Below are positions 1-64,000 of a DNA stretch of 64,000 nucleotides, one piece after another (the stretch's first letter is position 1; every line of letters begins with the position of its first letter). The stretch lies in contig JACOXH010000003.1 in the NCBI GenBank assembly GCA_016176415.1, forward strand, positions 12,419 to 76,418, in the 5' to 3' direction. This stretch comes from Candidatus Daviesbacteria bacterium. GTDB taxonomy: Bacteria > Patescibacteriota > Microgenomatia > Daviesbacterales > UBA10151. The translations under genes were made by a program, and so were the position numbers. The notes beneath the pieces are model-generated. The model saw only the letters and a program-made list of their open reading frames with translations, had not been told where the DNA came from and made no database searches.

Positions 1-1025
1 AAACTTCAAAACTAAGAGAACAAAGAAGAATAATTGTGGAACTGCCGGGGATAAAAGATGCCTCCGTTGCAGCCAGTTTGGTGGGAAAAACAGCGCAGCT
101 GGATTTTAGGGAACTTTCCCCGGAGGCAGAACAATCTGAAGCGACTCTTTCTGGTGTTCCTCTCGCGGCTTTAACAAAGTCCACGGGATTAACAGGGGCA
201 GATTTGAAAAAAGCTGAGGTGACTTTCGGGTCAGGAGGAGGAAAAAGCGGGCCGCAGGTGGCAATAGAATTTACCTCTGAAGGCAGCAAAAAATTTGCAG
301 AAATTACCAAAAGAAACGTGGGCAAACCATTGTGCATATTTTTAGACGATATTCCTGTACAGGATGGGTGTCCTACAGTTGAGCAGGAAATTATCGGAGG
401 TAGCGCCGTAATAACAGGTCAATTTACTACCCAGCAAACAAAGGAGCTGGCAGTTCAGCTTAATGCAGGCGCTTTGCCTGTCCCAATTAAAATTATTGAA
501 CAGCACTCTATTGGACCAACATTGGGTCAGGAGTCGGTAAATAAAAGTTTAGTTGCAGGTATTATTGGTCTTGGGATAGTTGCCTTATATATGGCAGCTT
601 ATTATGGTTTGTTGGGACTAATTGCAGATGCAGCTTTAATTATCTATACGCTTTTGGTTTTGGCAATTTTTAAAACAGGTTTATTTTTACTTCCTCCTGT
701 AACTTTAACTTTGGCAGGAATTGCCGGATTTATTTTATCAATCGGAATGGCGGTTGATGCAAATATTTTAATTTTTGAAAGAATGAAAGAAGAGATCAGG
801 TGGGGTAAAAGTAAGCAGATGGCTTTAGAGTTAGGGTTTAAAAGGGCTTGGGTATCAATTTGGGCCTCCAATGTTTCATCTCTTATGACCGCTGCAATTT
901 TAATTGGGATGGGAACATCTTTGATCCGCGGATTTGCCATAACTTTAACGATAGGAGTATTGGTATCAATGTTTACAAGTTATATAGTAACCAGAACTTT
1001 TTTAAGATTGATAATAAAGTATTAG
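1..1025 (+). CDS. secD: Protein translocase subunit SecD (5'-truncated by window edge)
   Basis: VELPG, LNAGALPVP, IGPTLGQES and GMAVDANILIFER motifs; reading frame is open back to the window start. Confidence 0.95.
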   Translation, partial: TSKLREQRRIIVELPGIKDASVAASLVGKTAQLDFRELSPEAEQSEATLSGVPLAALTKSTGLTGADLKKAEVTFGSGGGKSGPQVAIEFTSEGSKKFAEITKRNVGKPLCIFLDDIPVQDGCPTVEQEIIGGSAVITGQFTTQQTKELAVQLNAGALPVPIKIIEQHSIGPTLGQESVNKSLVAGIIGLGIVALYMAAYYGLLGLIADAALIIYTLLVLAIFKTGLFLLPPVTLTLAGIAGFILSIGMAVDANILIFERMKEEIRWGKSKQMALELGFKRAWVSIWASNVSSLMTAAILIGMGTSLIRGFAITLTIGVLVSMFTSYIVTRTFLRLIIKY

Positions 1026-1026
1026 T

Positions 1027-1899
1027 ATGAAATTTAAAATAAAAAAACCACACTTTGAATATTTAAAAAATAAATGGGAATTGCGTCATCAGGCTATTCA
1101 AAATAATTTTTGGGATAATCATGGTCAGTCTTTAAAGCATCTGGCAATTGGTTCTTTAGGAGGGTTAATGCTGTTGTCTTCACCGGTTCATAAAGAGTTG
1201 TCTCCTCCTCATTTGGCTGTCAGTCGTGATGATGTAATGAGGGGTTTTGATAAAAATGTGCTTTTGGCTCAAATTTTGGCAGAAACTGTGCCCACAGAAG
1301 TAAGACCTTTAACTTCTGATGAAGAGAAAGAAATAACTGAAGTTTTATCCAAAAATTTTGGCTTTAAAGTTACGGTAGAAATGGATGATATAAAGCTTAA
1401 CAGAAACTATGGTTTGATTGGAGGGGAGCAGCATTTATATAGATACCCCGGTGATAATTTATACGCTCACGCAGATACTACTTCTGATTGGGCAAAATAC
1501 GGGGGTTCTGGGATTGCGCCGGGATTGGGAGCATGGGGACATTTTGCTTATTCAAAAGAAAATTTTACTCCTCAGGATAAGCTTAGAGAGCGTTATTATC
1601 TGGCAATACAGACATTTTTAGCGCCGGGTTTTGCAGAAAATTTTGCCAAATACAGGGATTTTTTCAAATACAGAAAAATGCTGGTAGTCAACGCTAAAAC
1701 CGGTCAGGCAGTAGTGGCAGTAATAGGTGATGCAGGACCTGCAGAGTGGACGGGAAAACATCTGGGAGGGTCACCGGAAGTAATGGATTATTTAGGACTT
1801 GCCCAGGGACCAAGAAAAGGGGCAGTGCTATACTTTTTTATTGATGACCCAAAAGACGAAGTGCCTTTGGGTCCGGTGAAAGTGAGGAGCGAGGCCTGA
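1027..1899 (+). CDS. Hypothetical protein with a possible C-terminal RlpA-like double-psi beta-barrel
   Basis: 290-aa ORF; GQAVVAVIGDAGPAEWTGKHLGGSPEVMDYLG resembles the DPBB V.V.D.GP...DLS..A...LG pattern. Confidence 0.55.
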   Translation: MKFKIKKPHFEYLKNKWELRHQAIQNNFWDNHGQSLKHLAIGSLGGLMLLSSPVHKELSPPHLAVSRDDVMRGFDKNVLLAQILAETVPTEVRPLTSDEEKEITEVLSKNFGFKVTVEMDDIKLNRNYGLIGGEQHLYRYPGDNLYAHADTTSDWAKYGGSGIAPGLGAWGHFAYSKENFTPQDKLRERYYLAIQTFLAPGFAENFAKYRDFFKYRKMLVVNAKTGQAVVAVIGDAGPAEWTGKHLGGSPEVMDYLGLAQGPRKGAVLYFFIDDPKDEVPLGPVKVRSEA

Positions 1900-2237
1900 T
1901 GAAAAATATTTTCTTTTATACACATTTGATTGAAATAGAATCTGTAACCAGAGAACTTGATCAGTTGGATTTATCACAAGAAGAGCGCCATCATTTGGCC
2001 CACCTGGTTGACTCCAGTATCCATCACACTATTTTGGATGCAATCTTTTCTAAATTATCTGAAACTGATAAAAAAGTTTTTCTAAATTACTTAAAAGATG
2101 ATGATCATCAAAAAATTTGGAATTTTTTAAATGAAAAAACAGAAAATATTGAAAGTAGTATAAAAGAAGCAGCTCAGGAGTTAAAAGAACAGTTAAGAAA
2201 AGATATTAAAGAGGCAAAACTAAGAGGAAAAATATGA
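1899..2237 (+). CDS. Hypothetical helical protein
   Basis: 112-aa ORF overlapping the stop/start codons of both neighbours. Confidence 0.7.
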   Translation: MKNIFFYTHLIEIESVTRELDQLDLSQEERHHLAHLVDSSIHHTILDAIFSKLSETDKKVFLNYLKDDDHQKIWNFLNEKTENIESSIKEAAQELKEQLRKDIKEAKLRGKI

Positions 2238-3121
2238 ATAATTTAATGCGGTACAAAACTTTATATTTTATTCTGTCTTTGCTAATTATTCTGCCGGGCC
2301 TTTATTATTTGGTAACTTCAGGAGTGAAGCTGGGAATAGATTTTACAGGTGGGGCATTGCTTGAATATCAGTTTGAAAAAAGCATAAATTCAGATGAGTT
2401 AAAAAAAGAGATATCAAATAGGGGTATTGAAGTAGGTCAGGTTACTTCTTCATCTGAGAATACTTATATTATCAGAACAAAACCTATGGAGCAGGAGAAG
2501 ATAGGTAAATTAAAGTCTGATCTTAGTGAAAAATTTGGCAAGATAGAGGAGAGAAGAATAGAATTTGTAGGGCCTGTGATCGGTTCAGAATTAAGACAAA
2601 AAGCAGTAATTGGTATTGTGCTGGCCTCAATAGTGATAGTTTTGTATATTGCTTACTCTTTCAGAAAAATACCCAGACCTCAATCATCATGGCGTTTTGG
2701 GGTAGCAGCTGTACTGGCTTTAGTTCATGATATTTTGGTAGTGGCAGGAGCTTTTGCAATTTTAGGGCATTTTGCAGGAGTAGAAGTTGATACTTTGTTT
2801 GTAACAGCGCTTTTAACAATAATTGGTTTTTCTGTTCATGACACAATTGTGGTGTTTGACAGAATCAGGGAGAATTTGACAAAACACATAGGCAGGAAAT
2901 TCGTGGATGTAGCAAATCTTTCTATAGTTCAAACTATTGGCAGATCTTTAAACACGTCCTTAACCGTAGTATTTGTACTTCTTGCCCTGCTTTTATTTGG
3001 AGGAGAAAGCTTAAGGTGGTTTGTGGTGGCTTTGCTTGTAGGTATCGTTTCGGGAACTTATTCTTCAATTTTTAACGCCACAGCAATGCTTGTCTGGTGG
3101 GAAGAGCGGTTGGGTCATTAA
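2234..3121 (+). CDS. secF: Protein translocase subunit SecF
   Basis: LGIDFTGG, VGPVIGSEL, GFSVHDTIVVFDRIREN and GTYSSIF motifs. Confidence 0.95.
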   Translation: MNNLMRYKTLYFILSLLIILPGLYYLVTSGVKLGIDFTGGALLEYQFEKSINSDELKKEISNRGIEVGQVTSSSENTYIIRTKPMEQEKIGKLKSDLSEKFGKIEERRIEFVGPVIGSELRQKAVIGIVLASIVIVLYIAYSFRKIPRPQSSWRFGVAAVLALVHDILVVAGAFAILGHFAGVEVDTLFVTALLTIIGFSVHDTIVVFDRIRENLTKHIGRKFVDVANLSIVQTIGRSLNTSLTVVFVLLALLLFGGESLRWFVVALLVGIVSGTYSSIFNATAMLVWWEERLGH

Positions 3122-4539
3122 GCGAGCTCTTTTATTCTGTTTAATAAGTAATCTTTATTGTTTTTTTCAGCGTTTTCTAAAACTTCTTCAAAAAGTTTTT
3201 GTAAAATTTCACCAATTTTAGGACCGGATTTAATATTTAATACCTCCATTATATCATTACCGTTTACTTTTAAATCTGAAATAGAAAATGGTTTTTGTAA
3301 AACCTGTTTAATTCTTTCATTGAATTTTTCCATTCTCCAAGAGACCGCTCTTTGTGTGCCTCCCCCCAGTCTGTCACCTATTCTCACTGCCATCATATCC
3401 TCAATATTTTCCAGCCCCACGTTATTAATAAAACGCCTGATGGCAGAATCAGTTTGATTTTCATCTACTGTAAAAAGATGCCATCTGACTAATTTGTATA
3501 ATTTATCAGTTTGTTTTTTGGATAAATTAAATCTTTGGGCAATTTGTAAAACTAACCTTCCTCCGTAAACATCATGGTTGTAAAAGGTAACATTGCCATC
3601 GCTTTCAGTTTTGACAGTTTGCACTTTGCCGATATCGTGTAAAAGTGCAGCTAATCTGACTAGGGAATTTTTTGATGGAGTATGCTGTAAAGTCATCAGA
3701 GAGTGTTCTCCTATATCGTAAACTCTGTCATGCTTGGGTCCTTGCTGCACAATACCAAAACATCTTTCCAGCTCAGGTAAAATAATTTGCAATATTCCTG
3801 CCTCCCTTAATTTGTTGATACCCTCAAGAGGGTTCTCAGCTGATAAAATTTTAAATAACTCATTTCTTACCCTTTCTTTTGCAATTTCCTCAATAAGTCC
3901 TGCATTTTCTTTTATTGCTTCAAAAGTTTTAATTTCTATCTCAAACTTTAATTGAGTAGCAATCCTTATTGCTCTTATCAACCTTAAGGCATCTTCTTTA
4001 AACCGATCATTGGGATTTCCAACAGTGCGAATGATTTTATCATGTATGTCTTTTTCTCCATGATAAGGATCTATGAGAGTCAAGTCGCTAGAATCTAGAG
4101 TCAAAGAGTTTATTTTCCTAGACTCTTGACTCTTGACTCTTGACTCTATACCCAAAGCAATAGCATTAATAGTAAAATCCCGTCTGGCTAAATCCTCTTC
4201 AATTTTATCAGTCCAGCCAACCTGGGCAGGGTGACGGAAATCTTTATAGTCACCCTCCTTCCTCATGGTAGTGACTTCGAAAACTTCCACCTCGGGGGAG
4301 TCAAAGCCCACCCCCGAGGTGTTCTTCGTCGGTATTCCCACAGTGCCGAATTTATTGTCGTAAAAGCCTTCAGGGATAATTTTTAAAATTTCCTCTGGTT
4401 TGGCATCAGTAGTAAAGTCCCAGTCGTTAACTTCTTTACCCATTAAAATGTCTCTGACTGCCCCTCCGACAATGTAAATTTGAAAACCGGCTTTTTGAAA
4501 CTTATTTAAAATATCTTCTACTTCTTTAGGTAAGTGCAT
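3118..4539 (-). CDS. cca: CCA tRNA nucleotidyltransferase / poly(A) polymerase family with HD domain; carries two repeat insertions
   Basis: VGGAVRD, DWDFTT, DLARRDFTINA, EDALRLIRA and LLHDIGK motifs. Confidence 0.9.
   Translation of the reverse strand: MHLPKEVEDILNKFQKAGFQIYIVGGAVRDILMGKEVNDWDFTTDAKPEEILKIIPEGFYDNKFGTVGIPTKNTSGVGFDSPEVEVFEVTTMRKEGDYKDFRHPAQVGWTDKIEEDLARRDFTINAIALGIESRVKSQESRKINSLTLDSSDLTLIDPYHGEKDIHDKIIRTVGNPNDRFKEDALRLIRAIRIATQLKFEIEIKTFEAIKENAGLIEEIAKERVRNELFKILSAENPLEGINKLREAGILQIILPELERCFGIVQQGPKHDRVYDIGEHSLMTLQHTPSKNSLVRLAALLHDIGKVQTVKTESDGNVTFYNHDVYGGRLVLQIAQRFNLSKKQTDKLYKLVRWHLFTVDENQTDSAIRRFINNVGLENIEDMMAVRIGDRLGGGTQRAVSWRMEKFNERIKQVLQKPFSISDLKVNGNDIMEVLNIKSGPKIGEILQKLFEEVLENAEKNNKDYLLNRIKELA
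4076..4147. repeat. Heptamer tandem repeat (GACTCTT)n with degenerate inverted partners, in-frame inside cca
   Basis: gactctt x3 plus gactct at 4121-4147 and agagtcaa copies at about 4077-4109; encodes ESRVKSQESRKINSLTLDSSDLTL. Confidence 0.75.
4283..4321 (+). repeat. REPIN-like 34-bp hairpin (family A, 4288-4321), in-frame inside cca
   Basis: CACCTCGGGGG-AGTCAAAGCCCA-CCCCCGAGGTG; 4282-4298 is the exact reverse complement of 59007-59023 beside the RAYT gene. Confidence 0.85.
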
Positions 4540-4546
4540 ATATTTA

Positions 4547-4587
4547 TGGATCCCATAACGAGTATGGGATGACAGTTACACTGTCAT
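4547..4587 (-). repeat. GTCAT-tagged palindromic REP-like element between cca and recJ
   Basis: Minus strand TGTCATCCCATACTCGTTATGGGATCCA, followed on the plus strand by ATGACAG-ttaca-CTGTCAT. Confidence 0.55.
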
Positions 4588-4605
4588 TTTACCCCGTAGC
4601 TGTCT

Positions 4606-6282
4606 ATGATACAATGCAGCTTGCAAAGGAAACTAAAAGTGAAGTGGAGAATACTGCCAAAAAAGTCAGATAGTTTAACAGAGCAGCTTTTGATAAACCG
4701 CGGTATAAAGAGCGAAAAGGAAATAAAACAATTTTTTAACCCCAGGATTTCAGATTTTGAAAAAGATTTACAAATCCCCGGTACTTCAAAAGCGCATAAA
4801 AGAATTCTGGAGGCAATAAAAAAAGAGGAACTGATAGCAGTGTATGGAGATTATGATGTAGACGGGATTTGCGCCTCGGCAATTTTGTATAAGGGTTTAA
4901 CATCAATTGGGGCAAAAGTCCTACCGTATATTCCTCACAGAGATAAAGAAGGGTATGGACTTTCTGTTACCGGACTTGATTCCATTAAACTGTCAGGCGC
5001 AAAGTTGGTAATTACTGTAGATAACGGGATTGTAGCAGTAGAACAGGCAAAATATGCTAAAAGTTTAGGACTGGATTTAATTATTACAGATCATCATATC
5101 CCGGGTGATCAGGAGCCTGATGCTTATGCAATAGTTCATTCAACAAAAATGTGTGGGGCCTCTGTGGCATGGTGTTTAACCCGTGACCTTATTAAAGAAG
5201 ATTTATCAGAGGAGCTTTTACAATTTGCAGCCATAGCTACAGTTTGTGATCTTTTGCCTTTGGTGGGTTTAGGCAGGGGATTCGTCACAGAAGGTCTTAA
5301 GGTTTTAAGAAGCACCACTAATCCCGGGATATTGGCACTTTTGAATGAAGCGGGTGTATCGGTTGGAAATATCAGCTCTTTTGAAATAGGTTTTATACTA
5401 GGTCCAAGACTTAATGCTATGGGCAGAATGGAGCATGCCATAGATTCTCTGCGTCTGCTTTGCACCAAAGATCCGGTTAAGGCAAGAAGTTTGGCAAAGC
5501 TTTTGTGTAATACCAACGCCAGTCGTCAAAAATTAACAACAGAGGCTTTGGAAGAAGCTAAAGAGATGGTTAAAAAAGACAGCAAAATTCATATTTTATA
5601 CTCAAAAAACTGGTCAGCAGGAATCATAGGACTCGTGGCAGGGAGGGTTTGTGAAGAATACTCGCTACCTGCAATTGCCATTTCAGTAGGGGAAGAAATT
5701 TCCAAAGGTTCGGCCCGTTCTGTTGACGGTATCAATATTGTGGAAGTAATCAGGAAGCATGCTGATATTTTAATTGATGTAGGAGGACACAAAGGGGCAG
5801 CAGGATTTTCTATTTTAAGCAAACATTTAGAAACTTTTAAAAAAAGATTAGAGCAGATAGTTTTGACAGTGCCGGAAGAGAAGGTTTTGGAAATTGATGC
5901 TGAGGTTTATAGCAGTCAGTTAAATAAAACTTTAATAAAAGAGCTGGAGAAATTTGAGCCTTTTGGACTGGATAACAGAAGGCCTGTGTTTGTTTCATTT
6001 AACATGAAAGTATCAGATATCAGAACTGTGGGGAATGGAAAACATTTGAAATTTAAAATTTCTTCCTGTCATTCTGAGCACATTTGCTTCGCTCAGTGTA
6101 AACTCCGCGAAGAATCTAATTATATTGATGCTATAGCATTTGGCATGGGAGAGTGGGAAAAGCTGCTTAAGACAGGACAGATGATAGATTTAGCTTTCAA
6201 TATAGAACTTGATACTTATGGTGGATTTGAAAAAGTGCAATTAAAAGTTAAGGACTTGAGAGTGGGGCAGTTTGGAGTGTAG
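4606..6282 (+). CDS. recJ: ssDNA exonuclease RecJ
   Basis: YGDYDVDG, ITVDNG, TDHH, GSARS and GGHKGAAG DHH/DHHA1 motifs plus C-terminal OB fold; exact start uncertain. Confidence 0.95.
   Translation: MIQCSLQRKLKVKWRILPKKSDSLTEQLLINRGIKSEKEIKQFFNPRISDFEKDLQIPGTSKAHKRILEAIKKEELIAVYGDYDVDGICASAILYKGLTSIGAKVLPYIPHRDKEGYGLSVTGLDSIKLSGAKLVITVDNGIVAVEQAKYAKSLGLDLIITDHHIPGDQEPDAYAIVHSTKMCGASVAWCLTRDLIKEDLSEELLQFAAIATVCDLLPLVGLGRGFVTEGLKVLRSTTNPGILALLNEAGVSVGNISSFEIGFILGPRLNAMGRMEHAIDSLRLLCTKDPVKARSLAKLLCNTNASRQKLTTEALEEAKEMVKKDSKIHILYSKNWSAGIIGLVAGRVCEEYSLPAIAISVGEEISKGSARSVDGINIVEVIRKHADILIDVGGHKGAAGFSILSKHLETFKKRLEQIVLTVPEEKVLEIDAEVYSSQLNKTLIKELEKFEPFGLDNRRPVFVSFNMKVSDIRTVGNGKHLKFKISSCHSEHICFAQCKLREESNYIDAIAFGMGEWEKLLKTGQMIDLAFNIELDTYGGFEKVQLKVKDLRVGQFGV
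6067..6117 (+). repeat. Family B palindromic element with a nested insert, in-frame in recJ
   Basis: TGTCATTCTGAGC-[acatttgcttcgctcagtgtaaactcc]-GCGAAGAATCT; encodes CHSEHICFAQCKLREES between KHLKFKI and IDAIAFG. Confidence 0.8.
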
Positions 6283-7923
6283 TATGACAGTTTGTGCAAA
6301 AGCTGCTTCTTCAGGAGTTTGTGAAGACGCTGCTCTTTTGGGTAATCGCAGATCTAAAATAAGCGGACGGGGAGTTGAAAGCATTTCGTCGCAGGCGAGC
6401 GCTAAATCGTAGCAGGTACGCACCGTCCTTCCTTCTATGCCGTAAGTTGCCCCTAAAGCCGGAAAGTCAGGGTTTGTAAGGTCAGTTAACGAAGAATCAA
6501 CTCCAAATTCTCTGATCATGCCGTAGCCGCAGTCATTGTAGATTACTATTTTAACAGGTAGTTGGTATTGCATTATTGTGCCTAATTCCTGTATATTCAT
6601 CTGGAAGCCTCCGTCTCCCATTATCGCTATAATTCTTCTATCCGGAGAAGCAATTTGTGCACCTATGGCAGCCGGTAGAGCAAAGCCCATTGTTCCCATG
6701 CCTCCTGTGGTAATAAAGCTGCCGGGTCGTCTGAATCTGCCATACCGCGCAACTGACATTTGATGTGAGCCGGCATCGGATACAATGGTGTCGGTATCCA
6801 AAGTGTTTTCAAAAAGTAAGTTGGTTGCATCAGTTATTGTCAGATCATTATCTCCGGCTAACATTTTTCTGGTTTCCGTCATCGAAGAACTGTCGCTAAT
6901 ATAATTATCGAGCGGTTTTTCTATTGCCTGTTCTGCAAGGACAGGGAGTGCCAGTGCTAAATCTGCTCTGATCGTTAATCTGTCTCCCCTTCTTCTGTTA
7001 AGTCGGTTTGAGTCAATATCAATACGGATAATATCAGCCAGTCTGGTAGAATCAAGAATTTTTCCACTGACCCGATCGTCAAATTTCATACCAAGAGCTA
7101 AAATTACATCAGCTTCCTGCGCCAGTAAATTTGCTACCGGTCGTCCGTGTGTTCCTATCATGCCGACAAACAAAGGATGGTCAGAAGGTAAAGCAGATAA
7201 TCCATGAAGTGTGCTGGCTACACGAATTTGAGTTTTTTCAGTAAGCCTCCTAAGGTCAGAGACAGCTCCGGATAATAAGACTCCCTGACCTGTAATAATT
7301 AAAGGATTTTGGGCGTCATGCAGTATTTGGGCTGCTTCTTTCAGTTGTGCGTGTATTTCAGGAGTAAGTTCCGGTTTATCTGCTTTGGGAGGTATTTCTT
7401 TTTCAGGGAATAAAGTTTCGTGTATCTGCAGATCTTTTGGTATATCAATAAGTACCGGTCCCGGACGGCCATTGGTTGCAATTGTAAAAGCTTTATCCAA
7501 AACATAGGGAATTTCTTCCGGAATTTTAATCTGATAGCTCCATTTTGTGATATGACCTGACATTTCTACAATAGGAGCTTCCTGAAATGCTTCAGTTCCA
7601 AGTAACGATGTTGGTACCTGACCACAGATTACAATGATAGGTGTTGAGTCCCATTGTGCATCGGCAATTGCTGTTAGAGTATTAATTGCACCAGGACCTG
7701 AAGTTACCAATCCTACCCCCACTTTTCTTGCTTCTCGGGCATACCCTGAAAGGGCATGACCAAGTCCCTGCTCATGGCGGAATAAAAAACGATTTATCCT
7801 GTTGGATATCAAAGCCTCGCAGATAGGCAAATTTGCTGCTCCGGGTATCAGAAAAACATCTTTTATGTCGTGTTCCTTAAGAGTGTTTACTAAAGCTTCG
7901 GCTCCCGTTAGAGTGCGCCCCAA
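6241..7923 (-). CDS. ilvB: Acetolactate synthase large subunit-like TPP enzyme
   Basis: LTGAEALV, RHEQG, TSGPGA, GRPGPVLIDIPKD, GMGTMGFALPAAIGA and GDGGFQMNIQEL motifs. Confidence 0.85.
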   Translation of the reverse strand: MGRTLTGAEALVNTLKEHDIKDVFLIPGAANLPICEALISNRINRFLFRHEQGLGHALSGYAREARKVGVGLVTSGPGAINTLTAIADAQWDSTPIIVICGQVPTSLLGTEAFQEAPIVEMSGHITKWSYQIKIPEEIPYVLDKAFTIATNGRPGPVLIDIPKDLQIHETLFPEKEIPPKADKPELTPEIHAQLKEAAQILHDAQNPLIITGQGVLLSGAVSDLRRLTEKTQIRVASTLHGLSALPSDHPLFVGMIGTHGRPVANLLAQEADVILALGMKFDDRVSGKILDSTRLADIIRIDIDSNRLNRRRGDRLTIRADLALALPVLAEQAIEKPLDNYISDSSSMTETRKMLAGDNDLTITDATNLLFENTLDTDTIVSDAGSHQMSVARYGRFRRPGSFITTGGMGTMGFALPAAIGAQIASPDRRIIAIMGDGGFQMNIQELGTIMQYQLPVKIVIYNDCGYGMIREFGVDSSLTDLTNPDFPALGATYGIEGRTVRTCYDLALACDEMLSTPRPLILDLRLPKRAASSQTPEEAAFAQTVILHSKLPHSQVLNF

Positions 7924-8048
7924 TGTTTCTTGTGTAATATTAAACTCCTTAGCAGTTAGGACAAACGGGCATTAAAGCGGCAAAAGCGGAATCTCTTTTC
8001 TCGGCAAGATTAAGAAGAAAACAAAGTTTTTTGAACCTTGTAATATAC

Positions 8049-8078
8049 ATTCTACTTACAAAATTATCTATTTGTCAA
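8049..8078 (-). promoter_or_regulatory. Sigma70 promoter for ilvB
   Basis: TTGACA (8078-8073), 18-nt spacer, TAGAAT (8054-8049). Confidence 0.65.
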
Positions 8079-8233
8079 TAGATAATCTCACAAAAATTCT
8101 ATCTTGCTAGAGGTGTTACTGATGGGTTATTTAATGTCATAAGCAGCTAGTGTTTCCGGACTGTCAACGTGTATAGATGTACACCTATGGTACCTGGTCT
8201 TAGTTCTATGCTTTTCATTGTAAACAGCCCCTT

Positions 8234-8617
8234 TCAAATTAATGTATGTACATTATTAATTGGATTTATTGTATTAATAAAGCAACTAACAGCTTGCGCA
8301 GAATTAACACGATCTTCTAATTTAGCAATCATTTTTGATAAGGCTCTGCCTGTCTTTCTTGAAGGATTTTCTGTAACAGAAGCAGTTTTTATAGCAACTT
8401 TAGATACTAAATCAGGATTAACATGATAATTTTGTCTCTGATCTGCTACTAAGGTAGCGATGAGTTTGCCCAATTTTCGATCATGAAATCGCTCTATAGG
8501 GGATAGAGCAACAATATGAACTTCTTTGTGCGTTTCTTCCTTTTCAATAGCAGTAGGACAGGTTGTAACTACCTTTAAAGGTGAAACTGTTTCTCGTTCT
8601 AATGCTAAAACTGGCAT
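8234..8617 (-). CDS. Hypothetical protein downstream of the Leu-rich attenuator
   Basis: 127-aa ORF with a GAGG ribosome-binding site directly after the terminator. Confidence 0.6.
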   Translation of the reverse strand: MPVLALERETVSPLKVVTTCPTAIEKEETHKEVHIVALSPIERFHDRKLGKLIATLVADQRQNYHVNPDLVSKVAIKTASVTENPSRKTGRALSKMIAKLEDRVNSAQAVSCFINTINPINNVHTLI

Positions 8618-8628
8618 ATTTTTTCCTC

Positions 8629-8654
8629 AAAAAAACCTCCCGTTTGGGAGGCTT
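8629..8654 (-). terminator. Attenuator terminator (Leu leader)
   Basis: AAGCCTCCC-AAAC-GGGAGGTTTTTTT. Confidence 0.85.
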
Positions 8655-8680
8655 AAAATTCCTTTCTTTTTAGATTAATT

Positions 8681-8785
8681 TTATCTAAAAAGGCCTCCCA
8701 GAGTTGCTCCTAAAAGGAGCACTGTAAGGAGGACTAAACCTAAATTTTCTACTCTTTTTAAATCAATACTAATTACTTTTGACAT
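8681..8785 (-). CDS. Leu-rich attenuator leader peptide, 34 aa (not in ORF track)
   Basis: MSKVISIDLKRVENLGLVLLTVLLLGATLGGLFR*; 10 Leu; contains the antiterminator segment TGGGAGGC. Confidence 0.8.
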   Translation of the reverse strand: MSKVISIDLKRVENLGLVLLTVLLLGATLGGLFR

Positions 8786-8814
8786 ATAATTTCCCCAAAG
8801 GGTTTAAGATTATT

Positions 8815-8843
8815 ATTCTAAGTACAGTTTAACACTTTGTCAA
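8815..8843 (-). promoter_or_regulatory. Sigma70 promoter for the Leu leader
   Basis: TTGACA (8843-8838), 17-nt spacer, TAGAAT (8820-8815). Confidence 0.8.
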
Positions 8844-8851
8844 TGTTTATT

Positions 8852-9934
8852 TTAAGTTAATGCATATATTGGGAGTCTTATTGATCTTGCAAAATTTAAC
8901 AAAAGACGCTCTGTTTCTTTCCAACCAATACAACCATCTGTTAATGAAACTCCGCGTTTAGGAGTTTTGCCAGGAACGTAGCTTTGTTGACCTTCAACTA
9001 AATTACTTTCAATTAAAAGTCCCATTATCCGTCGTTGTCCGGTTTTGATTTGATCTAAAACATTTTCAGCAACACCTGATTGTTTTTTATAATCCTTTGA
9101 AGAATTTCCGTGCGAACAATCTATCATTATCGGGCGACTAGATTCAGTAAGCAATCCAGCTCCTTCGACTAAATTAACTGCATTACCGATAGATACTGCA
9201 TCGTAATTTGTACCCTTATTGCTACCTCTTAAAACAATATGAGTATCCGGATTGCCGTTTGTTTTTACTACTGCTACCCTGCCCGATGCGTCAATACCGT
9301 AAAAAGTATGACTACTAGCTGCTGATACCATAGCATCGGCGGCTACTTTGATATTACCTTCAGTAGAATTTTTAAATCCAACAGGCATTGATAATCCGCT
9401 GGCAAGCTGCCTATGAGTTTGACTTTCTGTAGTTCTGGCTCCAATGGCAGCCCATGAGACTAGCTCGTCAAAATATTGCGGTGTGAATGGGTCTAAAAAT
9501 TCAACAGCACAGGGTAATCCTAGTTTATTAACATCAGATAATACTTGACGTGAAATCGCGAGTCCTACACCTGGTGCCGCTGATCCATCCAAAGAGGGGT
9601 CGTATGCCAACCCCTTCCAGCCAACAGTTGTTCGAGGTTTTTCAAAGTAAGTTCGCATTACAATAACTAAATCGTCTTCAACTCTTTTTTTGATATCTAT
9701 TAGTGTCTCGGCATATTCAATTGCTTGCTCCGGGTCATGTATTGAGCATGGGCCAACAACCAATAGCAATCTTCTGCTATCTCGTCCATGCAGTATATCG
9801 CCGATTTCTCTCCGGGTCTTTACCACCAGATCATCGCTGCCATTTGTAATTCTTTTTTTTAGTTCAATAGGTGATTCAATTGGAGTGATTGAAGTAACCC
9901 GCGTATTTATAATATTGCTTTCTATTTTGTTCAT
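8852..9934 (-). CDS. aroF: DAHP synthase, type I-alpha (AroF/G/H family)
   Basis: VGPCSIHD, YFEKPRTTVGWKG, IGARTTESQTHR, DCSHGNS and SLTDGCIGW motifs; isoenzyme identity is not determinable. Confidence 0.92.
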   Translation of the reverse strand: MNKIESNIINTRVTSITPIESPIELKKRITNGSDDLVVKTRREIGDILHGRDSRRLLLVVGPCSIHDPEQAIEYAETLIDIKKRVEDDLVIVMRTYFEKPRTTVGWKGLAYDPSLDGSAAPGVGLAISRQVLSDVNKLGLPCAVEFLDPFTPQYFDELVSWAAIGARTTESQTHRQLASGLSMPVGFKNSTEGNIKVAADAMVSAASSHTFYGIDASGRVAVVKTNGNPDTHIVLRGSNKGTNYDAVSIGNAVNLVEGAGLLTESSRPIMIDCSHGNSSKDYKKQSGVAENVLDQIKTGQRRIMGLLIESNLVEGQQSYVPGKTPKRGVSLTDGCIGWKETERLLLNFARSIRLPIYALT

Positions 9935-9956
9935 AAATTTATAACCTGTTAACCAT

Positions 9957-9982
9957 AAAAAAACCTCCCAGTCCGGGAGGTT
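9957..9982 (-). terminator. Attenuator terminator (aromatic leader)
   Basis: AACCTCCC-GGACT-GGGAGGTTTTTTT. Confidence 0.85.
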
Positions 9983-10010
9983 ATAATTGGTTGAAACCTT
10001 TAAAAGGTTT

Positions 10011-10079
10011 TTATCCCAACAAGCCTCCCTCCTTTCGGAAGGTAAAGCTAAACCAAAAATAATTCTTTACGAGATTCAT
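10011..10079 (-). CDS. Aromatic amino-acid attenuator leader peptide, 22 aa (not in ORF track)
   Basis: MNLVKNYFWFSFTFRKEGGLLG*; YFWFSFTF control codons upstream of DAHP synthase. Confidence 0.85.
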   Translation of the reverse strand: MNLVKNYFWFSFTFRKEGGLLG

Positions 10080-10086
10080 AAAAAGT

Positions 10087-10116
10087 ACTTTACCATCGAA
10101 GATGGCATCTTGTCAA
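10087..10116 (-). promoter_or_regulatory. Promoter for the aromatic leader (probably leaderless transcript)
   Basis: TTGACA (10116-10111), 18-nt spacer ending TGG, TAAAGT (10092-10087), 7 nt to ATG. Confidence 0.65.
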
Positions 10117-10148
10117 TATTCTTACTCTGCTGATATGATGCAGAAAGT

Positions 10149-11492
10149 ATGGAGAGAACATTAATTTTAGACTGTAATGAGAAAATTGATCAAACAGTAC
10201 ATATTTGTGGTTTTGTGCAAGTCAGGCGCGATCACGGAAAAATTGTATTTTTAGACATAGCTGACAGATCTGCTGTTATTCAGGTGGTAATATCGTCAGA
10301 TGCAATCCACCTCGAAGGAGTCAAAGCCCACCTTCGAGGTGATATTAGGCCGCAGGATGTTGTCTGTATAACAGGAAAAGTTAATAAACGCCCCGAACAC
10401 TTAATAAATAAAAATATCCCTACAGGCGGTATTGAGATTTTTGCTGAGAGTATTGAAGTTTTGTCAAAAGCATCAGAATTACCTTTTGACATGGGCGGAA
10501 AGGATCTGGATCTGCAGCTTCCCACTTTGCTGGATTACCGTTCTTTAACTTTGCGTCACCCAAAAATAAAATCAATTTTTAAAGTGCAGTCTGCAATTTT
10601 AGAAGGTTTTAGAAAAGCAGTAAAAGAGATTGGGTGTACTGAAATTGTAGTGCCCACTATTGTGGCAGGTTCTACAGAAGGAGGGGCAGAAGTGTTTAAA
10701 GTAGATTATTTTGAACACAAAGCATATTTATCCCAAAGCCCGCAACTTTATAAACAAATGTTGATACCGGTATTGGAAAGAGTGTTTACCATTGCCAAAG
10801 CATACAGAGCAGAACCTTCAGTCACAACCAGACATTTAACAGAGGTAACTCAAATGGATGTGGAAATTGGATTTACCAACTTTGAGGAACTATTGGATAT
10901 TTTGGAAAATACTGCCACAAATATGTTGGAGTTTTGCCAAAAAGAATGCGAAGATATTTTATCTGAATTTGGAGTGGAAAAAATTAGTATTGGAAAAATT
11001 CCCAGACTTACTTTAAGAGAAGCACAAGAGTTAATTTTAAAAGAGTTTGGCCGTGACAACAGAAAAGAGAAAGATTTAACACCGCAAGATGAAATTGATC
11101 TTTGTAAGTGGGCCAAAGAAAAACACGACAGTGATTTTGTGACGGTGACTCATTTTCCAACTAATGCCAAGCCTTTTTATACTATGCCTGACCCCAAAAA
11201 TCCTGAATATTCTCTAAGTTATGATTTGCTTTTCAGGGGGGTTGAGGTAATGAGTGGTAGTCAAAGGATTAATGATTATGGGCAGCTGGTAGATTCTATT
11301 AAAGGAAGGGGCATGGATCCGGATAGTTTTGAGATGTATCTTCAGGCTTTTAAATACGGCATGCCTCCTGAAGGAGGATTTTCTTTCGGTTTGGAAAGAG
11401 TAACAATGCATGTATTAAATCTTGCTAATATCAGAGAAGCTTCACTTTTTCCCAGAGATATGGAAAGAGTAGATACTAGATTAAGTAAGTGA
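10149..11492 (+). CDS. aspS: Aspartate--tRNA(Asp/Asn) ligase, short archaeal-like non-discriminating type
   Basis: OB fold RDHGKIVFLD; EGGAEVF, LSQSPQLYKQM, YRAEPS, SGSQRI and GMPPEGGFSFGLER motifs. Confidence 0.92.
   Translation: MERTLILDCNEKIDQTVHICGFVQVRRDHGKIVFLDIADRSAVIQVVISSDAIHLEGVKAHLRGDIRPQDVVCITGKVNKRPEHLINKNIPTGGIEIFAESIEVLSKASELPFDMGGKDLDLQLPTLLDYRSLTLRHPKIKSIFKVQSAILEGFRKAVKEIGCTEIVVPTIVAGSTEGGAEVFKVDYFEHKAYLSQSPQLYKQMLIPVLERVFTIAKAYRAEPSVTTRHLTEVTQMDVEIGFTNFEELLDILENTATNMLEFCQKECEDILSEFGVEKISIGKIPRLTLREAQELILKEFGRDNRKEKDLTPQDEIDLCKWAKEKHDSDFVTVTHFPTNAKPFYTMPDPKNPEYSLSYDLLFRGVEVMSGSQRINDYGQLVDSIKGRGMDPDSFEMYLQAFKYGMPPEGGFSFGLERVTMHVLNLANIREASLFPRDMERVDTRLSK
10308..10341 (+). repeat. 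REPIN-like 34-bp hairpin (family A), in-frame in aspS
   Basis: CACCTCGAAGG-AGTCAAAGCCCA-CCTTCGAGGTG; same 12-nt loop as the cca copy. Confidence 0.85.
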
Positions 11493-11498
11493 TTTTTC

Positions 11499-12413
11499 AT
11501 GAAGTATTATTTTTATTCCGTCGTTTTAATTCTGGCAGCAATTTTTATTGTAACTGCTTTTTCTTTTTCTGCTGATTTTGTTGATAATTTGATTGTTTCC
11601 TTACAGATTCCTCAGAATAATTCTCAGATTGCAGGTGTCCAAAAATACAATATTCCTCCCATAAGTAAAAACTTACCGGTCCCTTCTTTTTCTGCGAGGG
11701 CAGTTCTAATAAAAGATTTAGGAACGGGTAGCGCTCTTTTTCAAAAAGATGTTAATATTTCATATCCAATTGCTTCCACAACCAAGATTATTACAGCTTT
11801 AGTAGCAAATGAATATTTTAAACAGAATTCTGTTCTGACGGTTGGTAAAAGTGCTGCTATGCCCGGTTCAAAAGTCGGGCTTTATCAGGGAGAAGATTTA
11901 AGTTTCCGCTCCTTGCTTTACGGAATGTTGCTAAATTCCGGTAATGATGCTGCTTTTGCTTTGGCAGAAAACTATCCCGGGGGAGTATTGGGGTTTGTTT
12001 CTGCTATGAACAAAAAAGTTATGGATTTGGAGCTTAAAAACACGCATTTTGATAATCCTGCAGGTTTTGACAGTCCTAAACATTATTCTTCTGCTGCAGA
12101 TTTGGCAGTTATTACAGAGGAAGCTTTGAAAGATTCAACACTGGCCCGGATATTTGCCACCAAAGAGACAAATATTGTTTCTTTAGATAAAAAATATACT
12201 CACCAGCTATTTAATTTAAACAGGCTTTTGTCAGATGTTAAAGGGGTGTTGGGGGTTAAAACCGGTACCACAGAAGGAGCAAAAGAGAATCTGGTAACTT
12301 TGGTAGAAAGAGACGGTCATAAAGTGCTGTTGGTATTGTTGGGGAGTGACAGCAGGTTTGCAGAAACCACAAAATTAATTGATTGGACTTATTCTAATTT
12401 TGACTGGCCCTGA
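11499..12413 (+). CDS. D-alanyl-D-alanine carboxypeptidase (peptidase S11)
   Basis: IASTTK (SxxK), SGNDAA and KTG motifs; N-terminal TM segment. Confidence 0.9.
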   Translation: MKYYFYSVVLILAAIFIVTAFSFSADFVDNLIVSLQIPQNNSQIAGVQKYNIPPISKNLPVPSFSARAVLIKDLGTGSALFQKDVNISYPIASTTKIITALVANEYFKQNSVLTVGKSAAMPGSKVGLYQGEDLSFRSLLYGMLLNSGNDAAFALAENYPGGVLGFVSAMNKKVMDLELKNTHFDNPAGFDSPKHYSSAADLAVITEEALKDSTLARIFATKETNIVSLDKKYTHQLFNLNRLLSDVKGVLGVKTGTTEGAKENLVTLVERDGHKVLLVLLGSDSRFAETTKLIDWTYSNFDWP

Positions 12414-13444
12414 TATTGGTCAGGAACAGCTGAAACATAAGCCATAAATTGAGGCCCTTCAAAGATAAAAATCGGCTGGAGGTAGGGACTGTAATTTTGA
12501 GGTAAGTAGTAGCCTAAGCTGACAGAAGAGATGGAAACCTGAGGCTTTTCCGGTTCAATAATAACTACCCCTTTACCGCTTTTTAAATCCTCAAACGCTA
12601 AGGCAGTATCTTTAAGAGGGTAGGTGGCAAAGGTAGAGGCGTCTATCGGATGATAGGTAAAATCCAGTGACAAATAATTGTCTATTTGAGAAGAGCTTCC
12701 CAAAACAACAGCAGTAACCAGGGATTCATCGGATCTGGCTGTTAGAACAGGCTTGCCGTCTACTGAATTTGGCCATAAAGAGATTTGAGCAGCCTGCGCT
12801 TCAGATCTGATTTGAGTAGGAATTAAAGCATTTTGAAATATTTTAAATAATACAACTTTATCTCTGCCTGCAGCCAGATCGTCTTTTATCATCCCCAAGG
12901 TAGCAAGAATAGATTTAAATCCTGAAACCAAACTGGTGTTATCGCTCAGACTTTCTTTAGCTGAAGGAGAAGATTCATTGGTATAGGAAAAATTCCCGTT
13001 ATCCAAATCTACAAAAAGGGTTTTATCGTTTTGAGAGAATTGATATTGTGTTTCACTTAAAATTTGCGGTTGTTCGGTTATGTCAAATTGCCGGGCTAAA
13101 TTTGTGGAACGGTCTGGTGAAAGCAGTGTGGCAAAAGACCGGGTAATAAAATAAACTTTGATCAGTTTTTCAAAACCCTCATCTTGTCCTATGCGCGGCA
13201 GGCCGCCTGTGACAGTATCCAAAGAATAGGAAAAGTTGGAGGAGGAAACAGAGACTTTGGGGAAGTCAATTGGAGGAAGTGTCCCGAATTTGAGATCAGG
13301 TTTTTCTTCAACAGGGGGCAAATTTGCCAGGTAGTATGCATGCCAAACGTTGTAGCCTATCAAACCCCCAATCAACAGCACCAAACCAATCACTGTAAAT
13401 ACAATGATTTGTCTTGTTAAAATGGCAGTTTGAGTCAGGGTCAT
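12389..13444 (-). CDS. Hypothetical membrane-anchored protein
   Basis: N-terminal TM segment; start placed at MTLTQTA downstream of TATAAT (13462-13457). Confidence 0.7.
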   Translation of the reverse strand: MTLTQTAILTRQIIVFTVIGLVLLIGGLIGYNVWHAYYLANLPPVEEKPDLKFGTLPPIDFPKVSVSSSNFSYSLDTVTGGLPRIGQDEGFEKLIKVYFITRSFATLLSPDRSTNLARQFDITEQPQILSETQYQFSQNDKTLFVDLDNGNFSYTNESSPSAKESLSDNTSLVSGFKSILATLGMIKDDLAAGRDKVVLFKIFQNALIPTQIRSEAQAAQISLWPNSVDGKPVLTARSDESLVTAVVLGSSSQIDNYLSLDFTYHPIDASTFATYPLKDTALAFEDLKSGKGVVIIEPEKPQVSISSVSLGYYLPQNYSPYLQPIFIFEGPQFMAYVSAVPDQYQGQSKLE

Positions 13445-13488
13445 GGGCGTACTGTTATTATACAAGAATGAGGGATATAATGATTGCT

Positions 13489-14802
13489 ATGAAAATAAAA
13501 ACAAGATTTGCTCCCTCTCCAACAGGCATGATGCATATCGGAGGAGTGAGAACTGCTCTATACGCCTGTCTGGTTGCCAGAAAAAATGGCGGGATGTTTT
13601 CCTTAAGAATAGAAGATACTGACAGATACAGGTTTGTGCCTGAAGCTCAGGAAGACATAATTGCCGGTCTTAAATGGCTGGGGTTGGAATTTGACGGAGA
13701 ACCTATTATTCAGTCAGAAAGAAAAGATTTGTATCAGAAATATGCAAAAGAATTAGTGGATAAAGGTTTGGCTTACGAGAGTGACGGGGCTGTCTGGTTT
13801 AAGATGCCAAAAGAGGGAGAGGTTAGGTTTAAGGATTTAATCGGTGAAAGGGAAGTGGTTTTTAATTTGGCAGATCAAAAGGATTTTGTACTTTTAAAAT
13901 CTGACGGTTTTCCCACATATCATCTGGCTCATGTGGTTGATGATCATTTGATGGAAACAAATCCGGTAATCAGGGGAGATGAGTGGCTGCCTTCAATTCC
14001 AAAACATATTTTAACTTTTAAAGCCTTTGATTGGGAGATTCCCTCTTATGCTCATCTGCCTTTGATTGTGGGAACTGACAGAGCAAAACTTTCCAAAAGA
14101 CACGGGGCCAAATCAGTGGGAGAATTCAGAAAAGACGGATTTTTGCCTGAAGCAATTTTAAATTACATGGCGCTTTTGGGCTGGACCCCACCAAATGATA
14201 AAGAAATTTTAAGTTTTGAAGAGATGGTGAAATTATTTGATTTAAAAGATGTGCACTGGGCTCCTGCTGTTTTTGATGTTACAAAACTGGAATGGATGAA
14301 TGGGGAGTATATCAGGAAATCTCAAAACTCAAATCTCAAAACTCAAATCTCAAATTATTTAAAAGATTTGTCAGGGGGAGCTTTGGAGCATCCTACAGAA
14401 GAAGAAATTGAGAAAGTAGTTCCTTTAGTTAAAGAAAGAATTAAAAAATTATCTGATTTTGTGCCTTTAACAGACTTTTTATGGGAAAAGCCGGAATATG
14501 ATCAGTCTCAATTTAAAAAATTAAATATTAAAAATGAAAAAGAAGTACTGGAAAAGGTTTTGGAAAAACTGGAAGAGATGGAAAAACCATGGGATGCTAA
14601 AATATTTGAAGAGACTTTCAGAAAACTGGCTGAGGATTTAGAGTTATCAGCTTCTCAGATGTTTCAGCTGATCAGAGTATCGGTTTCAGGACAAACTGTA
14701 ACTCCACCGCTTTTTGAAAGCATACAAATTTTAGGGGAAGAAGAAACTAAAATCAGGATAAGAGATGCTGTAGAGTTTGTGAAAAATTCCCCCGTTGCAT
14801 AG
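13489..14802 (+). CDS. gltX: Glutamate--tRNA ligase
   Basis: RFAPSPTG, HIGG, LRIEDTD and KLSKR motifs; start MKIKTRF lies 7 nt after TATAAT. Confidence 0.95.
   Translation: MKIKTRFAPSPTGMMHIGGVRTALYACLVARKNGGMFSLRIEDTDRYRFVPEAQEDIIAGLKWLGLEFDGEPIIQSERKDLYQKYAKELVDKGLAYESDGAVWFKMPKEGEVRFKDLIGEREVVFNLADQKDFVLLKSDGFPTYHLAHVVDDHLMETNPVIRGDEWLPSIPKHILTFKAFDWEIPSYAHLPLIVGTDRAKLSKRHGAKSVGEFRKDGFLPEAILNYMALLGWTPPNDKEILSFEEMVKLFDLKDVHWAPAVFDVTKLEWMNGEYIRKSQNSNLKTQISNYLKDLSGGALEHPTEEEIEKVVPLVKERIKKLSDFVPLTDFLWEKPEYDQSQFKKLNIKNEKEVLEKVLEKLEEMEKPWDAKIFEETFRKLAEDLELSASQMFQLIRVSVSGQTVTPPLFESIQILGEEETKIRIRDAVEFVKNSPVA
14317..14355 (+). repeat. Heptamer tandem repeat (AAAWCTC)5, in-frame in gltX
   Basis: aaatctc aaaactc aaatctc aaaactc aaatctc aaat; encodes KSQNSNLKTQISN. 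Confidence 0.8.
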
Positions 14803-14832
14803 TTTAGGGCTTTCTGATAATATGCGGCCATA

Positions 14833-15180
14833 ATGGAAGACCCAAAGTGGCTAAGACTAGTGACTATTGGTTTAGTTCTGGCAGCAGTTGCTGTGGGGTA
14901 CTTTTTATTAAGCGGCAGATTTACTTCAGATACTAAAAAGCCTGCAACTCAAATCAGTCAGGCAAGTCCTACTCCAACCATGAGTCCTGTCCCCACTCAA
15001 ACACCAGCAACTCCTTCACCCGCTTCTGCTTATGACAGAATTGCCCAAAGGACAAACGGAGCAACTGGCGGACAGAATCTGCAAACACTTCCAAGGACAG
15101 GTTTTCCAATAGGGGCAGCAGCTGCTTTATCAGGATCTGCTATTTTAATTGGCTGGGGTCTTAAACGTTTTCCTCATTAG
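14833..15180 (+). CDS. Small Pro/Thr-rich surface protein with an LPXTG-like sorting signal
   Basis: N-terminal TM segment, PT-rich linker, LPRTG followed by a hydrophobic segment and a KR tail. Confidence 0.7.
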   Translation: MEDPKWLRLVTIGLVLAAVAVGYFLLSGRFTSDTKKPATQISQASPTPTMSPVPTQTPATPSPASAYDRIAQRTNGATGGQNLQTLPRTGFPIGAAAALSGSAILIGWGLKRFPH

Positions 15181-15216
15181 TTTATACAGGTAAAAATTGG
15201 TATAATTTCCATGCAT

Positions 15217-15287
15217 TGCGGGATCATCTAACGGTAGGATACATGCCTCTGGAGCATGGCATCTTGGTTCAAATCCAAGTCCCGCAA
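15217..15287 (+). tRNA. tRNA-Gln (anticodon CTG), CCA not encoded
   Basis: Acceptor stem TGCGGGA/TCCCGCA, anticodon arm CATGC-ct-CTG-ga-GCATG, T arm CTTGG-TTCAAAT-CCAAG; TATAAT upstream. Confidence 0.93.
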
Positions 15288-15352
15288 CCCTTCGACTTTG
15301 GTTCGACTACTTCGACTCCGCTCAGTACAGGAACGCTCACCATCGCTCAGGG
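15288..15352 (+). repeat. Triple-nested family B palindromic elements
   Basis: Outer CCCTTCGACT...CGCTCAGGG, middle TGGTTCGACT...CGCTCACCA, inner TACTTCGACTCCGCTCAGTA. Confidence 0.8.
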
Positions 15353-15385
15353 TTATAACCCTGATAAATGTACTATACTTACTTA

Positions 15386-15691
15386 ATGAGTAGGTCGAAG
15401 GGCTGTTATACTGTTTATATTCTTAGGACCTCTGCTAATACACTGTATATTGGTCAAACTAATAATTTAGAAAAAAGGCTAAAAGAACATCAAAATAAAT
15501 CTTCCAAATCTGCCAAATATATTAAATATTTTGATTCTTTTCGATTGGTTTACTCAGAACAATACCCTACCAGAATTGAAACAATGAGAAGAGAATATCA
15601 ACTTAAACATTGGTCAAAAGCTAAAAAAGAAGCATTAATTTCCGGTAACGTGCAATTAATAAAATTGCCAAAACTGCAACAGCCACAATAA
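15386..15691 (+). CDS. Small GIY-YIG nuclease (UPF0213-like)
   Basis: YTVYILR..NTLYIGQTNNLEKRLKEH..REYQLKHWSKAKKEALI; start placed at MSRSKG, 6 nt after TATACT. Confidence 0.88.
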   Translation: MSRSKGCYTVYILRTSANTLYIGQTNNLEKRLKEHQNKSSKSAKYIKYFDSFRLVYSEQYPTRIETMRREYQLKHWSKAKKEALISGNVQLIKLPKLQQPQ

Positions 15692-15745
15692 GCCAAACCA
15701 TATAACCATAATAGCAGATATAATAAATTGATTTGTGGCATGGCA

Positions 15746-15812
15746 GTGAGCACCCGTCCTGAACTTGCTGAAGGATGTTGAATGGGCTATAGTACTGAGT
15801 GAAATCGAAGTG
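15746..15812 (-). repeat. Degenerate family B elements downstream of the GIY-YIG gene, opposite orientation
   Basis: Plus strand gtcctgaacttgctgaagga and tactgagtgaaatcgaagt. Confidence 0.6.
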
Positions 15813-15832
15813 CTAAAATAAGGCAAGAAAAT

Positions 15833-16033
15833 ATGGGATTAAATGAAGCAGATACAAGAATACAATTAATGACTCTAATTCTAATGCTTGTGATTGGTAT
15901 GAGTACCTTATTACAGTTTCTGGAAAATCAAAAGCTGGATGATGAACCTGTAAAAACACCATTCACGCCTATCTTTGCAACGACAAGTTCTAACTACAGT
16001 GGTACTGCTAGTGGCACAACTACCACTTTGTAG
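15833..16033 (+). pseudogene. Probable remnant of a type I restriction HsdR subunit
   Basis: MGLNEADTRIQL followed, after a frameshift, by D..N..CDW, like the EADTR..LID..L...GW N-terminus of EcoEI/EcoAI-type HsdR; PIFATTS fragment. Confidence 0.5.
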
Positions 16034-16046
16034 GTAAAATAAAAAA

Positions 16047-17714
16047 ATGGCACAACTACAATTTAAAGGAAAACAATTTGTACAAAATCATCATTTATCT
16101 GTTCCTTATCATGAGTTGATTCCCAAAAAGGATAAAAGTTTAACGGATAAAGTTAGCTTGCATGATAATTTAATTATTCATGGTGATAATCTAAAGGCAT
16201 TAAAAGCCTTACTCCCCACTTACGCTGGTAAAATCAAATGTATTTATATTGATCCTCCATATAACACAGGTAATGAGGGATGGGTTTACTCCGATAATGT
16301 TAATTCCCCAATGATTCAGGAATGGCTGAAGGCAAATAAACCAGTAGACAACGAAGACCTAACCCGTCATGACAAATGGCTTTGTATGATGACTCCACGA
16401 CTTAAACTTCTTAGAGAGCTACTAAAAGATGATGGTGTAATTTTTGTATCAATAGATGACAACGAAGTTCATCACTTACGAATGTTAATGGATGAAATTT
16501 TTGGAGCGGAAAACTTTATAGCCATACTTCCTACGATAATGAACCTAAAAGGAAATCAGGATCAATATGGTTTCGCTGGAACGCATGAATATATTGTTGT
16601 ATTTGCTAATTATAGAGATAAGTCTAAGGTAGGAGAGTTTAGTTTAAATAATTTAGAGGAAGAGGGGTGGGAGGAAGACGAGGTTAGTTATTTTAAAAAG
16701 GGCGCAAATCTAAAATCTTCAGGGGTTAATGCGCCTCGAGAGAAGAGACCCAACCTTTACTTTCCTATTTATATTACAAAGGATAACAATATTATCCTAA
16801 ATAGATCTTCTAAAGATGACTTAGAAATTTTCCCAGTTACTGACGGAAAAGAAATGTGTTGGCGATGGAGTAAAGAGAAAATGAAAAGCGAAACTTATGA
16901 TTTAATGGTTGCAAGAGAGGGGGATGTAGTTAGCATATACAAGAAACAGAGACCAGAATTAGGTGAGCTGCCCTCTAGAAAACCAAAATCACTATTTTAT
17001 AAACCGCAGTATAGTAGCGGTAATGGAACCAATCAAATAAAAACAATTTTTGGGGAGAAGGTTTTTGACAATCCTAAACCGCTTGAACTAATCAAAGATA
17101 TATTATCCATTTCAACTGACTCTGATTCAATAGTTTTGGATTCCTTCGCTGGCTCAGGAACTACAGCTCATGCTACGCTTGTCTTAAATAAAGAAGATGG
17201 TGGTAATCGTAAATTTATACTCGTTGAACTTGAAGATACTGTAGCAGATAAAATTACTGCTGAAAGAGTAAAAAAAGTTATCAAAGGTGTTCCAAGAGCG
17301 AGGAATGAGAATCTTAAAAATGGATTAGGTGGGACTTTTAGTTATTTTGAACTTGGGAAACCGATTGAGTTAGAAAGTATTCTTTCAGGAAGTAACTTAC
17401 CTACGTATAAAGAATTAGCTAGGTATGTATTTTATACTGCAACCGGTGAAGAATTTGACGAGAGTAAAGTTGATGAAGAGAAAAATTTTATTGGAGAAAG
17501 CAAAGATTATGAAGTCTACTTATTTTATAAACCGGATTTAGATTATCTTAAAAATACTGCATTAACTTTAGACCGTGCCAGATCTTTGGGTAAGCACAAC
17601 GGCAAAAAACGTCTTATTTTTGCTCCTGCAAAATATTTAGATCAAGATCATTTAGATGAACTAAGAATAGACTTTGCCCAGTTACCTTTTGAGATTTACA
17701 AACTAGCTAAATAA
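16047..17714 (+). CDS. mod: Type III RM DNA methyltransferase (Mod)
   Basis: IHGDNL, YIDPPYNTG, SIDDNE, PKPLELI and LDSFAGSGTT motifs. Confidence 0.92.
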   Translation: MAQLQFKGKQFVQNHHLSVPYHELIPKKDKSLTDKVSLHDNLIIHGDNLKALKALLPTYAGKIKCIYIDPPYNTGNEGWVYSDNVNSPMIQEWLKANKPVDNEDLTRHDKWLCMMTPRLKLLRELLKDDGVIFVSIDDNEVHHLRMLMDEIFGAENFIAILPTIMNLKGNQDQYGFAGTHEYIVVFANYRDKSKVGEFSLNNLEEEGWEEDEVSYFKKGANLKSSGVNAPREKRPNLYFPIYITKDNNIILNRSSKDDLEIFPVTDGKEMCWRWSKEKMKSETYDLMVAREGDVVSIYKKQRPELGELPSRKPKSLFYKPQYSSGNGTNQIKTIFGEKVFDNPKPLELIKDILSISTDSDSIVLDSFAGSGTTAHATLVLNKEDGGNRKFILVELEDTVADKITAERVKKVIKGVPRARNENLKNGLGGTFSYFELGKPIELESILSGSNLPTYKELARYVFYTATGEEFDESKVDEEKNFIGESKDYEVYLFYKPDLDYLKNTALTLDRARSLGKHNGKKRLIFAPAKYLDQDHLDELRIDFAQLPFEIYKLAK

Positions 17715-17723
17715 CCAGATAAT

Positions 17724-17942
17724 ATGGCACGAGTAACTTTTAATTCAATTTTTATTCAACACCCTGATGGAAGCCTAGAACCGAGACAACGTATAAGAAT
17801 AAGTGGTATTGAATTGGGTCCTGGCGTCAGATTTACTAGAGGCGCATCCTTCGCTGGCATAGATTTTACTCAATTCATAGGTAGAGATTTGGATATTGGT
17901 ATTGGCGATGGAGGGATAGTTATTATTAAAGGAATTTATTAG
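17724..17942 (+). CDS. Hypothetical small protein within the RM locus
   Basis: 72-aa ORF tightly packed between neighbours. Confidence 0.55.
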   Translation: MARVTFNSIFIQHPDGSLEPRQRIRISGIELGPGVRFTRGASFAGIDFTQFIGRDLDIGIGDGGIVIIKGIY

Positions 17943-17944
17943 AA

Positions 17945-18283
17945 ATGGCAAAGAGTAGACCAGAAATTGTTATATCTTCGGGTAAAAAAGATCAACCTGC
18001 AGTTAAATTACCACCAGACCCCAATCAAATTATAGCTGATAGATATGATTTTCAGACAAAGATAATACTTGCAATTTTTGTGATAGCTTTCATTACAATG
18101 ATAGTTATGGTTGCTACTCTTGTGATAGACTCATTTCATATAAATTCAACAATTTATAAAGAATATTCGGATAAAAATGATGTAATAAAAAGTCTACAAG
18201 AAAGCAATAAAATTCTTTTAGAAACCGTTCAGCAAAACCAAAAAATTATAGAAGAATTTATTAATAAAAATTCTAAACAATAA
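17945..18283 (+). CDS. Hypothetical single-TM coiled-coil protein
   Basis: 112 aa with one hydrophobic segment. Confidence 0.55.
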   Translation: MAKSRPEIVISSGKKDQPAVKLPPDPNQIIADRYDFQTKIILAIFVIAFITMIVMVATLVIDSFHINSTIYKEYSDKNDVIKSLQESNKILLETVQQNQKIIEEFINKNSKQ

Positions 18284-18285
18284 AT

Positions 18286-20769
18286 ATGGAACTTAAGGAA
18301 TATCAGCAAAAAGCATTAAAGCAGGTTAGATCATTTTTGACTGTTTTATCAAATGAAGTTAAAGCAGGGAATTTAAAACATGCTTCTGAAGATGCATGGG
18401 AAGCTATTGAACTGAAAAGTTATACAGAAAGCAGAAACGGGCTAGATAAAGACCTTCCAAATTTTTGTTTAAAAATTCCAACGGGTGGAGGAAAAACGCT
18501 GCTTGCCGTTAGGGTTATTGACCTTGTTAATCAAATTTATTTGCAAAAAAGAAATGGTTTAGTGCTTTGGATTGTACCGACAACTCAAATCTATAACCAA
18601 ACCATTAAAAATTTAAGGAATAAGGAGCATCCCTACAGACAATATCTTGACATAGCCAGTGGCGGGAAAACTTTGATTATAGAAAAGACAGAAAAGTTTA
18701 CCCCTTTAGATATTGAGGAAAACTTAGTGGTTTTAATGTTAATGCTGCCTTCGGCTTCCAGAAGTAATAAAGAAGCACTGAAGGTTTTTAGGGATAGTGG
18801 TGGTTTTACCGACTTTTTTCCTGGGGAAGATGATAGAAAAGGTCAACAAGAACTTCTTGCAAAGGCACCTAATTTAGATGCCTTTGGAGATGATCAGGAT
18901 TTTTGGGGAAGGCAAATAAAAACTTCTTTAGGAAATGTAATTAGAGTACTTAACCCTTTAGTAATTTTAGATGAAAGCCACAAAGGTAAAAGTCCAATCG
19001 CAGAGGATACATTATCTAATCTTAACCCTTCAATGGTGGTTGAATTATCTGCTACACCACACGAAGAAAGTAATATTTTGGTGGATATTTTAGGGAAAGA
19101 ATTGAATCAGGAAGAAATGATTAAGTTGGACTTGCATGTAATTAACAAAGCAAGTACTGAGTGGAAAAATACCATGCTTGCCAGTAAAGATAAACTGGAT
19201 TTGCTGGACCAAAAGGCAAGAGAACATGAAGCAAATACAGGGGTTTATATAAGGCCTATTTGTTTAATTCAGGCGGAGAGAACCGGAAAAGATCAAAGAG
19301 ACGGCAGGTATATACATTCAGAAGATGTTAAGGAATATTTAATTAAAGGCCTGGGAATACCGGAGGAGGAAATAGCAATTAAAACCAGTGAAAAGGATGA
19401 GCTGAAACAAATTGATGATATTGGCGGTTTGATGTCTAAAGATGCCAAGATTCGCTATATTATTACAAAACAGGCGTTGCAAGAGGGATGGGATTGTGCA
19501 TTTGCTTATGTATTAACAATATTAACAAATCCATCCTCTAGAAATGCTTTAACTCAGCTGGTTGGAAGAATTTTGAGACAGCCTTATGCCAGAAAAACAA
19601 AAGTTGAGGCATTGGATGAGAGTTATGTTTTTTGTTTTCAGCAAAGAGGTACTATTTTACTGGACGAGATAAGAAAAGGTTTCGGTCAAGAAGGATTGGG
19701 AGATCTGCAAAGTAAGGTAACAATAAGCGAAGAAGCAGAAGCAAGGGATAAAGAAAAGAAAACTTATGCAGTTAGAGATAGGTTCAAAGGGTTAGTAGAT
19801 GATGTTATTCTGCCATTTTTTCTTACCAAAGATATGGATAATTGGAGATTAATTGAGTATGAAACAGATATTTTAATTAATGTGGACTGGAAAAAAGTCA
19901 ATCTTAAAGAGCTTTTCAATTTAAGTTTATCTACCTCAGAAGAACAGGATAAGGAGCATATAACCAATCTTTCAGAAGATGTTAAGGAGTTAATAGAGCA
20001 GAAACAGATAATCCGTTTAAAAGAGGGTGGTTTAGTCCTGGATCCTGTATTCATAGCCCGACAATTATTGGAAATAATACCTAACCCTTGGATGGCCTAT
20101 GAGATAGGAGAAAAAGTTTTGTCTAATTTGCATAAAAAGTATGATATCAAACGCATAATTAATAATTTAGTTTTTATTATTGAAGAGACGAAAAAACAAT
20201 TAGAACGGGAACGTGACAGATTAGCACAAGAGGAATTTATGAAACTACTTGTAGTAAAAAGGATTAAGTTTATGGTTGCCGGAAACAATATAGGGTTTAA
20301 GATAAAGAAGGAATACAAAGCTAATGTCAATGCAAGAAGGCTAAATAATCAGGATGGAGCGCCCCTGCAGAAAAGTCTGTTTGAATTTTTAGAAGAGGAT
20401 GAATTAAATGAGGATGAGAAGAGTGTGGCTTGGTATTTAGAGGAGCAAGAGAAATTGCTTTTTTGGTATAGGAATTTAGCAAGAACAGATTATCCAATAC
20501 AAGGCTGGAGAAAACAAAAAATTTATCCGGACTTTGTTTTTACAAGTTCAGAAGACCAGAAAGATATTGATGAAATCTTTGTGGTTGAAACTAAAGGTAT
20601 ACATTTGAAGGAAAGTGATGATACTAAGTATAAAAGGTCAGTCCTGGAGATATGTAATACCCAAGCAAAATCTGAAAGTTTTATAAAGTTGTTTGGAGAT
20701 AAAAAAATTCATTATGAATTAGTATACGGGGATGAATGGGAAAGAAAACTAAACGAGTTATTAAGCTGA
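18286..20769 (+). CDS. res: Type III restriction helicase/endonuclease (Res)
   Basis: IPTGGGKT, DESH, SAT, LQEGWD and QLVGRILR helicase motifs; C-terminal YPDF..ETKG nuclease motif. Confidence 0.9.
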   Translation: MELKEYQQKALKQVRSFLTVLSNEVKAGNLKHASEDAWEAIELKSYTESRNGLDKDLPNFCLKIPTGGGKTLLAVRVIDLVNQIYLQKRNGLVLWIVPTTQIYNQTIKNLRNKEHPYRQYLDIASGGKTLIIEKTEKFTPLDIEENLVVLMLMLPSASRSNKEALKVFRDSGGFTDFFPGEDDRKGQQELLAKAPNLDAFGDDQDFWGRQIKTSLGNVIRVLNPLVILDESHKGKSPIAEDTLSNLNPSMVVELSATPHEESNILVDILGKELNQEEMIKLDLHVINKASTEWKNTMLASKDKLDLLDQKAREHEANTGVYIRPICLIQAERTGKDQRDGRYIHSEDVKEYLIKGLGIPEEEIAIKTSEKDELKQIDDIGGLMSKDAKIRYIITKQALQEGWDCAFAYVLTILTNPSSRNALTQLVGRILRQPYARKTKVEALDESYVFCFQQRGTILLDEIRKGFGQEGLGDLQSKVTISEEAEARDKEKKTYAVRDRFKGLVDDVILPFFLTKDMDNWRLIEYETDILINVDWKKVNLKELFNLSLSTSEEQDKEHITNLSEDVKELIEQKQIIRLKEGGLVLDPVFIARQLLEIIPNPWMAYEIGEKVLSNLHKKYDIKRIINNLVFIIEETKKQLERERDRLAQEEFMKLLVVKRIKFMVAGNNIGFKIKKEYKANVNARRLNNQDGAPLQKSLFEFLEEDELNEDEKSVAWYLEEQEKLLFWYRNLARTDYPIQGWRKQKIYPDFVFTSSEDQKDIDEIFVVETKGIHLKESDDTKYKRSVLEICNTQAKSESFIKLFGDKKIHYELVYGDEWERKLNELLS

Positions 20770-20827
20770 TAAACTGTACGACCTAACGCCAGAGGAGATT
20801 AAAATTGTGGAGGTTAATACAAAATAA
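20770..20827 (+). repeat. Intergenic repeat encoding KLYDLTPEEIKIVE (methyltransferase C-terminal-like motif), copy 1
   Basis: TAAACTGTACGACCTAACGCCAGAGGAGATTAAAATTGTGGAGG directly after the res stop codon. Confidence 0.7.
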
Positions 20828-21483
20828 CTTTTTATTTAAAGGCAAAACAAAGGGGAAATAAAGGAGAGGCTCTTGTTGAAAGTGTTTTATCTGAACATGC
20901 AATAGTGCATAAAATCGATGGTTCAAAAGATGTTGGTATTGACATGATTTGTGAGTGGGTTAATGGAGAAAAACCAACACAAATAATGTTCGGAGTTCAG
21001 GTTAAAACTTTAAACATAAAACTTACGCCCAGAAGGGAAAAAAGTAAAAGAAATTTCTTAGAGGAATACGAGGGAAATGTCTCAATCAAACAAACAACCC
21101 TAGGTTATTGGAAAGGCTTTGATTTTCCAGTTTTTGTATTTTTAGTAGATCTAAAAAATTCAAAAATTTATTTCAAAAGGTATACTTCAATTGTTCATAG
21201 TTTAATAAAACATACAAAGGAACCTTTTTATCTGGTAACAGAAAATGGTAAGTTTCAAGCTTATGTCCAAGGAAAAGAGCATACATTTGGATTTTGTCGG
21301 GATTTATTTTTTGATCACCTTCGTTGTCAACACAATAAAGGCATATTAAGCGGAATAGATCCTAATGATTTAGACTTAAGGGGTTGGACTAAAGAAGCTC
21401 TTTATAAAGGGGTGTTTGATCAATACAAAGACAAAATCCGCGCTACATATAGAAGGTATCAAAAATGGAGCAAGTTTTTTTAA
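20824..21483 (+). CDS. DUF4365-like PD-(D/E)XK nuclease-domain protein
   Basis: QRGNKGE..DVGID..FGVQVK motifs; frame is open from 20818, so the start may be ATA at 20824 rather than GTG at 20905. Confidence 0.7.
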   Translation: MTFYLKAKQRGNKGEALVESVLSEHAIVHKIDGSKDVGIDMICEWVNGEKPTQIMFGVQVKTLNIKLTPRREKSKRNFLEEYEGNVSIKQTTLGYWKGFDFPVFVFLVDLKNSKIYFKRYTSIVHSLIKHTKEPFYLVTENGKFQAYVQGKEHTFGFCRDLFFDHLRCQHNKGILSGIDPNDLDLRGWTKEALYKGVFDQYKDKIRATYRRYQKWSKFF

Positions 21484-21484
21484 G

Positions 21485-21539
21485 TAAACTCTACGGCCTG
21501 AATTCAGAGAAAATTAAGATTCTAGAAAATAACATATAA
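21485..21539 (+). repeat. Intergenic repeat encoding KLYGLNSEKIKILE, copy 2
   Basis: TAAACTCTACGGCCTGAATTCAGAGAAAATTAAGATTCTAGAA, 1 nt after the DUF4365 stop codon. Confidence 0.65.
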
Positions 21540-21543
21540 AAAA

Positions 21544-21942
21544 ATGAACAATTCTGACAGGTCACAGCTCTACAAAGAAGAGATTAAATTTATTTTCAGC
21601 AGAAAAGGATCCGATGTAAGGCGTGCGACAGTGATCTCTGCATTTATAGAATGGCAGATATTCTCTTTAGCAAGTCATTTTCTAGAGAAACGGAAGGTCG
21701 CACATAAGCCAGAACCTAATCAAGAATACAATCAGTCGTTTAATGTTTTAAAAGTAAATAAAATACTTGCGTTGATAGAACTTGAAAAAATACAAAAATT
21801 CCGCAGAGAAAGAAATAAATCTATCCACAGCATATTTAAAGGTATGACACGTATTGAATGGGAAAGACAAAATAAACTCGTAATAGAACTCGGGAGACCT
21901 ATTGTGAAAGCACTTGATAAGAAACTATATTCGTTAACGTAA
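21544..21942 (+). CDS. Hypothetical protein, possibly HEPN-like
   Basis: 132 aa; RNKSIH matches the HEPN RxxxxH motif. Confidence 0.5.
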   Translation: MNNSDRSQLYKEEIKFIFSRKGSDVRRATVISAFIEWQIFSLASHFLEKRKVAHKPEPNQEYNQSFNVLKVNKILALIELEKIQKFRRERNKSIHSIFKGMTRIEWERQNKLVIELGRPIVKALDKKLYSLT

Positions 21943-21985
21943 TTATTTAGGAATGGCGTACAATTGGGATTGATTAATTTAGCTT

Positions 21986-22105
21986 CCCACCCTCCAGGTA
22001 TTATAACTTCACACCCGCCAAAGGCGGGCAAGCCTGGGGAGTTTTATTAATAGGACAACTCATTCGAGTCTGAGCGACGAGGTCGCTAGACCTCAGAGTC
22101 GAAGA
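21986..22105. repeat. Cluster of degenerate palindromic elements at the island's right end
   Basis: cccgccaaaggcggg hairpin and gtctgagcga-[cgaggtcgctagacctcag]-agtcgaagac (family B with an insert). Confidence 0.55.
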
Positions 22106-22172
22106 CCACCTGTCCCATTAGGCTGCTGTTGATGTTTACAATTTGTATTAAATCTGTAATGATGTATATAAA

Positions 22173-22673
22173 GTGAAACTGCCTGTAAATATCTTTAAAC
22201 TGGTTGCATCTATTGCCCTTTGCCAGTCTGCCGGGATAATAGGCTCTTTTTTTACTGTTTCTTCCATCTCAAACTGGTATAACTTACTAAATCAGCCCTC
22301 ATTTAGACCTCCAAACTTTCTTTTTGGTCCTGTTTGGATAACACTTTATACCCTTATGGGCATCTCCTTTTACTTAATCTGGATTAAATTAGGAGATAAA
22401 AAATACAGTAAAAAAGCAAAACTCATAAAGCTGTCCTTAGTAATTTTTTTAATACACCTCTTCTTTAATGCCACCTGGTCAATTGTCTTTTTTGGCTTAC
22501 ACAATATCTTTTTAGCTCTAATAAATATTCTGGTTATCTGGGTGTTTATAGTGATTTTGATTAGTAAGTTTTGGAGTTTAGATAAAAGAGCATCTGTTCT
22601 GCTGATTCCATACCTGGCTTGGGTAAGCTTCGCCACCATCTTAAACTACAGCATCTGGATTTTAAACAGATGA
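22173..22673 (+). CDS. tspO: TspO/MBR family membrane protein
   Basis: WYNLLNQPSFRPPNFLFGPVWITLY, NATWSIVFFG and PYLAWVSFATILN motifs. Confidence 0.92.
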   Translation: MKLPVNIFKLVASIALCQSAGIIGSFFTVSSISNWYNLLNQPSFRPPNFLFGPVWITLYTLMGISFYLIWIKLGDKKYSKKAKLIKLSLVIFLIHLFFNATWSIVFFGLHNIFLALINILVIWVFIVILISKFWSLDKRASVLLIPYLAWVSFATILNYSIWILNR

Positions 22674-22703
22674 AACTTTAAAATTTTTAGCTTCATACTG
22701 AAA

Positions 22704-23264
22704 TTACTCGGTTTTGCCGGTGAGGAGAGCGTCAATAATATCATGAGGTAACGCGGCAGCATTAAGTAAAGCTTTTCGAACGATTCCACCTGTTTCTGAT
22801 CCTATTTCATCTGCTGCCCTAAGGGTTCCCATTACCGCGCTCCTGGCCAGTTCTCCTGAGTCTGCACCAATGTCGCCTGCTGCTTTAATTGCTCCCTGTA
22901 CAGAAGATATAGCCACTTCTCCTACATCTTCACCAACTTTAGAGGCTGTTCTAACAGCTTGTGAAGCTGCTTCTCCTGCCGCTTCCGTGGTATTTACACC
23001 TGTATCTTTTGCTCCATCAATAACTCCTCTTACCAAACCTGTAACTCCATCAGTCAGGGATGCTCCTGTTGAGGAGACAGCTTCTAAACCTTCACCTACT
23101 ACATCATCAACAGTTTGAAGGCCTGTGACAGCTACATCTCCCGCTCCAGATATAAGTTTGACAACATTTTTCCTGGCTACATCCTGAACAGTTGAGGCAA
23201 CATCACCGGCACCGGATACTACAGAAGAAAGAGCATTTTTTAAATCATCAGTCAAATTTGCCAT
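22704..23264 (-). CDS. Ala/Gly/Val-rich repetitive amphipathic protein of unknown function
   Basis: 186 aa with quasi-periodic AGDV/GAIKAAGDIG units. Confidence 0.7.
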   Translation of the reverse strand: MANLTDDLKNALSSVVSGAGDVASTVQDVARKNVVKLISGAGDVAVTGLQTVDDVVGEGLEAVSSTGASLTDGVTGLVRGVIDGAKDTGVNTTEAAGEAASQAVRTASKVGEDVGEVAISSVQGAIKAAGDIGADSGELARSAVMGTLRAADEIGSETGGIVRKALLNAAALPHDIIDALLTGKTE

Positions 23265-23563
23265 TATAATTACACTAACACAACAAAAACTTTCCTGTCA
23301 ACTAAAAACCATTTTTCATTTAACACATATGGTAAATTATTAGTATGAAGGAATTTATTTTTTTGCTATATTTTAAGCGGCTGATTTGTTTGCTGAAGTA
23401 AATCACAATAATAATTTGTAAAAGGGCAGCCATGTAAACCCCCAAAAGCGAGAAAAAATTTCGTTGTTGTCTCCTAAAAAAAGAGGTATCAAAACTACTG
23501 AATCATCCAGGTAAGTAATAAAAGAAATGACAAATGAACAATAGCTTTCAAATTTTGCAGGCT

Positions 23564-23821
23564 TTAAGCCTGCAAAAGTTTATAAACCCGCATAAAAATC
23601 CAGCCGATCACCCAGGCAGTAACACCTGATGAGATTAAACCGGTGATAACAGATGATGCGGTGATCTCTAGGGCAGCTGTTTTAGTCAATTCTATACCAT
23701 GAAACCATGACCGGGCTACGGCAAAAGAAGCGTCAGGGAATAAAGCTACCAAAATCAGACATGCCACATATACAATAGCAGTAGTTACGGCTAAAGCATT
23801 CGGAATTACGTACGCTTTCAT
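23564..23821 (-). CDS. Small two-TM membrane protein (DUF5676-like)
   Basis: YVACLILVALFP..SWFHG pattern; AGGAGGTG ribosome-binding site. Confidence 0.7.
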   Translation of the reverse strand: MKAYVIPNALAVTTAIVYVACLILVALFPDASFAVARSWFHGIELTKTAALEITASSVITGLISSGVTAWVIGWIFMRVYKLLQA

Positions 23822-23825
23822 ATTC

Positions 23826-24497
23826 TCACCTCCTTACTGTTAATTTAATACCCAAAAGATATTCATAAATTGGCCCAAGTAGGGCTCCGACTCCAAATGC
23901 CCAGACAATCTCCTCAAGAGGAACACCTAAAATAATAAGTCCTGAAAGATTATTTATATTCCAATGCATGATAAAGTCAGGGATGAAGAAAGCAAATATT
24001 GAAAAGAACAGGAAATAAAAAAGCCCAAAGAGTAAGCCTGAATAAATAACTTTTTTTATAAGGTCTGGTCTGGTAACAGCGATAAGGGCAATATTTATTA
24101 TTATCCCGATATATACAGCATACATGAAGTTTATCTTAAATATTGTGTATGTCAGGAAGATAGCTATTACACCTGTCCCTAAAAGCAAGCCATGGAAAAT
24201 TCCTCCATTAAAACAATCACAAAGCCTTTGATGTTTAACCCTACCCTTCATAAATAGTTCATAAATTACTGCTACTATGCCGCCTACAGCAAAGGTAAAG
24301 ATAAAGTCTTCTATAGAAAGCTTGGGATTGCCAATAGTATCGGGAAGCCAGTAGCCGGGAACAAAGAAGACTTCGGATAAAGCGGCAGGAGTAACAATAA
24401 GGCTTGCTATGAGCATTTCTTTTCTTAATTTCTTTTGAGAAATAAAAATTAAAAGCCAAATGGCAAGTAGAAGCAGTGAGCCGAGCAGATAGTGCAT
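23826..24497 (-). CDS. Lycopene cyclase-domain membrane protein
   Basis: Duplicated SIEDFIFTF / PLEEIVWAF motifs; multiple TM segments. Confidence 0.65.
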   Translation of the reverse strand: MHYLLGSLLLLAIWLLIFISQKKLRKEMLIASLIVTPAALSEVFFVPGYWLPDTIGNPKLSIEDFIFTFAVGGIVAVIYELFMKGRVKHQRLCDCFNGGIFHGLLLGTGVIAIFLTYTIFKINFMYAVYIGIIINIALIAVTRPDLIKKVIYSGLLFGLFYFLFFSIFAFFIPDFIMHWNINNLSGLIILGVPLEEIVWAFGVGALLGPIYEYLLGIKLTVRR

Positions 24498-24522
24498 ATA
24501 TTTAGTGTATCATCATAATTTT

Positions 24523-25923
24523 TCAGATACAGCAACTTAATTTAGAGATATCCTTAGTAAAGGATAAGGCGGCAATTTTAATAGCCTCTGAAAGAGTCGG
24601 AAACATGGGTAAAGAATTTATCACATCATCAATTGTATTTTTGTTTTTAATTAGCATCATGGCTTCTGCAATAAGTTCTCCAGCATTGGGAGCTAAGATA
24701 TGCACACCCATAATCTGTTTTGTTTCAGGATGGATAGCCATTTTAATAAGTCCTTCTGTACGATTTAGGATTAATGCTTTTGGGACATCTTTGAAAGATA
24801 CAGTCTTGCACATACACGTACCAAATTTTTCCATTTGTTCATCTTCTGTAAAACCCACTCCTGCAAGCTGCGGATCAGTAAAAATAGTCCAGGGGGCACT
24901 TTTATAATCTATGCTATTTTGAGTATTCTTTAAAGCATTTTCTGTGGCCAGTGTTCCTTCCCGTCCGGCCGTTGTTTCAAGACGAAGCGGAGCATTCGTG
25001 ACATCTCCCACTGCATAAATATGAAGTTGTGAAGTTTGGAATTGTGCGTTTACTTTTATCGCCTGCTTCTCATCAATCTCAACGCCTGCCTTATTAAGAG
25101 CTAATCTTTCGGTATTTGGAGTTTTGCCTACAGCCAGTAAGATCTCCTGTCCTGATATTTCTTCCTGCTGATCGTGAGTTTTGTAAGTAACAATCTTTTT
25201 GTTTCCCTCTTTTCGGGCACTCTTTACCTGAATATCTGTTTTAATAGTAATTCCTTCGTTGGTAAGTATCTCGGTGAGTCTTGTTGTTAATTCTTCTTCT
25301 CCCCGGAAAATGGATGGTCCCCGATGAAGAATGGTAACTTTCGTTCCAAAACGGGCATACATCTGGGCAAACTCAAGTCCTACCGGACCAGCTCCTATAA
25401 CAATAAGTTCTTTGGGTTGCTGCTTCATTTTCAAAGCCTCAATATGCGTTACAAAACCGGTCTCCTTTATGCCTTCAATTGGCACAACAGTTGCAGTCGA
25501 ACCGGTCGCAACAATAAACTTTCCGGCAGTATACTTTTGTCCATTAACTTCTATCTCACTTGAAGAAACAAAGCTTGCTTTTCCTTCTACATAAGTAATA
25601 TTTTCTAACTGGCTTAATACTTTTTCGTATTTTTCATTCCTAAGTTTTGTTACTAAATCAAGTTCGTGTTGGATAACTGTAGCAAAATCAAAGTTTTTAA
25701 CCTTAATTTCTAATCCCGGAATACCATGATTTCTTGCCTGATGCATTACTTCGCCTGCCCAAAGAAGAGTTTTTGAAGGTACACAGCCTACATTTACACA
25801 AGTACCACCAAGAGGTAGGCCCTTATTCACCATTAAAGTTTTTGCACCAAGTTCATTTGCTTTGATAGCTGATGCAAAAGCTCCTGCACCCCCACCGATA
25901 ATAATTAAGTTATATTGCTCCAT
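24523..25923 (-). CDS. merA: Mercuric reductase lacking the NmerA domain
   Basis: GGGAG, GGTCVNVGCVPSK, PWTIFTDPQ and C-terminal SCCI; likely start MEQYNL at 25923. Confidence 0.88.
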   Translation of the reverse strand: MEQYNLIIIGGGAGAFASAIKANELGAKTLMVNKGLPLGGTCVNVGCVPSKTLLWAGEVMHQARNHGIPGLEIKVKNFDFATVIQHELDLVTKLRNEKYEKVLSQLENITYVEGKASFVSSSEIEVNGQKYTAGKFIVATGSTATVVPIEGIKETGFVTHIEALKMKQQPKELIVIGAGPVGLEFAQMYARFGTKVTILHRGPSIFRGEEELTTRLTEILTNEGITIKTDIQVKSARKEGNKKIVTYKTHDQQEEISGQEILLAVGKTPNTERLALNKAGVEIDEKQAIKVNAQFQTSQLHIYAVGDVTNAPLRLETTAGREGTLATENALKNTQNSIDYKSAPWTIFTDPQLAGVGFTEDEQMEKFGTCMCKTVSFKDVPKALILNRTEGLIKMAIHPETKQIMGVHILAPNAGELIAEAMMLIKNKNTIDDVINSLPMFPTLSEAIKIAALSFTKDISKLSCCI

Positions 25924-25924
25924 C

Positions 25925-25953
25925 TTGACACATACCCCCCAGGGGTGTATATT
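25925..25953 (+). promoter_or_regulatory. csoR promoter with a CsoR-type operator in the spacer
   Basis: TTGACA-17 nt-TATATT; operator ATACCCCCCAGGGGTGTAT at 25932-25950. Confidence 0.8.
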
Positions 25954-25963
25954 AACAGAATAT

Positions 25964-26233
25964 ATGAAAAGCAGTATGGATGTCAAGCAAGAGGAGCGTA
26001 AGAGGATAAATATCATCAAAGGGCAGCTGGATGGCCTTTTGAAAATGATTGAAGAAGATAAATACTGCATTGATGTGTTAAATCAAAGCCTGGCTATTCA
26101 AAATTCCATCAAAAGTCTGGATTCTTTAATTTTGGAAAAACATTTAAAAACTCACGTTGCAGATCAGTTTAATAAAGAAAGAGAAAAAGCAGTTGAGGAA
26201 CTTTTAAAGCTTTTCGGGAGAATACACCAATAA
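25964..26233 (+). CDS. csoR: CsoR/RcnR family metal-sensing repressor
   Basis: [35 protein letters not shown]. Confidence 0.88.
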
Positions 26234-28326
26234 TGAAAATGTATACCTGTCCAATGGATCCGGATGTAATAAAAGATGAGCCCGGTAATTGCCCAAAGTG
26301 TGGAATGAAGCTGGTAGTAATGGGGGATCATGGCGCCCACGAGGGTCATGCTTCGATGGAATATGATTTTAGAAAGCGCTTTTTTATCACACTTCCTTTT
26401 GTAATTCTTTCAATCTTTCTTTCCCCGATGATCCGGATGTGGCTGGGGATTGATGTGGCGATTCCTTTTGGGGAAATGCTGCTTTTTGTAGTCGGCGCTT
26501 TTATCTTTTTCTACGGCGGTTGGCCTTTTTTCATTGCAGCCAAAGGTGAGATATCCACCCGCAACTACGGCATGATGACTTTAGTGGCTTTTGCCATTAC
26601 TGTAGGATTTACCTTTTCAGTGGCAGCCACGTTTCTATTCCCCGGTGAGTCTTTATATTGGGAAATTGCAACTTTAATTTCGGTATTTTTGCTGGGACAC
26701 TGGCTGGAAATGAGAGCGGTGAGAGGCGCTACCGGCGCTTTGGCAGAACTGGCTAAACTGATTCCTCCCTCAGCGCACCTTTTAAAGGATGGCAAGGTGA
26801 CTGATGTGCAGACAAGTGAACTTAAGATTAAAGACGTGGTTTTGGTCAAACCCGGTGAAAAAATCCCGGTTGACGGCATTGTGATTGATGGAGAAAGCTC
26901 TGTTAACGAATCAATGGTGACAGGGGAATCAAGACCAATCGGTAAAAAGAAAGGTGATAAAGTAATCGGAGGCACCATCAATCAGGATGGATCGTTGACA
27001 ATTGAGGTTGCCAAAACAGGCGCAGATACTGCCGTCTCACAAATTATGAAGCTGGTCAGGGAAGCTCAAGCCTCAAAGCCCAATGTCCAGCATTTGGCTG
27101 ATAAAGCGGCTAATGTTTTGACATTTGCGGCTATTATTGCCGGTGGTGGAGCATTTTTATTTTGGTTTTTCATTGAACCCAGGGGTGCTGTTTTTGCAGC
27201 CACTTTGGCAGTTTCAGCAATTGTAGTGGCTTGTCCTCATGCTTTGGGACTGGCTATTCCTACAGTTACAACTATAACTTCTATGCTCGGGGCAAAAAAC
27301 GGCATTTTGATAAAAGATATGAAGGGTTTGGAGATAGCCAGAAAAATAAGTTATGTAGTTTTTGATAAGACCGGCACTTTAACAAAAGGGGAATTTGGAG
27401 TTGTTGATGTTATTCTGAACGAAGTGAAGAATCTCAAAATTAAATCTAGAGATTCTTCGCTAATCACTCAGAATGACATATTAAAATTGGCGGCGGCTGT
27501 AGAGGTTCAATCACAACATTCGATTGCCCAGGGGATTGTTAATGAAGCTAAAAAGAAAAATCTGGAGATACCGCAAGTTAAAGAGTTCAAATCTTTTCCC
27601 GGTAAAGGAGCGCAAGGCAAAGTTGACGGCATGACTGTGGCTGTGGGCAACAAGGTCTTAATGGAAGAGTTGAAGGTCAAAATGGAAGATCTGAAAACAG
27701 GGAAAAAAGGCAATACCCCGATTTTTGCTGCCATTGACGGGAAGCTGGCGGGAATCATTCTGCTGGCTGATATTATCAGGGAAGAATCAAAAGAGGCGGT
27801 AAAAAGGCTTCATGATATGGGAATAAAAACAGCAATGTTAACAGGTGATGTTAAAGATGTAGCAGATGAAGTAGGGAAAGAACTTGATATGGATACTGTT
27901 TTTGCCCAGGTTTTACCTGAAGATAAGGTGAATAAAATAAAACAGCTGCAAGCGCAAGGTAATATAGTGGCAATGGTAGGGGACGGGGTGAATGATGCCC
28001 CTTCTTTGACTCAATCACATGTAGGAATTGCTATTGGCGCAGGAACTGATGTAGCAGTGGAATCTGCTGATATAGTGCTGATGAAAAACGACCCGATGGA
28101 TGTGGTTAAAGCCATATCTTTGAGCAGAAAAACCAACAGCAAAATGATTCAAAATTTAATTTGGGCCACAGGTTATAATGTATTTGCTATTCCCACTGCA
28201 GCAGGGGTTTTGTATTTGAATCTGGGAATACTTTTAAGACCTGAATGGGCAGCTTTGCTTATGAGCGCATCATCAATAATTGTGGTTTTTAATGCCTTGC
28301 TTTTAAGAAGAGCAAAGTTAGATTGA
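26233..28326 (+). CDS. copB: Copper-exporting P1B-type ATPase (CPH motif, CopB-like)
   Basis: [38 protein letters not shown] and MSASS motifs. Confidence 0.9.
27408..27478 (+). repeat. Family B inverted pair, in-frame in the ATPase
   Basis: TGTTATTCTGAACGAAGTGAAGAATCTC ... GAGATTCTTCGCTAATCACTCAGAATGACA; encodes [23 protein letters not shown]. Confidence 0.85.
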
Positions 28327-28342
28327 AAAGAAAGGAGGAAAT

Positions 28343-28534
28343 ATGTTTGGACTTTTCGGCGGAGTAAAAGACCCGGTTTGCGGGATGAAGGTGGATAAAA
28401 AAAGCCAGTTCTCGACAGAGTTTAAGGGCCAAAAGTATTACTTTTGTTCTGAAAATTGCTTAAATCAGTTTAAAGGAGCTCCGGAAAAATATGTCACTGT
28501 TCAAAGCAATCATTCCCAGAGTTGCTGCCACTAA
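28343..28534 (+). CDS. YHS-domain metal-binding protein
   Basis: KDPVCGM..YYFCSENC; C-terminal CCH. Confidence 0.88.
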   Translation: MFGLFGGVKDPVCGMKVDKKSQFSTEFKGQKYYFCSENCLNQFKGAPEKYVTVQSNHSQSCCH

Positions 28535-28560
28535 AGTATTTTTTTTGGTAAAATTAAGCA

Positions 28561-29475
28561 GTGAAAAGATTAATTTTTTTAATCCTGATACTTTTTCTTG
28601 GAGCCTTCTCTTATTTACAGGCACCTTTTTTAAAGGAAAATTATAAAAAACTAATGTATTATTCTCCCTGCGATAAGCCTTTGGGGTACACAATCGGAGA
28701 AGTAGATTCTGAATTTGGTATTTCCTCTGCTGATTTTGCTCAAATTGCAAATGAGACAGCCCGGGAGTGGAATGAAGCTTATGGGAAGCAATTACTAGCT
28801 CCGGATTTTAAAGCAGAACTGGATATTAATTTACTTTATGATGAAAGACAGTCTTCAAAAAGCAAAGTAACCAGCATTAAAGATGAGGTGCAGCAGGATA
28901 AAGCAAAGCTGACTCCGACAATTGGGGAATATGAAAAGAAAAAAGGAGAATTTGAAGCTCGTATAACCTCCTTAAATGAAACAGTCAAACGCTGGAATGA
29001 ACAGGGAGGAGCTCCTGAAGAGGAATATAATAAACTGATTGAAGAGCAAAAAGCCTTAAAGCAGGAGGCTGATCAGTTAAATGGGTTGGCCAGGTCTTTA
29101 AATAAATCAACCTCGCAGTACAATGCCAAAGTAGATACTTTAAGACAGGCAGCTTCTGATTACAACTCAACTATTCAGATCAAACCTGAAGGAGGGATTT
29201 ATAATCCTCAAACTCAAAAAATTGAAGTTTATTATGGAAATGATCAGGATGAGTTGAGACGGATTTTAACTCATGAATTTGGACATGCTTTAGGATTAGG
29301 TCACAGTCAAAGTCCTGATGATATTATGTATTTTGAATTTAGCGGCAGAGACAGCAGTATTTCCAAAGAAGATATTTACTCACTTGAAATAATTTGTCAG
29401 CAAAGAAGCAGGCTATTTTTACTTCAGGAAATTTTACAGGAACGCATACAGGTTCTCCTGCAAACGTTCCTGTAA
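28561..29475 (+). CDS. Matrixin-family zinc metalloprotease with a coiled-coil insert
   Basis: HEFGHALGLGH plus Met-turn DIMY. Confidence 0.85.
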   Translation: MKRLIFLILILFLGAFSYLQAPFLKENYKKLMYYSPCDKPLGYTIGEVDSEFGISSADFAQIANETAREWNEAYGKQLLAPDFKAELDINLLYDERQSSKSKVTSIKDEVQQDKAKLTPTIGEYEKKKGEFEARITSLNETVKRWNEQGGAPEEEYNKLIEEQKALKQEADQLNGLARSLNKSTSQYNAKVDTLRQAASDYNSTIQIKPEGGIYNPQTQKIEVYYGNDQDELRRILTHEFGHALGLGHSQSPDDIMYFEFSGRDSSISKEDIYSLEIICQQRSRLFLLQEILQERIQVLLQTFL

Positions 29476-29476
29476 A

Positions 29477-30127
29477 TTAAATTTTTTCCAATTCTGCTGA
29501 AAGTTCACTGTTTCTGACTGCCATAGAAACATCATCTCTGACAAATCTTACAACACCTTCTTTATCAATTAGGACATAGCTGTGTCCGGGGTATTGCCCT
29601 TTATGCATAGATGAAGGGAGCGTTAAAACTCCGTAACTTTTGGAAACTTCTCCTGCGGTATCAAAAAGTACAGTAGCTTTGGCCAGTTCAGGCATTTTGT
29701 TTACAGCATAGTTCCAGTCTTTTTGCGGATCAACAGTAATACTTAATATCACTGCTTTTTTGCTGATTTCACTGTCTTTGCCAAAAGCTGCAATTTGATT
29801 CCAGCAGGATGGATAACACATTAGGCCCTCGTTAAAAAAGAGAATGACACTTTGCCCTTTTAACCCGCTTAAGGTAACCTTTTTTCCGTCATAGTTTTCC
29901 AAAGTAAAATCAGGTGCGCTTTTGTCGACTAGACTATCAAAAACAGCGGAATCGACAGCAGTTCCCCCTCCATGATGACTGTCCATTGAGTCTGCCTGCT
30001 GGCTTGCATTTTTTGTAGCCGAGCCATTGTTGTTAACATTGATTTCTATATTAAAGTTACTGACAATTAAAACGAGCGCTACTATAATACCGGTAGCTAC
30101 AATTGCAATCATTTTGGTTTTACTCAT
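29477..30127 (-). CDS. Membrane-anchored peroxiredoxin/redoxin-fold protein
   Basis: APDFTL..VTLSGLKG..MCYPSCW. Confidence 0.75.
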   Translation of the reverse strand: MSKTKMIAIVATGIIVALVLIVSNFNIEINVNNNGSATKNASQQADSMDSHHGGGTAVDSAVFDSLVDKSAPDFTLENYDGKKVTLSGLKGQSVILFFNEGLMCYPSCWNQIAAFGKDSEISKKAVILSITVDPQKDWNYAVNKMPELAKATVLFDTAGEVSKSYGVLTLPSSMHKGQYPGHSYVLIDKEGVVRFVRDDVSMAVRNSELSAELEKI

Positions 30128-30998
30128 TTATTTCACCCCCTTTTTTTAAATTAATAAATTGTTTTACAGCAAAATAAGTAATAGTTAAAGTAATGACACT
30201 GAAAATTGCTGCCCAGCCTATCTCAGGAATAACAGAAGTAAACTGACTGATGGATTTAATTAAGTTTGTCATATAAATATTTAAAGCCACCTGATATTGA
30301 GAATGAGAAGTAAGTTGGCTGGTTCTGGCAAGGTAAATAATAATTATTCCCAAAACCAAAAACATCAGTCCTGAAAATAGGTTGGCTAAAGTTAAAGATA
30401 TTTTTTGTCCCAAAATTGTGTAAGAAATACTTTTCCTGAAGGCAAAAAACTTCTTGGTAAAATCTACCTTGTCCAAAAACGCAGCAATAACAAAAAGAGG
30501 AATCACCATTCCCAATACATAAGCTAAGGTATAAATTCCTCCCAGCAAAACTGAACCAGGAAGAGCAGACAGGGCCAACACTCCTGCCAAAACAGGCGCG
30601 CAGCAGGTGGTAGCTATGGCAGAGAATATCCCTAGCACATAAACAGAGATGAAATCCTGCCTTTTAAGCTGAGGGTGGACACTGAAAGGCAGAGAGAATT
30701 GTTGTCCGGTAAGTAAAGTCATTCCAAGGAGAAGCAGGAATATTCCTCCTATTAAAAAGACAATGTCATGATACTGGCTGAAAATTTGAGTTAAAAATGA
30801 AACTCCAAGTCCAATGGGAAGGAAAATAGTTAGTATCCCCAAAAAGTAAACAAATGTCATCAAAAATACTGTGGATTTTTGTTTAAAAATAGAGGCAAAA
30901 TATGTCGGAAGAAGTACTGTGATACAGCAGGGAGCAAAAAGAGCAGCGATACCTGCAACGAATGAAGCTATAAATGATGCGCTTACTAAAAGATCCAC
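30120..30998 (-). CDS. CcdA/DsbD-type transmembrane electron transporter
   Basis: FAPCCITVLLPTY and TTCCAPVLAGVL motifs. Confidence 0.8.
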   Translation of the reverse strand: MDLLVSASFIASFVAGIAALFAPCCITVLLPTYFASIFKQKSTVFLMTFVYFLGILTIFLPIGLGVSFLTQIFSQYHDIVFLIGGIFLLLLGMTLLTGQQFSLPFSVHPQLKRQDFISVYVLGIFSAIATTCCAPVLAGVLALSALPGSVLLGGIYTLAYVLGMVIPLFVIAAFLDKVDFTKKFFAFRKSISYTILGQKISLTLANLFSGLMFLVLGIIIIYLARTSQLTSHSQYQVALNIYMTNLIKSISQFTSVIPEIGWAAIFSVITLTITYFAVKQFINLKKGGEINE

Positions 30999-31423
30999 TT
31001 AAAACTCCTTTCCACCCCTCCGATATTTTTAACTTTTAACTCTACTGATTTTGGTTTTGGGGAGATTGGGTTAAATTTCAAAGTTCCGTTACGGTGCTGG
31101 CCTCCGGGAGGGGCGCCTTCCCATGAGACAGCAGTGTATGATTTACCCTTATCATCAATTAGTTCAGAAACAGTTACCAGGTCCATATCCAATTCTTCAG
31201 AGTGGGTATTTAAACTGATTGCAAAATTCCAGGTGCCGGTAAAAGAGGGGGTAACAGCAATAGAAACCGGTCCTTGTGTATCCTCTTTTGTCTCAAAGCT
31301 TGTGGTTTGCGCTGTAGGAGCTGCCTCGTTTTTTGAGTTAATTTTAATGGAGAAGTTGTCTTTTAGGACAAAAGCCAAAACCGCAACTAAGGCAATAATG
31401 TAAACTGGCCAGATCTTTTTCAT
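30986..31423 (-). CDS. Hypothetical exported protein
   Basis: N-terminal TM segment; LNTHSEEL and WEGAPPGGQHR. Confidence 0.7.
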   Translation of the reverse strand: MKKIWPVYIIALVAVLAFVLKDNFSIKINSKNEAAPTAQTTSFETKEDTQGPVSIAVTPSFTGTWNFAISLNTHSEELDMDLVTVSELIDDKGKSYTAVSWEGAPPGGQHRNGTLKFNPISPKPKSVELKVKNIGGVERSFKWIF

Positions 31424-31848
31424 GATTGTTTAGAAAATTTTAGCACCTTGTTTCCCAAATATAAAATCCCCAAAAAATTAAACAATAAACCAAGCCAGAA
31501 AAATTTAACCTGATATTGACTGATAAAAGTTATTATTCCTGCAACTCCCAGTAGGGGAAGAATATTAGTCAGGTAATGGGCACAGCAGGAAATCATAGCA
31601 GCAGTGGAAGTGGTACCTGTGGCTGTCAAAACATGTCCGGTTTGAGCCCTTTCTTTGATGAGGTTTTTAAGGTGTGTATAAAGGCCAAACTGTATTGCAA
31701 AACCTAAAGCCAAGCCTGTTATGTAATACCAGAATTTTGAAAACTCCTCCAGGGCAAATGTCCACCCTGAAATAAGAGTCAAAAGGGAAAAATAAACGGT
31801 TAAGAGAGCAATAAAAGCTAAAAATCCTTTTAAAATTGGTTTGCCCAT
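31420..31848 (-). CDS. Hypothetical membrane protein with a CCAH motif
   Basis: AMISCCAHYL; four TM segments. Confidence 0.7.
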   Translation of the reverse strand: MGKPILKGFLAFIALLTVYFSLLTLISGWTFALEEFSKFWYYITGLALGFAIQFGLYTHLKNLIKERAQTGHVLTATGTTSTAAMISCCAHYLTNILPLLGVAGIITFISQYQVKFFWLGLLFNFLGILYLGNKVLKFSKQS

Positions 31849-31870
31849 ATAATCAGTTTAGCATAAGTAA

Positions 31871-31887
31871 TACTACAATGTGTAGTA
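31871..31887. promoter_or_regulatory. BlaI-type operator TACTAC-N5-GTAGTA
   Basis: TACTAC-AATGT-GTAGTA within a 23-bp palindrome upstream of the 31848 promoter. Confidence 0.75.
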
Positions 31888-33003
31888 TTACTTTCTGTTA
31901 AAAAATGCCGCAATCGCTGTAGTAATTGGTACTGCTGCAACCAGCCCTAAACTGCCTACAACAGTTCTTACAATTTCCGTTGCTATCATTTCCCGATTAA
32001 GCAGCACGTTAATAGGTTCTCCGCCGTTTAGAGTAAATAAAAGCAGGAGCGGCAAAGATGCTCCGGCATAAGCCAACACTAAAGTATTTACCAGTGAAGC
32101 AATATGCTCTCTTCCTATCCTTAAACCTCTTATGTACAACTCTTTCCATGAAAGATTCTTATTGGCATTCTTCAGTTCAAAAACACAGGCTGACTGACTG
32201 ATGGTAATATCGTCAAGCACCCCCAAAGAACCGATAATGATGCCTCCCAAAAGTATGCCTTGTAAATTTACCTGCATGCCGGGGAACATACTTAAAAAGC
32301 TGGCCTCTTCAGAACCAAAGCCTGAAAGTTTGCTGGCGCTGACAAAAAGAGAAGCCAAAAATGCTGTCAGTATTAAACTGAAAAAAGTGCCTAAAACTGC
32401 AGCTGTGGTTTTTTTACTGAAACCATGAGCAAGATATAAAGAGGCAATGAGAATCATTAAAGAGCCTGAAACGGCAATAAAAACAGGATCTCCTCCTGAA
32501 GCTATTTTTGGAATTATGTATTTAATTAAAACAATTAAGGAAATAACTAAACCTATAAACGAGCTTAGACCCCTTAATCCTCCAATTGCCACTACAGAGA
32601 CAAGAAAGGCAATCATCAGTAGATAGAGAGAGTCTGTCCTGATAAAATCTGCCACATAAAACTGCTCGCTGCCATCAATGTTTCTGATATGAGCTACTGA
32701 TATTTTGTCACCAACTTTAACTCTTTGATTGTCATTAGTTAAAACAAGGCCGCCCATTTGAGCTTCTACTTTTTGTCCTTTAAGCGGGCCTTCGGAGATT
32801 GCAGCTTCTACTTTTTGAAACGGTTGTTTAACTCCCGGTCCCACTTCATTTTCCCCTTCTTCCAAAATTGCAGTCACTTGCGCTTCGTGTCTTTCTTCAG
32901 GCGGAGGAGTTTCGGCCGGCATTTGGGCAAAAACAGTCTTAAAAGAAATAAAAAGTATAAATAGTGATCCGCCTAAAAAAATAATTTTTTTCATTGCAGA
33001 CAA
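31888..33003 (-). CDS. YibE/F family membrane protein
   Basis: IGSLGVLDDITISQ, HIASLVNTLVLAYAGASLP and EIVRT motifs. Confidence 0.88.
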   Translation of the reverse strand: MSAMKKIIFLGGSLFILFISFKTVFAQMPAETPPPEERHEAQVTAILEEGENEVGPGVKQPFQKVEAAISEGPLKGQKVEAQMGGLVLTNDNQRVKVGDKISVAHIRNIDGSEQFYVADFIRTDSLYLLMIAFLVSVVAIGGLRGLSSFIGLVISLIVLIKYIIPKIASGGDPVFIAVSGSLMILIASLYLAHGFSKKTTAAVLGTFFSLILTAFLASLFVSASKLSGFGSEEASFLSMFPGMQVNLQGILLGGIIIGSLGVLDDITISQSACVFELKNANKNLSWKELYIRGLRIGREHIASLVNTLVLAYAGASLPLLLLFTLNGGEPINVLLNREMIATEIVRTVVGSLGLVAAVPITTAIAAFFNRK

Positions 33004-33006
33004 AAA

Positions 33007-33561
33007 TTAAAGGGGAGCTTTTTCAGGACCTCTGTTTTCATTTGTTTCCATAAATGTTTTAATCTTATCTTCCTCTATGGTTTGAAGTTTTAAAAGTCTG
33101 CCCCATGAAGTTAAAACAATGGGCGCATCATCGAGGCTTTCCCGGGGAACCATGATTTTTTTGCTGACCGGTACAGAAGAAAAGATTCCTTTTAGTTTGT
33201 TAATTTCTTCTTTTGACAAACCCAATGTGCCTGATTGCGTTGACTCTCTGTACCAAAGAATAACTGCTCCGTGTTCCATGCTGTGAATTAAATTGCCGTC
33301 AGGTATGGCTTTTTCATAAATTCCAGCATCTGCAGACTGGGCATAATGAGGACCTGAAGTTGGAGGATTGGTATTATATGTGGCAGTTTCGTTACTGGGG
33401 ATATGTTGTGCTCCTTCATCAGGAATAACTTCCCCTAATTTAGGCTGAGTTAATTTTGCTTCCTCTTTTTGGGTCTGGCTGGTTAAAAACCAGACAGCTC
33501 CTCCCAAAATAAGGATGGTTACTACTATTACAGCAATGATAGTTTTTGAACCTGTGGTCAT
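33007..33561 (-). CDS. DUF3105-domain protein
   Basis: YNTNPPTSGPHY and HSMEHGAVILWY motifs. Confidence 0.85.
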   Translation of the reverse strand: MTTGSKTIIAVIVVTILILGGAVWFLTSQTQKEEAKLTQPKLGEVIPDEGAQHIPSNETATYNTNPPTSGPHYAQSADAGIYEKAIPDGNLIHSMEHGAVILWYRESTQSGTLGLSKEEINKLKGIFSSVPVSKKIMVPRESLDDAPIVLTSWGRLLKLQTIEEDKIKTFMETNENRGPEKAPL

Positions 33562-33779
33562 TTTTTGGTAACTACAATATTAACATTAAAAATTTTGAAA
33601 ATGTTGCTGAAGTAATCCGCCTTCCAAAGCAGGAACTGGTTTGTTAAAAATCCGGCAATAATTAAACCTATTAGAATTTTTTTAACAGGAACTTTGGGAA
33701 TGACTATTTTTAAATCCTCTTTTTCAGGTTGAAGCTTGTTAAGTTCCTCTTCAGATATAGAGCTAAATTTAATTTTCAT
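33558..33779 (-). CDS. Small single-TM hypothetical protein
   Basis: 73 aa with ATGA overlaps on both sides. Confidence 0.6.
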   Translation of the reverse strand: MKIKFSSISEEELNKLQPEKEDLKIVIPKVPVKKILIGLIIAGFLTNQFLLWKADYFSNIFKIFNVNIVVTKK

Positions 33780-35020
33780 CTTTTAAGTCCGTGCATACCG
33801 TCAGGTCCTGCTCCTCCGTGAGATTCGTGCGGCAGGGCGCTTTCATTGCCCGTTGCCAAAAGGTAATCTGAAAGCATACCTTTGGGATACCACAGCGCAT
33901 ACCAGCGGTGAGATTCTCCCACCATCTGTTCGTCTGTGTATTTATCACCATAATTTTGGATCATAAAACGGTAAAAACCTCTGACTGCTTTGGCATGGGC
34001 GCAGCCACAGTTTTTATTCATAGTCACTCTGTCAGCGCTGCCGCAACAATAGCTGCAGGTCATCATGGTAGAAATTAATTTTTGATATCTTGTTTCCTGA
34101 TCGCCGCTTAATTTTATAGAAGCTTCGTACGCTCCCCATTTGTTTTGAGCATTAATTGGGTCATCAAAGGAAACATCATCAGGAGCATAAAATGGTTTGC
34201 CTGTGGCAATCATTACTACCTTTGCATCAGTTAAAGCATTTGCGCTATTGGGGTTGGCTGGCACTTCAGTGATTGTGGGCCACTCATAAAGCACAGTTGT
34301 CCTCCCGTCAGGATTTACCTTTGGAGCAATAATAGTGAAAGACGATTTAGTTTGAATTCCCAAAAGACTGGCAACAATGCCTTTATGAGAAGTCATACCC
34401 ATATGGGCTGCAATTTGGGCCATTAAGATTTGATTTCCTAAAAATAATCCTGCAAGTAAGAAAACGAGAATATTTTTAACAGGAACAATAATGGTATGAG
34501 GTCCTTTTTGTTTTGCCACTTTGTGAGTTATATCGTTGCATTCTTTACAATGAAGGGCAGATTTTACCCTCGACAGACTGTAAAAAAGGGAACCTCCTAA
34601 AAGAACAAGACTTAAAATTTTAAGTTCCAGACCTTGTAGCGGGAATACAGATAATCCTCCGGCCACACCGATTGCAGAGAGTAAAAATGCTCCGCATACA
34701 GGGCAGCCCATACTGAAAGCAGATGCTACCAACCCCCCTAAATTAGCTGTCATGTTTTTAGTCTGACTTAAAACCGAGTGGTTAAAAAGCCAGACAACAG
34801 CAGAAACGCTGATTCCGGACAAAAAGATAATTATGATTGTGGCAGCAAAATAAATTATGCTGTATAAAAGAGTAGAATTTTCCAAAAATCTTTGGATACT
34901 GGTAGTCTGATAAAAAAGCCAGTATGAAATCAATGAAAAAACAACAGTGGTAAAAAGGGCAACATATTTGTAAAAAGGTTTTCGCAGTATTATTTTCAGT
35001 GCTGCAAACAGTTGCTTCAT
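33776..35020 (-). CDS. Cys-rich membrane protein of unknown function
   Basis: GCPVCG, CKEC, CSYCC and CGCAH motifs. Confidence 0.75.
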   Translation of the reverse strand: MKQLFAALKIILRKPFYKYVALFTTVVFSLISYWLFYQTTSIQRFLENSTLLYSIIYFAATIIIIFLSGISVSAVVWLFNHSVLSQTKNMTANLGGLVASAFSMGCPVCGAFLLSAIGVAGGLSVFPLQGLELKILSLVLLGGSLFYSLSRVKSALHCKECNDITHKVAKQKGPHTIIVPVKNILVFLLAGLFLGNQILMAQIAAHMGMTSHKGIVASLLGIQTKSSFTIIAPKVNPDGRTTVLYEWPTITEVPANPNSANALTDAKVVMIATGKPFYAPDDVSFDDPINAQNKWGAYEASIKLSGDQETRYQKLISTMMTCSYCCGSADRVTMNKNCGCAHAKAVRGFYRFMIQNYGDKYTDEQMVGESHRWYALWYPKGMLSDYLLATGNESALPHESHGGAGPDGMHGLKR

Positions 35021-36150
35021 TTATTTTCTCCCTGTGGTGTTGGCGCTGCCTGACCTGTTATTTGATTGGTTACAAGATCCTTATATATCACTCCCTGAAG
35101 TTGCTGCATTTCCCTGAAAACATACCAGCCGTCGGCTTCCACAGTCCCTACGTTTTTCCAGACATTCTTTAAATTAGCATACTGATCTGCATCAGCGGAT
35201 AGTAATACAGTAGGAACTTTGGTTATATTATATCTGCTAATTAAGTTTTGTCCCTCAAAAGAGGAAATATCAACAGCCCGTTCATAATTTAATGCTATCC
35301 CATAACCTTGAGTTAAAATTGGTTTTTGCACCTGATCTGCTTTATAACAGGCAGGACAAGTTGAGTCTACAAGATATGTTAAATTAACAAGTCCCATTAT
35401 TTGATTTTTTTCTAAATCCCTGTAAGGTAAAAACAAATTCCTTGCTATATATGTTTTATCCTCTTCAATAGTGCCAATATTTGTCCAACTGGATTTAACG
35501 TTGTCATACAAATCTATATCAGAAGAAAAGAGGAAGGTTGGGATTTTGGTGATTTTATACTGATTAATAAGTTTAGTTCCTTCATAAGAATTATAACTGG
35601 CTTCTCTTTGATCAACTATTTTTATCCCTGCTTTTTTAAAATTCTCTATAGTTAGTTTAGGATCGATACATTTAGGGCAGGAAGGATCAGTTAAAATGGT
35701 GGCTACAACTTTGCCTTTTTCCTCGCGGCTATCAGCATCAACAAAAACAGGAAGGACTTTTTTAAAGACAAAAGTATCTGCTTTGATCTCTCCGTTATTT
35801 TTTACATAGCTTTCTAAATTACTTTTTGTAACCTCTCCTGTTACAAAGTAGGTAGGCACTTTTGTAATTCCCAATTGTTTTATAGAGGAGGCAGCTTCTT
35901 CCGAATCAAAGTTTAAGGTTTTTTCTTCCTCAACTTTAACATTTTGTTTTTTGAAATCACTGACAGCTTTTTCAACATCAAAACAATCAAGACAGGAATC
36001 GGTGGTGATTTTTACGATTTTTACATTGGCAGGGCGGGCTTCCTCTTTTGCGTCAGCAATATTTTTTTCAACCAAAGAAAGCGTTTTTGTTGAAAAAAAA
36101 GCGCCAGCTAAAGCCGCAACGAATGCAACAACCAAAAAGATTTTATTCAT
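35017..36150 (-). CDS. Exported protein with three tandem CxxC thioredoxin-like repeats
   Basis: CLDC, CPKC and CPAC, each followed by an ITK(V/I)PT cis-Pro-like motif. Confidence 0.75.
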   Translation of the reverse strand: MNKIFLVVAFVAALAGAFFSTKTLSLVEKNIADAKEEARPANVKIVKITTDSCLDCFDVEKAVSDFKKQNVKVEEEKTLNFDSEEAASSIKQLGITKVPTYFVTGEVTKSNLESYVKNNGEIKADTFVFKKVLPVFVDADSREEKGKVVATILTDPSCPKCIDPKLTIENFKKAGIKIVDQREASYNSYEGTKLINQYKITKIPTFLFSSDIDLYDNVKSSWTNIGTIEEDKTYIARNLFLPYRDLEKNQIMGLVNLTYLVDSTCPACYKADQVQKPILTQGYGIALNYERAVDISSFEGQNLISRYNITKVPTVLLSADADQYANLKNVWKNVGTVEADGWYVFREMQQLQGVIYKDLVTNQITGQAAPTPQGENK

Positions 36151-36157
36151 AGTTTAA

Positions 36158-36394
36158 TTAACAACCTCCTACCATTGATTCAGGTACATCGCTGTTGCCT
36201 CCCGTACCGGTTGTACCGGTATTAGAATTTGAAGCAGGCGCTGTTATAGCTTTAGTAGTAGCAGTTTTGGAATTTATCCTTACCAACTGGATGGTTTGAA
36301 AAACAGTGATTAGGGCAATAAGAGCTAAAACTATTGTCTGCAAATTAAGTTTTGGTACACGCAGTACGTAACTATTGTTATTCGTAAAAAACAC
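36158..36394 (-). CDS. Small TM protein ending MVGGC
   Basis: One TM segment, Thr/Gly linker, terminal Cys; start codon uncertain. Confidence 0.65.
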   Translation of the reverse strand: MFFTNNNSYVLRVPKLNLQTIVLALIALITVFQTIQLVRINSKTATTKAITAPASNSNTGTTGTGGNSDVPESMVGGC

Positions 36395-36406
36395 CCCCTT
36401 TCGTAA

Positions 36407-36423
36407 TACTACCTAGTGTAGTA
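36407..36423. promoter_or_regulatory. BlaI-type operator
   Basis: TACTAC-CTAGT-GTAGTA. Confidence 0.75.
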
Positions 36424-37375
36424 GAAAATTTGAGCATTTGTCAACCGGAATATAATTTAGTTCCTTCTGTTTTGAAGGGTGGCATTGTTTTTGACAGGAT
36501 TGATTTTCTATGCATGCTGTTTGCAAATCTTGTTTTTGCATATGATCAGCCTTTGCCGGAGCATTTAGCATAACAAAGCTGACAATAATAAAAATAGAAG
36601 TAGTTGCTACACTAAAGAAGGAAAATCTTTTTTTAAGTTTTAAGTTGGGGTTAACCAAACGGTGAATTCTTATTTCAAAATAATCGGGATTTGAAGCATT
36701 GGAAACAAGCCCTAAGTTTTCAGAAGGTTTGCTCAAAACTTTTTTTAAAGCTTTTCTTAAATACCCTGATTTTTTCTGATATTTAATTGTCCACTGATCA
36801 GCCAAAAATTCTGCAGAGCTTTCTGCGTTTTTATGAAGTTCCTTAAAAATCGGCAGAAAGAAAAACATAGATGAAAGAGTTTTACCAATAAATACTTTTA
36901 ATGGATCTCTGTTTAAAAGATGAGATTGCTCATGAAGCAAAACAGCCTCAAGTTCTTTTTTAGTTAATGACTTTATCAGGGATGTGCTTATTACGATAAA
37001 AGGAAAGACAAATCCTGCGCAAAAGGAAAAAAGATTTTTGTCTTTAATTACCACTACTTTATTATTAATGCCTACATTTTGGAAAATTTTTTTCAAATCA
37101 GATGAGGGTGGCATTTTTTTTGAAAGCAGATTATTTAAAAACAGCTGTGTTTTAATTATTTGAATTAAAGCAGACAGCAGGCCTATCCCTAAAAGTGTAC
37201 CTGCGCCTAAAAGAAAAATGGTAGGGAAGGGAGAGGAGAAAAGCGCCGGTCCCATACAAGATAAGTTTTTTTCATCAAAGAGCGCAAAAGTTTTTTTGGG
37301 AATAAGGGTTAAAATAAAAGTTACAACAAGAGCGGAAATTACCAAAATTAAAAAGAATGTATTTACTTTTTTCAT
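36413..37375 (-). CDS. BlaR1-like peptidase M56/M48 sensor
   Basis: LEAVLLHEQSH..RDPL and EFLAD motifs; Cys-rich tail. Confidence 0.85.
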   Translation of the reverse strand: MKKVNTFFLILVISALVVTFILTLIPKKTFALFDEKNLSCMGPALFSSPFPTIFLLGAGTLLGIGLLSALIQIIKTQLFLNNLLSKKMPPSSDLKKIFQNVGINNKVVVIKDKNLFSFCAGFVFPFIVISTSLIKSLTKKELEAVLLHEQSHLLNRDPLKVFIGKTLSSMFFFLPIFKELHKNAESSAEFLADQWTIKYQKKSGYLRKALKKVLSKPSENLGLVSNASNPDYFEIRIHRLVNPNLKLKKRFSFFSVATTSIFIIVSFVMLNAPAKADHMQKQDLQTACIENQSCQKQCHPSKQKELNYIPVDKCSNFLLH

Positions 37376-37758
37376 TTATTGTCCAAAATCTTTAAAAGAT
37401 CCTGTCTTTTTTGCGGACTGACTTTTTGTATTTCTTTAACAAAATGAGTTAAAACTTCATCTCCCAAAGCAGAGATTGAAGAAGAGAAAATATTGTGGAC
37501 TGTTTTTGCAATAAATTTATCCTTGGAAACTTTGGGTTTATATAAGTAACTTGACCCGTTTAAACGTCTTATTAAAATACCTTTGCTAACAAGTCTTGCC
37601 ATTACAGTCATGACGGTAGTATAGGCAATTTTTCTCCTTATTTTTAAAATATCTGCAACTGTTTTTACTGAAACTGTTTCTTTATGGCCCCAGATGATGT
37701 CCATAATTTCAGATTCCAGTTCCCCCATCACCTTACCGTTTACCAATTTTTTATTCAT
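37372..37758 (-). CDS. BlaI/MecI/CopY family repressor
   Basis: GELESEIMDIIW..AYTTVMTVMARLVSKG. Confidence 0.9.
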   Translation of the reverse strand: MNKKLVNGKVMGELESEIMDIIWGHKETVSVKTVADILKIRRKIAYTTVMTVMARLVSKGILIRRLNGSSYLYKPKVSKDKFIAKTVHNIFSSSISALGDEVLTHFVKEIQKVSPQKRQDLLKILDNK

Positions 37759-37775
37759 TACTATCTATTGTAGTA
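37759..37775. promoter_or_regulatory. BlaI-type autoregulatory operator
   Basis: TACTAT-CTATT-GTAGTA abutting the repressor start codon. Confidence 0.7.
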
Positions 37776-37788
37776 CAAAAGGATTATT

Positions 37789-38784
37789 TTATACATAACC
37801 AATCGTTAAGATGTTGTCACCGAATTTTTTAAAGGATAAATTTTTTAAATAAATTGCTTTGCTGATGCTTTCCGCTCCATTTCCCTCAATGCTCACAGCA
37901 GTTTTACCTCCCAGAAGAATTGGGGCGTGAAAAGCGTATACCTCATCGATTATTTGGCAGTCAACAAATTTTCCTAAAGTTTTACCTCCGCCTTCAACCA
38001 GGATACTGATAATTCCTTTTTGTTTAAGCATTGATAACAGATCAGGGATGTTGTCGGTTGATGTAATAAGGATATTGGGGTCCCGTAAGATTTGAGAATG
38101 TTTTGGAATTTGCGTTTTAGAACCTAAGACCACCCGCAGGGGGTCTTTTTTTCCTTTTATGCGTGCTCCCAAATGCGGATTATCTTTGAGGATAGTATTT
38201 ATTCCTACTACTACTGCCTGATATTTGCTTCGTAAACCCCTTGCGTAAATTCTCGCCTTTTCATTAGTAATCCACTTTGAATTACCTGTGGAAGTAGCCA
38301 GTTTTCCGTCTAAAGAAGCTGCAAATTTTAAGGCAACAAACGGGCGTTTTTTTTCATGGAAAGTAAAAAATGTCCTGTTTAACAACCGGGCCTCATTTTC
38401 CAATATTCCAACGGAAGTTTCTATGCAGGCTTTTTTTAATGTTGCCAAACCCTTTCCGTTTACTTTTGGATTTGGATCTTTGGTTGCGCAAACGACCCTT
38501 TTTACCCCTGATGTAATAATTGCATCCGTGCAAGGCGGGGTTTTGCCGTAGTGAGAGCAGGGTTCAAGATTAACATAGAGCGTTGCTCCTCTTGGACTCC
38601 TCTTTACAGAATTTAATGCTTCAATTTCTGCGTGCGGAAGACCTGCCCTGCGGTGATACCCCTGCCCGATTATCTGGCCGTCTTTAACTATTACTGCTCC
38701 AACCATTGGGTTGGGGTTTGTCCAGCTTAAGCCTTTTTTAGCAAGTCTTAAGGTTTCTTTAAGGTATTTAATATCTTCGTCCAT
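37789..38784 (-). CDS. ribD: Riboflavin biosynthesis deaminase/reductase RibD
   Basis: PNPMVGAV, HAE, LEPCSHYGKTPPC, SLDG and VEGG motifs. Confidence 0.95.
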   Translation of the reverse strand: MDEDIKYLKETLRLAKKGLSWTNPNPMVGAVIVKDGQIIGQGYHRRAGLPHAEIEALNSVKRSPRGATLYVNLEPCSHYGKTPPCTDAIITSGVKRVVCATKDPNPKVNGKGLATLKKACIETSVGILENEARLLNRTFFTFHEKKRPFVALKFAASLDGKLATSTGNSKWITNEKARIYARGLRSKYQAVVVGINTILKDNPHLGARIKGKKDPLRVVLGSKTQIPKHSQILRDPNILITSTDNIPDLLSMLKQKGIISILVEGGGKTLGKFVDCQIIDEVYAFHAPILLGGKTAVSIEGNGAESISKAIYLKNLSFKKFGDNILTIGYV

Positions 38785-38786
38785 AG

Positions 38787-39365
38787 CTAAACCAGATTTA
38801 ATTTGTGGTTCATTTTATATTTTTTGGTTTTTAAATAAGTATTATTTGTTTTGTTTGGAGCAATTTCAAGAGAAAGACATTTTTTTATATTTACTCCAAG
38901 TTGTCTAAGTTGATTGACTTTATCAGGATTATTAGTGAGCAGGTTAATCTGATTAATATTTAATTTCTTTAAGATTTGGGCAGCTATTTTATAATTCCGC
39001 TGGTCAGCAGCAAATCCCAATTGTTCATTGGCAGTAACTGTATCCAGTCCATTCTCCTGTAAAGCGTAAGCTCTGATTTTATTAGTCAACCCGATACCTC
39101 TTCCTTCCTGGTTTAAATAAATTAAGACTCCATTTCGGGCCCGGCTGATTTTTTTCAAACTTTGTTGTAGTTGCTCACGGCAGTCGCATCTTAAGGAAGA
39201 GAATGTGTCGCCTGTTAAACATTGGGAATGGATTCTAACCAAAACTTCTTTGTCAAAATTTTTTCCTTTGATTAAAGCCGCATGTTCTAAATTATCCTTT
39301 GATTTAAAGATGCTGATTTGAAAAATTCCAAATTTTGTAGGTAAAGTAGCTTGTGCAATACTCAT
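38787..39365 (-). CDS. ribA: GTP cyclohydrolase II (monofunctional)
   Basis: VRIHSQCLTGD, RCDC, QEGRGIGL and LLTNNPDK motifs; no RibB domain. Confidence 0.95.
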   Translation of the reverse strand: MSIAQATLPTKFGIFQISIFKSKDNLEHAALIKGKNFDKEVLVRIHSQCLTGDTFSSLRCDCREQLQQSLKKISRARNGVLIYLNQEGRGIGLTNKIRAYALQENGLDTVTANEQLGFAADQRNYKIAAQILKKLNINQINLLTNNPDKVNQLRQLGVNIKKCLSLEIAPNKTNNTYLKTKKYKMNHKLNLV

Positions 39366-39835
39366 ATTTTAGATAGTGTTTTAATCGTTTCCAGTAAAGT
39401 GCTGGCTGCTTCAATACCTTTATTATATTTGCCAATGCTTCTTTTTCTGGCTTGTTGCAAATTATAAACTGCCAATATTTCCAAAGTAACAGGAATGTTA
39501 AATTCTAAAGAAATTTTCATCAAAGCTCTGGTGCACTCATTGGCAATCATCTCAAAATGATAAGTTTCTCCCTTTAAGATAATGCCAAAAGCGATAATCC
39601 CGTCAAATTTTTCGCTAGCTGCAATATTTTTGGCAATAAGAGGGATTTCCCAGGAACCGGAAACTTCAAAAGTGGTTATATTATTTTCAGAAACGCCGGA
39701 AGCTGCTAAATGCTTTCTGCATGCTCTTTCCATGCTTTGAGTCAAATCTTTGTGATAATTACTTCTGATAATCGCAATTTTAAGTTTTTGATTTAGAGTA
39801 TCAAACCGGGTTAATTTTTGATGTTGTTTGATCAT
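39362..39835 (-). CDS. ribH: Lumazine synthase
   Basis: VSGSWEIP, GETYHFEMIA and NKGIEAA motifs. Confidence 0.92.
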   Translation of the reverse strand: MIKQHQKLTRFDTLNQKLKIAIIRSNYHKDLTQSMERACRKHLAASGVSENNITTFEVSGSWEIPLIAKNIAASEKFDGIIAFGIILKGETYHFEMIANECTRALMKISLEFNIPVTLEILAVYNLQQARKRSIGKYNKGIEAASTLLETIKTLSKI

Positions 39836-40413
39836 TGTTTCAAAAGTCTTTCTGTGTATTTTGCCAAAATATCTGTTTCAATGTTGACTAAGTCGCCGGT
39901 TTTTAAGGTGTTTAGCATGGTATTGTTCCATGTATACGTGATAATTCCAACCGTAAAATGAGTTTTTCCTGCCTCAATTACGGTCAAAGAGATACCATTG
40001 ACAGTAATCGATCCTTTTTCTGCAATGTATCTGGTAAGACGGGAGGGAAGAGAGAATTTAAGAATAAAGCTATTTTTTTGTTTTGTAATGCTTAAAAGTT
40101 TAGCAACTCCGTCAACGTGGCCTTGTACTATATGCCCTGATAAAAAAGCTTGAGGGGTTAAAGGTAATTCCAAATTAACTATATCATTTACCTTAAGATA
40201 AGCCAGCATGGTTTTCTTTCGTGTCTCGGGCATCACTTCAACAGAAAAAGAATCTTTTGTAGGTTTTTTGAAAATAGTTAGGCAAACTCCATTTATGGCA
40301 ACACTGGTGCCGATTTTCAGTTTTTTGCAGAAAGATTGTTCAGCATTAAATGCCAGAACTGATCCGTTGCTACTATAAAGTTTCCCTAGATGGGTAATAA
40401 TTCCTGTAAACAT
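39832..40413 (-). CDS. ribE: Riboflavin synthase
   Basis: MFTGII, SVAINGVCLT, GHIVQGHVD and GISLT motifs. Confidence 0.95.
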   Translation of the reverse strand: MFTGIITHLGKLYSSNGSVLAFNAEQSFCKKLKIGTSVAINGVCLTIFKKPTKDSFSVEVMPETRKKTMLAYLKVNDIVNLELPLTPQAFLSGHIVQGHVDGVAKLLSITKQKNSFILKFSLPSRLTRYIAEKGSITVNGISLTVIEAGKTHFTVGIITYTWNNTMLNTLKTGDLVNIETDILAKYTERLLKQ

Positions 40414-40585
40414 ATTCTCTCTTTCATCCCGACTGTACCCTTCGACTACGCTCAGGGTCCTTCTCTGAAGGACGGTCGCTACCGGAGTTTCGCCGGTTCC
40501 TGCTTTTTAGGGCTCGTGGAGTTTACCACCGATCTTGACTTACACAACGTTGAAGTTGATTTACAACTTCAACCCCCGAAAGAAT
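40414..40585 (-). ncRNA. FMN riboswitch with inserted hairpins
   Basis: Minus strand TTCTTTCGGGG..GATCGGTGGTAAACTCCACGAGC..GAACCGGCGAAACTCCGGTAGCGACCGT..ACAGTCGGGATGAAAGAGAGAAT-ATG; TGATATAAT promoter at 40600-40592. Confidence 0.85.
40437..40458 (+). repeat. Family B element inside the riboswitch
   Basis: ACCCTTCGACTACGCTCAGGGT, matching the outer element at 15288-15352. Confidence 0.8.
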
Positions 40586-40609
40586 GGCTACATTATATCA
40601 TTTTCCCTC

Positions 40610-40634
40610 AAAAAAACTCGCACAAAGCGAGTTT
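40610..40634. terminator. Terminator-like hairpin
   Basis: aaaaaaaCTCGC-acaaa-GCGAGtttt. Confidence 0.45.
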
Positions 40635-40736
40635 TCTTGAAAACTTACTTTTCAGTAAGCGTTAATATTTAATCAAAAACAAATTTGTTGGTCAAGTGGT
40701 ACAAAATAGATCATGAGGTGTGATATAGTATCTTCA

Positions 40737-41186
40737 ATGAAAGTATATCTCGCTACAGATCATGCAGGGTTTGAGTTAAAAGAAACAGTTAAAGAGTTTT
40801 TAATAAAAGAAGGGTATGAAGTAGAGGACTGCGGAGCTTACCAGTATGATAAAAACGATGATTACCCTGATTTTATCTCCAAGGCGGCAGAGATGGTTTC
40901 CAAAGATCCGGAAAATTCAAAAAGTATAATCTTTGGTGGTTCCGGACAAGGAGAAGCAATAGTAGCAAACAAGTTTCCAAAAGTAAGAGCAGCTGTTTAT
41001 TACGGAAAAGCTGAAGATATGCCTTCTTTAACCCGTCAGCATAATGATTCTAATATTTTGTCGCTGGGAGCAAGATTTTTAAATGAGGAAGAAGCAAATA
41101 ATGCTGTTAAATTATTCCTGGATACTCCATTCTCAGAAGATGAAAGACATATCAGAAGAATTAAAAAAATAGAAGAAATCAAATGA
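40737..41186 (+). CDS. rpiB: Ribose-5-phosphate isomerase B
   Basis: ATDHAGF, DDYPD, GGSGQG, ANK, HNDSNIL and RHIRRI motifs. Confidence 0.92.
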   Translation: MKVYLATDHAGFELKETVKEFLIKEGYEVEDCGAYQYDKNDDYPDFISKAAEMVSKDPENSKSIIFGGSGQGEAIVANKFPKVRAAVYYGKAEDMPSLTRQHNDSNILSLGARFLNEEEANNAVKLFLDTPFSEDERHIRRIKKIEEIK

Positions 41187-41830
41187 TTCAAATTCTTCCC
41201 GCAATACTTGATAAAACTCCCGAAGAGTTCGGGAAACATATTGATCAGTTAAGTCGCTCTGCTTCATTTCAGGAGGGTTGGGTACATATTGACTTCGCGG
41301 ACAATAAATTTGTTCTAAATGAGGCGATTGGCCCTGAAGAAGTAGCCAAATACCCCCTTAATCTTAATAAGGAAGCACATTTGATGGTGTCTCATCCTTT
41401 GCAGTGGATTGACAGGCTAAAAGAAGCAGGTTTCAAAAGAGTAGTTTTCCATTTTGAATCAGATGATGATCCTTTGGAAGTTATTAATAAAATAAAAGAG
41501 GCAGGAATGGAAGCAGGGATTGCTTTAAAAATGGAAACACCGATTGAAAAACTGGAACCATATAAAGATAAAATAGATTTAGTGTTACTCATGTCAATTG
41601 TGCCGGGTTTTCAGGGACAACCTTTTTTGCCTGAAGCGTTAGATAGGATTAAAAGTTTAAAGGAAAAAGGTTGGCCAGTCAGGATTTCTGTAGATGGTTC
41701 TGTACGTGACAGTAATGCCAGGCAAATAGTCCAAGCAGGAGCAGACCAGTTGTCTGTTGGATCTTTTTTGCTGACAGGAGATATTAATGAAAATATGGAA
41801 AAACTCTGGGAGGCTATAGGTGGATCTTAA
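41183..41830 (+). CDS. rpe: Ribulose-phosphate 3-epimerase
   Basis: HIDFAD, AHLMV, MSIVPGFQGQ and VDGS motifs. Confidence 0.9.
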   Translation: MIQILPAILDKTPEEFGKHIDQLSRSASFQEGWVHIDFADNKFVLNEAIGPEEVAKYPLNLNKEAHLMVSHPLQWIDRLKEAGFKRVVFHFESDDDPLEVINKIKEAGMEAGIALKMETPIEKLEPYKDKIDLVLLMSIVPGFQGQPFLPEALDRIKSLKEKGWPVRISVDGSVRDSNARQIVQAGADQLSVGSFLLTGDINENMEKLWEAIGGS

Positions 41831-42449
41831 GGAAAAAAAGGCTAGAACAATTCAATATGTGGCAATTTTTGGTTATGCTGATGCTTCTGAAAAGGATGGA
41901 CTTTTCCAGTCTGTTGAGGGGGTCGCTAAAGAGTTGGCAGAGGCAGGCTACACAGTAGTAGACGGGGGAGGTCCCGGAGTGATGAGGGCTGCTACTATCG
42001 GGGCCAAAGAAGGCGGAGGCAAGGTGATTGGAGTGACTTTATATTCTGAAGATATTCCCAATTTTGAAGGACGGGATCCCAAAAATCTTTTTGATGAGGA
42101 AATAAAAACCACCAGTTACGTTGAAAGAACCCTGGCTTTGATGAAAATGGGGCAGGTTTACATTGTTTTTAACGGGGGAACAGGCACAATTTCAGAGTTT
42201 GGCATGGCCTGGGGTTTGGCTAAGTTGTATTTTGGCCATCACAAACCCTTAATTTTGTACGGTAAATTTTGGGAAGAAATTATAGAAGTTTTTAAGAAAA
42301 AAATGCTTCTTCGCCCTGAAGAGTTAAAAGTTTATAAAATAGTAAACAGTCCTTTACAGGTACTGGATGCTATAGCTGATTTTGAAAAGGAGTTGGAAAG
42401 AGGAGAACATGATCATGGCGTGCGTACAAGCAAAGATTACAGTTTGTAG
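41820..42449 (+). CDS. LOG family nucleotide monophosphate nucleosidase-like protein
   Basis: GGGPGVM and GGTGTISE motifs. Confidence 0.8.
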   Translation: MDLKEKKARTIQYVAIFGYADASEKDGLFQSVEGVAKELAEAGYTVVDGGGPGVMRAATIGAKEGGGKVIGVTLYSEDIPNFEGRDPKNLFDEEIKTTSYVERTLALMKMGQVYIVFNGGTGTISEFGMAWGLAKLYFGHHKPLILYGKFWEEIIEVFKKKMLLRPEELKVYKIVNSPLQVLDAIADFEKELERGEHDHGVRTSKDYSL

Positions 42450-42452
42450 ATT

Positions 42453-42602
42453 ATGAATTGTTATTTCTGTGGAGAGTTATTATCGCAACTTTTTGCCGCT
42501 TTTATAGCTTTGATAACCTTTTTAGTTGTACCAGTAATGCAGATTTTAGGAGCTACTATGAAATTAATTAGTGATAAAATTATATCTTTGAAAAAAGTTT
42601 AA
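42453..42602 (+). CDS. Possible 49-aa TM peptide (not in ORF track)
   Basis: MNCYFCGELLSQLFAAFIALITFLVVPVMQILG...; fills the intergenic gap exactly. Confidence 0.4.
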   Translation: MNCYFCGELLSQLFAAFIALITFLVVPVMQILGATMKLISDKIISLKKV

Positions 42603-42605
42603 ACT

Positions 42606-43034
42606 ATGATTTCATCAAAACTTTCAAACAGACTGATTTTTATTTTCAGCTTACTGGGTTTTGCGGTGTCTGCTTTTTTGCTTTATGAATATTCTTTAAG
42701 CGGGCCAATGGTTTGTCCTGTAGGAAAAGGTTGTGATATTGTCCGGTCCAGTCCGTACGCTTCTTTTTTTGGTATTCCGATTCCTGCTTTTGGGATTGTT
42801 TTTTACCTTACTATGGCAGCGTTATCTGTTATCCATTCTCATGAAATACCTACAAAAATAATTAAAAGATTACAACTTTTACTTGCTTTAACAGGAGTTG
42901 GTTTTGGAGCGTATTTAACATACCTGGAAGCTTTTGTGATTAAAGCTTTTTGTTTTTGGTGTGTTTTATCTTTTATTATTTCAGTTATAATCTTAAAAGT
43001 TATACTTATCAGAAGAAATGAAAACAGAGACTAA
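42606..43034 (+). CDS. Vitamin K epoxide reductase (VKOR) family protein
   Basis: CPVGKGCDIV..SPY and FCFWC motifs. Confidence 0.9.
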   Translation: MISSKLSNRLIFIFSLLGFAVSAFLLYEYSLSGPMVCPVGKGCDIVRSSPYASFFGIPIPAFGIVFYLTMAALSVIHSHEIPTKIIKRLQLLLALTGVGFGAYLTYLEAFVIKAFCFWCVLSFIISVIILKVILIRRNENRD

Positions 43035-43668
43035 AGTACTGGGGATAATTTTACTTGTTACAGTGGCATTGCTTTTGGGTTTTGTATTTTTTTTAGGCAA
43101 AAGTTCAAATTCTTCCAATAATATAAGCAGTGAAGTTTTACAAATTGATTATTCCAAAGGGCAAAGAATAGGCAGTGACAGTGCTAAAGTAAGGCTGGTG
43201 GAATTTTCAGATTTTCAGTGTCCTGCCTGCAGATCAGCAGAACCATATATAAAGCAGGTGATTTCCTCTTATGGTGACAATGTGCAATTTATTTACCGCC
43301 ACTTCCCTCTTCCTCAACATCAGTTTGGTAAAAAAACAGCCTATCTGGCAGAAGCAGCAGGAGAGCAGGGTAAGTTTTGGCAGATGCATGAGAAGATTTT
43401 TGAAACCCAGGACAGTTGGTCTAAGATGTCAGGAAGTGATGCTGATTCATATTTCTTAAAATTAGCAAAAGAATTAGAAATTGATGAAAGTAAGGCAAAA
43501 GAGGCTATGGAGGGGGATGTTTACAAAACAAAAATAGATGAGGATATTGCTGAAGGCAGAAAATTGAGGATCAATTCAACCCCAACATTTTTCCTAAACG
43601 GAAAAAAATTAAACTTGCAAAGTTTTGCTGATTTAAATACTATAGTAGGAGAAGAGCTGAAAAAATGA
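43018..43668 (+). CDS. DsbA family thiol oxidoreductase
   Basis: EFSDFQCPAC, YRHFPL and STPTFFLNG motifs. Confidence 0.9.
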   Translation: MKTETKVLGIILLVTVALLLGFVFFLGKSSNSSNNISSEVLQIDYSKGQRIGSDSAKVRLVEFSDFQCPACRSAEPYIKQVISSYGDNVQFIYRHFPLPQHQFGKKTAYLAEAAGEQGKFWQMHEKIFETQDSWSKMSGSDADSYFLKLAKELEIDESKAKEAMEGDVYKTKIDEDIAEGRKLRINSTPTFFLNGKKLNLQSFADLNTIVGEELKK

Positions 43669-44369
43669 ACATAGATTTATCAGATAAAGTAGCCATAGTT
43701 ACAGGAGGGGCGATGGGGATAGGTTTGGGGGTGGTAAAAAGATTAGAAGAAGCAGGAGCCAAAGTGAAAGTTGCTGATAAGACTTTGGGTACTGATGTGT
43801 CTTCAGAAGAAGACGTTAAAAGAATGGTTGAAGAAACTGTGGCGGAGTTTGGAGGGATAGATATTTTGGTAAATAACGCAGGAATCTATCCTGTGAAACC
43901 AGTAGAGCAGATGAGTGCAGAAGAGTTTGATAAAGTTATTGCCGTAAACTTAAAAGGTGTCTTTCTTTGTACAAAATATGTCTCTGAACAGATGATCAAA
44001 CAAGGAAGAGGGGGAAAAATTATCAATATTACCTCCATTGATGCCCTGCATCCCTCATCAGTGGGTTTAGCTCACTACGATGCTTCCAAACACGGAGTAT
44101 GGGGTTTTACTAAAAATGTAGCTTTAGAGTTGGCTCCACACAAAATTTGGGTTAATGCCATTGCTCCCGGGGCAATAGAAACACCGGGGGTCACTCAAGG
44201 GAAGCCTTTGGATACTGCTATTATGGAAAAATTCCTTGCCAAAATCCCCATGAAAAGAATGGGACAGCCTGATGAGATTGGTAAAGTAGCCCTCTTTTTA
44301 GCCTCTGATATGTCATCCTATATGACAGGCAGCCAGATAGTGGTTGATGGCGGGGTGCTGCTCTCCTGA
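43665..44369 (+). CDS. Short-chain dehydrogenase/reductase
   Basis: TGGAMGIG, NNAG and YDASK motifs. Confidence 0.9.
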   Translation: MNIDLSDKVAIVTGGAMGIGLGVVKRLEEAGAKVKVADKTLGTDVSSEEDVKRMVEETVAEFGGIDILVNNAGIYPVKPVEQMSAEEFDKVIAVNLKGVFLCTKYVSEQMIKQGRGGKIINITSIDALHPSSVGLAHYDASKHGVWGFTKNVALELAPHKIWVNAIAPGAIETPGVTQGKPLDTAIMEKFLAKIPMKRMGQPDEIGKVALFLASDMSSYMTGSQIVVDGGVLLS

Positions 44370-44372
44370 GCC

Positions 44373-45392
44373 TTATTCGTTTACAGATTTTGGTTTTTCA
44401 ATTAATCGTTCCCATTCTTTTTGTTTTTCCGGATCAGCTATTTTATTATCTGCATTCATCAGATTATTGACAGGACCTGGTTTATAACCTGCATTGATTA
44501 AAGCTCGCATATTGTCTGTTGTTTGCAGACCAGCATAATACTTGCCGTCAGGTCCTATAAAAGTAACAGCGCCGTCATTTCCTTGCATAGAGCCAATTAG
44601 TGCAAGTCTTTTTTCTGTTTGGGTTGGATCAAAAGCCGAAGGTACAACACTGCCTTCTTCATCAGCCCACGAGGTGATTCTCTGTCCGTCAAGGCATATA
44701 AAATCACCTTCAGGCATGGTAACACCTTTTTCATCAGCCTGTTTTTGATATCTGGTAAGAACCTCAACTTTTATTTGATCTTCAGTATCCACGCTAGATT
44801 CGGTTATTTCGACGTGCACTGGTTTTAAATTATCTAAGGGGATTCCTGTCAAACTGCCCTCAATCTGTACATATCTTCGGCCATCAGGCCCTATCCCCAG
44901 ATCGTCGATAACTCTAATAGGAATGTCGCCATCCTTGGCTTCCCAAAGATATTCTCCAAGGAGAGGCTTCGTTGCTTGAGGTGATGAGAGTGCTGGTTCT
45001 GTTTGAGGGGTTGCAGGAAAATTATACTTTTTCCTTAAGGCATTTATAAACGCCTGTTCTTCAGGTTTGATATCTATACCTAAGTCTTCCCTTAGTTTGA
45101 TACTACGTTGGATAGCACCTTCTTTATTATGATGGCGCTGATCTTCAATGTATAGTTTTTTTAATCTATCAATGAAAGATGTCTGCATTACTCCCTCAGG
45201 TGCTCTTCTCACAGCTTCCAAAAGAAACGGCTGGATTTGTTCCCTGCCTTGCTCGCCTGCTGCTTGAAATAATTTATCTGCATCATCTATTAGCTGGCTG
45301 GGTTTTATTTTGCCGGACAGAACTTGTTTGGTTATACGGTCAATAGCTTTGGATGCATTTCCGGAAGGTCGGTGTTCGGGTGAAGCAGGCAT
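44373..45392 (-). CDS. Hypothetical protein
   Basis: 339-aa ORF with no recognised motif. Confidence 0.65.
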   Translation of the reverse strand: MPASPEHRPSGNASKAIDRITKQVLSGKIKPSQLIDDADKLFQAAGEQGREQIQPFLLEAVRRAPEGVMQTSFIDRLKKLYIEDQRHHNKEGAIQRSIKLREDLGIDIKPEEQAFINALRKKYNFPATPQTEPALSSPQATKPLLGEYLWEAKDGDIPIRVIDDLGIGPDGRRYVQIEGSLTGIPLDNLKPVHVEITESSVDTEDQIKVEVLTRYQKQADEKGVTMPEGDFICLDGQRITSWADEEGSVVPSAFDPTQTEKRLALIGSMQGNDGAVTFIGPDGKYYAGLQTTDNMRALINAGYKPGPVNNLMNADNKIADPEKQKEWERLIEKPKSVNE

Positions 45393-45471
45393 ATTTCTTA
45401 GTGTTATTTATAATATAGTACTATATTTGACACAAAGCAAATATTTAAAGTAAGATATAAAAAGTAAGAAT

Positions 45472-47382
45472 ATGGCAGTAGAAGATCCTATCTTGAAGTT
45501 AGCTGACGAAGCCCGTAGGGCTGTTGCCCCTAGTGGGGAAAATGTCTTTAAAAGAGGTTTAAATAAACTTGGAAATTTGGCAGGCGGGGTAGGCAGAAAG
45601 GCAGGAGGGGCTTTGGGAGGTGTGGGTAATGCAGCAGGCGGTGCCAGAGATATGGCAGGAAACATGGTAGGAGGAGTAGGTCATGGCTTGGGTGCAGGAG
45701 CCAGAGCAGTTGGTGATGGGACAGTGGGGGTTTTAGGCGGAGTAGCTCATTTAGGAATTGAGGGAGCCAAATTGCCTTTTAAGGGGGCAGGAAAAGGGGT
45801 AGAACTAGCTAAAAAATTAGGTACAGAAGCTGTAATTGGGAAAGCAGGAGATGTATTGAAAAATGTTCCTGCGTTTGGTAAGTCTATTGCCGGTTTTGCA
45901 ACGGGTAAAATAGGTGAAGTAGGGGCAGGTATGGCTTCCAGAGAATTAGCCAAAGGTGTACTTGCCTGGACTGCTACTACTGCAGGAATAGGAACAGGTA
46001 TAACAGGAACATGGGTAGGCGGAGCTTTTGTAGGCGCTATGGGTGGCGCTATGATTGAATGGGGCCGGCAGATAAATCAAAATCTTAAGGAGTCAGATCC
46101 TTCTATTGCCGGAAGAAGAGCGGCTTTTTTGCTGAAATTTAAAGAATTGCGTCATGCAGGAGTATTAAAACCCCGTGATTTGAAGAAGATCCGTAATGCA
46201 GCTATTTTTGGAGCTATCGCCGGCGCAGGCGCAGGAGCATTAGTTCAATTTGTTCCGGAAATTGCCCAATTCGTCGGCGAACATTCAGGGTTTTTGACAG
46301 GAACAGGTGATACAGCGGGAGCTGCAGCAGGTACTACAGCAGATGCTTTAGGAGGGGTAGGGGGTAGTATTGGTAATGCGGCAGGAGGAATCGGAGAAGG
46401 AATTGGTGGAGTATGGAGCGGAACGGGAGAGGCTATTGGGGGTATTGCCGGTGGAGCGGGCGAAATGACGCAAGGCGTTAGAGATATGGCTGGTAACCTT
46501 CCCGGAGTCAAAGGAACAGGAGATGTTTTAGGAGGTATAGGTAATGCTGCAGGAAATGTTTGGAGTGGAACAGGTGAAGTGGCAGGAGGAGCGCTGGCTA
46601 GAACAGGAGAAACAATAGGCGGAGCCACACAAACCACTGGAGATTTTGCCCGTAGTCTTCCCATGGGACAAGGAGCTGCTGATACTTTAGGAGGGGTGGG
46701 CGGTGCTATCGGCGGAGGGTTAGGACAAGCAGGAGAAGCAATAGGAAACGCCGCGCAAGCTGTGGGGTTAGGTGGTGCGCAAGAGGCAGCCCAGCAGGCG
46801 GGTCAGGAAACAGCCCAGGGAGCAGCAGAGCAGGCAGCCGGGGAAGCAGGAAATACAGGCTTGAGTGAGACTGTACAGGCAGCGGCAGATGAGGCCAATA
46901 GTACGGCTGCACTTGATGCAAGTAATGCAGCGGTCGGTGAAGCAGTCCAACAGACCGGTCAGGAAACGGTCCAGCAAGTAGGTCAGGAAGCGCTTGAGGA
47001 AGCAGGACAAGAGGTTGCTCAAGGTACAGAACCTATTGCCAATACAATGGTGCATGGTCATGAGGTTGCAGGGTCTGTGGTTGACCAGTCTTTAACTTAT
47101 GATGGTGCCCCCTGGGTACTGCTGGAAAACGGGACTAAAAACATTGGTAATGTTTTGGAGGCTGCAGGAATTGACGGCGCTCTTGAGGCTGTTGATAAAG
47201 GTGTGTTGGCCCAAAACTTACAGCAGGCAACCAATCTTTGGACACAGGGGCAGTTAACTCCTTCTGCCTATCCTGATCTTTATACTTTATTTCATTTGAG
47301 CAACGGCACTGCCAGTGTTTATAATGATCTTTTAAATGAAGATACTGTTGATATTCTTAAGAAGTTGAAAGTATTAAAGTAA
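45472..47382 (+). CDS. Gly/Ala-rich repetitive protein
   Basis: 636 aa with glycine-zipper-like hydrophobic segments and internal repeats. Confidence 0.75.
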   Translation: MAVEDPILKLADEARRAVAPSGENVFKRGLNKLGNLAGGVGRKAGGALGGVGNAAGGARDMAGNMVGGVGHGLGAGARAVGDGTVGVLGGVAHLGIEGAKLPFKGAGKGVELAKKLGTEAVIGKAGDVLKNVPAFGKSIAGFATGKIGEVGAGMASRELAKGVLAWTATTAGIGTGITGTWVGGAFVGAMGGAMIEWGRQINQNLKESDPSIAGRRAAFLLKFKELRHAGVLKPRDLKKIRNAAIFGAIAGAGAGALVQFVPEIAQFVGEHSGFLTGTGDTAGAAAGTTADALGGVGGSIGNAAGGIGEGIGGVWSGTGEAIGGIAGGAGEMTQGVRDMAGNLPGVKGTGDVLGGIGNAAGNVWSGTGEVAGGALARTGETIGGATQTTGDFARSLPMGQGAADTLGGVGGAIGGGLGQAGEAIGNAAQAVGLGGAQEAAQQAGQETAQGAAEQAAGEAGNTGLSETVQAAADEANSTAALDASNAAVGEAVQQTGQETVQQVGQEALEEAGQEVAQGTEPIANTMVHGHEVAGSVVDQSLTYDGAPWVLLENGTKNIGNVLEAAGIDGALEAVDKGVLAQNLQQATNLWTQGQLTPSAYPDLYTLFHLSNGTASVYNDLLNEDTVDILKKLKVLK

Positions 47383-47383
47383 A

Positions 47384-47734
47384 ATGGATCCAATTACGCA
47401 GAATGTAAATGCAAATATTGAAGAATATATAAACAGTTTAGCTGCTGAATGTTTACAGGCACAGGGAATTGTTAACCTTACACAAGAGCAAAAGGATGCA
47501 TTTGCCGCTTCTGTGCAGGAATATCTTTCCCAAGCAGCTCTTGAGGTTTTGGTAAATAGACTTAATTCTGAACAATTAAGCCAGATTGAGAATCTTGATC
47601 CTGCAAGCGATGAGATGATGGAAAAAATACAGCAACTGGCAGCTCAGGTGCCAGGATTGGCAGACGAGATGGAGAAAAGATTCAGATCCGATGTAGAATA
47701 TATAAAACAGAATTCTAAAGTTCCTCAAGGTTAA
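47384..47734 (+). CDS. Small acidic helical protein
   Basis: 116 aa, coupled to the Gly-rich gene. Confidence 0.65.
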   Translation: MDPITQNVNANIEEYINSLAAECLQAQGIVNLTQEQKDAFAASVQEYLSQAALEVLVNRLNSEQLSQIENLDPASDEMMEKIQQLAAQVPGLADEMEKRFRSDVEYIKQNSKVPQG

Positions 47735-47754
47735 AAACAGGAGGTGATTTTAAA

Positions 47755-47886
47755 ATGATGGGTGGGGGATATGGTGGAATGATGGGTGCAGGTTTTGGGT
47801 TTTTTGGAACAATCTTGTGGATAGTAATTGTAGCTGATCTTATTCTTCTGGGTGTGTGGCTTTTTAAACAAGTAAATAAGAAATAG
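47755..47886 (+). CDS. 43-aa Met/Gly-rich single-TM protein (not in ORF track)
   Basis: MMGGGYGGMMGAGFGFFGTILWIVIVADLILLGVWLFKQVNKK*; strong AGGAGGTGA ribosome-binding site. Confidence 0.75.
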   Translation: MMGGGYGGMMGAGFGFFGTILWIVIVADLILLGVWLFKQVNKK

Positions 47887-47906
47887 GCTTCTGTTATACT
47901 AAAATA

Positions 47907-48896
47907 ATGACCTTTGATTTAATCTCCATTGGGGTTACTTTTGTTGATACTTTTATCCCTTTAATAGACGCCAAAATTTTAAAAGACGGGGAAGTGAATT
48001 ATTTGGGTGTACCATTTGGGTCTAAAGTTCCTGTGGGTCCTTCTACTTCTGCTATTGGAGGAAATGCTGCCAATAATGCTGTAGCTTCCTCAAGATTAGG
48101 ACTTAAAACTGCCATTTATACTCATGTAGGAAATAAAGATGAAGATCAGTGGGATAACAGGGTGCTGGCAAAATTTAAAAAAGAAAAGATAGATACAAGA
48201 TATGTCAAAGAAATACAGGAGCTGCCAACAGGGCACAATATAATTTTAGAGTTTAAAGGAGAAAGGACAATTTTGTCCCATCATCAACCGTGGGAGTACG
48301 GTTTGCCTGATCTGGAAAAAACAAAGTGGGTGTATTTAACTTCCCTTGCTCCCAGTTTTGAAAAGTCTAATTTAATAAATCAGCTGTTAAATTTTACAGA
48401 AAGATCAGGGGCAAGACTGGCTTATCAGCCGGGGACTTTTCAGATTAGTTTGGGTTATAAAAAAAACAGTAAAGTTTTAGTTTTGTCAGATATTTTTATT
48501 CTAAATTTAGAAGAGGCAAAAATTTTTTTAGGACTAGATATTACTGAAAAAATTCCTGTTAAAAAGCTATTATCAAAGCTTTATGATTTGGGCCCCAAAA
48601 AGGTAATAATTACTGACAGTATAAGGGGCTCTTTTGGATTTGATGGAAGTAATTTTTATCAGATGGGAATTTTTCCTGTGGATGCTATACAAGTTACAGG
48701 TTGCGGGGATGCTTATGCTTCGGCAGTAGCGGCAGGGTTGTTTTACGGGAAAGATTTGTCAGAGGCAATGAGGTGGGGAGCAGTAAACAGTGCTGCTGTA
48801 GCCCGGTCAGTGGGAGCCCAGGCAGGTCTTTTAACTTATGAAAAAATGCAGAGTATTTTAAAAGAAAACTCTAAAATTAAAGCTTTAGAAATTTAG
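47907..48896 (+). CDS. PfkB family carbohydrate kinase
   Basis: GGNAANNAVASSRLG and TGCGDAY motifs. Confidence 0.88.
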   Translation: MTFDLISIGVTFVDTFIPLIDAKILKDGEVNYLGVPFGSKVPVGPSTSAIGGNAANNAVASSRLGLKTAIYTHVGNKDEDQWDNRVLAKFKKEKIDTRYVKEIQELPTGHNIILEFKGERTILSHHQPWEYGLPDLEKTKWVYLTSLAPSFEKSNLINQLLNFTERSGARLAYQPGTFQISLGYKKNSKVLVLSDIFILNLEEAKIFLGLDITEKIPVKKLLSKLYDLGPKKVIITDSIRGSFGFDGSNFYQMGIFPVDAIQVTGCGDAYASAVAAGLFYGKDLSEAMRWGAVNSAAVARSVGAQAGLLTYEKMQSILKENSKIKALEI

Positions 48897-49642
48897 CGGA
48901 CTACTACTCTTGTCCCGGGGTTTTCAGGGGTGGCATGACCCACATTTTCCCCTGCAGGAACCACTGGTCCTGCCCATTCAAACAGTTTTGCCACAGAGGC
49001 CAGAGGGGAGTTGACGCAACCATGGCTCATTGGGTGACCAAAGTTGTTGTGCCAGTAAGCCCCGTGAATTGCATAGCCTTTATGAAAAAAAATGTTGTGG
49101 GGAACATTAGGCAGATAGTAGTAAGTTCCCAGCTCTTTTGAGCCTCCTGACATGGTTTGACTTCTGGTTTTGTGCCAGATATTAAAAGTGCCTTTTGGTG
49201 TAGGTGCCCAAAGGCCTGAAGAAATAGGAAATTCCATAACTAATTTATTTCCTTCCCATGCCCGTAGTTTTTGTTCTGCCAAAGAGACTTCTATCCACTT
49301 CTCTTCACCACTTTCAGTAGTGGTGCCTAACACTGCCTGATCTTGATTTGAAGATTTTGCCAAAGATTCCTTAAGATCGTCAGATCGCAAGCTTTGCTTA
49401 TAGCTGTAAGCAAGAGAGGTTTTTGGGTAATCAATTACCTTGCTGTTAAAAATAGCAGTAGCAGCTTCTTCGTCAAATTTACCATTAGCTTTTAAAACAT
49501 CTTCCTCGTTAAAGTCAGAATGGGTGATATCACCTGAAATATTTAACTTATATACTACAGTTCTTTTGATAGTTTGAAAATTCAAAGAAACAAATAAAAT
49601 AACGCCTATTAACAGTAAAAGAGGTATCAGACGGTGCAACAT
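48893..49642 (-). CDS. L,D-transpeptidase (YkuD domain)
   Basis: ISSG..PTPKG, AIHGAYW and SHGCVN motifs; start placed at MLHRLIP. Confidence 0.88.
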   Translation of the reverse strand: MLHRLIPLLLLIGVILFVSLNFQTIKRTVVYKLNISGDITHSDFNEEDVLKANGKFDEEAATAIFNSKVIDYPKTSLAYSYKQSLRSDDLKESLAKSSNQDQAVLGTTTESGEEKWIEVSLAEQKLRAWEGNKLVMEFPISSGLWAPTPKGTFNIWHKTRSQTMSGGSKELGTYYYLPNVPHNIFFHKGYAIHGAYWHNNFGHPMSHGCVNSPLASVAKLFEWAGPVVPAGENVGHATPENPGTRVVVR

Positions 49643-49728
49643 ATCTTTAAGAGTGTGTCCGTCTTCCACACTAATTCCATTGTTGATTACTTTTAATATA
49701 GACGTCAAGGGCCAGTTTGCTCCCCCTC

Positions 49729-49755
49729 TGTCATTCTGAGCGAAGCGAAGAATCT
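49729..49755 (+). repeat. Consensus-like family B element, intergenic
   Basis: TGTCATTCTGAGCGAAGCGAAGAATCT. Confidence 0.8.
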
Positions 49756-49772
49756 GATATGATAGATAATTC

Positions 49773-50687
49773 ATGAGAAAACTCTTTCCCCTTGGTGTTT
49801 TTTTGACAATTTTTTTATTGTTTGGAATTTTTCATTTTAGTTTAAATACAAAACCATTTCAGTTAGTTTCACCACTTTTAAAGCAGGAAAGTGTGCTCGG
49901 AGTTAACCAGTGGTTTCCTGCCATGGCAACAGAGGGAGCAGAGGGTCCTCAAGTCAGCGCTAAAGCAGCTTTGTTTACTGATACAAAAGAGGGAAAAATG
50001 CTGTATGGAAAAAGTATCCATGAGAAATTACCAATAGCCTCTTTGGTGAAAGTGATGACAATATTGGTGGCTTTAGAGCACAAGAATATGGATGATGAGT
50101 TTATAGTGAGTTCCAGGGCTGCTGATATGGAGCCTGATAAAATGCTGCTTATTGCAGGAGAGAGGTTAACTTTAAGGGAGCTTTTGGACGGGATTTTTTT
50201 AATTTCTGCAAATGATGCAGCAGAGGTTTTAGCAGAAGGGGTTACAGGAAATAGAGAAGAATTTCTAAAACTCATGAATGCAAAAGCTCAACAGTTGGGA
50301 ATGAAAAATACTTATTACGCAAACCCAACAGGACTGGATGAAGATACTAATAACTCCCGCTCTTCAGCTTATGACCAGGCAATTTTAACAAGGTATTTAA
50401 TCAGAAATTTTCCTGAAGTAGTTAAAATTTCTTCACAGGAAAGAGTATACCTGCCTCAAACAGAAAAACACCAAGATTATGATATGTATTCAGGGATCAA
50501 TCTTTTAACAACTTACACGGGGGTAGTAGGTTTTAAAACAGGTTATACCCCAGAGGCAGGAATGACCCTTATAACTTTGGCCAGAAAAAACGGGTTTGAG
50601 GTAATAGGTGTGCTCTTGGGTTCAGCCAGCAGAAGAGATGAGGCAAGGGAGCTTTTGGATTATAGTTTTGAAAAGTTAGAAAATTAG
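49773..50687 (+). CDS. D-alanyl-D-alanine carboxypeptidase (peptidase S11)
   Basis: IASLVK, SANDAA and KTGYT motifs. Confidence 0.9.
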   Translation: MRKLFPLGVFLTIFLLFGIFHFSLNTKPFQLVSPLLKQESVLGVNQWFPAMATEGAEGPQVSAKAALFTDTKEGKMLYGKSIHEKLPIASLVKVMTILVALEHKNMDDEFIVSSRAADMEPDKMLLIAGERLTLRELLDGIFLISANDAAEVLAEGVTGNREEFLKLMNAKAQQLGMKNTYYANPTGLDEDTNNSRSSAYDQAILTRYLIRNFPEVVKISSQERVYLPQTEKHQDYDMYSGINLLTTYTGVVGFKTGYTPEAGMTLITLARKNGFEVIGVLLGSASRRDEARELLDYSFEKLEN

Positions 50688-51310
50688 AGGGAGATGTCAA
50701 TTTCACCTAAAAGATCATTAAATTTTTCCCGTTCTAATGTTTCCTGTTTTCTTTCATCATCTGTTAATTTAACAGGTAATCTATTTCCCACTTCAAAAAA
50801 TTTAAAGGTCCTTAACAGTGGAGGATAAGCTTCCAAAGTAGTGCGCGGTTCTACATCTCCCACCACTACCAGCCATACCCCAATTCTTAATTCCTTAATT
50901 CTTTCTAAAAATTCTTCCAATGTAGCAGGGGGTTTTAAAGAGCCCTTTTTAGAAAATCCTTGAGGGTAAATGGCAGATTTTGCTTTGTCTGGAAGGAAAG
51001 ACATAATAACTGCAGCATAGTCTGTAGCTTCTCTTGTTTCTAAATCAACTTCATGAACAGATTGTCCTTTTATCTGCTCGTAGTATGCAGGTGCACCGTC
51101 TGCAGCTGCTTTTAAATAGCCTAAAGTATAATCATGCAGGTATTCTTGCGCAGGTTCTGAGTTTCTGATTACTCCCTGATAATAAAGTCCAAGTAGGGTA
51201 TGGGTTTGTCTAACTACAACAGGTGGAGATTTCTCAACCTCTCTGTAACCAATAACAGATTGGAAGTTGAATTTATTAGGAACAAATAAGTCTCTTTCAG
51301 AATCAGCCAT
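50684..51310 (-). CDS. Hypothetical protein
   Basis: 208-aa ORF. Confidence 0.6.
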   Translation of the reverse strand: MADSERDLFVPNKFNFQSVIGYREVEKSPPVVVRQTHTLLGLYYQGVIRNSEPAQEYLHDYTLGYLKAAADGAPAYYEQIKGQSVHEVDLETREATDYAAVIMSFLPDKAKSAIYPQGFSKKGSLKPPATLEEFLERIKELRIGVWLVVVGDVEPRTTLEAYPPLLRTFKFFEVGNRLPVKLTDDERKQETLEREKFNDLLGEIDISL

Positions 51311-51373
51311 AATAGGGTCAAAGTTTATAGGGTAAAATTTTTAATGTCAATGGTTAAGAAAAATTCTTGTAAA

Positions 51374-51407
51374 TATCACACCTCGGAGGTGTGATAGAGG
51401 TGTGATA
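51374..51407. repeat. Family A-related palindrome with a duplicated right half
   Basis: TATCACACCTC-G-GAGGTGTGATA plus a second GAGGTGTGATA. Confidence 0.65.
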
Positions 51408-51416
51408 AAAAGCAAG

Positions 51417-51722
51417 ATGGAAAATAAACAAATAGTAAGGTATGCTGAAAGTATGTTGGGATTTACATTAAAAAGATTTTTAATTACTTTAGGGGCAAGT
51501 GTAGGGGTATGGATTATATCTGCTATTATTCAGGCGTACTTAACTTTTGGGAAATATATAGGCACATTTTCAAGCGGTTGTCAGGTGACTGGATATCCAA
51601 TAGATGTGTGCGCATTAAGAGGTCCAGATATTCCTGCAATTTTAATCATTATTATTAATATCGTTTTTTGGTTTTGGGTTTTACATTTTATATTTAATTT
51701 GTTTAACAAACGCGCTAAATAA
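51417..51722 (+). CDS. Small two-TM protein
   Basis: Two hydrophobic segments around CQVTGYPIDVC. Confidence 0.6.
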   Translation: MENKQIVRYAESMLGFTLKRFLITLGASVGVWIISAIIQAYLTFGKYIGTFSSGCQVTGYPIDVCALRGPDIPAILIIIINIVFWFWVLHFIFNLFNKRAK

Positions 51723-54644
51723 ACTAAAAGAAGCAAAAGATGCTACGCTCCCTGAAACTATAAGCAGCCCTCCAAGAATTTCTTTATAAGAATAACCAGT
51801 ATTTTGGTTTATTGATAATTGTTTTTGTTGATCTAGAAATCCCTCTTTATTTATCTGATCAGAAATTTCATCAGGGTTTTTAAAAGTAATTCCCAAAATA
51901 TCAGATTGAGAAAGTATAGAATCAGGAGATTGGTTTGTTTTACTGCCAATGTTCACCCCGGAGGTGTTAACCTGGTTACTGCTTGCGCCCACCTCCGGGG
52001 TGGTGCTGATGGAAGATGGTGCCGGAGTAGGTGATAGAGCAATTTGAATAGTAAAGGTTTGAGGGATTTCCTCATTTCCTAATTTGTCTATTGCCTTAAT
52101 TTGTAATGTAGTAGTACCGGGAGTTGAGATGGTAAAAGGTTCTGAATAAGTTTGAACAGTTTGGCCGTTATCTAAACTGTATTCAATTTTTAATATTCCT
52201 GCTTCTGTATCGCTGGCAGTTAGAGTAATGGTAACGGGTCCTGTATAAATACCTGAAGAGTTTTTAGTACCGGAGATTTGTATAGAAGTAGAAGGAGGGG
52301 TTTGATCTGTAGCTGCAGAACCGGTTACTTCACTGGTAGAAATAATAGTGGTGGTAGTTGAGCCCTGATAAAGATTTAGAGAAGGAGAGGTATCTAAAGA
52401 TGGATCAAGGTCAAATTCTATTTTATCTGCAAAAGAAATACTCAGATCTTTATAAAGAGTAGTTTTGGAGATTTTATCTTCTCTGTAAGTTCTTTTTTTA
52501 AGATTGGTAGTTTTAGAGCTGTTTGAAGGGTTTTTCCGGGTAGCTTTAACTTTTACTTTGGAAGCTTTCTTTTTTACAAAAGCATGTTTGGTATTACCGG
52601 AAGTAGTACAAGTTACGTCAGGAATATTTTCTTCGATTTCGCCATTATCATTTAATCCACAGTGGCGGTTTTGATCGTCATATAAATCAAGTTCTCCGTC
52701 ATCCAAAGTTAATTGCTCGCCTTCCAAACTTATTTTTTCGCTCTTAACCTGAACAGGAATAGCTAAATTATCATCATTTAAGATTCCTCTTACAGCTGCC
52801 ATTGCAGGACCGCTGCTATTAACAAGATCACTGTGCTTTTGTTCTACATAGTAAATTTGAGAAGCTCCGGAAATATCTAAAGAATCATTTTTTAAAGAAG
52901 CGCTATAAAGGGGGACAGTGCCGTCACCGTTAATAAAAATTTCATCTCTTTTTGTAATGAGATTAATTGGCCATGTGATCCACCAAGTTTCGTGAATTTG
53001 TCCTAAGGTAGGTTGTGATGTGCCAACTATTTCATATGCAATAACACCATTTGCTTGGTTAAGGGTGACATCAAGACTGTGAAATTGTTCTGCGATCCCA
53101 AAAGTAGTCATGTTGTAATTAAGATTTGTTAAAAGTGTTTTTATCTGATTAAAATTTAGGGAACCTGTAACGTTGTTATTATCAATATCGCGATCATCTT
53201 TAAAAGGATATAATATTTCATTCCTTGAGTTATCATAAAAATCAAAGTATTTGTTTGACGGTAAAAGTTGAAAAGCGCTCGAAAAATTTTGGAAAAGATC
53301 TTTAACTTCTGATGATGGAATACCGAGATAAAAATCTCCCAATATTTGCCTACCTAGAGGCTTGCCATACATCAGAGCTTTTGTAGCATCTACTGCTCCC
53401 AAATGGGGAACACCTAGTTCAATTAATTTATTTACCTTTGTAGCCTTTGAAGAATCTGAAATATAATACCTGGCTACTAAACCGCCCATGGAGTGAACAA
53501 CTAAATTTACCTGTGATTGTCCGGAGGCAATCCTGGCTGATTCTATTAAAGCATCTAAGCTGTCTTTTGTGCTTCTGACATCTTTTCTCCAGTCGTATGG
53601 AAAAACAAAAAAGTTTGTGCCCTTGTTATATCCCATTTCAGCAAAAAAGGAATCAATTTGCGAATAACCATCAGAAACTAAAGCTCCTGTTAAAGATAAA
53701 TCTGCTTCTGAAGTTACCCCATCAGATTTTAATTTCAATACATCAAAATAATCATCATTACCCAAGGCAGCTGCCTCATTTGTGTTAACCCAAATTTTTT
53801 CATCAGCTGTATATGCATGAGAATATGTTCCCCCGTGTCCATTATCAGCAGACCACACAATATCTTGAGTAGCTTTCATTTCTGATCCACCAATTCCGGG
53901 GATAAAAATTACAGGAAGTCTGGGCGGAGATGGTGGAGGAGAGTTGTTGTTTAAAACAAAGTATAAATCATTTTTATAGTAACCAAAAATATTACAACCA
54001 AAACTTGCAGTTTGTGAGTTCCAAATATAAGAGGAGGCATTACACACTCCATTATCAAAAGCATATCTGACTCCTCCTCCGGTGAAATAATCATTAGAGG
54101 TGCCGCTATAATTTGCAGTAGCAAGCTTCATTCTTTTGCCTCCCCATTGAGCTGCATTTGCATTTGTTAAAAGAATTAAATATCTGTGACCGAAAATAAA
54201 TTCATAATTTCTGCAGGAAAAATCTATGGTAACGTCTTCATACCCTGCAGGAACACCTGTAGTGGTAAATGTTAGACCTGTCAGTGGATCTGAGGCATTT
54301 GAGACACAGGGAATAGTGTATGAATTATTGTTGTCTTTATCGTAAATTTTAGTATTTAAACCAGCGAAATCAAACTGATCTATATTTGAAGCAGAAGTTG
54401 AAACCCTGAAAGTAAAATTTTCCAGTGTTCCTGAAAGGTTGTTTCCGAGTTCTTGAATTGCCTGCCAGACATTTAAAGTGGAATCGTATCCTTGTGTTTG
54501 TTCTGCTACAGAAACTGCATAAGATGGATGGGTGAAAGTCACAAAAACTCCTCCCAAAAGGGCAAACCCGAAAATTAGGGCAATTGGCAGTTTTTGATTC
54601 ACTTTTACTAAAATGATTGTTGATCGTGAAAAAGGGAAGCGCAA
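51681..54644 (-). CDS. Large surface alpha/beta-hydrolase (LCAT/lipase-like) with an Ig-like domain and C-terminal TM anchor
   Basis: PVIFIPGIGGS, FPYDWR, VHSMGG, GVPHLG and GDGTVPLYS motifs; AIDKLGNEE Ig-like repeat. Confidence 0.8.
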   Translation of the reverse strand: MRFPFSRSTIILVKVNQKLPIALIFGFALLGGVFVTFTHPSYAVSVAEQTQGYDSTLNVWQAIQELGNNLSGTLENFTFRVSTSASNIDQFDFAGLNTKIYDKDNNNSYTIPCVSNASDPLTGLTFTTTGVPAGYEDVTIDFSCRNYEFIFGHRYLILLTNANAAQWGGKRMKLATANYSGTSNDYFTGGGVRYAFDNGVCNASSYIWNSQTASFGCNIFGYYKNDLYFVLNNNSPPPSPPRLPVIFIPGIGGSEMKATQDIVWSADNGHGGTYSHAYTADEKIWVNTNEAAALGNDDYFDVLKLKSDGVTSEADLSLTGALVSDGYSQIDSFFAEMGYNKGTNFFVFPYDWRKDVRSTKDSLDALIESARIASGQSQVNLVVHSMGGLVARYYISDSSKATKVNKLIELGVPHLGAVDATKALMYGKPLGRQILGDFYLGIPSSEVKDLFQNFSSAFQLLPSNKYFDFYDNSRNEILYPFKDDRDIDNNNVTGSLNFNQIKTLLTNLNYNMTTFGIAEQFHSLDVTLNQANGVIAYEIVGTSQPTLGQIHETWWITWPINLITKRDEIFINGDGTVPLYSASLKNDSLDISGASQIYYVEQKHSDLVNSSGPAMAAVRGILNDDNLAIPVQVKSEKISLEGEQLTLDDGELDLYDDQNRHCGLNDNGEIEENIPDVTCTTSGNTKHAFVKKKASKVKVKATRKNPSNSSKTTNLKKRTYREDKISKTTLYKDLSISFADKIEFDLDPSLDTSPSLNLYQGSTTTTIISTSEVTGSAATDQTPPSTSIQISGTKNSSGIYTGPVTITLTASDTEAGILKIEYSLDNGQTVQTYSEPFTISTPGTTTLQIKAIDKLGNEEIPQTFTIQIALSPTPAPSSISTTPEVGASSNQVNTSGVNIGSKTNQSPDSILSQSDILGITFKNPDEISDQINKEGFLDQQKQLSINQNTGYSYKEILGGLLIVSGSVASFASFSLFSAFVKQIKYKM
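51954..52002. repeat. Family A inverted pair, in-frame in the 987-aa gene
   Basis: CACCCCGGAGGTG (51954-51966) ... CACCTCCGGGGTG (51990-52002). Confidence 0.75.
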
Positions 54645-54688
54645 GAGAGATTAAAGGTGATTTAAAGTAACAAACAAATACACAGGCC

Positions 54689-54722
54689 CACCTGGAAGGT
54701 GAGCTTTGGCTCCTTCCAGGTG
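54689..54722 (-). repeat. REPIN-like 34-bp hairpin (family A), intergenic, reverse orientation
   Basis: Minus strand CACCTGGAAGG-AGCCAAAGCTCA-CCTTCCAGGTG. Confidence 0.85.
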
Positions 54723-54769
54723 AACGGGAAGTCTTGCAAAAGAGGTTTGGGAAGTGATATAAAAGGGCA

Positions 54770-55465
54770 GTGTTTACCAATCAAAAAGTTTTGGGATTAG
54801 TTTTAATTTTATTTCTTTTGGGAACCGGAATTTATTTTGCTGTTTCAAAATTAAAAGCAGATGTGGATAGCGCTACTGCTTCACCTACCCCTTCTCCCTC
54901 ACCCTCTGCGCAGCTTAATTTCTTTGCCAGTCCTACCCCTAATGCCCAACAAACTCAAACCCAGGAACTGCCTCTTTCTAAAAACAAAAGACTGGATAAA
55001 TTCCCGGGGGTTTTACAACCTGAAGTTTTAAATGGTAAGCAGGCAGTAATTCAAACTACTAAAGGTTTAATATCTTTGGAAATTTATCCTGAAGCCACGA
55101 TGGCTGCTTCTAATTTTATCCTGCTTTCTGCTAATGGTTTTTATGACGGGTTAAAGTTTCACAGGGTGGAAGATTGGGTGGTGCAGGGGGGAGATCCGCA
55201 GGGGACTGGCAGGGGTGGCCCCGGGTACCAATTTCCTGATGAGCCTGTAAACAGAGAGTATACGAAGGGAATAGTAGCAATGGCTAACTCAGGTCCTGAT
55301 ACCAACGGTAGCCAGTTTTTTATTTTGAAAAAAGATACTCCGTTGCCTCCTAATTACACAATCTTTGGGAAAGTAATAGCTGGTCAGGAAGTGGTGGATA
55401 AATTAAATACTGGAGATGTGATGCAAAAAGTTGTAATTGGGGATCTTCAGCAAACCTCTCACTAA
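54770..55465 (+). CDS. Membrane-anchored cyclophilin-type peptidyl-prolyl isomerase
   Basis: FYDGLKFHRV, QGGDP and AMANSGPDTNGSQFF motifs. Confidence 0.92.
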   Translation: MFTNQKVLGLVLILFLLGTGIYFAVSKLKADVDSATASPTPSPSPSAQLNFFASPTPNAQQTQTQELPLSKNKRLDKFPGVLQPEVLNGKQAVIQTTKGLISLEIYPEATMAASNFILLSANGFYDGLKFHRVEDWVVQGGDPQGTGRGGPGYQFPDEPVNREYTKGIVAMANSGPDTNGSQFFILKKDTPLPPNYTIFGKVIAGQEVVDKLNTGDVMQKVVIGDLQQTSH

Positions 55466-55480
55466 AATCTTACTAAGATT

Positions 55481-55527
55481 ACACAATATATTGTATATTG
55501 ACACTTTAAGATATCAATATGTTATGT
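55481..55527. promoter_or_regulatory. Tandem NrdR boxes
   Basis: ACACAATATATTGTAT (55481) and TATCAATATGTTATGT (55512), 31 bp apart. Confidence 0.75.
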
Positions 55528-55541
55528 TAGAATGGTTGTAA

Positions 55542-55982
55542 ATGAAATGCCCCTTTTGCAACAGTACTTTAAGTAAGGTTATCGATAAAAGGTCAGTGGA
55601 AAAACGCGGCCAAATCAGAAGAAGGAGAGAGTGTTTAAAGTGTTTTAAACGCTACACTACTTATGAGATGTGCGCACAGCTGGAAATTTTAGTTATCAAA
55701 AAAGACGGCAGCAAACAACCATATATAAGAGAAAAACTGGAAGTTGGGTTGACGAAAGCTTTGGAAAAAAGGCCGGGGATTGACAAGGTTTGCATACTGC
55801 TTGATAGAATAGAAAGCCGGATCAGGACACGGGGACTAAGTGAGGTTGCCTCGCAAATGTTGGGTAAGTGGGTCTTGTCGGAACTTAAAAAGTTGGACCC
55901 GGTTGCCTATTTGCGTTTTGCCAGCGTCTACCGGACTTTTTCTGACCCGAAAGACTTTAAAAAAGAATTGGAGACATTATGA
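55542..55982 (+). CDS. nrdR: Transcriptional repressor NrdR
   Basis: MKCPFC, IRRRREC and VAYLRFASVY motifs. Confidence 0.95.
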   Translation: MKCPFCNSTLSKVIDKRSVEKRGQIRRRRECLKCFKRYTTYEMCAQLEILVIKKDGSKQPYIREKLEVGLTKALEKRPGIDKVCILLDRIESRIRTRGLSEVASQMLGKWVLSELKKLDPVAYLRFASVYRTFSDPKDFKKELETL

Positions 55983-58555
55983 AAAAAACAAAAGCCACAT
56001 TACAAGTTGTAACAGCGCCAAGAATCCAAAGAGGCAAGAAAACTAATGGTCAGGTCAAGCCCAATGGTTTGGATCATAACAGCAGGACTTTTGAAACAAG
56101 GTTTATTCCCCGCTACAAAACTATTCCTCAGATGCCAGAGGGTTTGCCTGAACCTACTTTTTCTGAATCCTCCAATAAGATTTTATCTGAAAGATATCTT
56201 TTAAAGGGTGGCAATTTAGAAGTGGTAGAAAGCGTGGCTGAAAGATTTTGGCACATTGCTTATGATATTGCCTCCGGTGACTTTGACTTTAAAGTTTCTC
56301 AAAGCCAGGTTTTTGATATGGCCAAAGATTTTTATACCATGATGGTCAAACAGGAATTTTTACCCAATTCTCCTACAATCATGAATGCCGGTAAGCAAAA
56401 CGGTTTGCAGTATTCTGCCTGTTTTGTGTTGCCTGTTGGGGATTCTTTGCCGGAAATTTTTGATACCGTAAAGTATGCAGCCTTAATTCATCAAACAGGA
56501 GGAGGCACAGGTTTTTCTTTTTCCCGTCTTCGTTCTGCAGGCTCAATTGTTAACACAACCGGCGGCGTGGCTTCCGGGCCAGTTTCATTTTTACGGGTTT
56601 TTAATGCAGCCACTGAATCAATAAAGCAGGGGGGTACCAGAAGGGGGGCTAATATGGGTATTTTAAGAATAGACCACCCTGATGTTTTGGAATTTATCCG
56701 CTGTAAAGCAGAACTGGACGATTTAAACAAGCCAGTATACGAGAGAATTGCCCCGCTTTTATCTTCTGATGAAGCCAGGGATTTTGTAAAAACTTTGCTT
56801 TTGGACAAGCAAATATCCAATTTTAATATTTCTGTGGCTATAACTAATAAATTTATGGAAGCTTTGGCAAAGGAAGAAGATTATGAACTGATCAGTCCTC
56901 ATGATGGCAGCGTGGTTGGTAAATTAAATTCAAAAGAGGTATTTGATGAAATAGTGGAGAGGGCATGGAAAACAGGCGATCCTGGTTTGATTTTTATTGA
57001 CAGGATTAACAACTCCCCTGCCAATCCTGTACCTGGTTTAGAGCATATTGAAGCCACAAATCCATGTGGCGAACAGCCACTTGCACCTTGGGATGCCTGT
57101 AATTTGGGTTCTATAAATTTAGGAAAATTTGTGCTGGCAGACGGGATGGATGTGGACTGGGAAAAGTTAAGACAAATAACCCGTCAGGCTGTGCGCTTTT
57201 TGGATAATGTGGTACAAGCAAATCCTTTTACTCTAAAACAAATTTATGATCAAGTGCATAAAAACAGAAGGATTGGCTTAGGAGTAATGGGGTTTGCTGA
57301 TATGCTTTTTAAGTTAAAAATCCCTTACAACTCTGATGCTGCTTTGGAACTGGCTGCCAGAATAATGAAGTTTATTAATGAAGAAGGACACAAAAAATCA
57401 GAAGAGTTGGCTGAAGAAAAAGGCGCTTTTCCTAACTGGATTCACTCTATTTATGCCAAAGGCAACCCAATCAGAAATTCCACTATCACCACCATTGCTC
57501 CCACAGGTACTATTTCCATTATCGGTGATTGTTCTTCAGGGATTGAGCCTGTATTTGCTTTAGCTTACATCCACAGAGCCAAAGCTAAGGGTGACCAGTA
57601 CAGGACTTTAACTATTGCCAATCAGACATTTACAGATATTGCCAAAAGGGAAAGTTTTTATTCAGACGACCTGGCAGCTAAAGTATTGGAGCATGGTTCA
57701 GTCAGCGGGGTTGACGGCGTTCCCCAGGAATGGCAAAAGGTGTTTGTGACAGCTCCTGAAATTGATCCTGTTTGGCACGTTAAGATGCAGGCGGCTTTTC
57801 AACAATTTACTGATAACGGGGTTTCCAAAACCATTAACTTACCAAACAGCGCTACCCGTGACGATGTCAGAGATTCTTATATGCTGGCATGGGAAACAGG
57901 CTGTAATGGCATCACTATTTACCGTGATGGTTCCAAAAGTACTCAAGTATTAAATGTTTCTTCATCTTTGGATAGTCAGGTTGCTCAAGATGATTCGCAA
58001 GCGCCGGTAGCAGAAAGGCCAATGATTTTAAGAGGCAGGACTTATAAAATTTCTACCCCTGTAGGTGAAGCTTTTATTACTGTTAACCGTGATGAGCAGG
58101 ATCAGCCTTTTGAGGTATTCGTAACAGTGGGTCGGGCAGGAATGCACACTATGGCAGATGCAGAAGCCATGGGCAGGTTAGTTTCACTTTCTTTAAGACT
58201 GGCCAGAGGTGCCAAAGAAACAGATCCCAAAGCTGTGGCTTTGAAGATTGTAGACCAGCTCAAAGGAATAGGGGGAGCTTCATATGTGGGATTTGGTAAA
58301 AACAGGGTGATGAGTCTGGCTGACGCTATTGCCAAGGTTTTGGCAGAAGATTTGTCTTTAGGGTCTCAAGGGGAGATAATTGAAACAATACCTTTGAATT
58401 TAACTATGAACGGAAACAGTAATGATCCAGAGCCTTCAAGCTATGGTTCTCACTCCAAAACCAATGCTGATCTTTGTCCTGAATGCGGCAGCGCTTCCTT
58501 TGTAATGGAAGAAGGATGTAAGAAATGTCATAGCTGTGGATACAGCATGTGCTGA
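55979..58555 (+). CDS. nrdJ: Class II (adenosylcobalamin-dependent) ribonucleotide reductase
   Basis: PNSPT, SACFV, RRGANM, TNPCGEQ, ACNLGS, IAPTGT and YRDGS motifs; C-terminal TSCPD region and Zn ribbon. Confidence 0.92.
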
Positions 58556-58950
58556 CATTTCTTGCGACAGCAGGCTGTCTTAAGAAGTGTCATTCGTGCG
58601 GGTACTCGATGTGTTAACCAAGAATTGGCAGGGGGAAACCTTTCCTTTAGAAACTTAAGGTAAATTTCAATATCTTCTCCGTGATCAAATGCCATTTCTT
58701 CTTTCGCGGGAAGATTGTCTAATTCAAACCATCTTAGCTCCTTTACTTCCCGTTTTACGGCTTGTTCCAGGTTTTCATCTCTGTCAAAAAAACCTCCAAG
58801 CAACGCCCATTTTCCTGATTCAAGAATAGGTTGACCATTCAGAGCCCCCCTTTTGCCTAAAAGTATTTTGCTATCTTTTATTACTATTGCATTAACGGTG
58901 ATATGTTTTGATGAGGCTTTATTTTTATTTTCAAAATGACATGTAATCAT
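58528..58950 (-). pseudogene. NUDIX hydrolase with internal deletion and 3' frameshift
   Basis: Nudix box GGFFDRDENLEQAVKREVKE is cut directly into LRWF; one extra C in TTTCCCCC hides FPLPILG*. Confidence 0.65.
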
Positions 58951-58999
58951 AGATATATTTTATCACTCTCTACTGTTGACTAACCCGACGTGCAGCTAC

Positions 59000-59738
59000 A
59001 CTTCCACCCCCGAGGTGGAAGTTAGGTGGAAGTTAATCTTCGCCATCTAAGAGCTGGTGTTTAATTAATTCCAATTCCTGCGCATAGCTAATTTGGTCGT
59101 CAGTAAACTTTTTATAATCTGCAACAGATTTAAAAAAATTAAGTATTTCTTCCTTTGTACATACTCCTTTACCATTCAAATATTCATTGTAAGATGACCA
59201 TTCATAATCCTCTGGTTTCTTGGTCAGAAACGAAGAAACAGAATTTAAGTGGATATATCTTGATACATGGACTAATTGTTCGTCAGATTCTATTAAGACA
59301 GCTTTAAATTGTCCCTGCAATAGAGGGCCAACTCTATTAAATTTAGTATTATAAAATTTAGTATAGCTATTGGTAAGCTTGCTAATAAATTCGCTTATAC
59401 CACCTTCTTTCAGTTGTTTTATCAGGAAATGAAAATGGTTAGGCATTAAGCAGTAACAGACGATGTCAACTATTTTTTTATTAGGATCAGGCTCGAATGA
59501 TTTATATTGGATAAAGTTTGAAAATTTCGGTTTAGGCCCTTCTAAGCGATAATAATTAATTGCCTGTAAAAATCGTGTATATGTTCTTCTGTTTTCATAT
59601 ATTCTTCTTTTTTCCACTCCACGGTTGTAAATGTGATAAAACTGACCGTTAATTAAAGGAATAATTCTTGCTGGCATAGATTTAGAATAAATAAAAATTA
59701 CCGAGGTGTCAATACACTTTCACCCCCGAGGTGGAAGT
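59000..59738 (-). mobile_element. RAYT locus: tyrosine transposase flanked by REP palindromes
   Basis: ACTTYCACCCCCGAGGTGGAAGT at 59000-59022 and 59716-59738, with partial copies at 59024-59032 and 59701-59708. Confidence 0.85.
59033..59677 (-). CDS. REP-associated tyrosine transposase (Y1 HUH family)
   Basis: YHIYNRG, YCLMPNHFHFLI (HUH), SRYIHLN (catalytic Tyr) and YEWSSY motifs. Confidence 0.9.
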   Translation of the reverse strand: MPARIIPLINGQFYHIYNRGVEKRRIYENRRTYTRFLQAINYYRLEGPKPKFSNFIQYKSFEPDPNKKIVDIVCYCLMPNHFHFLIKQLKEGGISEFISKLTNSYTKFYNTKFNRVGPLLQGQFKAVLIESDEQLVHVSRYIHLNSVSSFLTKKPEDYEWSSYNEYLNGKGVCTKEEILNFFKSVADYKKFTDDQISYAQELELIKHQLLDGED

Positions 59739-59771
59739 ACAAATTCATAGATTCTCTGGTAAAATCAGCTC

Positions 59772-60305
59772 ATGAGCGAGGGCAAGGGTCTGATTATTTT
59801 ATATACTGGTGAAGGGAAAGGGAAAACTACAGCTGCTTTGGGATTGGTTTTAAGGGCTGTGGGCTATAAAAGAAAATGCTTAATTGTTCAATTTGGCAAA
59901 ATGTGGTTTACAGGTGAGGCTGAAGGGGTGAAAATGCTCTCCCCTTTTGTTAAATTTGTTCAAGGCGGAAAAGGATTTGTAAAAATTTTGGGGGATAAAC
60001 TGCCTTTAAAAGAACACAAAAAGGCAGCGAATAAGACCTTTGATCTATTATATAAGGAAGTAATGTCCGGTAAGTGGGATGTAATAGTGGCTGATGAAAT
60101 AGCGGGAGCGGTCTCTTCAAAAATACTTTCTCTTACAAAAGTATTACGCCTTTTGAAGGCTAAACCTCAAAGACTGGATTTAGTATTAACTGGTCACCAT
60201 GCACCTGAAAAATTAGTTCAACTGGCAGATTTGGTTACTGAAATGCAAGAAGTCAAACACCCCTACAAAACCGGAATTTTGGCAAAAAAGGGGGTTGACT
60301 TTTAG
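59772..60305 (+). CDS. cobO: Cob(I)alamin adenosyltransferase (CobO/BtuR type)
   Basis: YTGEGKGKTTAALG, VQF, ADE, LTG and ADLVTEM..KHPY motifs. Confidence 0.9.
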   Translation: MSEGKGLIILYTGEGKGKTTAALGLVLRAVGYKRKCLIVQFGKMWFTGEAEGVKMLSPFVKFVQGGKGFVKILGDKLPLKEHKKAANKTFDLLYKEVMSGKWDVIVADEIAGAVSSKILSLTKVLRLLKAKPQRLDLVLTGHHAPEKLVQLADLVTEMQEVKHPYKTGILAKKGVDF

Positions 60306-60329
60306 CACTCTGCATGGTAATCTGCTAAT

Positions 60330-62650
60330 ATGTCTGATTTTATTAAACCTTCTGCGCGCGAACCTTTGAAACTTAAACCTACTTTACCTGTGGGTCCTTT
60401 AAGAGATACAGTAATTTTTCCCGGTAATTCTGTCCCGATTGTTTCAGGCAGGCCCAAATCTAAAGCCGCTTTGGATATTGCCTGGAATTCTGATAAACTA
60501 ATTGTTTTTGTTACCCAAAAAAACTCCCGTATAGAAGACCCTGTTGAAAAAGATTTATATAAAGTAGGAACTGTCTGTTTAATCAGAAGAGTGGTTAAAA
60601 ACCCTGAAGGTGAGTATACACTGCAGGCAGAGGGGTTAAGCCGTGTATTTTTGAAAAACTTTACAAAAATAGAGCCATATCTGGAGGCAGGGGTAATCCT
60701 TTCTTTGATCAAAGCAATTTTGCCAACTGGTCACTTTTTACTTACAGTGATGATCCGAATCAGTTGGTTAATTCTGTTACTCAGGCCATTGATTTTAAAA
60801 CCATAGATAAACAGCAGATTTTAGAAATGGTTTCTGCTGCAGACAGGCTACAAAGATTATCAGAGCTTTTAGCTAAAGAAATCAGGATTTTAGAGATTTC
60901 CCAAAAAATTTCTTCCCAAACACAGGAAAGAGTTTCCAAGATGACCAAAGAGGCAATCTTAAGAGAGCAGATGAAAAGTATTGAGGAGGAGTTGGGGGGA
61001 GCAGATACAGAACATCAGGAAATAAGGGAATTCGAGCTGAAGATCAAAAAAGCAGGCATGTCTAAAGAAGTGCTGGAAAGAGCCAGAAAAGAGTTGGCAA
61101 GGCTTGCCAAAATGTCCTCATACAACCCTGAAGCAGGCTATATAAGAAATTATTTAGAGTGGCTGACAGATTTGCCCTGGAGAAATGAAAAGAAAAGCAG
61201 CGTAGATCTTAAAAAAGCAGAAGGAATTTTAGAAGAAGATCATTATGGTTTAAAAAAGGTCAAAGAAAGAATTTTGGAATATCTGGCAGTTTATAAGCTG
61301 GCAGGTAAAATGAGAGGGCCAATCCTTTGTTTTGTGGGCCCTCCGGGTACAGGTAAAACTTCCATCGGTAAATCAATTGCCAGAGCATTGGGCAGAAAAT
61401 TCATAAAAGTCTCTTTAGGAGGGATCAGGGATGAGGCGGAGATAAGGGGTCACAGAAGAACTTATGTAGGTTCTATGCCGGGCAGAGTTGTGCAGGGAAT
61501 AAAACAGGCAGGCGCTACAAACCCTGTATTTATGCTGGATGAAATTGATAAAATTGGCGCAGACTACAGAGGTGACCCTTCAGCAGCATTACTGGAAGCT
61601 TTGGATCCTGAACAAAATGAAGGATTTTCAGACCACTATCTGGAGGTGCCTTATGATTTGTCTAATGTGATGTTTATCACTACAGCCAATATTTTAGACA
61701 CTATTCCCCCGGCTTTAAGAGACAGATTAGAAGTTATAAGATATCCAGGTTATACAGAGGATGAAAAATTCCACATTGCCAAAAAATTCTTAATCCCCAA
61801 ACAGATGGAAAACCATGGCTTAAAAGGCGATAAGATAGAGTTTGAAGACGAAAGCATCCGCGCAATTATCCGGGGATATACCAGAGAAGCAGGAGTGAGA
61901 AATCTGGAAAGAGAAGTTTCAGCAGTATTTAGAAAAGTGGCGAGAAAAATTGCAGAAGGTGAAACCAAAAAATTCACTATTACCGTAAAAGATATTCATG
62001 GATTTTTAGGTCCAATTAAATTTCTGCCGATTTTGGCTGAGAAAGAAGATGAGATAGGGATGGTGACTGGTTTGTCTGTTACAGAAGCAGGCGGAGAGGT
62101 GCTGTTTATTGAAGTGACTTTAATGCCGGGTAAAGGCAACTTAATTCTTACGGGTCAGCTGGGAGACGTGATGAAAGAATCAGGACAGGCAGCCATGTCT
62201 TATGTCAGGTCTCGCTGGGCAAGCTTGGGGCTAAAGGAGAATTTCTTTCAAAAAGTTGACGTGCATGTGCATGTGCCGGAAGGAGCTATTCCCAAAGACG
62301 GTCCTTCAGCAGGTATTGCCTTAACTACCGCCATTGTTTCAGCATTTACAAAAGTTTCTGTACATAAGGAAGTTGCTATGACAGGTGAGGTAACTTTAAG
62401 AGGCAGGGTGCTGGAAATAGGCGGACTTAAAGAAAAAGTTTTGGCAGCTCACCGGGCCGGAGTCAAAATAGTGATTTGTCCGGCTGACAATGAAAAAGAC
62501 ATGGAAGATATTCCTGATTATGTACAAAAAGATTTAAAATTCTTCTTTGTCAAACATATGGATGAGGTTTTAAAAGTGGCTCTTATCAGGCCTCCTCAAC
62601 CGGCATCCCGTAAAAGTGTCCCAATCCCCCCTCCGGCCTATATGGCTTGA
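60330..62650 (+). pseudogene. lon: Lon protease split by a frameshift and apparent deletion near 60690
   Basis: N-domain PLRDTVIFP in one frame; [13 protein letters not shown] and PKDGPSAG in another; could be an assembly artefact. Confidence 0.8.
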
Positions 62651-62685
62651 TTGTCATACTAACCTTTTTGTGAAATAATTAGGGT

Positions 62686-63072
62686 ATGGATCAGCAGCAA
62701 CAGATGTCTCCTCAACAACCACAGCCTTCCGTACCCCAAGTCAATAGAACCTCTTTAGGCCTGGATGAAAATATTGAAGGATTGCTTTGCTATGTTTTCG
62801 GCTGGATTACAGGTCTGATTTTTCTGCTTCTTGAGAAAAATAGTAGATTTGTGAAATTTCATGCGATCCAATCTTTAATTGTTTCTGTTGCCGGTTTTAT
62901 TTTAATTATAGGAACAAATCTTCTGCCTATGGGGTTTTTAATACTCTTTGCGATAGGTCCAATCACTTTTATCCTTTGGATTGTGCTTATGGTAAAAGCT
63001 TATCAGGGAGAATGGTTTAAATTGCCTATAGCAGGAGAAATTGCTTTAAATCAAGTAAATAAGCAAGCTTGA
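62686..63072 (+). CDS. DUF4870 family membrane protein
   Basis: LGLDENIEGLLCY..FVKFHAIQS..KAYQGE.FKLP. Confidence 0.85.
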   Translation: MDQQQQMSPQQPQPSVPQVNRTSLGLDENIEGLLCYVFGWITGLIFLLLEKNSRFVKFHAIQSLIVSVAGFILIIGTNLLPMGFLILFAIGPITFILWIVLMVKAYQGEWFKLPIAGEIALNQVNKQA

Positions 63073-63088
63073 TGTTTCATGATAAGAG

Positions 63089-63670
63089 TTAATTTTTAAC
63101 TGCGATATTAATCATCACAGCATTTTCAAACCTTTGGTCCTGGGAGATATTAATTGTTAATTGTACCTGGCGGGTACCCTTGGTATAAGCAAAAAGACTA
63201 CCTTGTGCCGTAGAGGCTGTAGATCCTTCTGTCCAACCATTTGCGACCATTTCATTTTTGTAAAAATCGGAAATTTGACTAAGATTTCCATTGTTAACAG
63301 CCCAGCTTACAATATCTACCCCTTCCTGGTTCAGTGCCATTACCAAAGTACTATTTGGATATTCTGGGATGTCAGTAGGAAAATTAGTAGGCAGCTTAAC
63401 TGTTTGGCCAACGCTTATAGTTTTACCTGGGGTTTTAATATTAATAGTATTGCCGGAAGTGTTAATTTGGGAATCAGGTCCAAGTTGGCTGCGGGCTTGA
63501 AATAAGCCAATCTGCATAATAATAAAAGGGATGCTTGAACCAATAGCCAGTATCACAGCACCAACAATAATTAAGATAATAACTAGTTTAGATTTGCTTT
63601 TAGTAGGGATAGGAGGTGGGGTAGTGGATTGAGGGAGGGGAGTAACAGAAATTGGATTTTGTGGGTCCAT
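63089..63670 (-). CDS. Membrane-anchored hypothetical protein
   Basis: Pro-rich N-terminus, one TM segment, LPTNFPTDIPEYP..FYKNEM..NGW. Confidence 0.7.
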   Translation of the reverse strand: MDPQNPISVTPLPQSTTPPPIPTKSKSKLVIILIIVGAVILAIGSSIPFIIMQIGLFQARSQLGPDSQINTSGNTINIKTPGKTISVGQTVKLPTNFPTDIPEYPNSTLVMALNQEGVDIVSWAVNNGNLSQISDFYKNEMVANGWTEGSTASTAQGSLFAYTKGTRQVQLTINISQDQRFENAVMINIAVKN

Positions 63671-63773
63671 ATAAAAAACTATGACAGCTTATTCTTTTAC
63701 TGTCAAGTTGCCTTCTTGACTAAATAATATCTTCTAGTGTAAATTCTATTAAGTTACTGCTCCGAAAATTTTC

Positions 63774-64000
63774 ATGGATTTCATAGTAAATAACACAAAT
63801 TTAATTATCTGGCTCGCCGTGGCGAGTGCTTTAGGTTATGGTTTTTGGCTGGTTATTGATGTTTTAAAAAGAGACTCCGGTGACGAGAGAATGAAGGAGA
63901 TTGCTTCTGCTATACAACTGGGAGCTGCAGCATACTTACAAAGGCAGTACAAAGTAGTAGCTGTAGTAGCAATAGCTCTGGCCATAGGCATTTATTTTTT
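63774..64000 (+). CDS. hppA: Membrane-bound H+/Na+-translocating pyrophosphatase (3'-truncated; not in ORF track)
   Basis: MDFIVNN..GDERMKEIASAIQLGAAAYLQRQYK N-terminal signature. Confidence 0.85.
   Translation, partial: MDFIVNNTNLIIWLAVASALGYGFWLVIDVLKRDSGDERMKEIASAIQLGAAAYLQRQYKVVAVVAIALAIGIYF

Follow-up and report, generated by a model that had tools for sequence, protein, structure and literature searches.

Hairpin repeats lodged in core genes of a Ca. Daviesbacteria relative point to a probable tag-free REPIN-RAYT-type system

A family of hairpin repeats occupies loops of core proteins in a relative of Ca. Daviesbacteria (CPR), and the 13-mer palindrome of which the hairpins consist is found beside the genes of a Y1-HUH clade that appears to be inherited vertically. 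Judging from sequence, we give a probability of about two in three to the reading that these enzymes copy, excise and re-seat the paired palindromes ("doublets") as single-stranded DNA, as is thought for RAYTs and REPINs. The best reading is a REPIN-RAYT-type system with a group-1/subclass-2.1-like enzyme and a tag-free repeat of mostly intragenic habitat, in which a RAYT-type gene likely spreads the hairpins and the peptide read from them is probably a by-product that is tolerated. A preliminary description of the window, the 64-kb stretch of DNA that was analysed, had proposed a CPR system of this type whose motif is its own and lacks a GTAG tag, a proposal supported by over-representation of the motif, by empty orthologous sites and by the co-occurrence of motif and enzyme.

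Table 1. Hairpins, host genes and enzyme locus (coordinates of the 64-kb window)
Feature	Position	Strand	Remarks
CCA-adding enzyme	3118-4539	-	host gene, intact ORF
34-bp doublet	4288-4321		in-frame insert of cca at residues ~73-84; TSGVGFDSPEV on the - strand
Non-discriminating aspartate-tRNA ligase (aspS)	10149-11492	+	host gene, intact ORF
34-bp doublet	10308-10341		in-frame insert of aspS in the OB-fold domain, residues ~54-65; HLEGVKAHLRG
Degenerate singlet	21988-22000		intergenic; variant type that flanks paralogue G000:C8:46357-47028
Singlet with extended perfect stem	51374-51396		intergenic; 13-mer at 51379-51391; missed in the preliminary description
987-aa LCAT-like ORF	51681-54644	-	host of the 49-mer
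49-bp doublet, 13-bp arms	51954-52002		in frame, Ser/Thr-rich part of the 987-aa ORF
34-bp doublet (reversed)	54689-54722		intergenic, divergent genes on its two sides
Downstream flank repeat	58985-59022		13-mer singlet hairpin at 59005-59017, paired extended stem
Y1-HUH (RAYT/TIRYT-like) gene, 214 aa	59033-59677	-	HUH H81-F-H83, catalytic-position Y141, SS at 161-162
Putative sigma-70 promoter TTGACA-17-TATTCT	59684-59712	-	overlaps the half copy; consensus match only
Upstream flank repeat	59701-59738		13-mer at 59721-59733, then TTGA + half copy on gene strand

The three 34-bp hairpins reported earlier in the window were confirmed letter for letter, each with perfect 11-bp arms and a 12-nt loop (Table 1). 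An ORF check showed the copies in cca and aspS to be in frame, as claimed, and the variant pair described for the 987-aa gene is present as an in-frame 49-mer; the remaining 34-mer is intergenic because the 987-aa frame closes at 54650. The insert in Cca fills an 11-residue gap relative to B. stearothermophilus CCA (1miv) and that in AspRS a 12-residue gap relative to 1n9w AspRS, loop placement being based on these alignments and on orthologues rather than on structure prediction (a single-sequence AlphaFold model of AspRS was discarded at pLDDT 34). The doublets fold at z = -3.5 to -6.4, and a tRNA was the only Rfam match in the window. An assembly artefact was rejected. Contigs of a public groundwater run, which may be the source sample, span the 51954 copy, the 54689 copy and the Y1-HUH gene with 0 differences.

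Genome-wide, the 13-mer palindrome (CACC-N5-GGWG) is sharply delimited and over-represented: 47 CACC-N5-GGTG sites were counted, against 1-9 at other spacer lengths from 0 to 11 and 2-8 in five fourth-order Markov simulations, and the motif is therefore not due to chance. The genome holds 21 inverted doublets of CACC-N5-GG(A/T)G, 18 of them in frame (in cca, aspS, pheT, prfA, tsaD, murB, gapA and others). It also holds four Y1-HUH paralogues of 36-58% identity, all bracketed by their own 13-mer variants, each of which is dispersed elsewhere in the genome as well; the variant TACCTCCGAGGTA, for example, has 7 copies, 2 of these flanking its paralogue. Across genomes, the variant motif CAAACCNGGTTTG was counted at 0-4 copies per genome. 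For the arm types TCGAA and TGGAA, both common here, no cognate paralogue was found in the 84%-complete assembly. A reading of the motif as a DNA uptake sequence was set aside on account of a copy number of just tens per genome.

The arms match perfectly in 106 of 114 doublets, compared with a shuffled mean of 16, and the loop varies. Doublet length equals 1 mod 3 in 102 of the 114 and the arm-to-arm spacing is mostly a multiple of three, so that a change from singlet to doublet, or an exchange of the loop, preserves the frame. The notion that coding copies hold this period better than intergenic ones was unsupported (91/102 versus 11/12), and doublets lie within open frames of at least 100 aa as frequently as random positions do (102/114 versus 1761/2000 random windows). 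The outer foot is Watson-Crick paired at 0 of 39 sites (10 expected, p<1e-4), and all 49 of the 49 34-mers examined retain an A.A mismatch that would be synonymous when read in the commonest frame. Nested copies are present, and other repeat families are nested in 58- and 61-mers. The bases 5' of the stem are variable, mostly two pyrimidines; GT[AG]G is absent from the 5' foot, and GTGG/GTAG occurs only within the 3' arm of some singlets. A "double-foot" GTAG REP reading was rejected, the tetranucleotides pointing the wrong way and being unconserved in doublets. The compensated arm changes emphasized in the preliminary description are real in that the arms are perfect, but copying at the DNA level accounts for them no less well than selection for an RNA stem would. 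By our own reading, four of the seven single mismatches found in coding copies would form G.U pairs in the mRNA.

Pfam assigns Y1_Tnp to the window protein, and H81, H83 and Y141 are invariant among 66 homologues. The best solved match is E. coli TnpA-REP (4ER8; profile E 0.0025, fold E 5e-7 for a model with pLDDT 92), whereas NCBIfam REP_Tyr_transpos (NF047646) scores 51 bits, below its curated cut-off of 80. The family consensus reads NHFH, LQG, YIHLNP and WSSY (LQ and YIHLNS in the window protein), and the motifs of TnpA-Y1 subclass 2.1/group 1/TIRYT (NH[YF]H, [WF]Q, Y[IV]HLNP, SS) are present by signature match. At the C-terminus the structure model has short helices with no Pfam HTH match. 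The bracketing of the gene was confirmed, with CACCCCCGAGGTG lying on both sides within 38-bp direct repeats that are 84% identical, and the 17-nt identity of the cca copy (4282-4298) with the gene's flank is real. The upstream flank hairpin on its own folds weakly (z -1.1 and -0.5) and the downstream one at z -3.1. Among 115 homologue loci, 76 carry a 13-mer palindrome at either side of the gene (identical in 53, with only the N5 loop flipped in 12, and different in 11), and 82 have TTGAC[AG] at most 75 nt upstream. Full inverted doublets flank the gene in four distant homologues (G091, G070, G038, G354). Conversely, four pairs of doublets bracket a single gene in distant genomes, and in 3 of the 4 the bracketed gene is a Y1-HUH homologue; a further homologue lies between a doublet and a singlet.

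The window gene behaves like a housekeeping gene and is syntenic between nrdJ and cobO in relatives; in the 15 closest loci cobO adjoins the gene in 15 and nrdJ in 14. A plasmid search gave one weak match in 72,556 records, on a 2.6-Mb record. By the criteria tested (fixed locus, no identical duplicates, rarity on plasmids), the gene is not itself mobile, and identical mobile copies at varying loci, as in IS200/IS605, were not found. Like a RAYT or REPtron, it has a cognate palindrome on its flanks, and further copies of that palindrome are scattered through the genome; the terminal inverted repeats of a TIRYT or TIRtron are absent, the flanks being direct hairpin repeats in 53 of 76 loci. This particular gene is only one candidate for moving the 34-mers: it is one of four paralogues, and the 34-mer with its fixed A.A mismatch was found in the flanks of none of the 115 enzyme loci.

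The expected co-occurrence of motif and enzyme clade was observed, the clade being present in 13/13 motif-positive and 13/57 motif-negative genomes (Fisher p 2e-7, kin not being independent). In a set of 60 near relatives, the motif occurs in 29 of the 44 genomes that carry the gene and in 3 of the 16 that do not. Fifteen of these 44 have zero pattern hits; G003, G011 and G033 have 2-4 hits each, yet no enzyme was detected in them. The CACC motif is found at just 7 of 14 readable best enzyme loci of motif-positive genomes, and hits within one genus range from 0 to 43.

Alignment of host genes with relatives revealed empty orthologous sites, many orthologues being without the loop, and the loops are therefore insertions. 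A precise empty site or target duplication was not found among relatives, which are too diverged (length differences of 21 to 60 bp); between sister species the difference amounts to exactly one arm and loop (21 and 27 bp). The copies are clustered in a restricted set of loops common to several species, and in sister species the same loops hold other subtypes, orientations, frames, unrelated repeats, or nothing. Strand, frame and peptide at one site vary between species, and compensated changes of the arms also change the encoded residues, as in HPGG/HPEG/HLEG at one pheT site. The 34-mer is identical across species whose four-fold sites are only 37-40% identical. Since loop contents turn over between sister species, it is the hairpin that is conserved and not the peptide. 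(The tree was built with FastTree on two genes, has weak inner branches, and omits G020, which is partial, and genomes lacking either gene.) Of the earlier proposal that new peptide loops are written into core proteins, the in-frame insertion stands; the loops are not fresh but old, shared slots with unconserved peptides. Contigs of five public runs yielded no excision joint and no empty-site strain variant; the test is a weak one, as rare variants are lost from contigs, and joints at 85% likeness came from other organisms.

In the mechanism that we propose, the enzyme would bind the hairpin on single-stranded DNA and cut near its foot. New elements may preferentially enter or adjoin existing hairpins, as nested copies suggest, with later loss of the older one, and fold-back copying could re-match the arms after an N5 flip or mutation. 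Purifying selection would spare only in-frame copies in tolerant loops, and the upstream hairpin may allow the enzyme to regulate its own promoter. More tentatively, core proteins could carry long-lived "hairpin slots", a few dozen loops in which frame-preserving cassettes of several independent ssDNA-nuclease systems (Y1-HUH doublets, Ssn-like repeats, heptamer arrays) are swapped by structure-targeted exchange. If this doubtful extension were true, group-1 RAYTs would be compact, tag-free enzymes rewriting loops of essential proteins in frame, and the elements would have evolved their three-base periodicity as a means of living in a genome that is coding almost throughout.

Several other explanations share part of this evidence. 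The enzyme might bind its flanking hairpins only, with doublets made and homogenised by host processes such as template switching at quasi-palindromes and gene conversion; perfect arms and N5 flips are what fold-back copying predicts, the copies look old, and no movement was seen in the five public runs, weak as that test is. We nevertheless consider this unlikely, because template switching should extend stems and mend mismatches, yet the outer foot stays unpaired and every 34-mer keeps its A.A pair, and because the family tracks the enzyme clade. Alternatively, the hairpins could be host-selected DNA tags in core genes, read by a domesticated nuclease, for instance in sorting or processing incoming ssDNA, a role proposed for the NTS/Ssn and DUS repeats of Neisseria. 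An ssDNA nuclease with cognate hairpins affecting transformation is known (PMC11893778), the enzyme gene is fixed at one locus, many host genes are essential or DNA/RNA-handling, and the copies are letter-perfect despite saturated synonymous divergence. The wide range of hit numbers within one genus and the same slot being empty, or filled with an unrelated repeat, in sister species make such tags quite unlikely.

Movement of flank-derived doublets by another system, e.g. small GIY-YIG (Ssn-like) nucleases with repeats in the same loops, appears improbable given that most of the paired doublets around single genes, and the doublet-singlet case, lead to Y1-HUH homologues, even though the genome has two small GIY-YIG genes, other repeat families are found inside the 58- and 61-mers and in place of doublets at shared sites, and none of the 115 enzyme loci is flanked by the 34-mer. 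Least of all would we expect the copies to be retained for the encoded peptide or for a translation-tuning mRNA stem. Their in-frame position in intact genes and the G.U reading of mismatches are compatible with such a role, but a given site varies from species to species in strand, frame and peptide, the compensated changes at the pheT site alter amino acids, and many orthologues lack the loop.

The REPIN-RAYT-type reading would extend this biology to Patescibacteria and to an enzyme group described, in the accessible part of the literature, as without REPINs, and would overturn the "extragenic" rule for this family. Many natural enzyme-hairpin pairs with small sequence differences make RAYT recognition, movement and host role directly testable. 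The family also offers a worked example of loop variation in essential proteins that stems from selfish DNA. In CPR marker genes, inserts of this kind can mislead annotation and the phylogenies built on them.

With TnpA of IS200/IS605 (IS608, ISDra2) the system shares the Y1-HUH fold and direct-orientation hairpins at both ends of a single gene; it differs in its diverged paralogues, conserved locus and near absence from plasmids, and the window enzyme is closer to 4ER8 than to IS608/ISDra2 TnpA. In the available parts of the accounts of TnpA-Y1 subclass 2.1, RAYT group 1 and TIRYT (PMC6006769; PMC3733652; PMC5581495), likeness extends to the NH[YF]H, Y[IV]HLNP-type and SS motifs, to about 60 residues from HUH to Y, to the flank GGTGTCAA, which resembles the TIR consensus GGGGWSAS, and to some TIR families being dispersed as dimers, as here. 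Unlike in these, most flanks are hairpin repeats in direct orientation instead of terminal inverted repeats; Pfam detects no C-terminal HTH, though the structure model has short helices there. The portion available of Quentin et al. (PMC6006769) reports that REP-like sequences were not found for subclass 2.1, and a term match in it found no mention of Patescibacteria ("Microgenomates", 0 hits). With the REPIN-RAYT systems of Pseudomonas and enterobacteria (RAYT groups 2 and 3), as described in the consulted sections, the genome shares paired inverted palindromes of about 13-14 bp around a variable spacer, singlets, and a Y1-HUH gene at a fixed locus with cognate flanking repeats and several paralogues each with its own repeat (PMC3116915; 10.1101/2021.07.10.451892; PMC8266576). 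In-frame REPs are not in themselves new: intragenic GTAG/CGTC REPs in other bacteria were already reported in functional genes, including tRNA synthetase and repair genes, presumably in loops (PMC3733652, in part). No enzyme is associated there with the CGTC repeats, whereas a candidate cognate enzyme is present here. Neither this motif nor REP-like repeats in CPR genes turned up in our search of the open-access literature, though related repeats might be listed in the supplementary tables of PMC3733652 and PMC6006769. As in REPINs, an inverted doublet with conserved arms and variable spacer folds as a hairpin; unlike canonical REPs, it bears no GT[AG]G at the 5' stem foot and is not mainly extragenic. 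Rickettsia palindromic elements are palindromic repeats translated in frame inside functional genes. Unlike in these and in the intragenic GTAG/CGTC REPs, coding location is the rule here, and the same loops are reused, their contents being exchanged between species.

On re-reading of the sequence, the three hairpins, the palindromes flanking the Y1-HUH transposase gene and the 17 identical nucleotides shared by the cca hairpin and one of these flanks were all as put forward in the preliminary description. The genome assembly (G000; 675,768 bp, 84% complete), in which the window occupies C1:12419-76418, holds 47 CACC-N5-GGTG sites, compared with 1-9 sites at other spacer lengths and 2-8 in Markov simulations. 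The repeat unit is a 13-mer, CACC-N5-GG(A/T)G, occurring singly (singlet) or as two inverted copies around a variable loop (doublet). Twenty-one inverted doublets are present, 18 of them coding (one in a 93-aa ORF without a family) and three intergenic according to the ORF set predicted in this analysis. Host genes include cca, aspS, pheT, prfA, tsaD, tgt, murB, gapA and recG, as well as genes for mevalonate kinase and glycosyltransferases and a tlyA-like gene.

Coordinates of repeats and genes (C, contig; L, fetched locus; G000, the genome under study; G091 and G243, phylum-wide genomes)
Location	Feature	Remark
Window 4109-4163	Second insert in cca	In-frame heptamer tandem repeat; ~20 extra residues relative to 1miv (B. 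stearothermophilus CCA enzyme); loop empty or with unrelated palindromic repeats in relatives
Window 4288-4321	34-bp doublet in cca	
Window 6067-6117	Palindromic repeat of another family, in recJ	~45 loose matches genome-wide, 27/45 inside ORFs; by eye resembles Ssn-related motifs in the available text of PMC11893778
Window 10308-10341	34-bp doublet in aspS	
Window 15217-15287	tRNA	
Window 15368-15691	Small stand-alone GIY-YIG gene (Ssn-like by size)	Comes after the tRNA; hairpin repeats adjoin
Window 54689-54722	34-bp doublet, intergenic	
Window 58528-58950	Short ORF flanked by nrdJ and the Y1-HUH gene	End looks degraded; start presumably NUDIX-like
Window 59033-59677 (-)	Y1-HUH enzyme gene	
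Window 60330-60806 and 60764-62650	Overlapping ORFs of a Lon protease gene that appears split	Second ORF holds the AAA and protease domains
G000:C15:25089-25301	Small stand-alone GIY-YIG gene (Ssn-like by size)	Hairpin repeats adjoin
G000:C8:540, 1276, 12206, 34521, 37208; C2:11411, 28037	Longer singlet family TACC-TCCGA-GGTA	Conserved flanks; 4 copies in ORFs; belongs to the paralogue at C8:597-1247
L255:2385-2427 (G091, another class)	43-bp doublet in a long ORF	Beside a doublet-flanked enzyme gene; same loop as Daviesbacteria copies
L261 (G243:C5:64-292, distant Patescibacteria)	Direct 13-mer copies arrayed in tandem	Near contig ends

Doublets were admitted only if at least four of the five N5 bases matched between arms, which gave a set of 114: 21 in this genome and 93 in loci fetched from relatives, for the most part five genomes rich in the element. 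The N5 match is perfect in 106 of them, with 18 different N5 represented, whereas partner shuffling gives 16 perfect matches on average and 28 at most. Lengths of 34, 37, 40, 43, 49, 52, 58 or 61 account for 102/114, so that both arms share one reading frame; the frames are HL.G (58), TS.V (36) and a third (8), some coding calls at gene starts being probably false. In the 58- and 61-mers, a further repeat is embedded in the loop of a 34-mer. All 49 of the 34-mers retain an A.A mismatch at position 12 that is synonymous in the frame used most often, and the base pair just outside the doublet stem is Watson-Crick at 0/39 independent sites (10 expected, p<1e-4), in contrast to singlets, in which the foot is paired in 108/183. 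Doublets lie within open frames of 100 codons or more at the rate of random windows (102/114 and 1761/2000, respectively), and thus display no extragenic bias.

The 102 coding copies are concentrated at just 50 sites. Of 30 orthologues compared at the cca site, 14 have a turn of 8-9 residues, six hold the doublet family, represented by four subtypes plus a singlet, and ten have other longer loops, several of them built from unrelated repeats; the 11 residues added by the window copy correspond to the gap relative to the solved CCA enzyme. The aspS site is short in 14 of 26 orthologues and holds family members, intact or decayed, in 12. Filled and empty states are scattered over a two-gene tree, and sister pairs differ. 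Among copies from relatives for which the genome under study has an orthologue (n = 60), 36 align to a stretch harboring at least one 13-mer there. Subtype, strand and frame often differ between species at shared sites, and arm changes are compensated even where amino acids change. Identical 34-mers are shared with one relative (G012) in cca and with another (G013) in aspS and prfA, between genomes only 37-40% identical at four-fold sites. At seven G013 sites, chosen for lacking a strict match in its sister G007, the latter has the same doublet once, singlets twice, a variant-motif doublet once and unrelated repeats three times; one of the two singlet sites is exactly 21 bp shorter than in G013, and congeners more distant than G007 have mostly shorter loops. 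These comparisons between species indicate that the DNA hairpin and its slot persist, and that the encoded peptide does not.

The window enzyme is a 214-aa Y1-HUH protein with a Pfam Y1_Tnp match, in which H81, H83 and Y141 are invariant across 66 homologues. Residue 146, after the catalytic tyrosine, is Ser, whereas almost all family members have Pro there. By profile and by fold, its best solved match is E. coli TnpA-REP (4ER8); it scores under the NCBIfam RAYT cut-off, and its motifs fit the signature of subclass 2.1 (RAYT group 1, TIRYT) in Table 1 of the available portion of PMC6006769. Most of the closest named transposase relatives come from Ca. Daviesbacteria and other records of the Microgenomates group; records deposited as uncultured Gammaproteobacteria also occur among them. 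The gene is adjoined by cobO in 15/15 closest loci, with nrdJ near in 14, and is nearly absent from plasmids in a search of plasmid records. Three further paralogues (36-58% identity) are present in the genome, each bracketed by its own 13-mer variant with a few dispersed copies, some inside genes; one unrelated Y1 gene lacks the motif. The hairpin upstream of the enzyme gene abuts a TTGACA box, which may allow the enzyme to regulate its own gene.

In 115 homologue loci, mostly from Daviesbacteria, a 13-mer palindrome flanks the gene on both sides in 76 and on neither side in 22, and the 34-mer is a flank in none (0/115). Spacers in the flanks resemble doublet loops, one being almost identical to the loop of 37-mer doublets. 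The doublet pattern is present in 32/60 relatives (27/35 within the family) and 21/301 phylum-wide genomes, with a reversed-pattern control near zero; 3/16 relatives without a detected enzyme still show 2-4 matches. In distant genomes, four doublet pairs have a one-gene spacing; three of them bracket a homologue (G091, G070, G038), the fourth (G197) encloses other genes, and in a further genome (G354) a homologue lies between one doublet and one singlet. The enzyme clade occurs in 13/13 motif-positive versus 13/57 motif-negative genomes (p of 2e-7, overstated by kinship), the positives being 13 of 20 non-own phylum-wide positives after seven with non-complementary arms were dropped, and the negatives zero-hit genomes taken in handle order. 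The CACC motif stands at 7/14 readable enzyme loci of motif-positive genomes, from each of which only the one or two best loci were fetched; at the 10 enzyme loci readable in motif-negative genomes, the palindromes are different or absent.

We propose, with a probability of roughly two in three, that the system operates like REPIN-RAYT. The substrate of the enzyme would be the hairpin in single-stranded form, possibly recognised through its unpaired foot and fixed mismatch; E. coli TnpA-REP requires a bulge, according to the available text of PMC8266576. Existing hairpins would be favoured as sites for new copies, fold-back copying would re-match the arms, and selection would retain only in-frame copies in tolerant loops. 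No excision of doublets was seen in contigs of five public runs. Passive homogenisation of the hairpins is an unlikely account of the family, and a host tagging function slightly less likely again. Movement of the hairpins by a different system, for example the Ssn-like GIY-YIG genes, appears more doubtful than either, and selection on the encoded peptide or on the mRNA is very improbable.

By our reading, the mode of operation is most likely that of REPIN-RAYT systems. The family has neither the GTAG tag nor the extragenic location of canonical REPs, and the system falls outside the inverted-repeat definition of TIRtrons. The available portion of PMC6006769 reports no REP-like sequences found for subclass 2.1 and describes in-frame REPs inside subclass 2.4 transposase genes, and excerpts of Bertels and Rainey associate REPINs with RAYT groups 2 and 3 only. 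In-frame REPs have been published for other bacteria, tRNA synthetases included (PMC3733652, in the text available). Our literature search found no paper on the CACC-N5-GG(A/T)G motif or on such repeats in CPR. New here are the three-base periodicity and unpaired-foot rule, the doublet-flanked enzyme homologues in distant families, and the turnover of slots between unrelated repeats.
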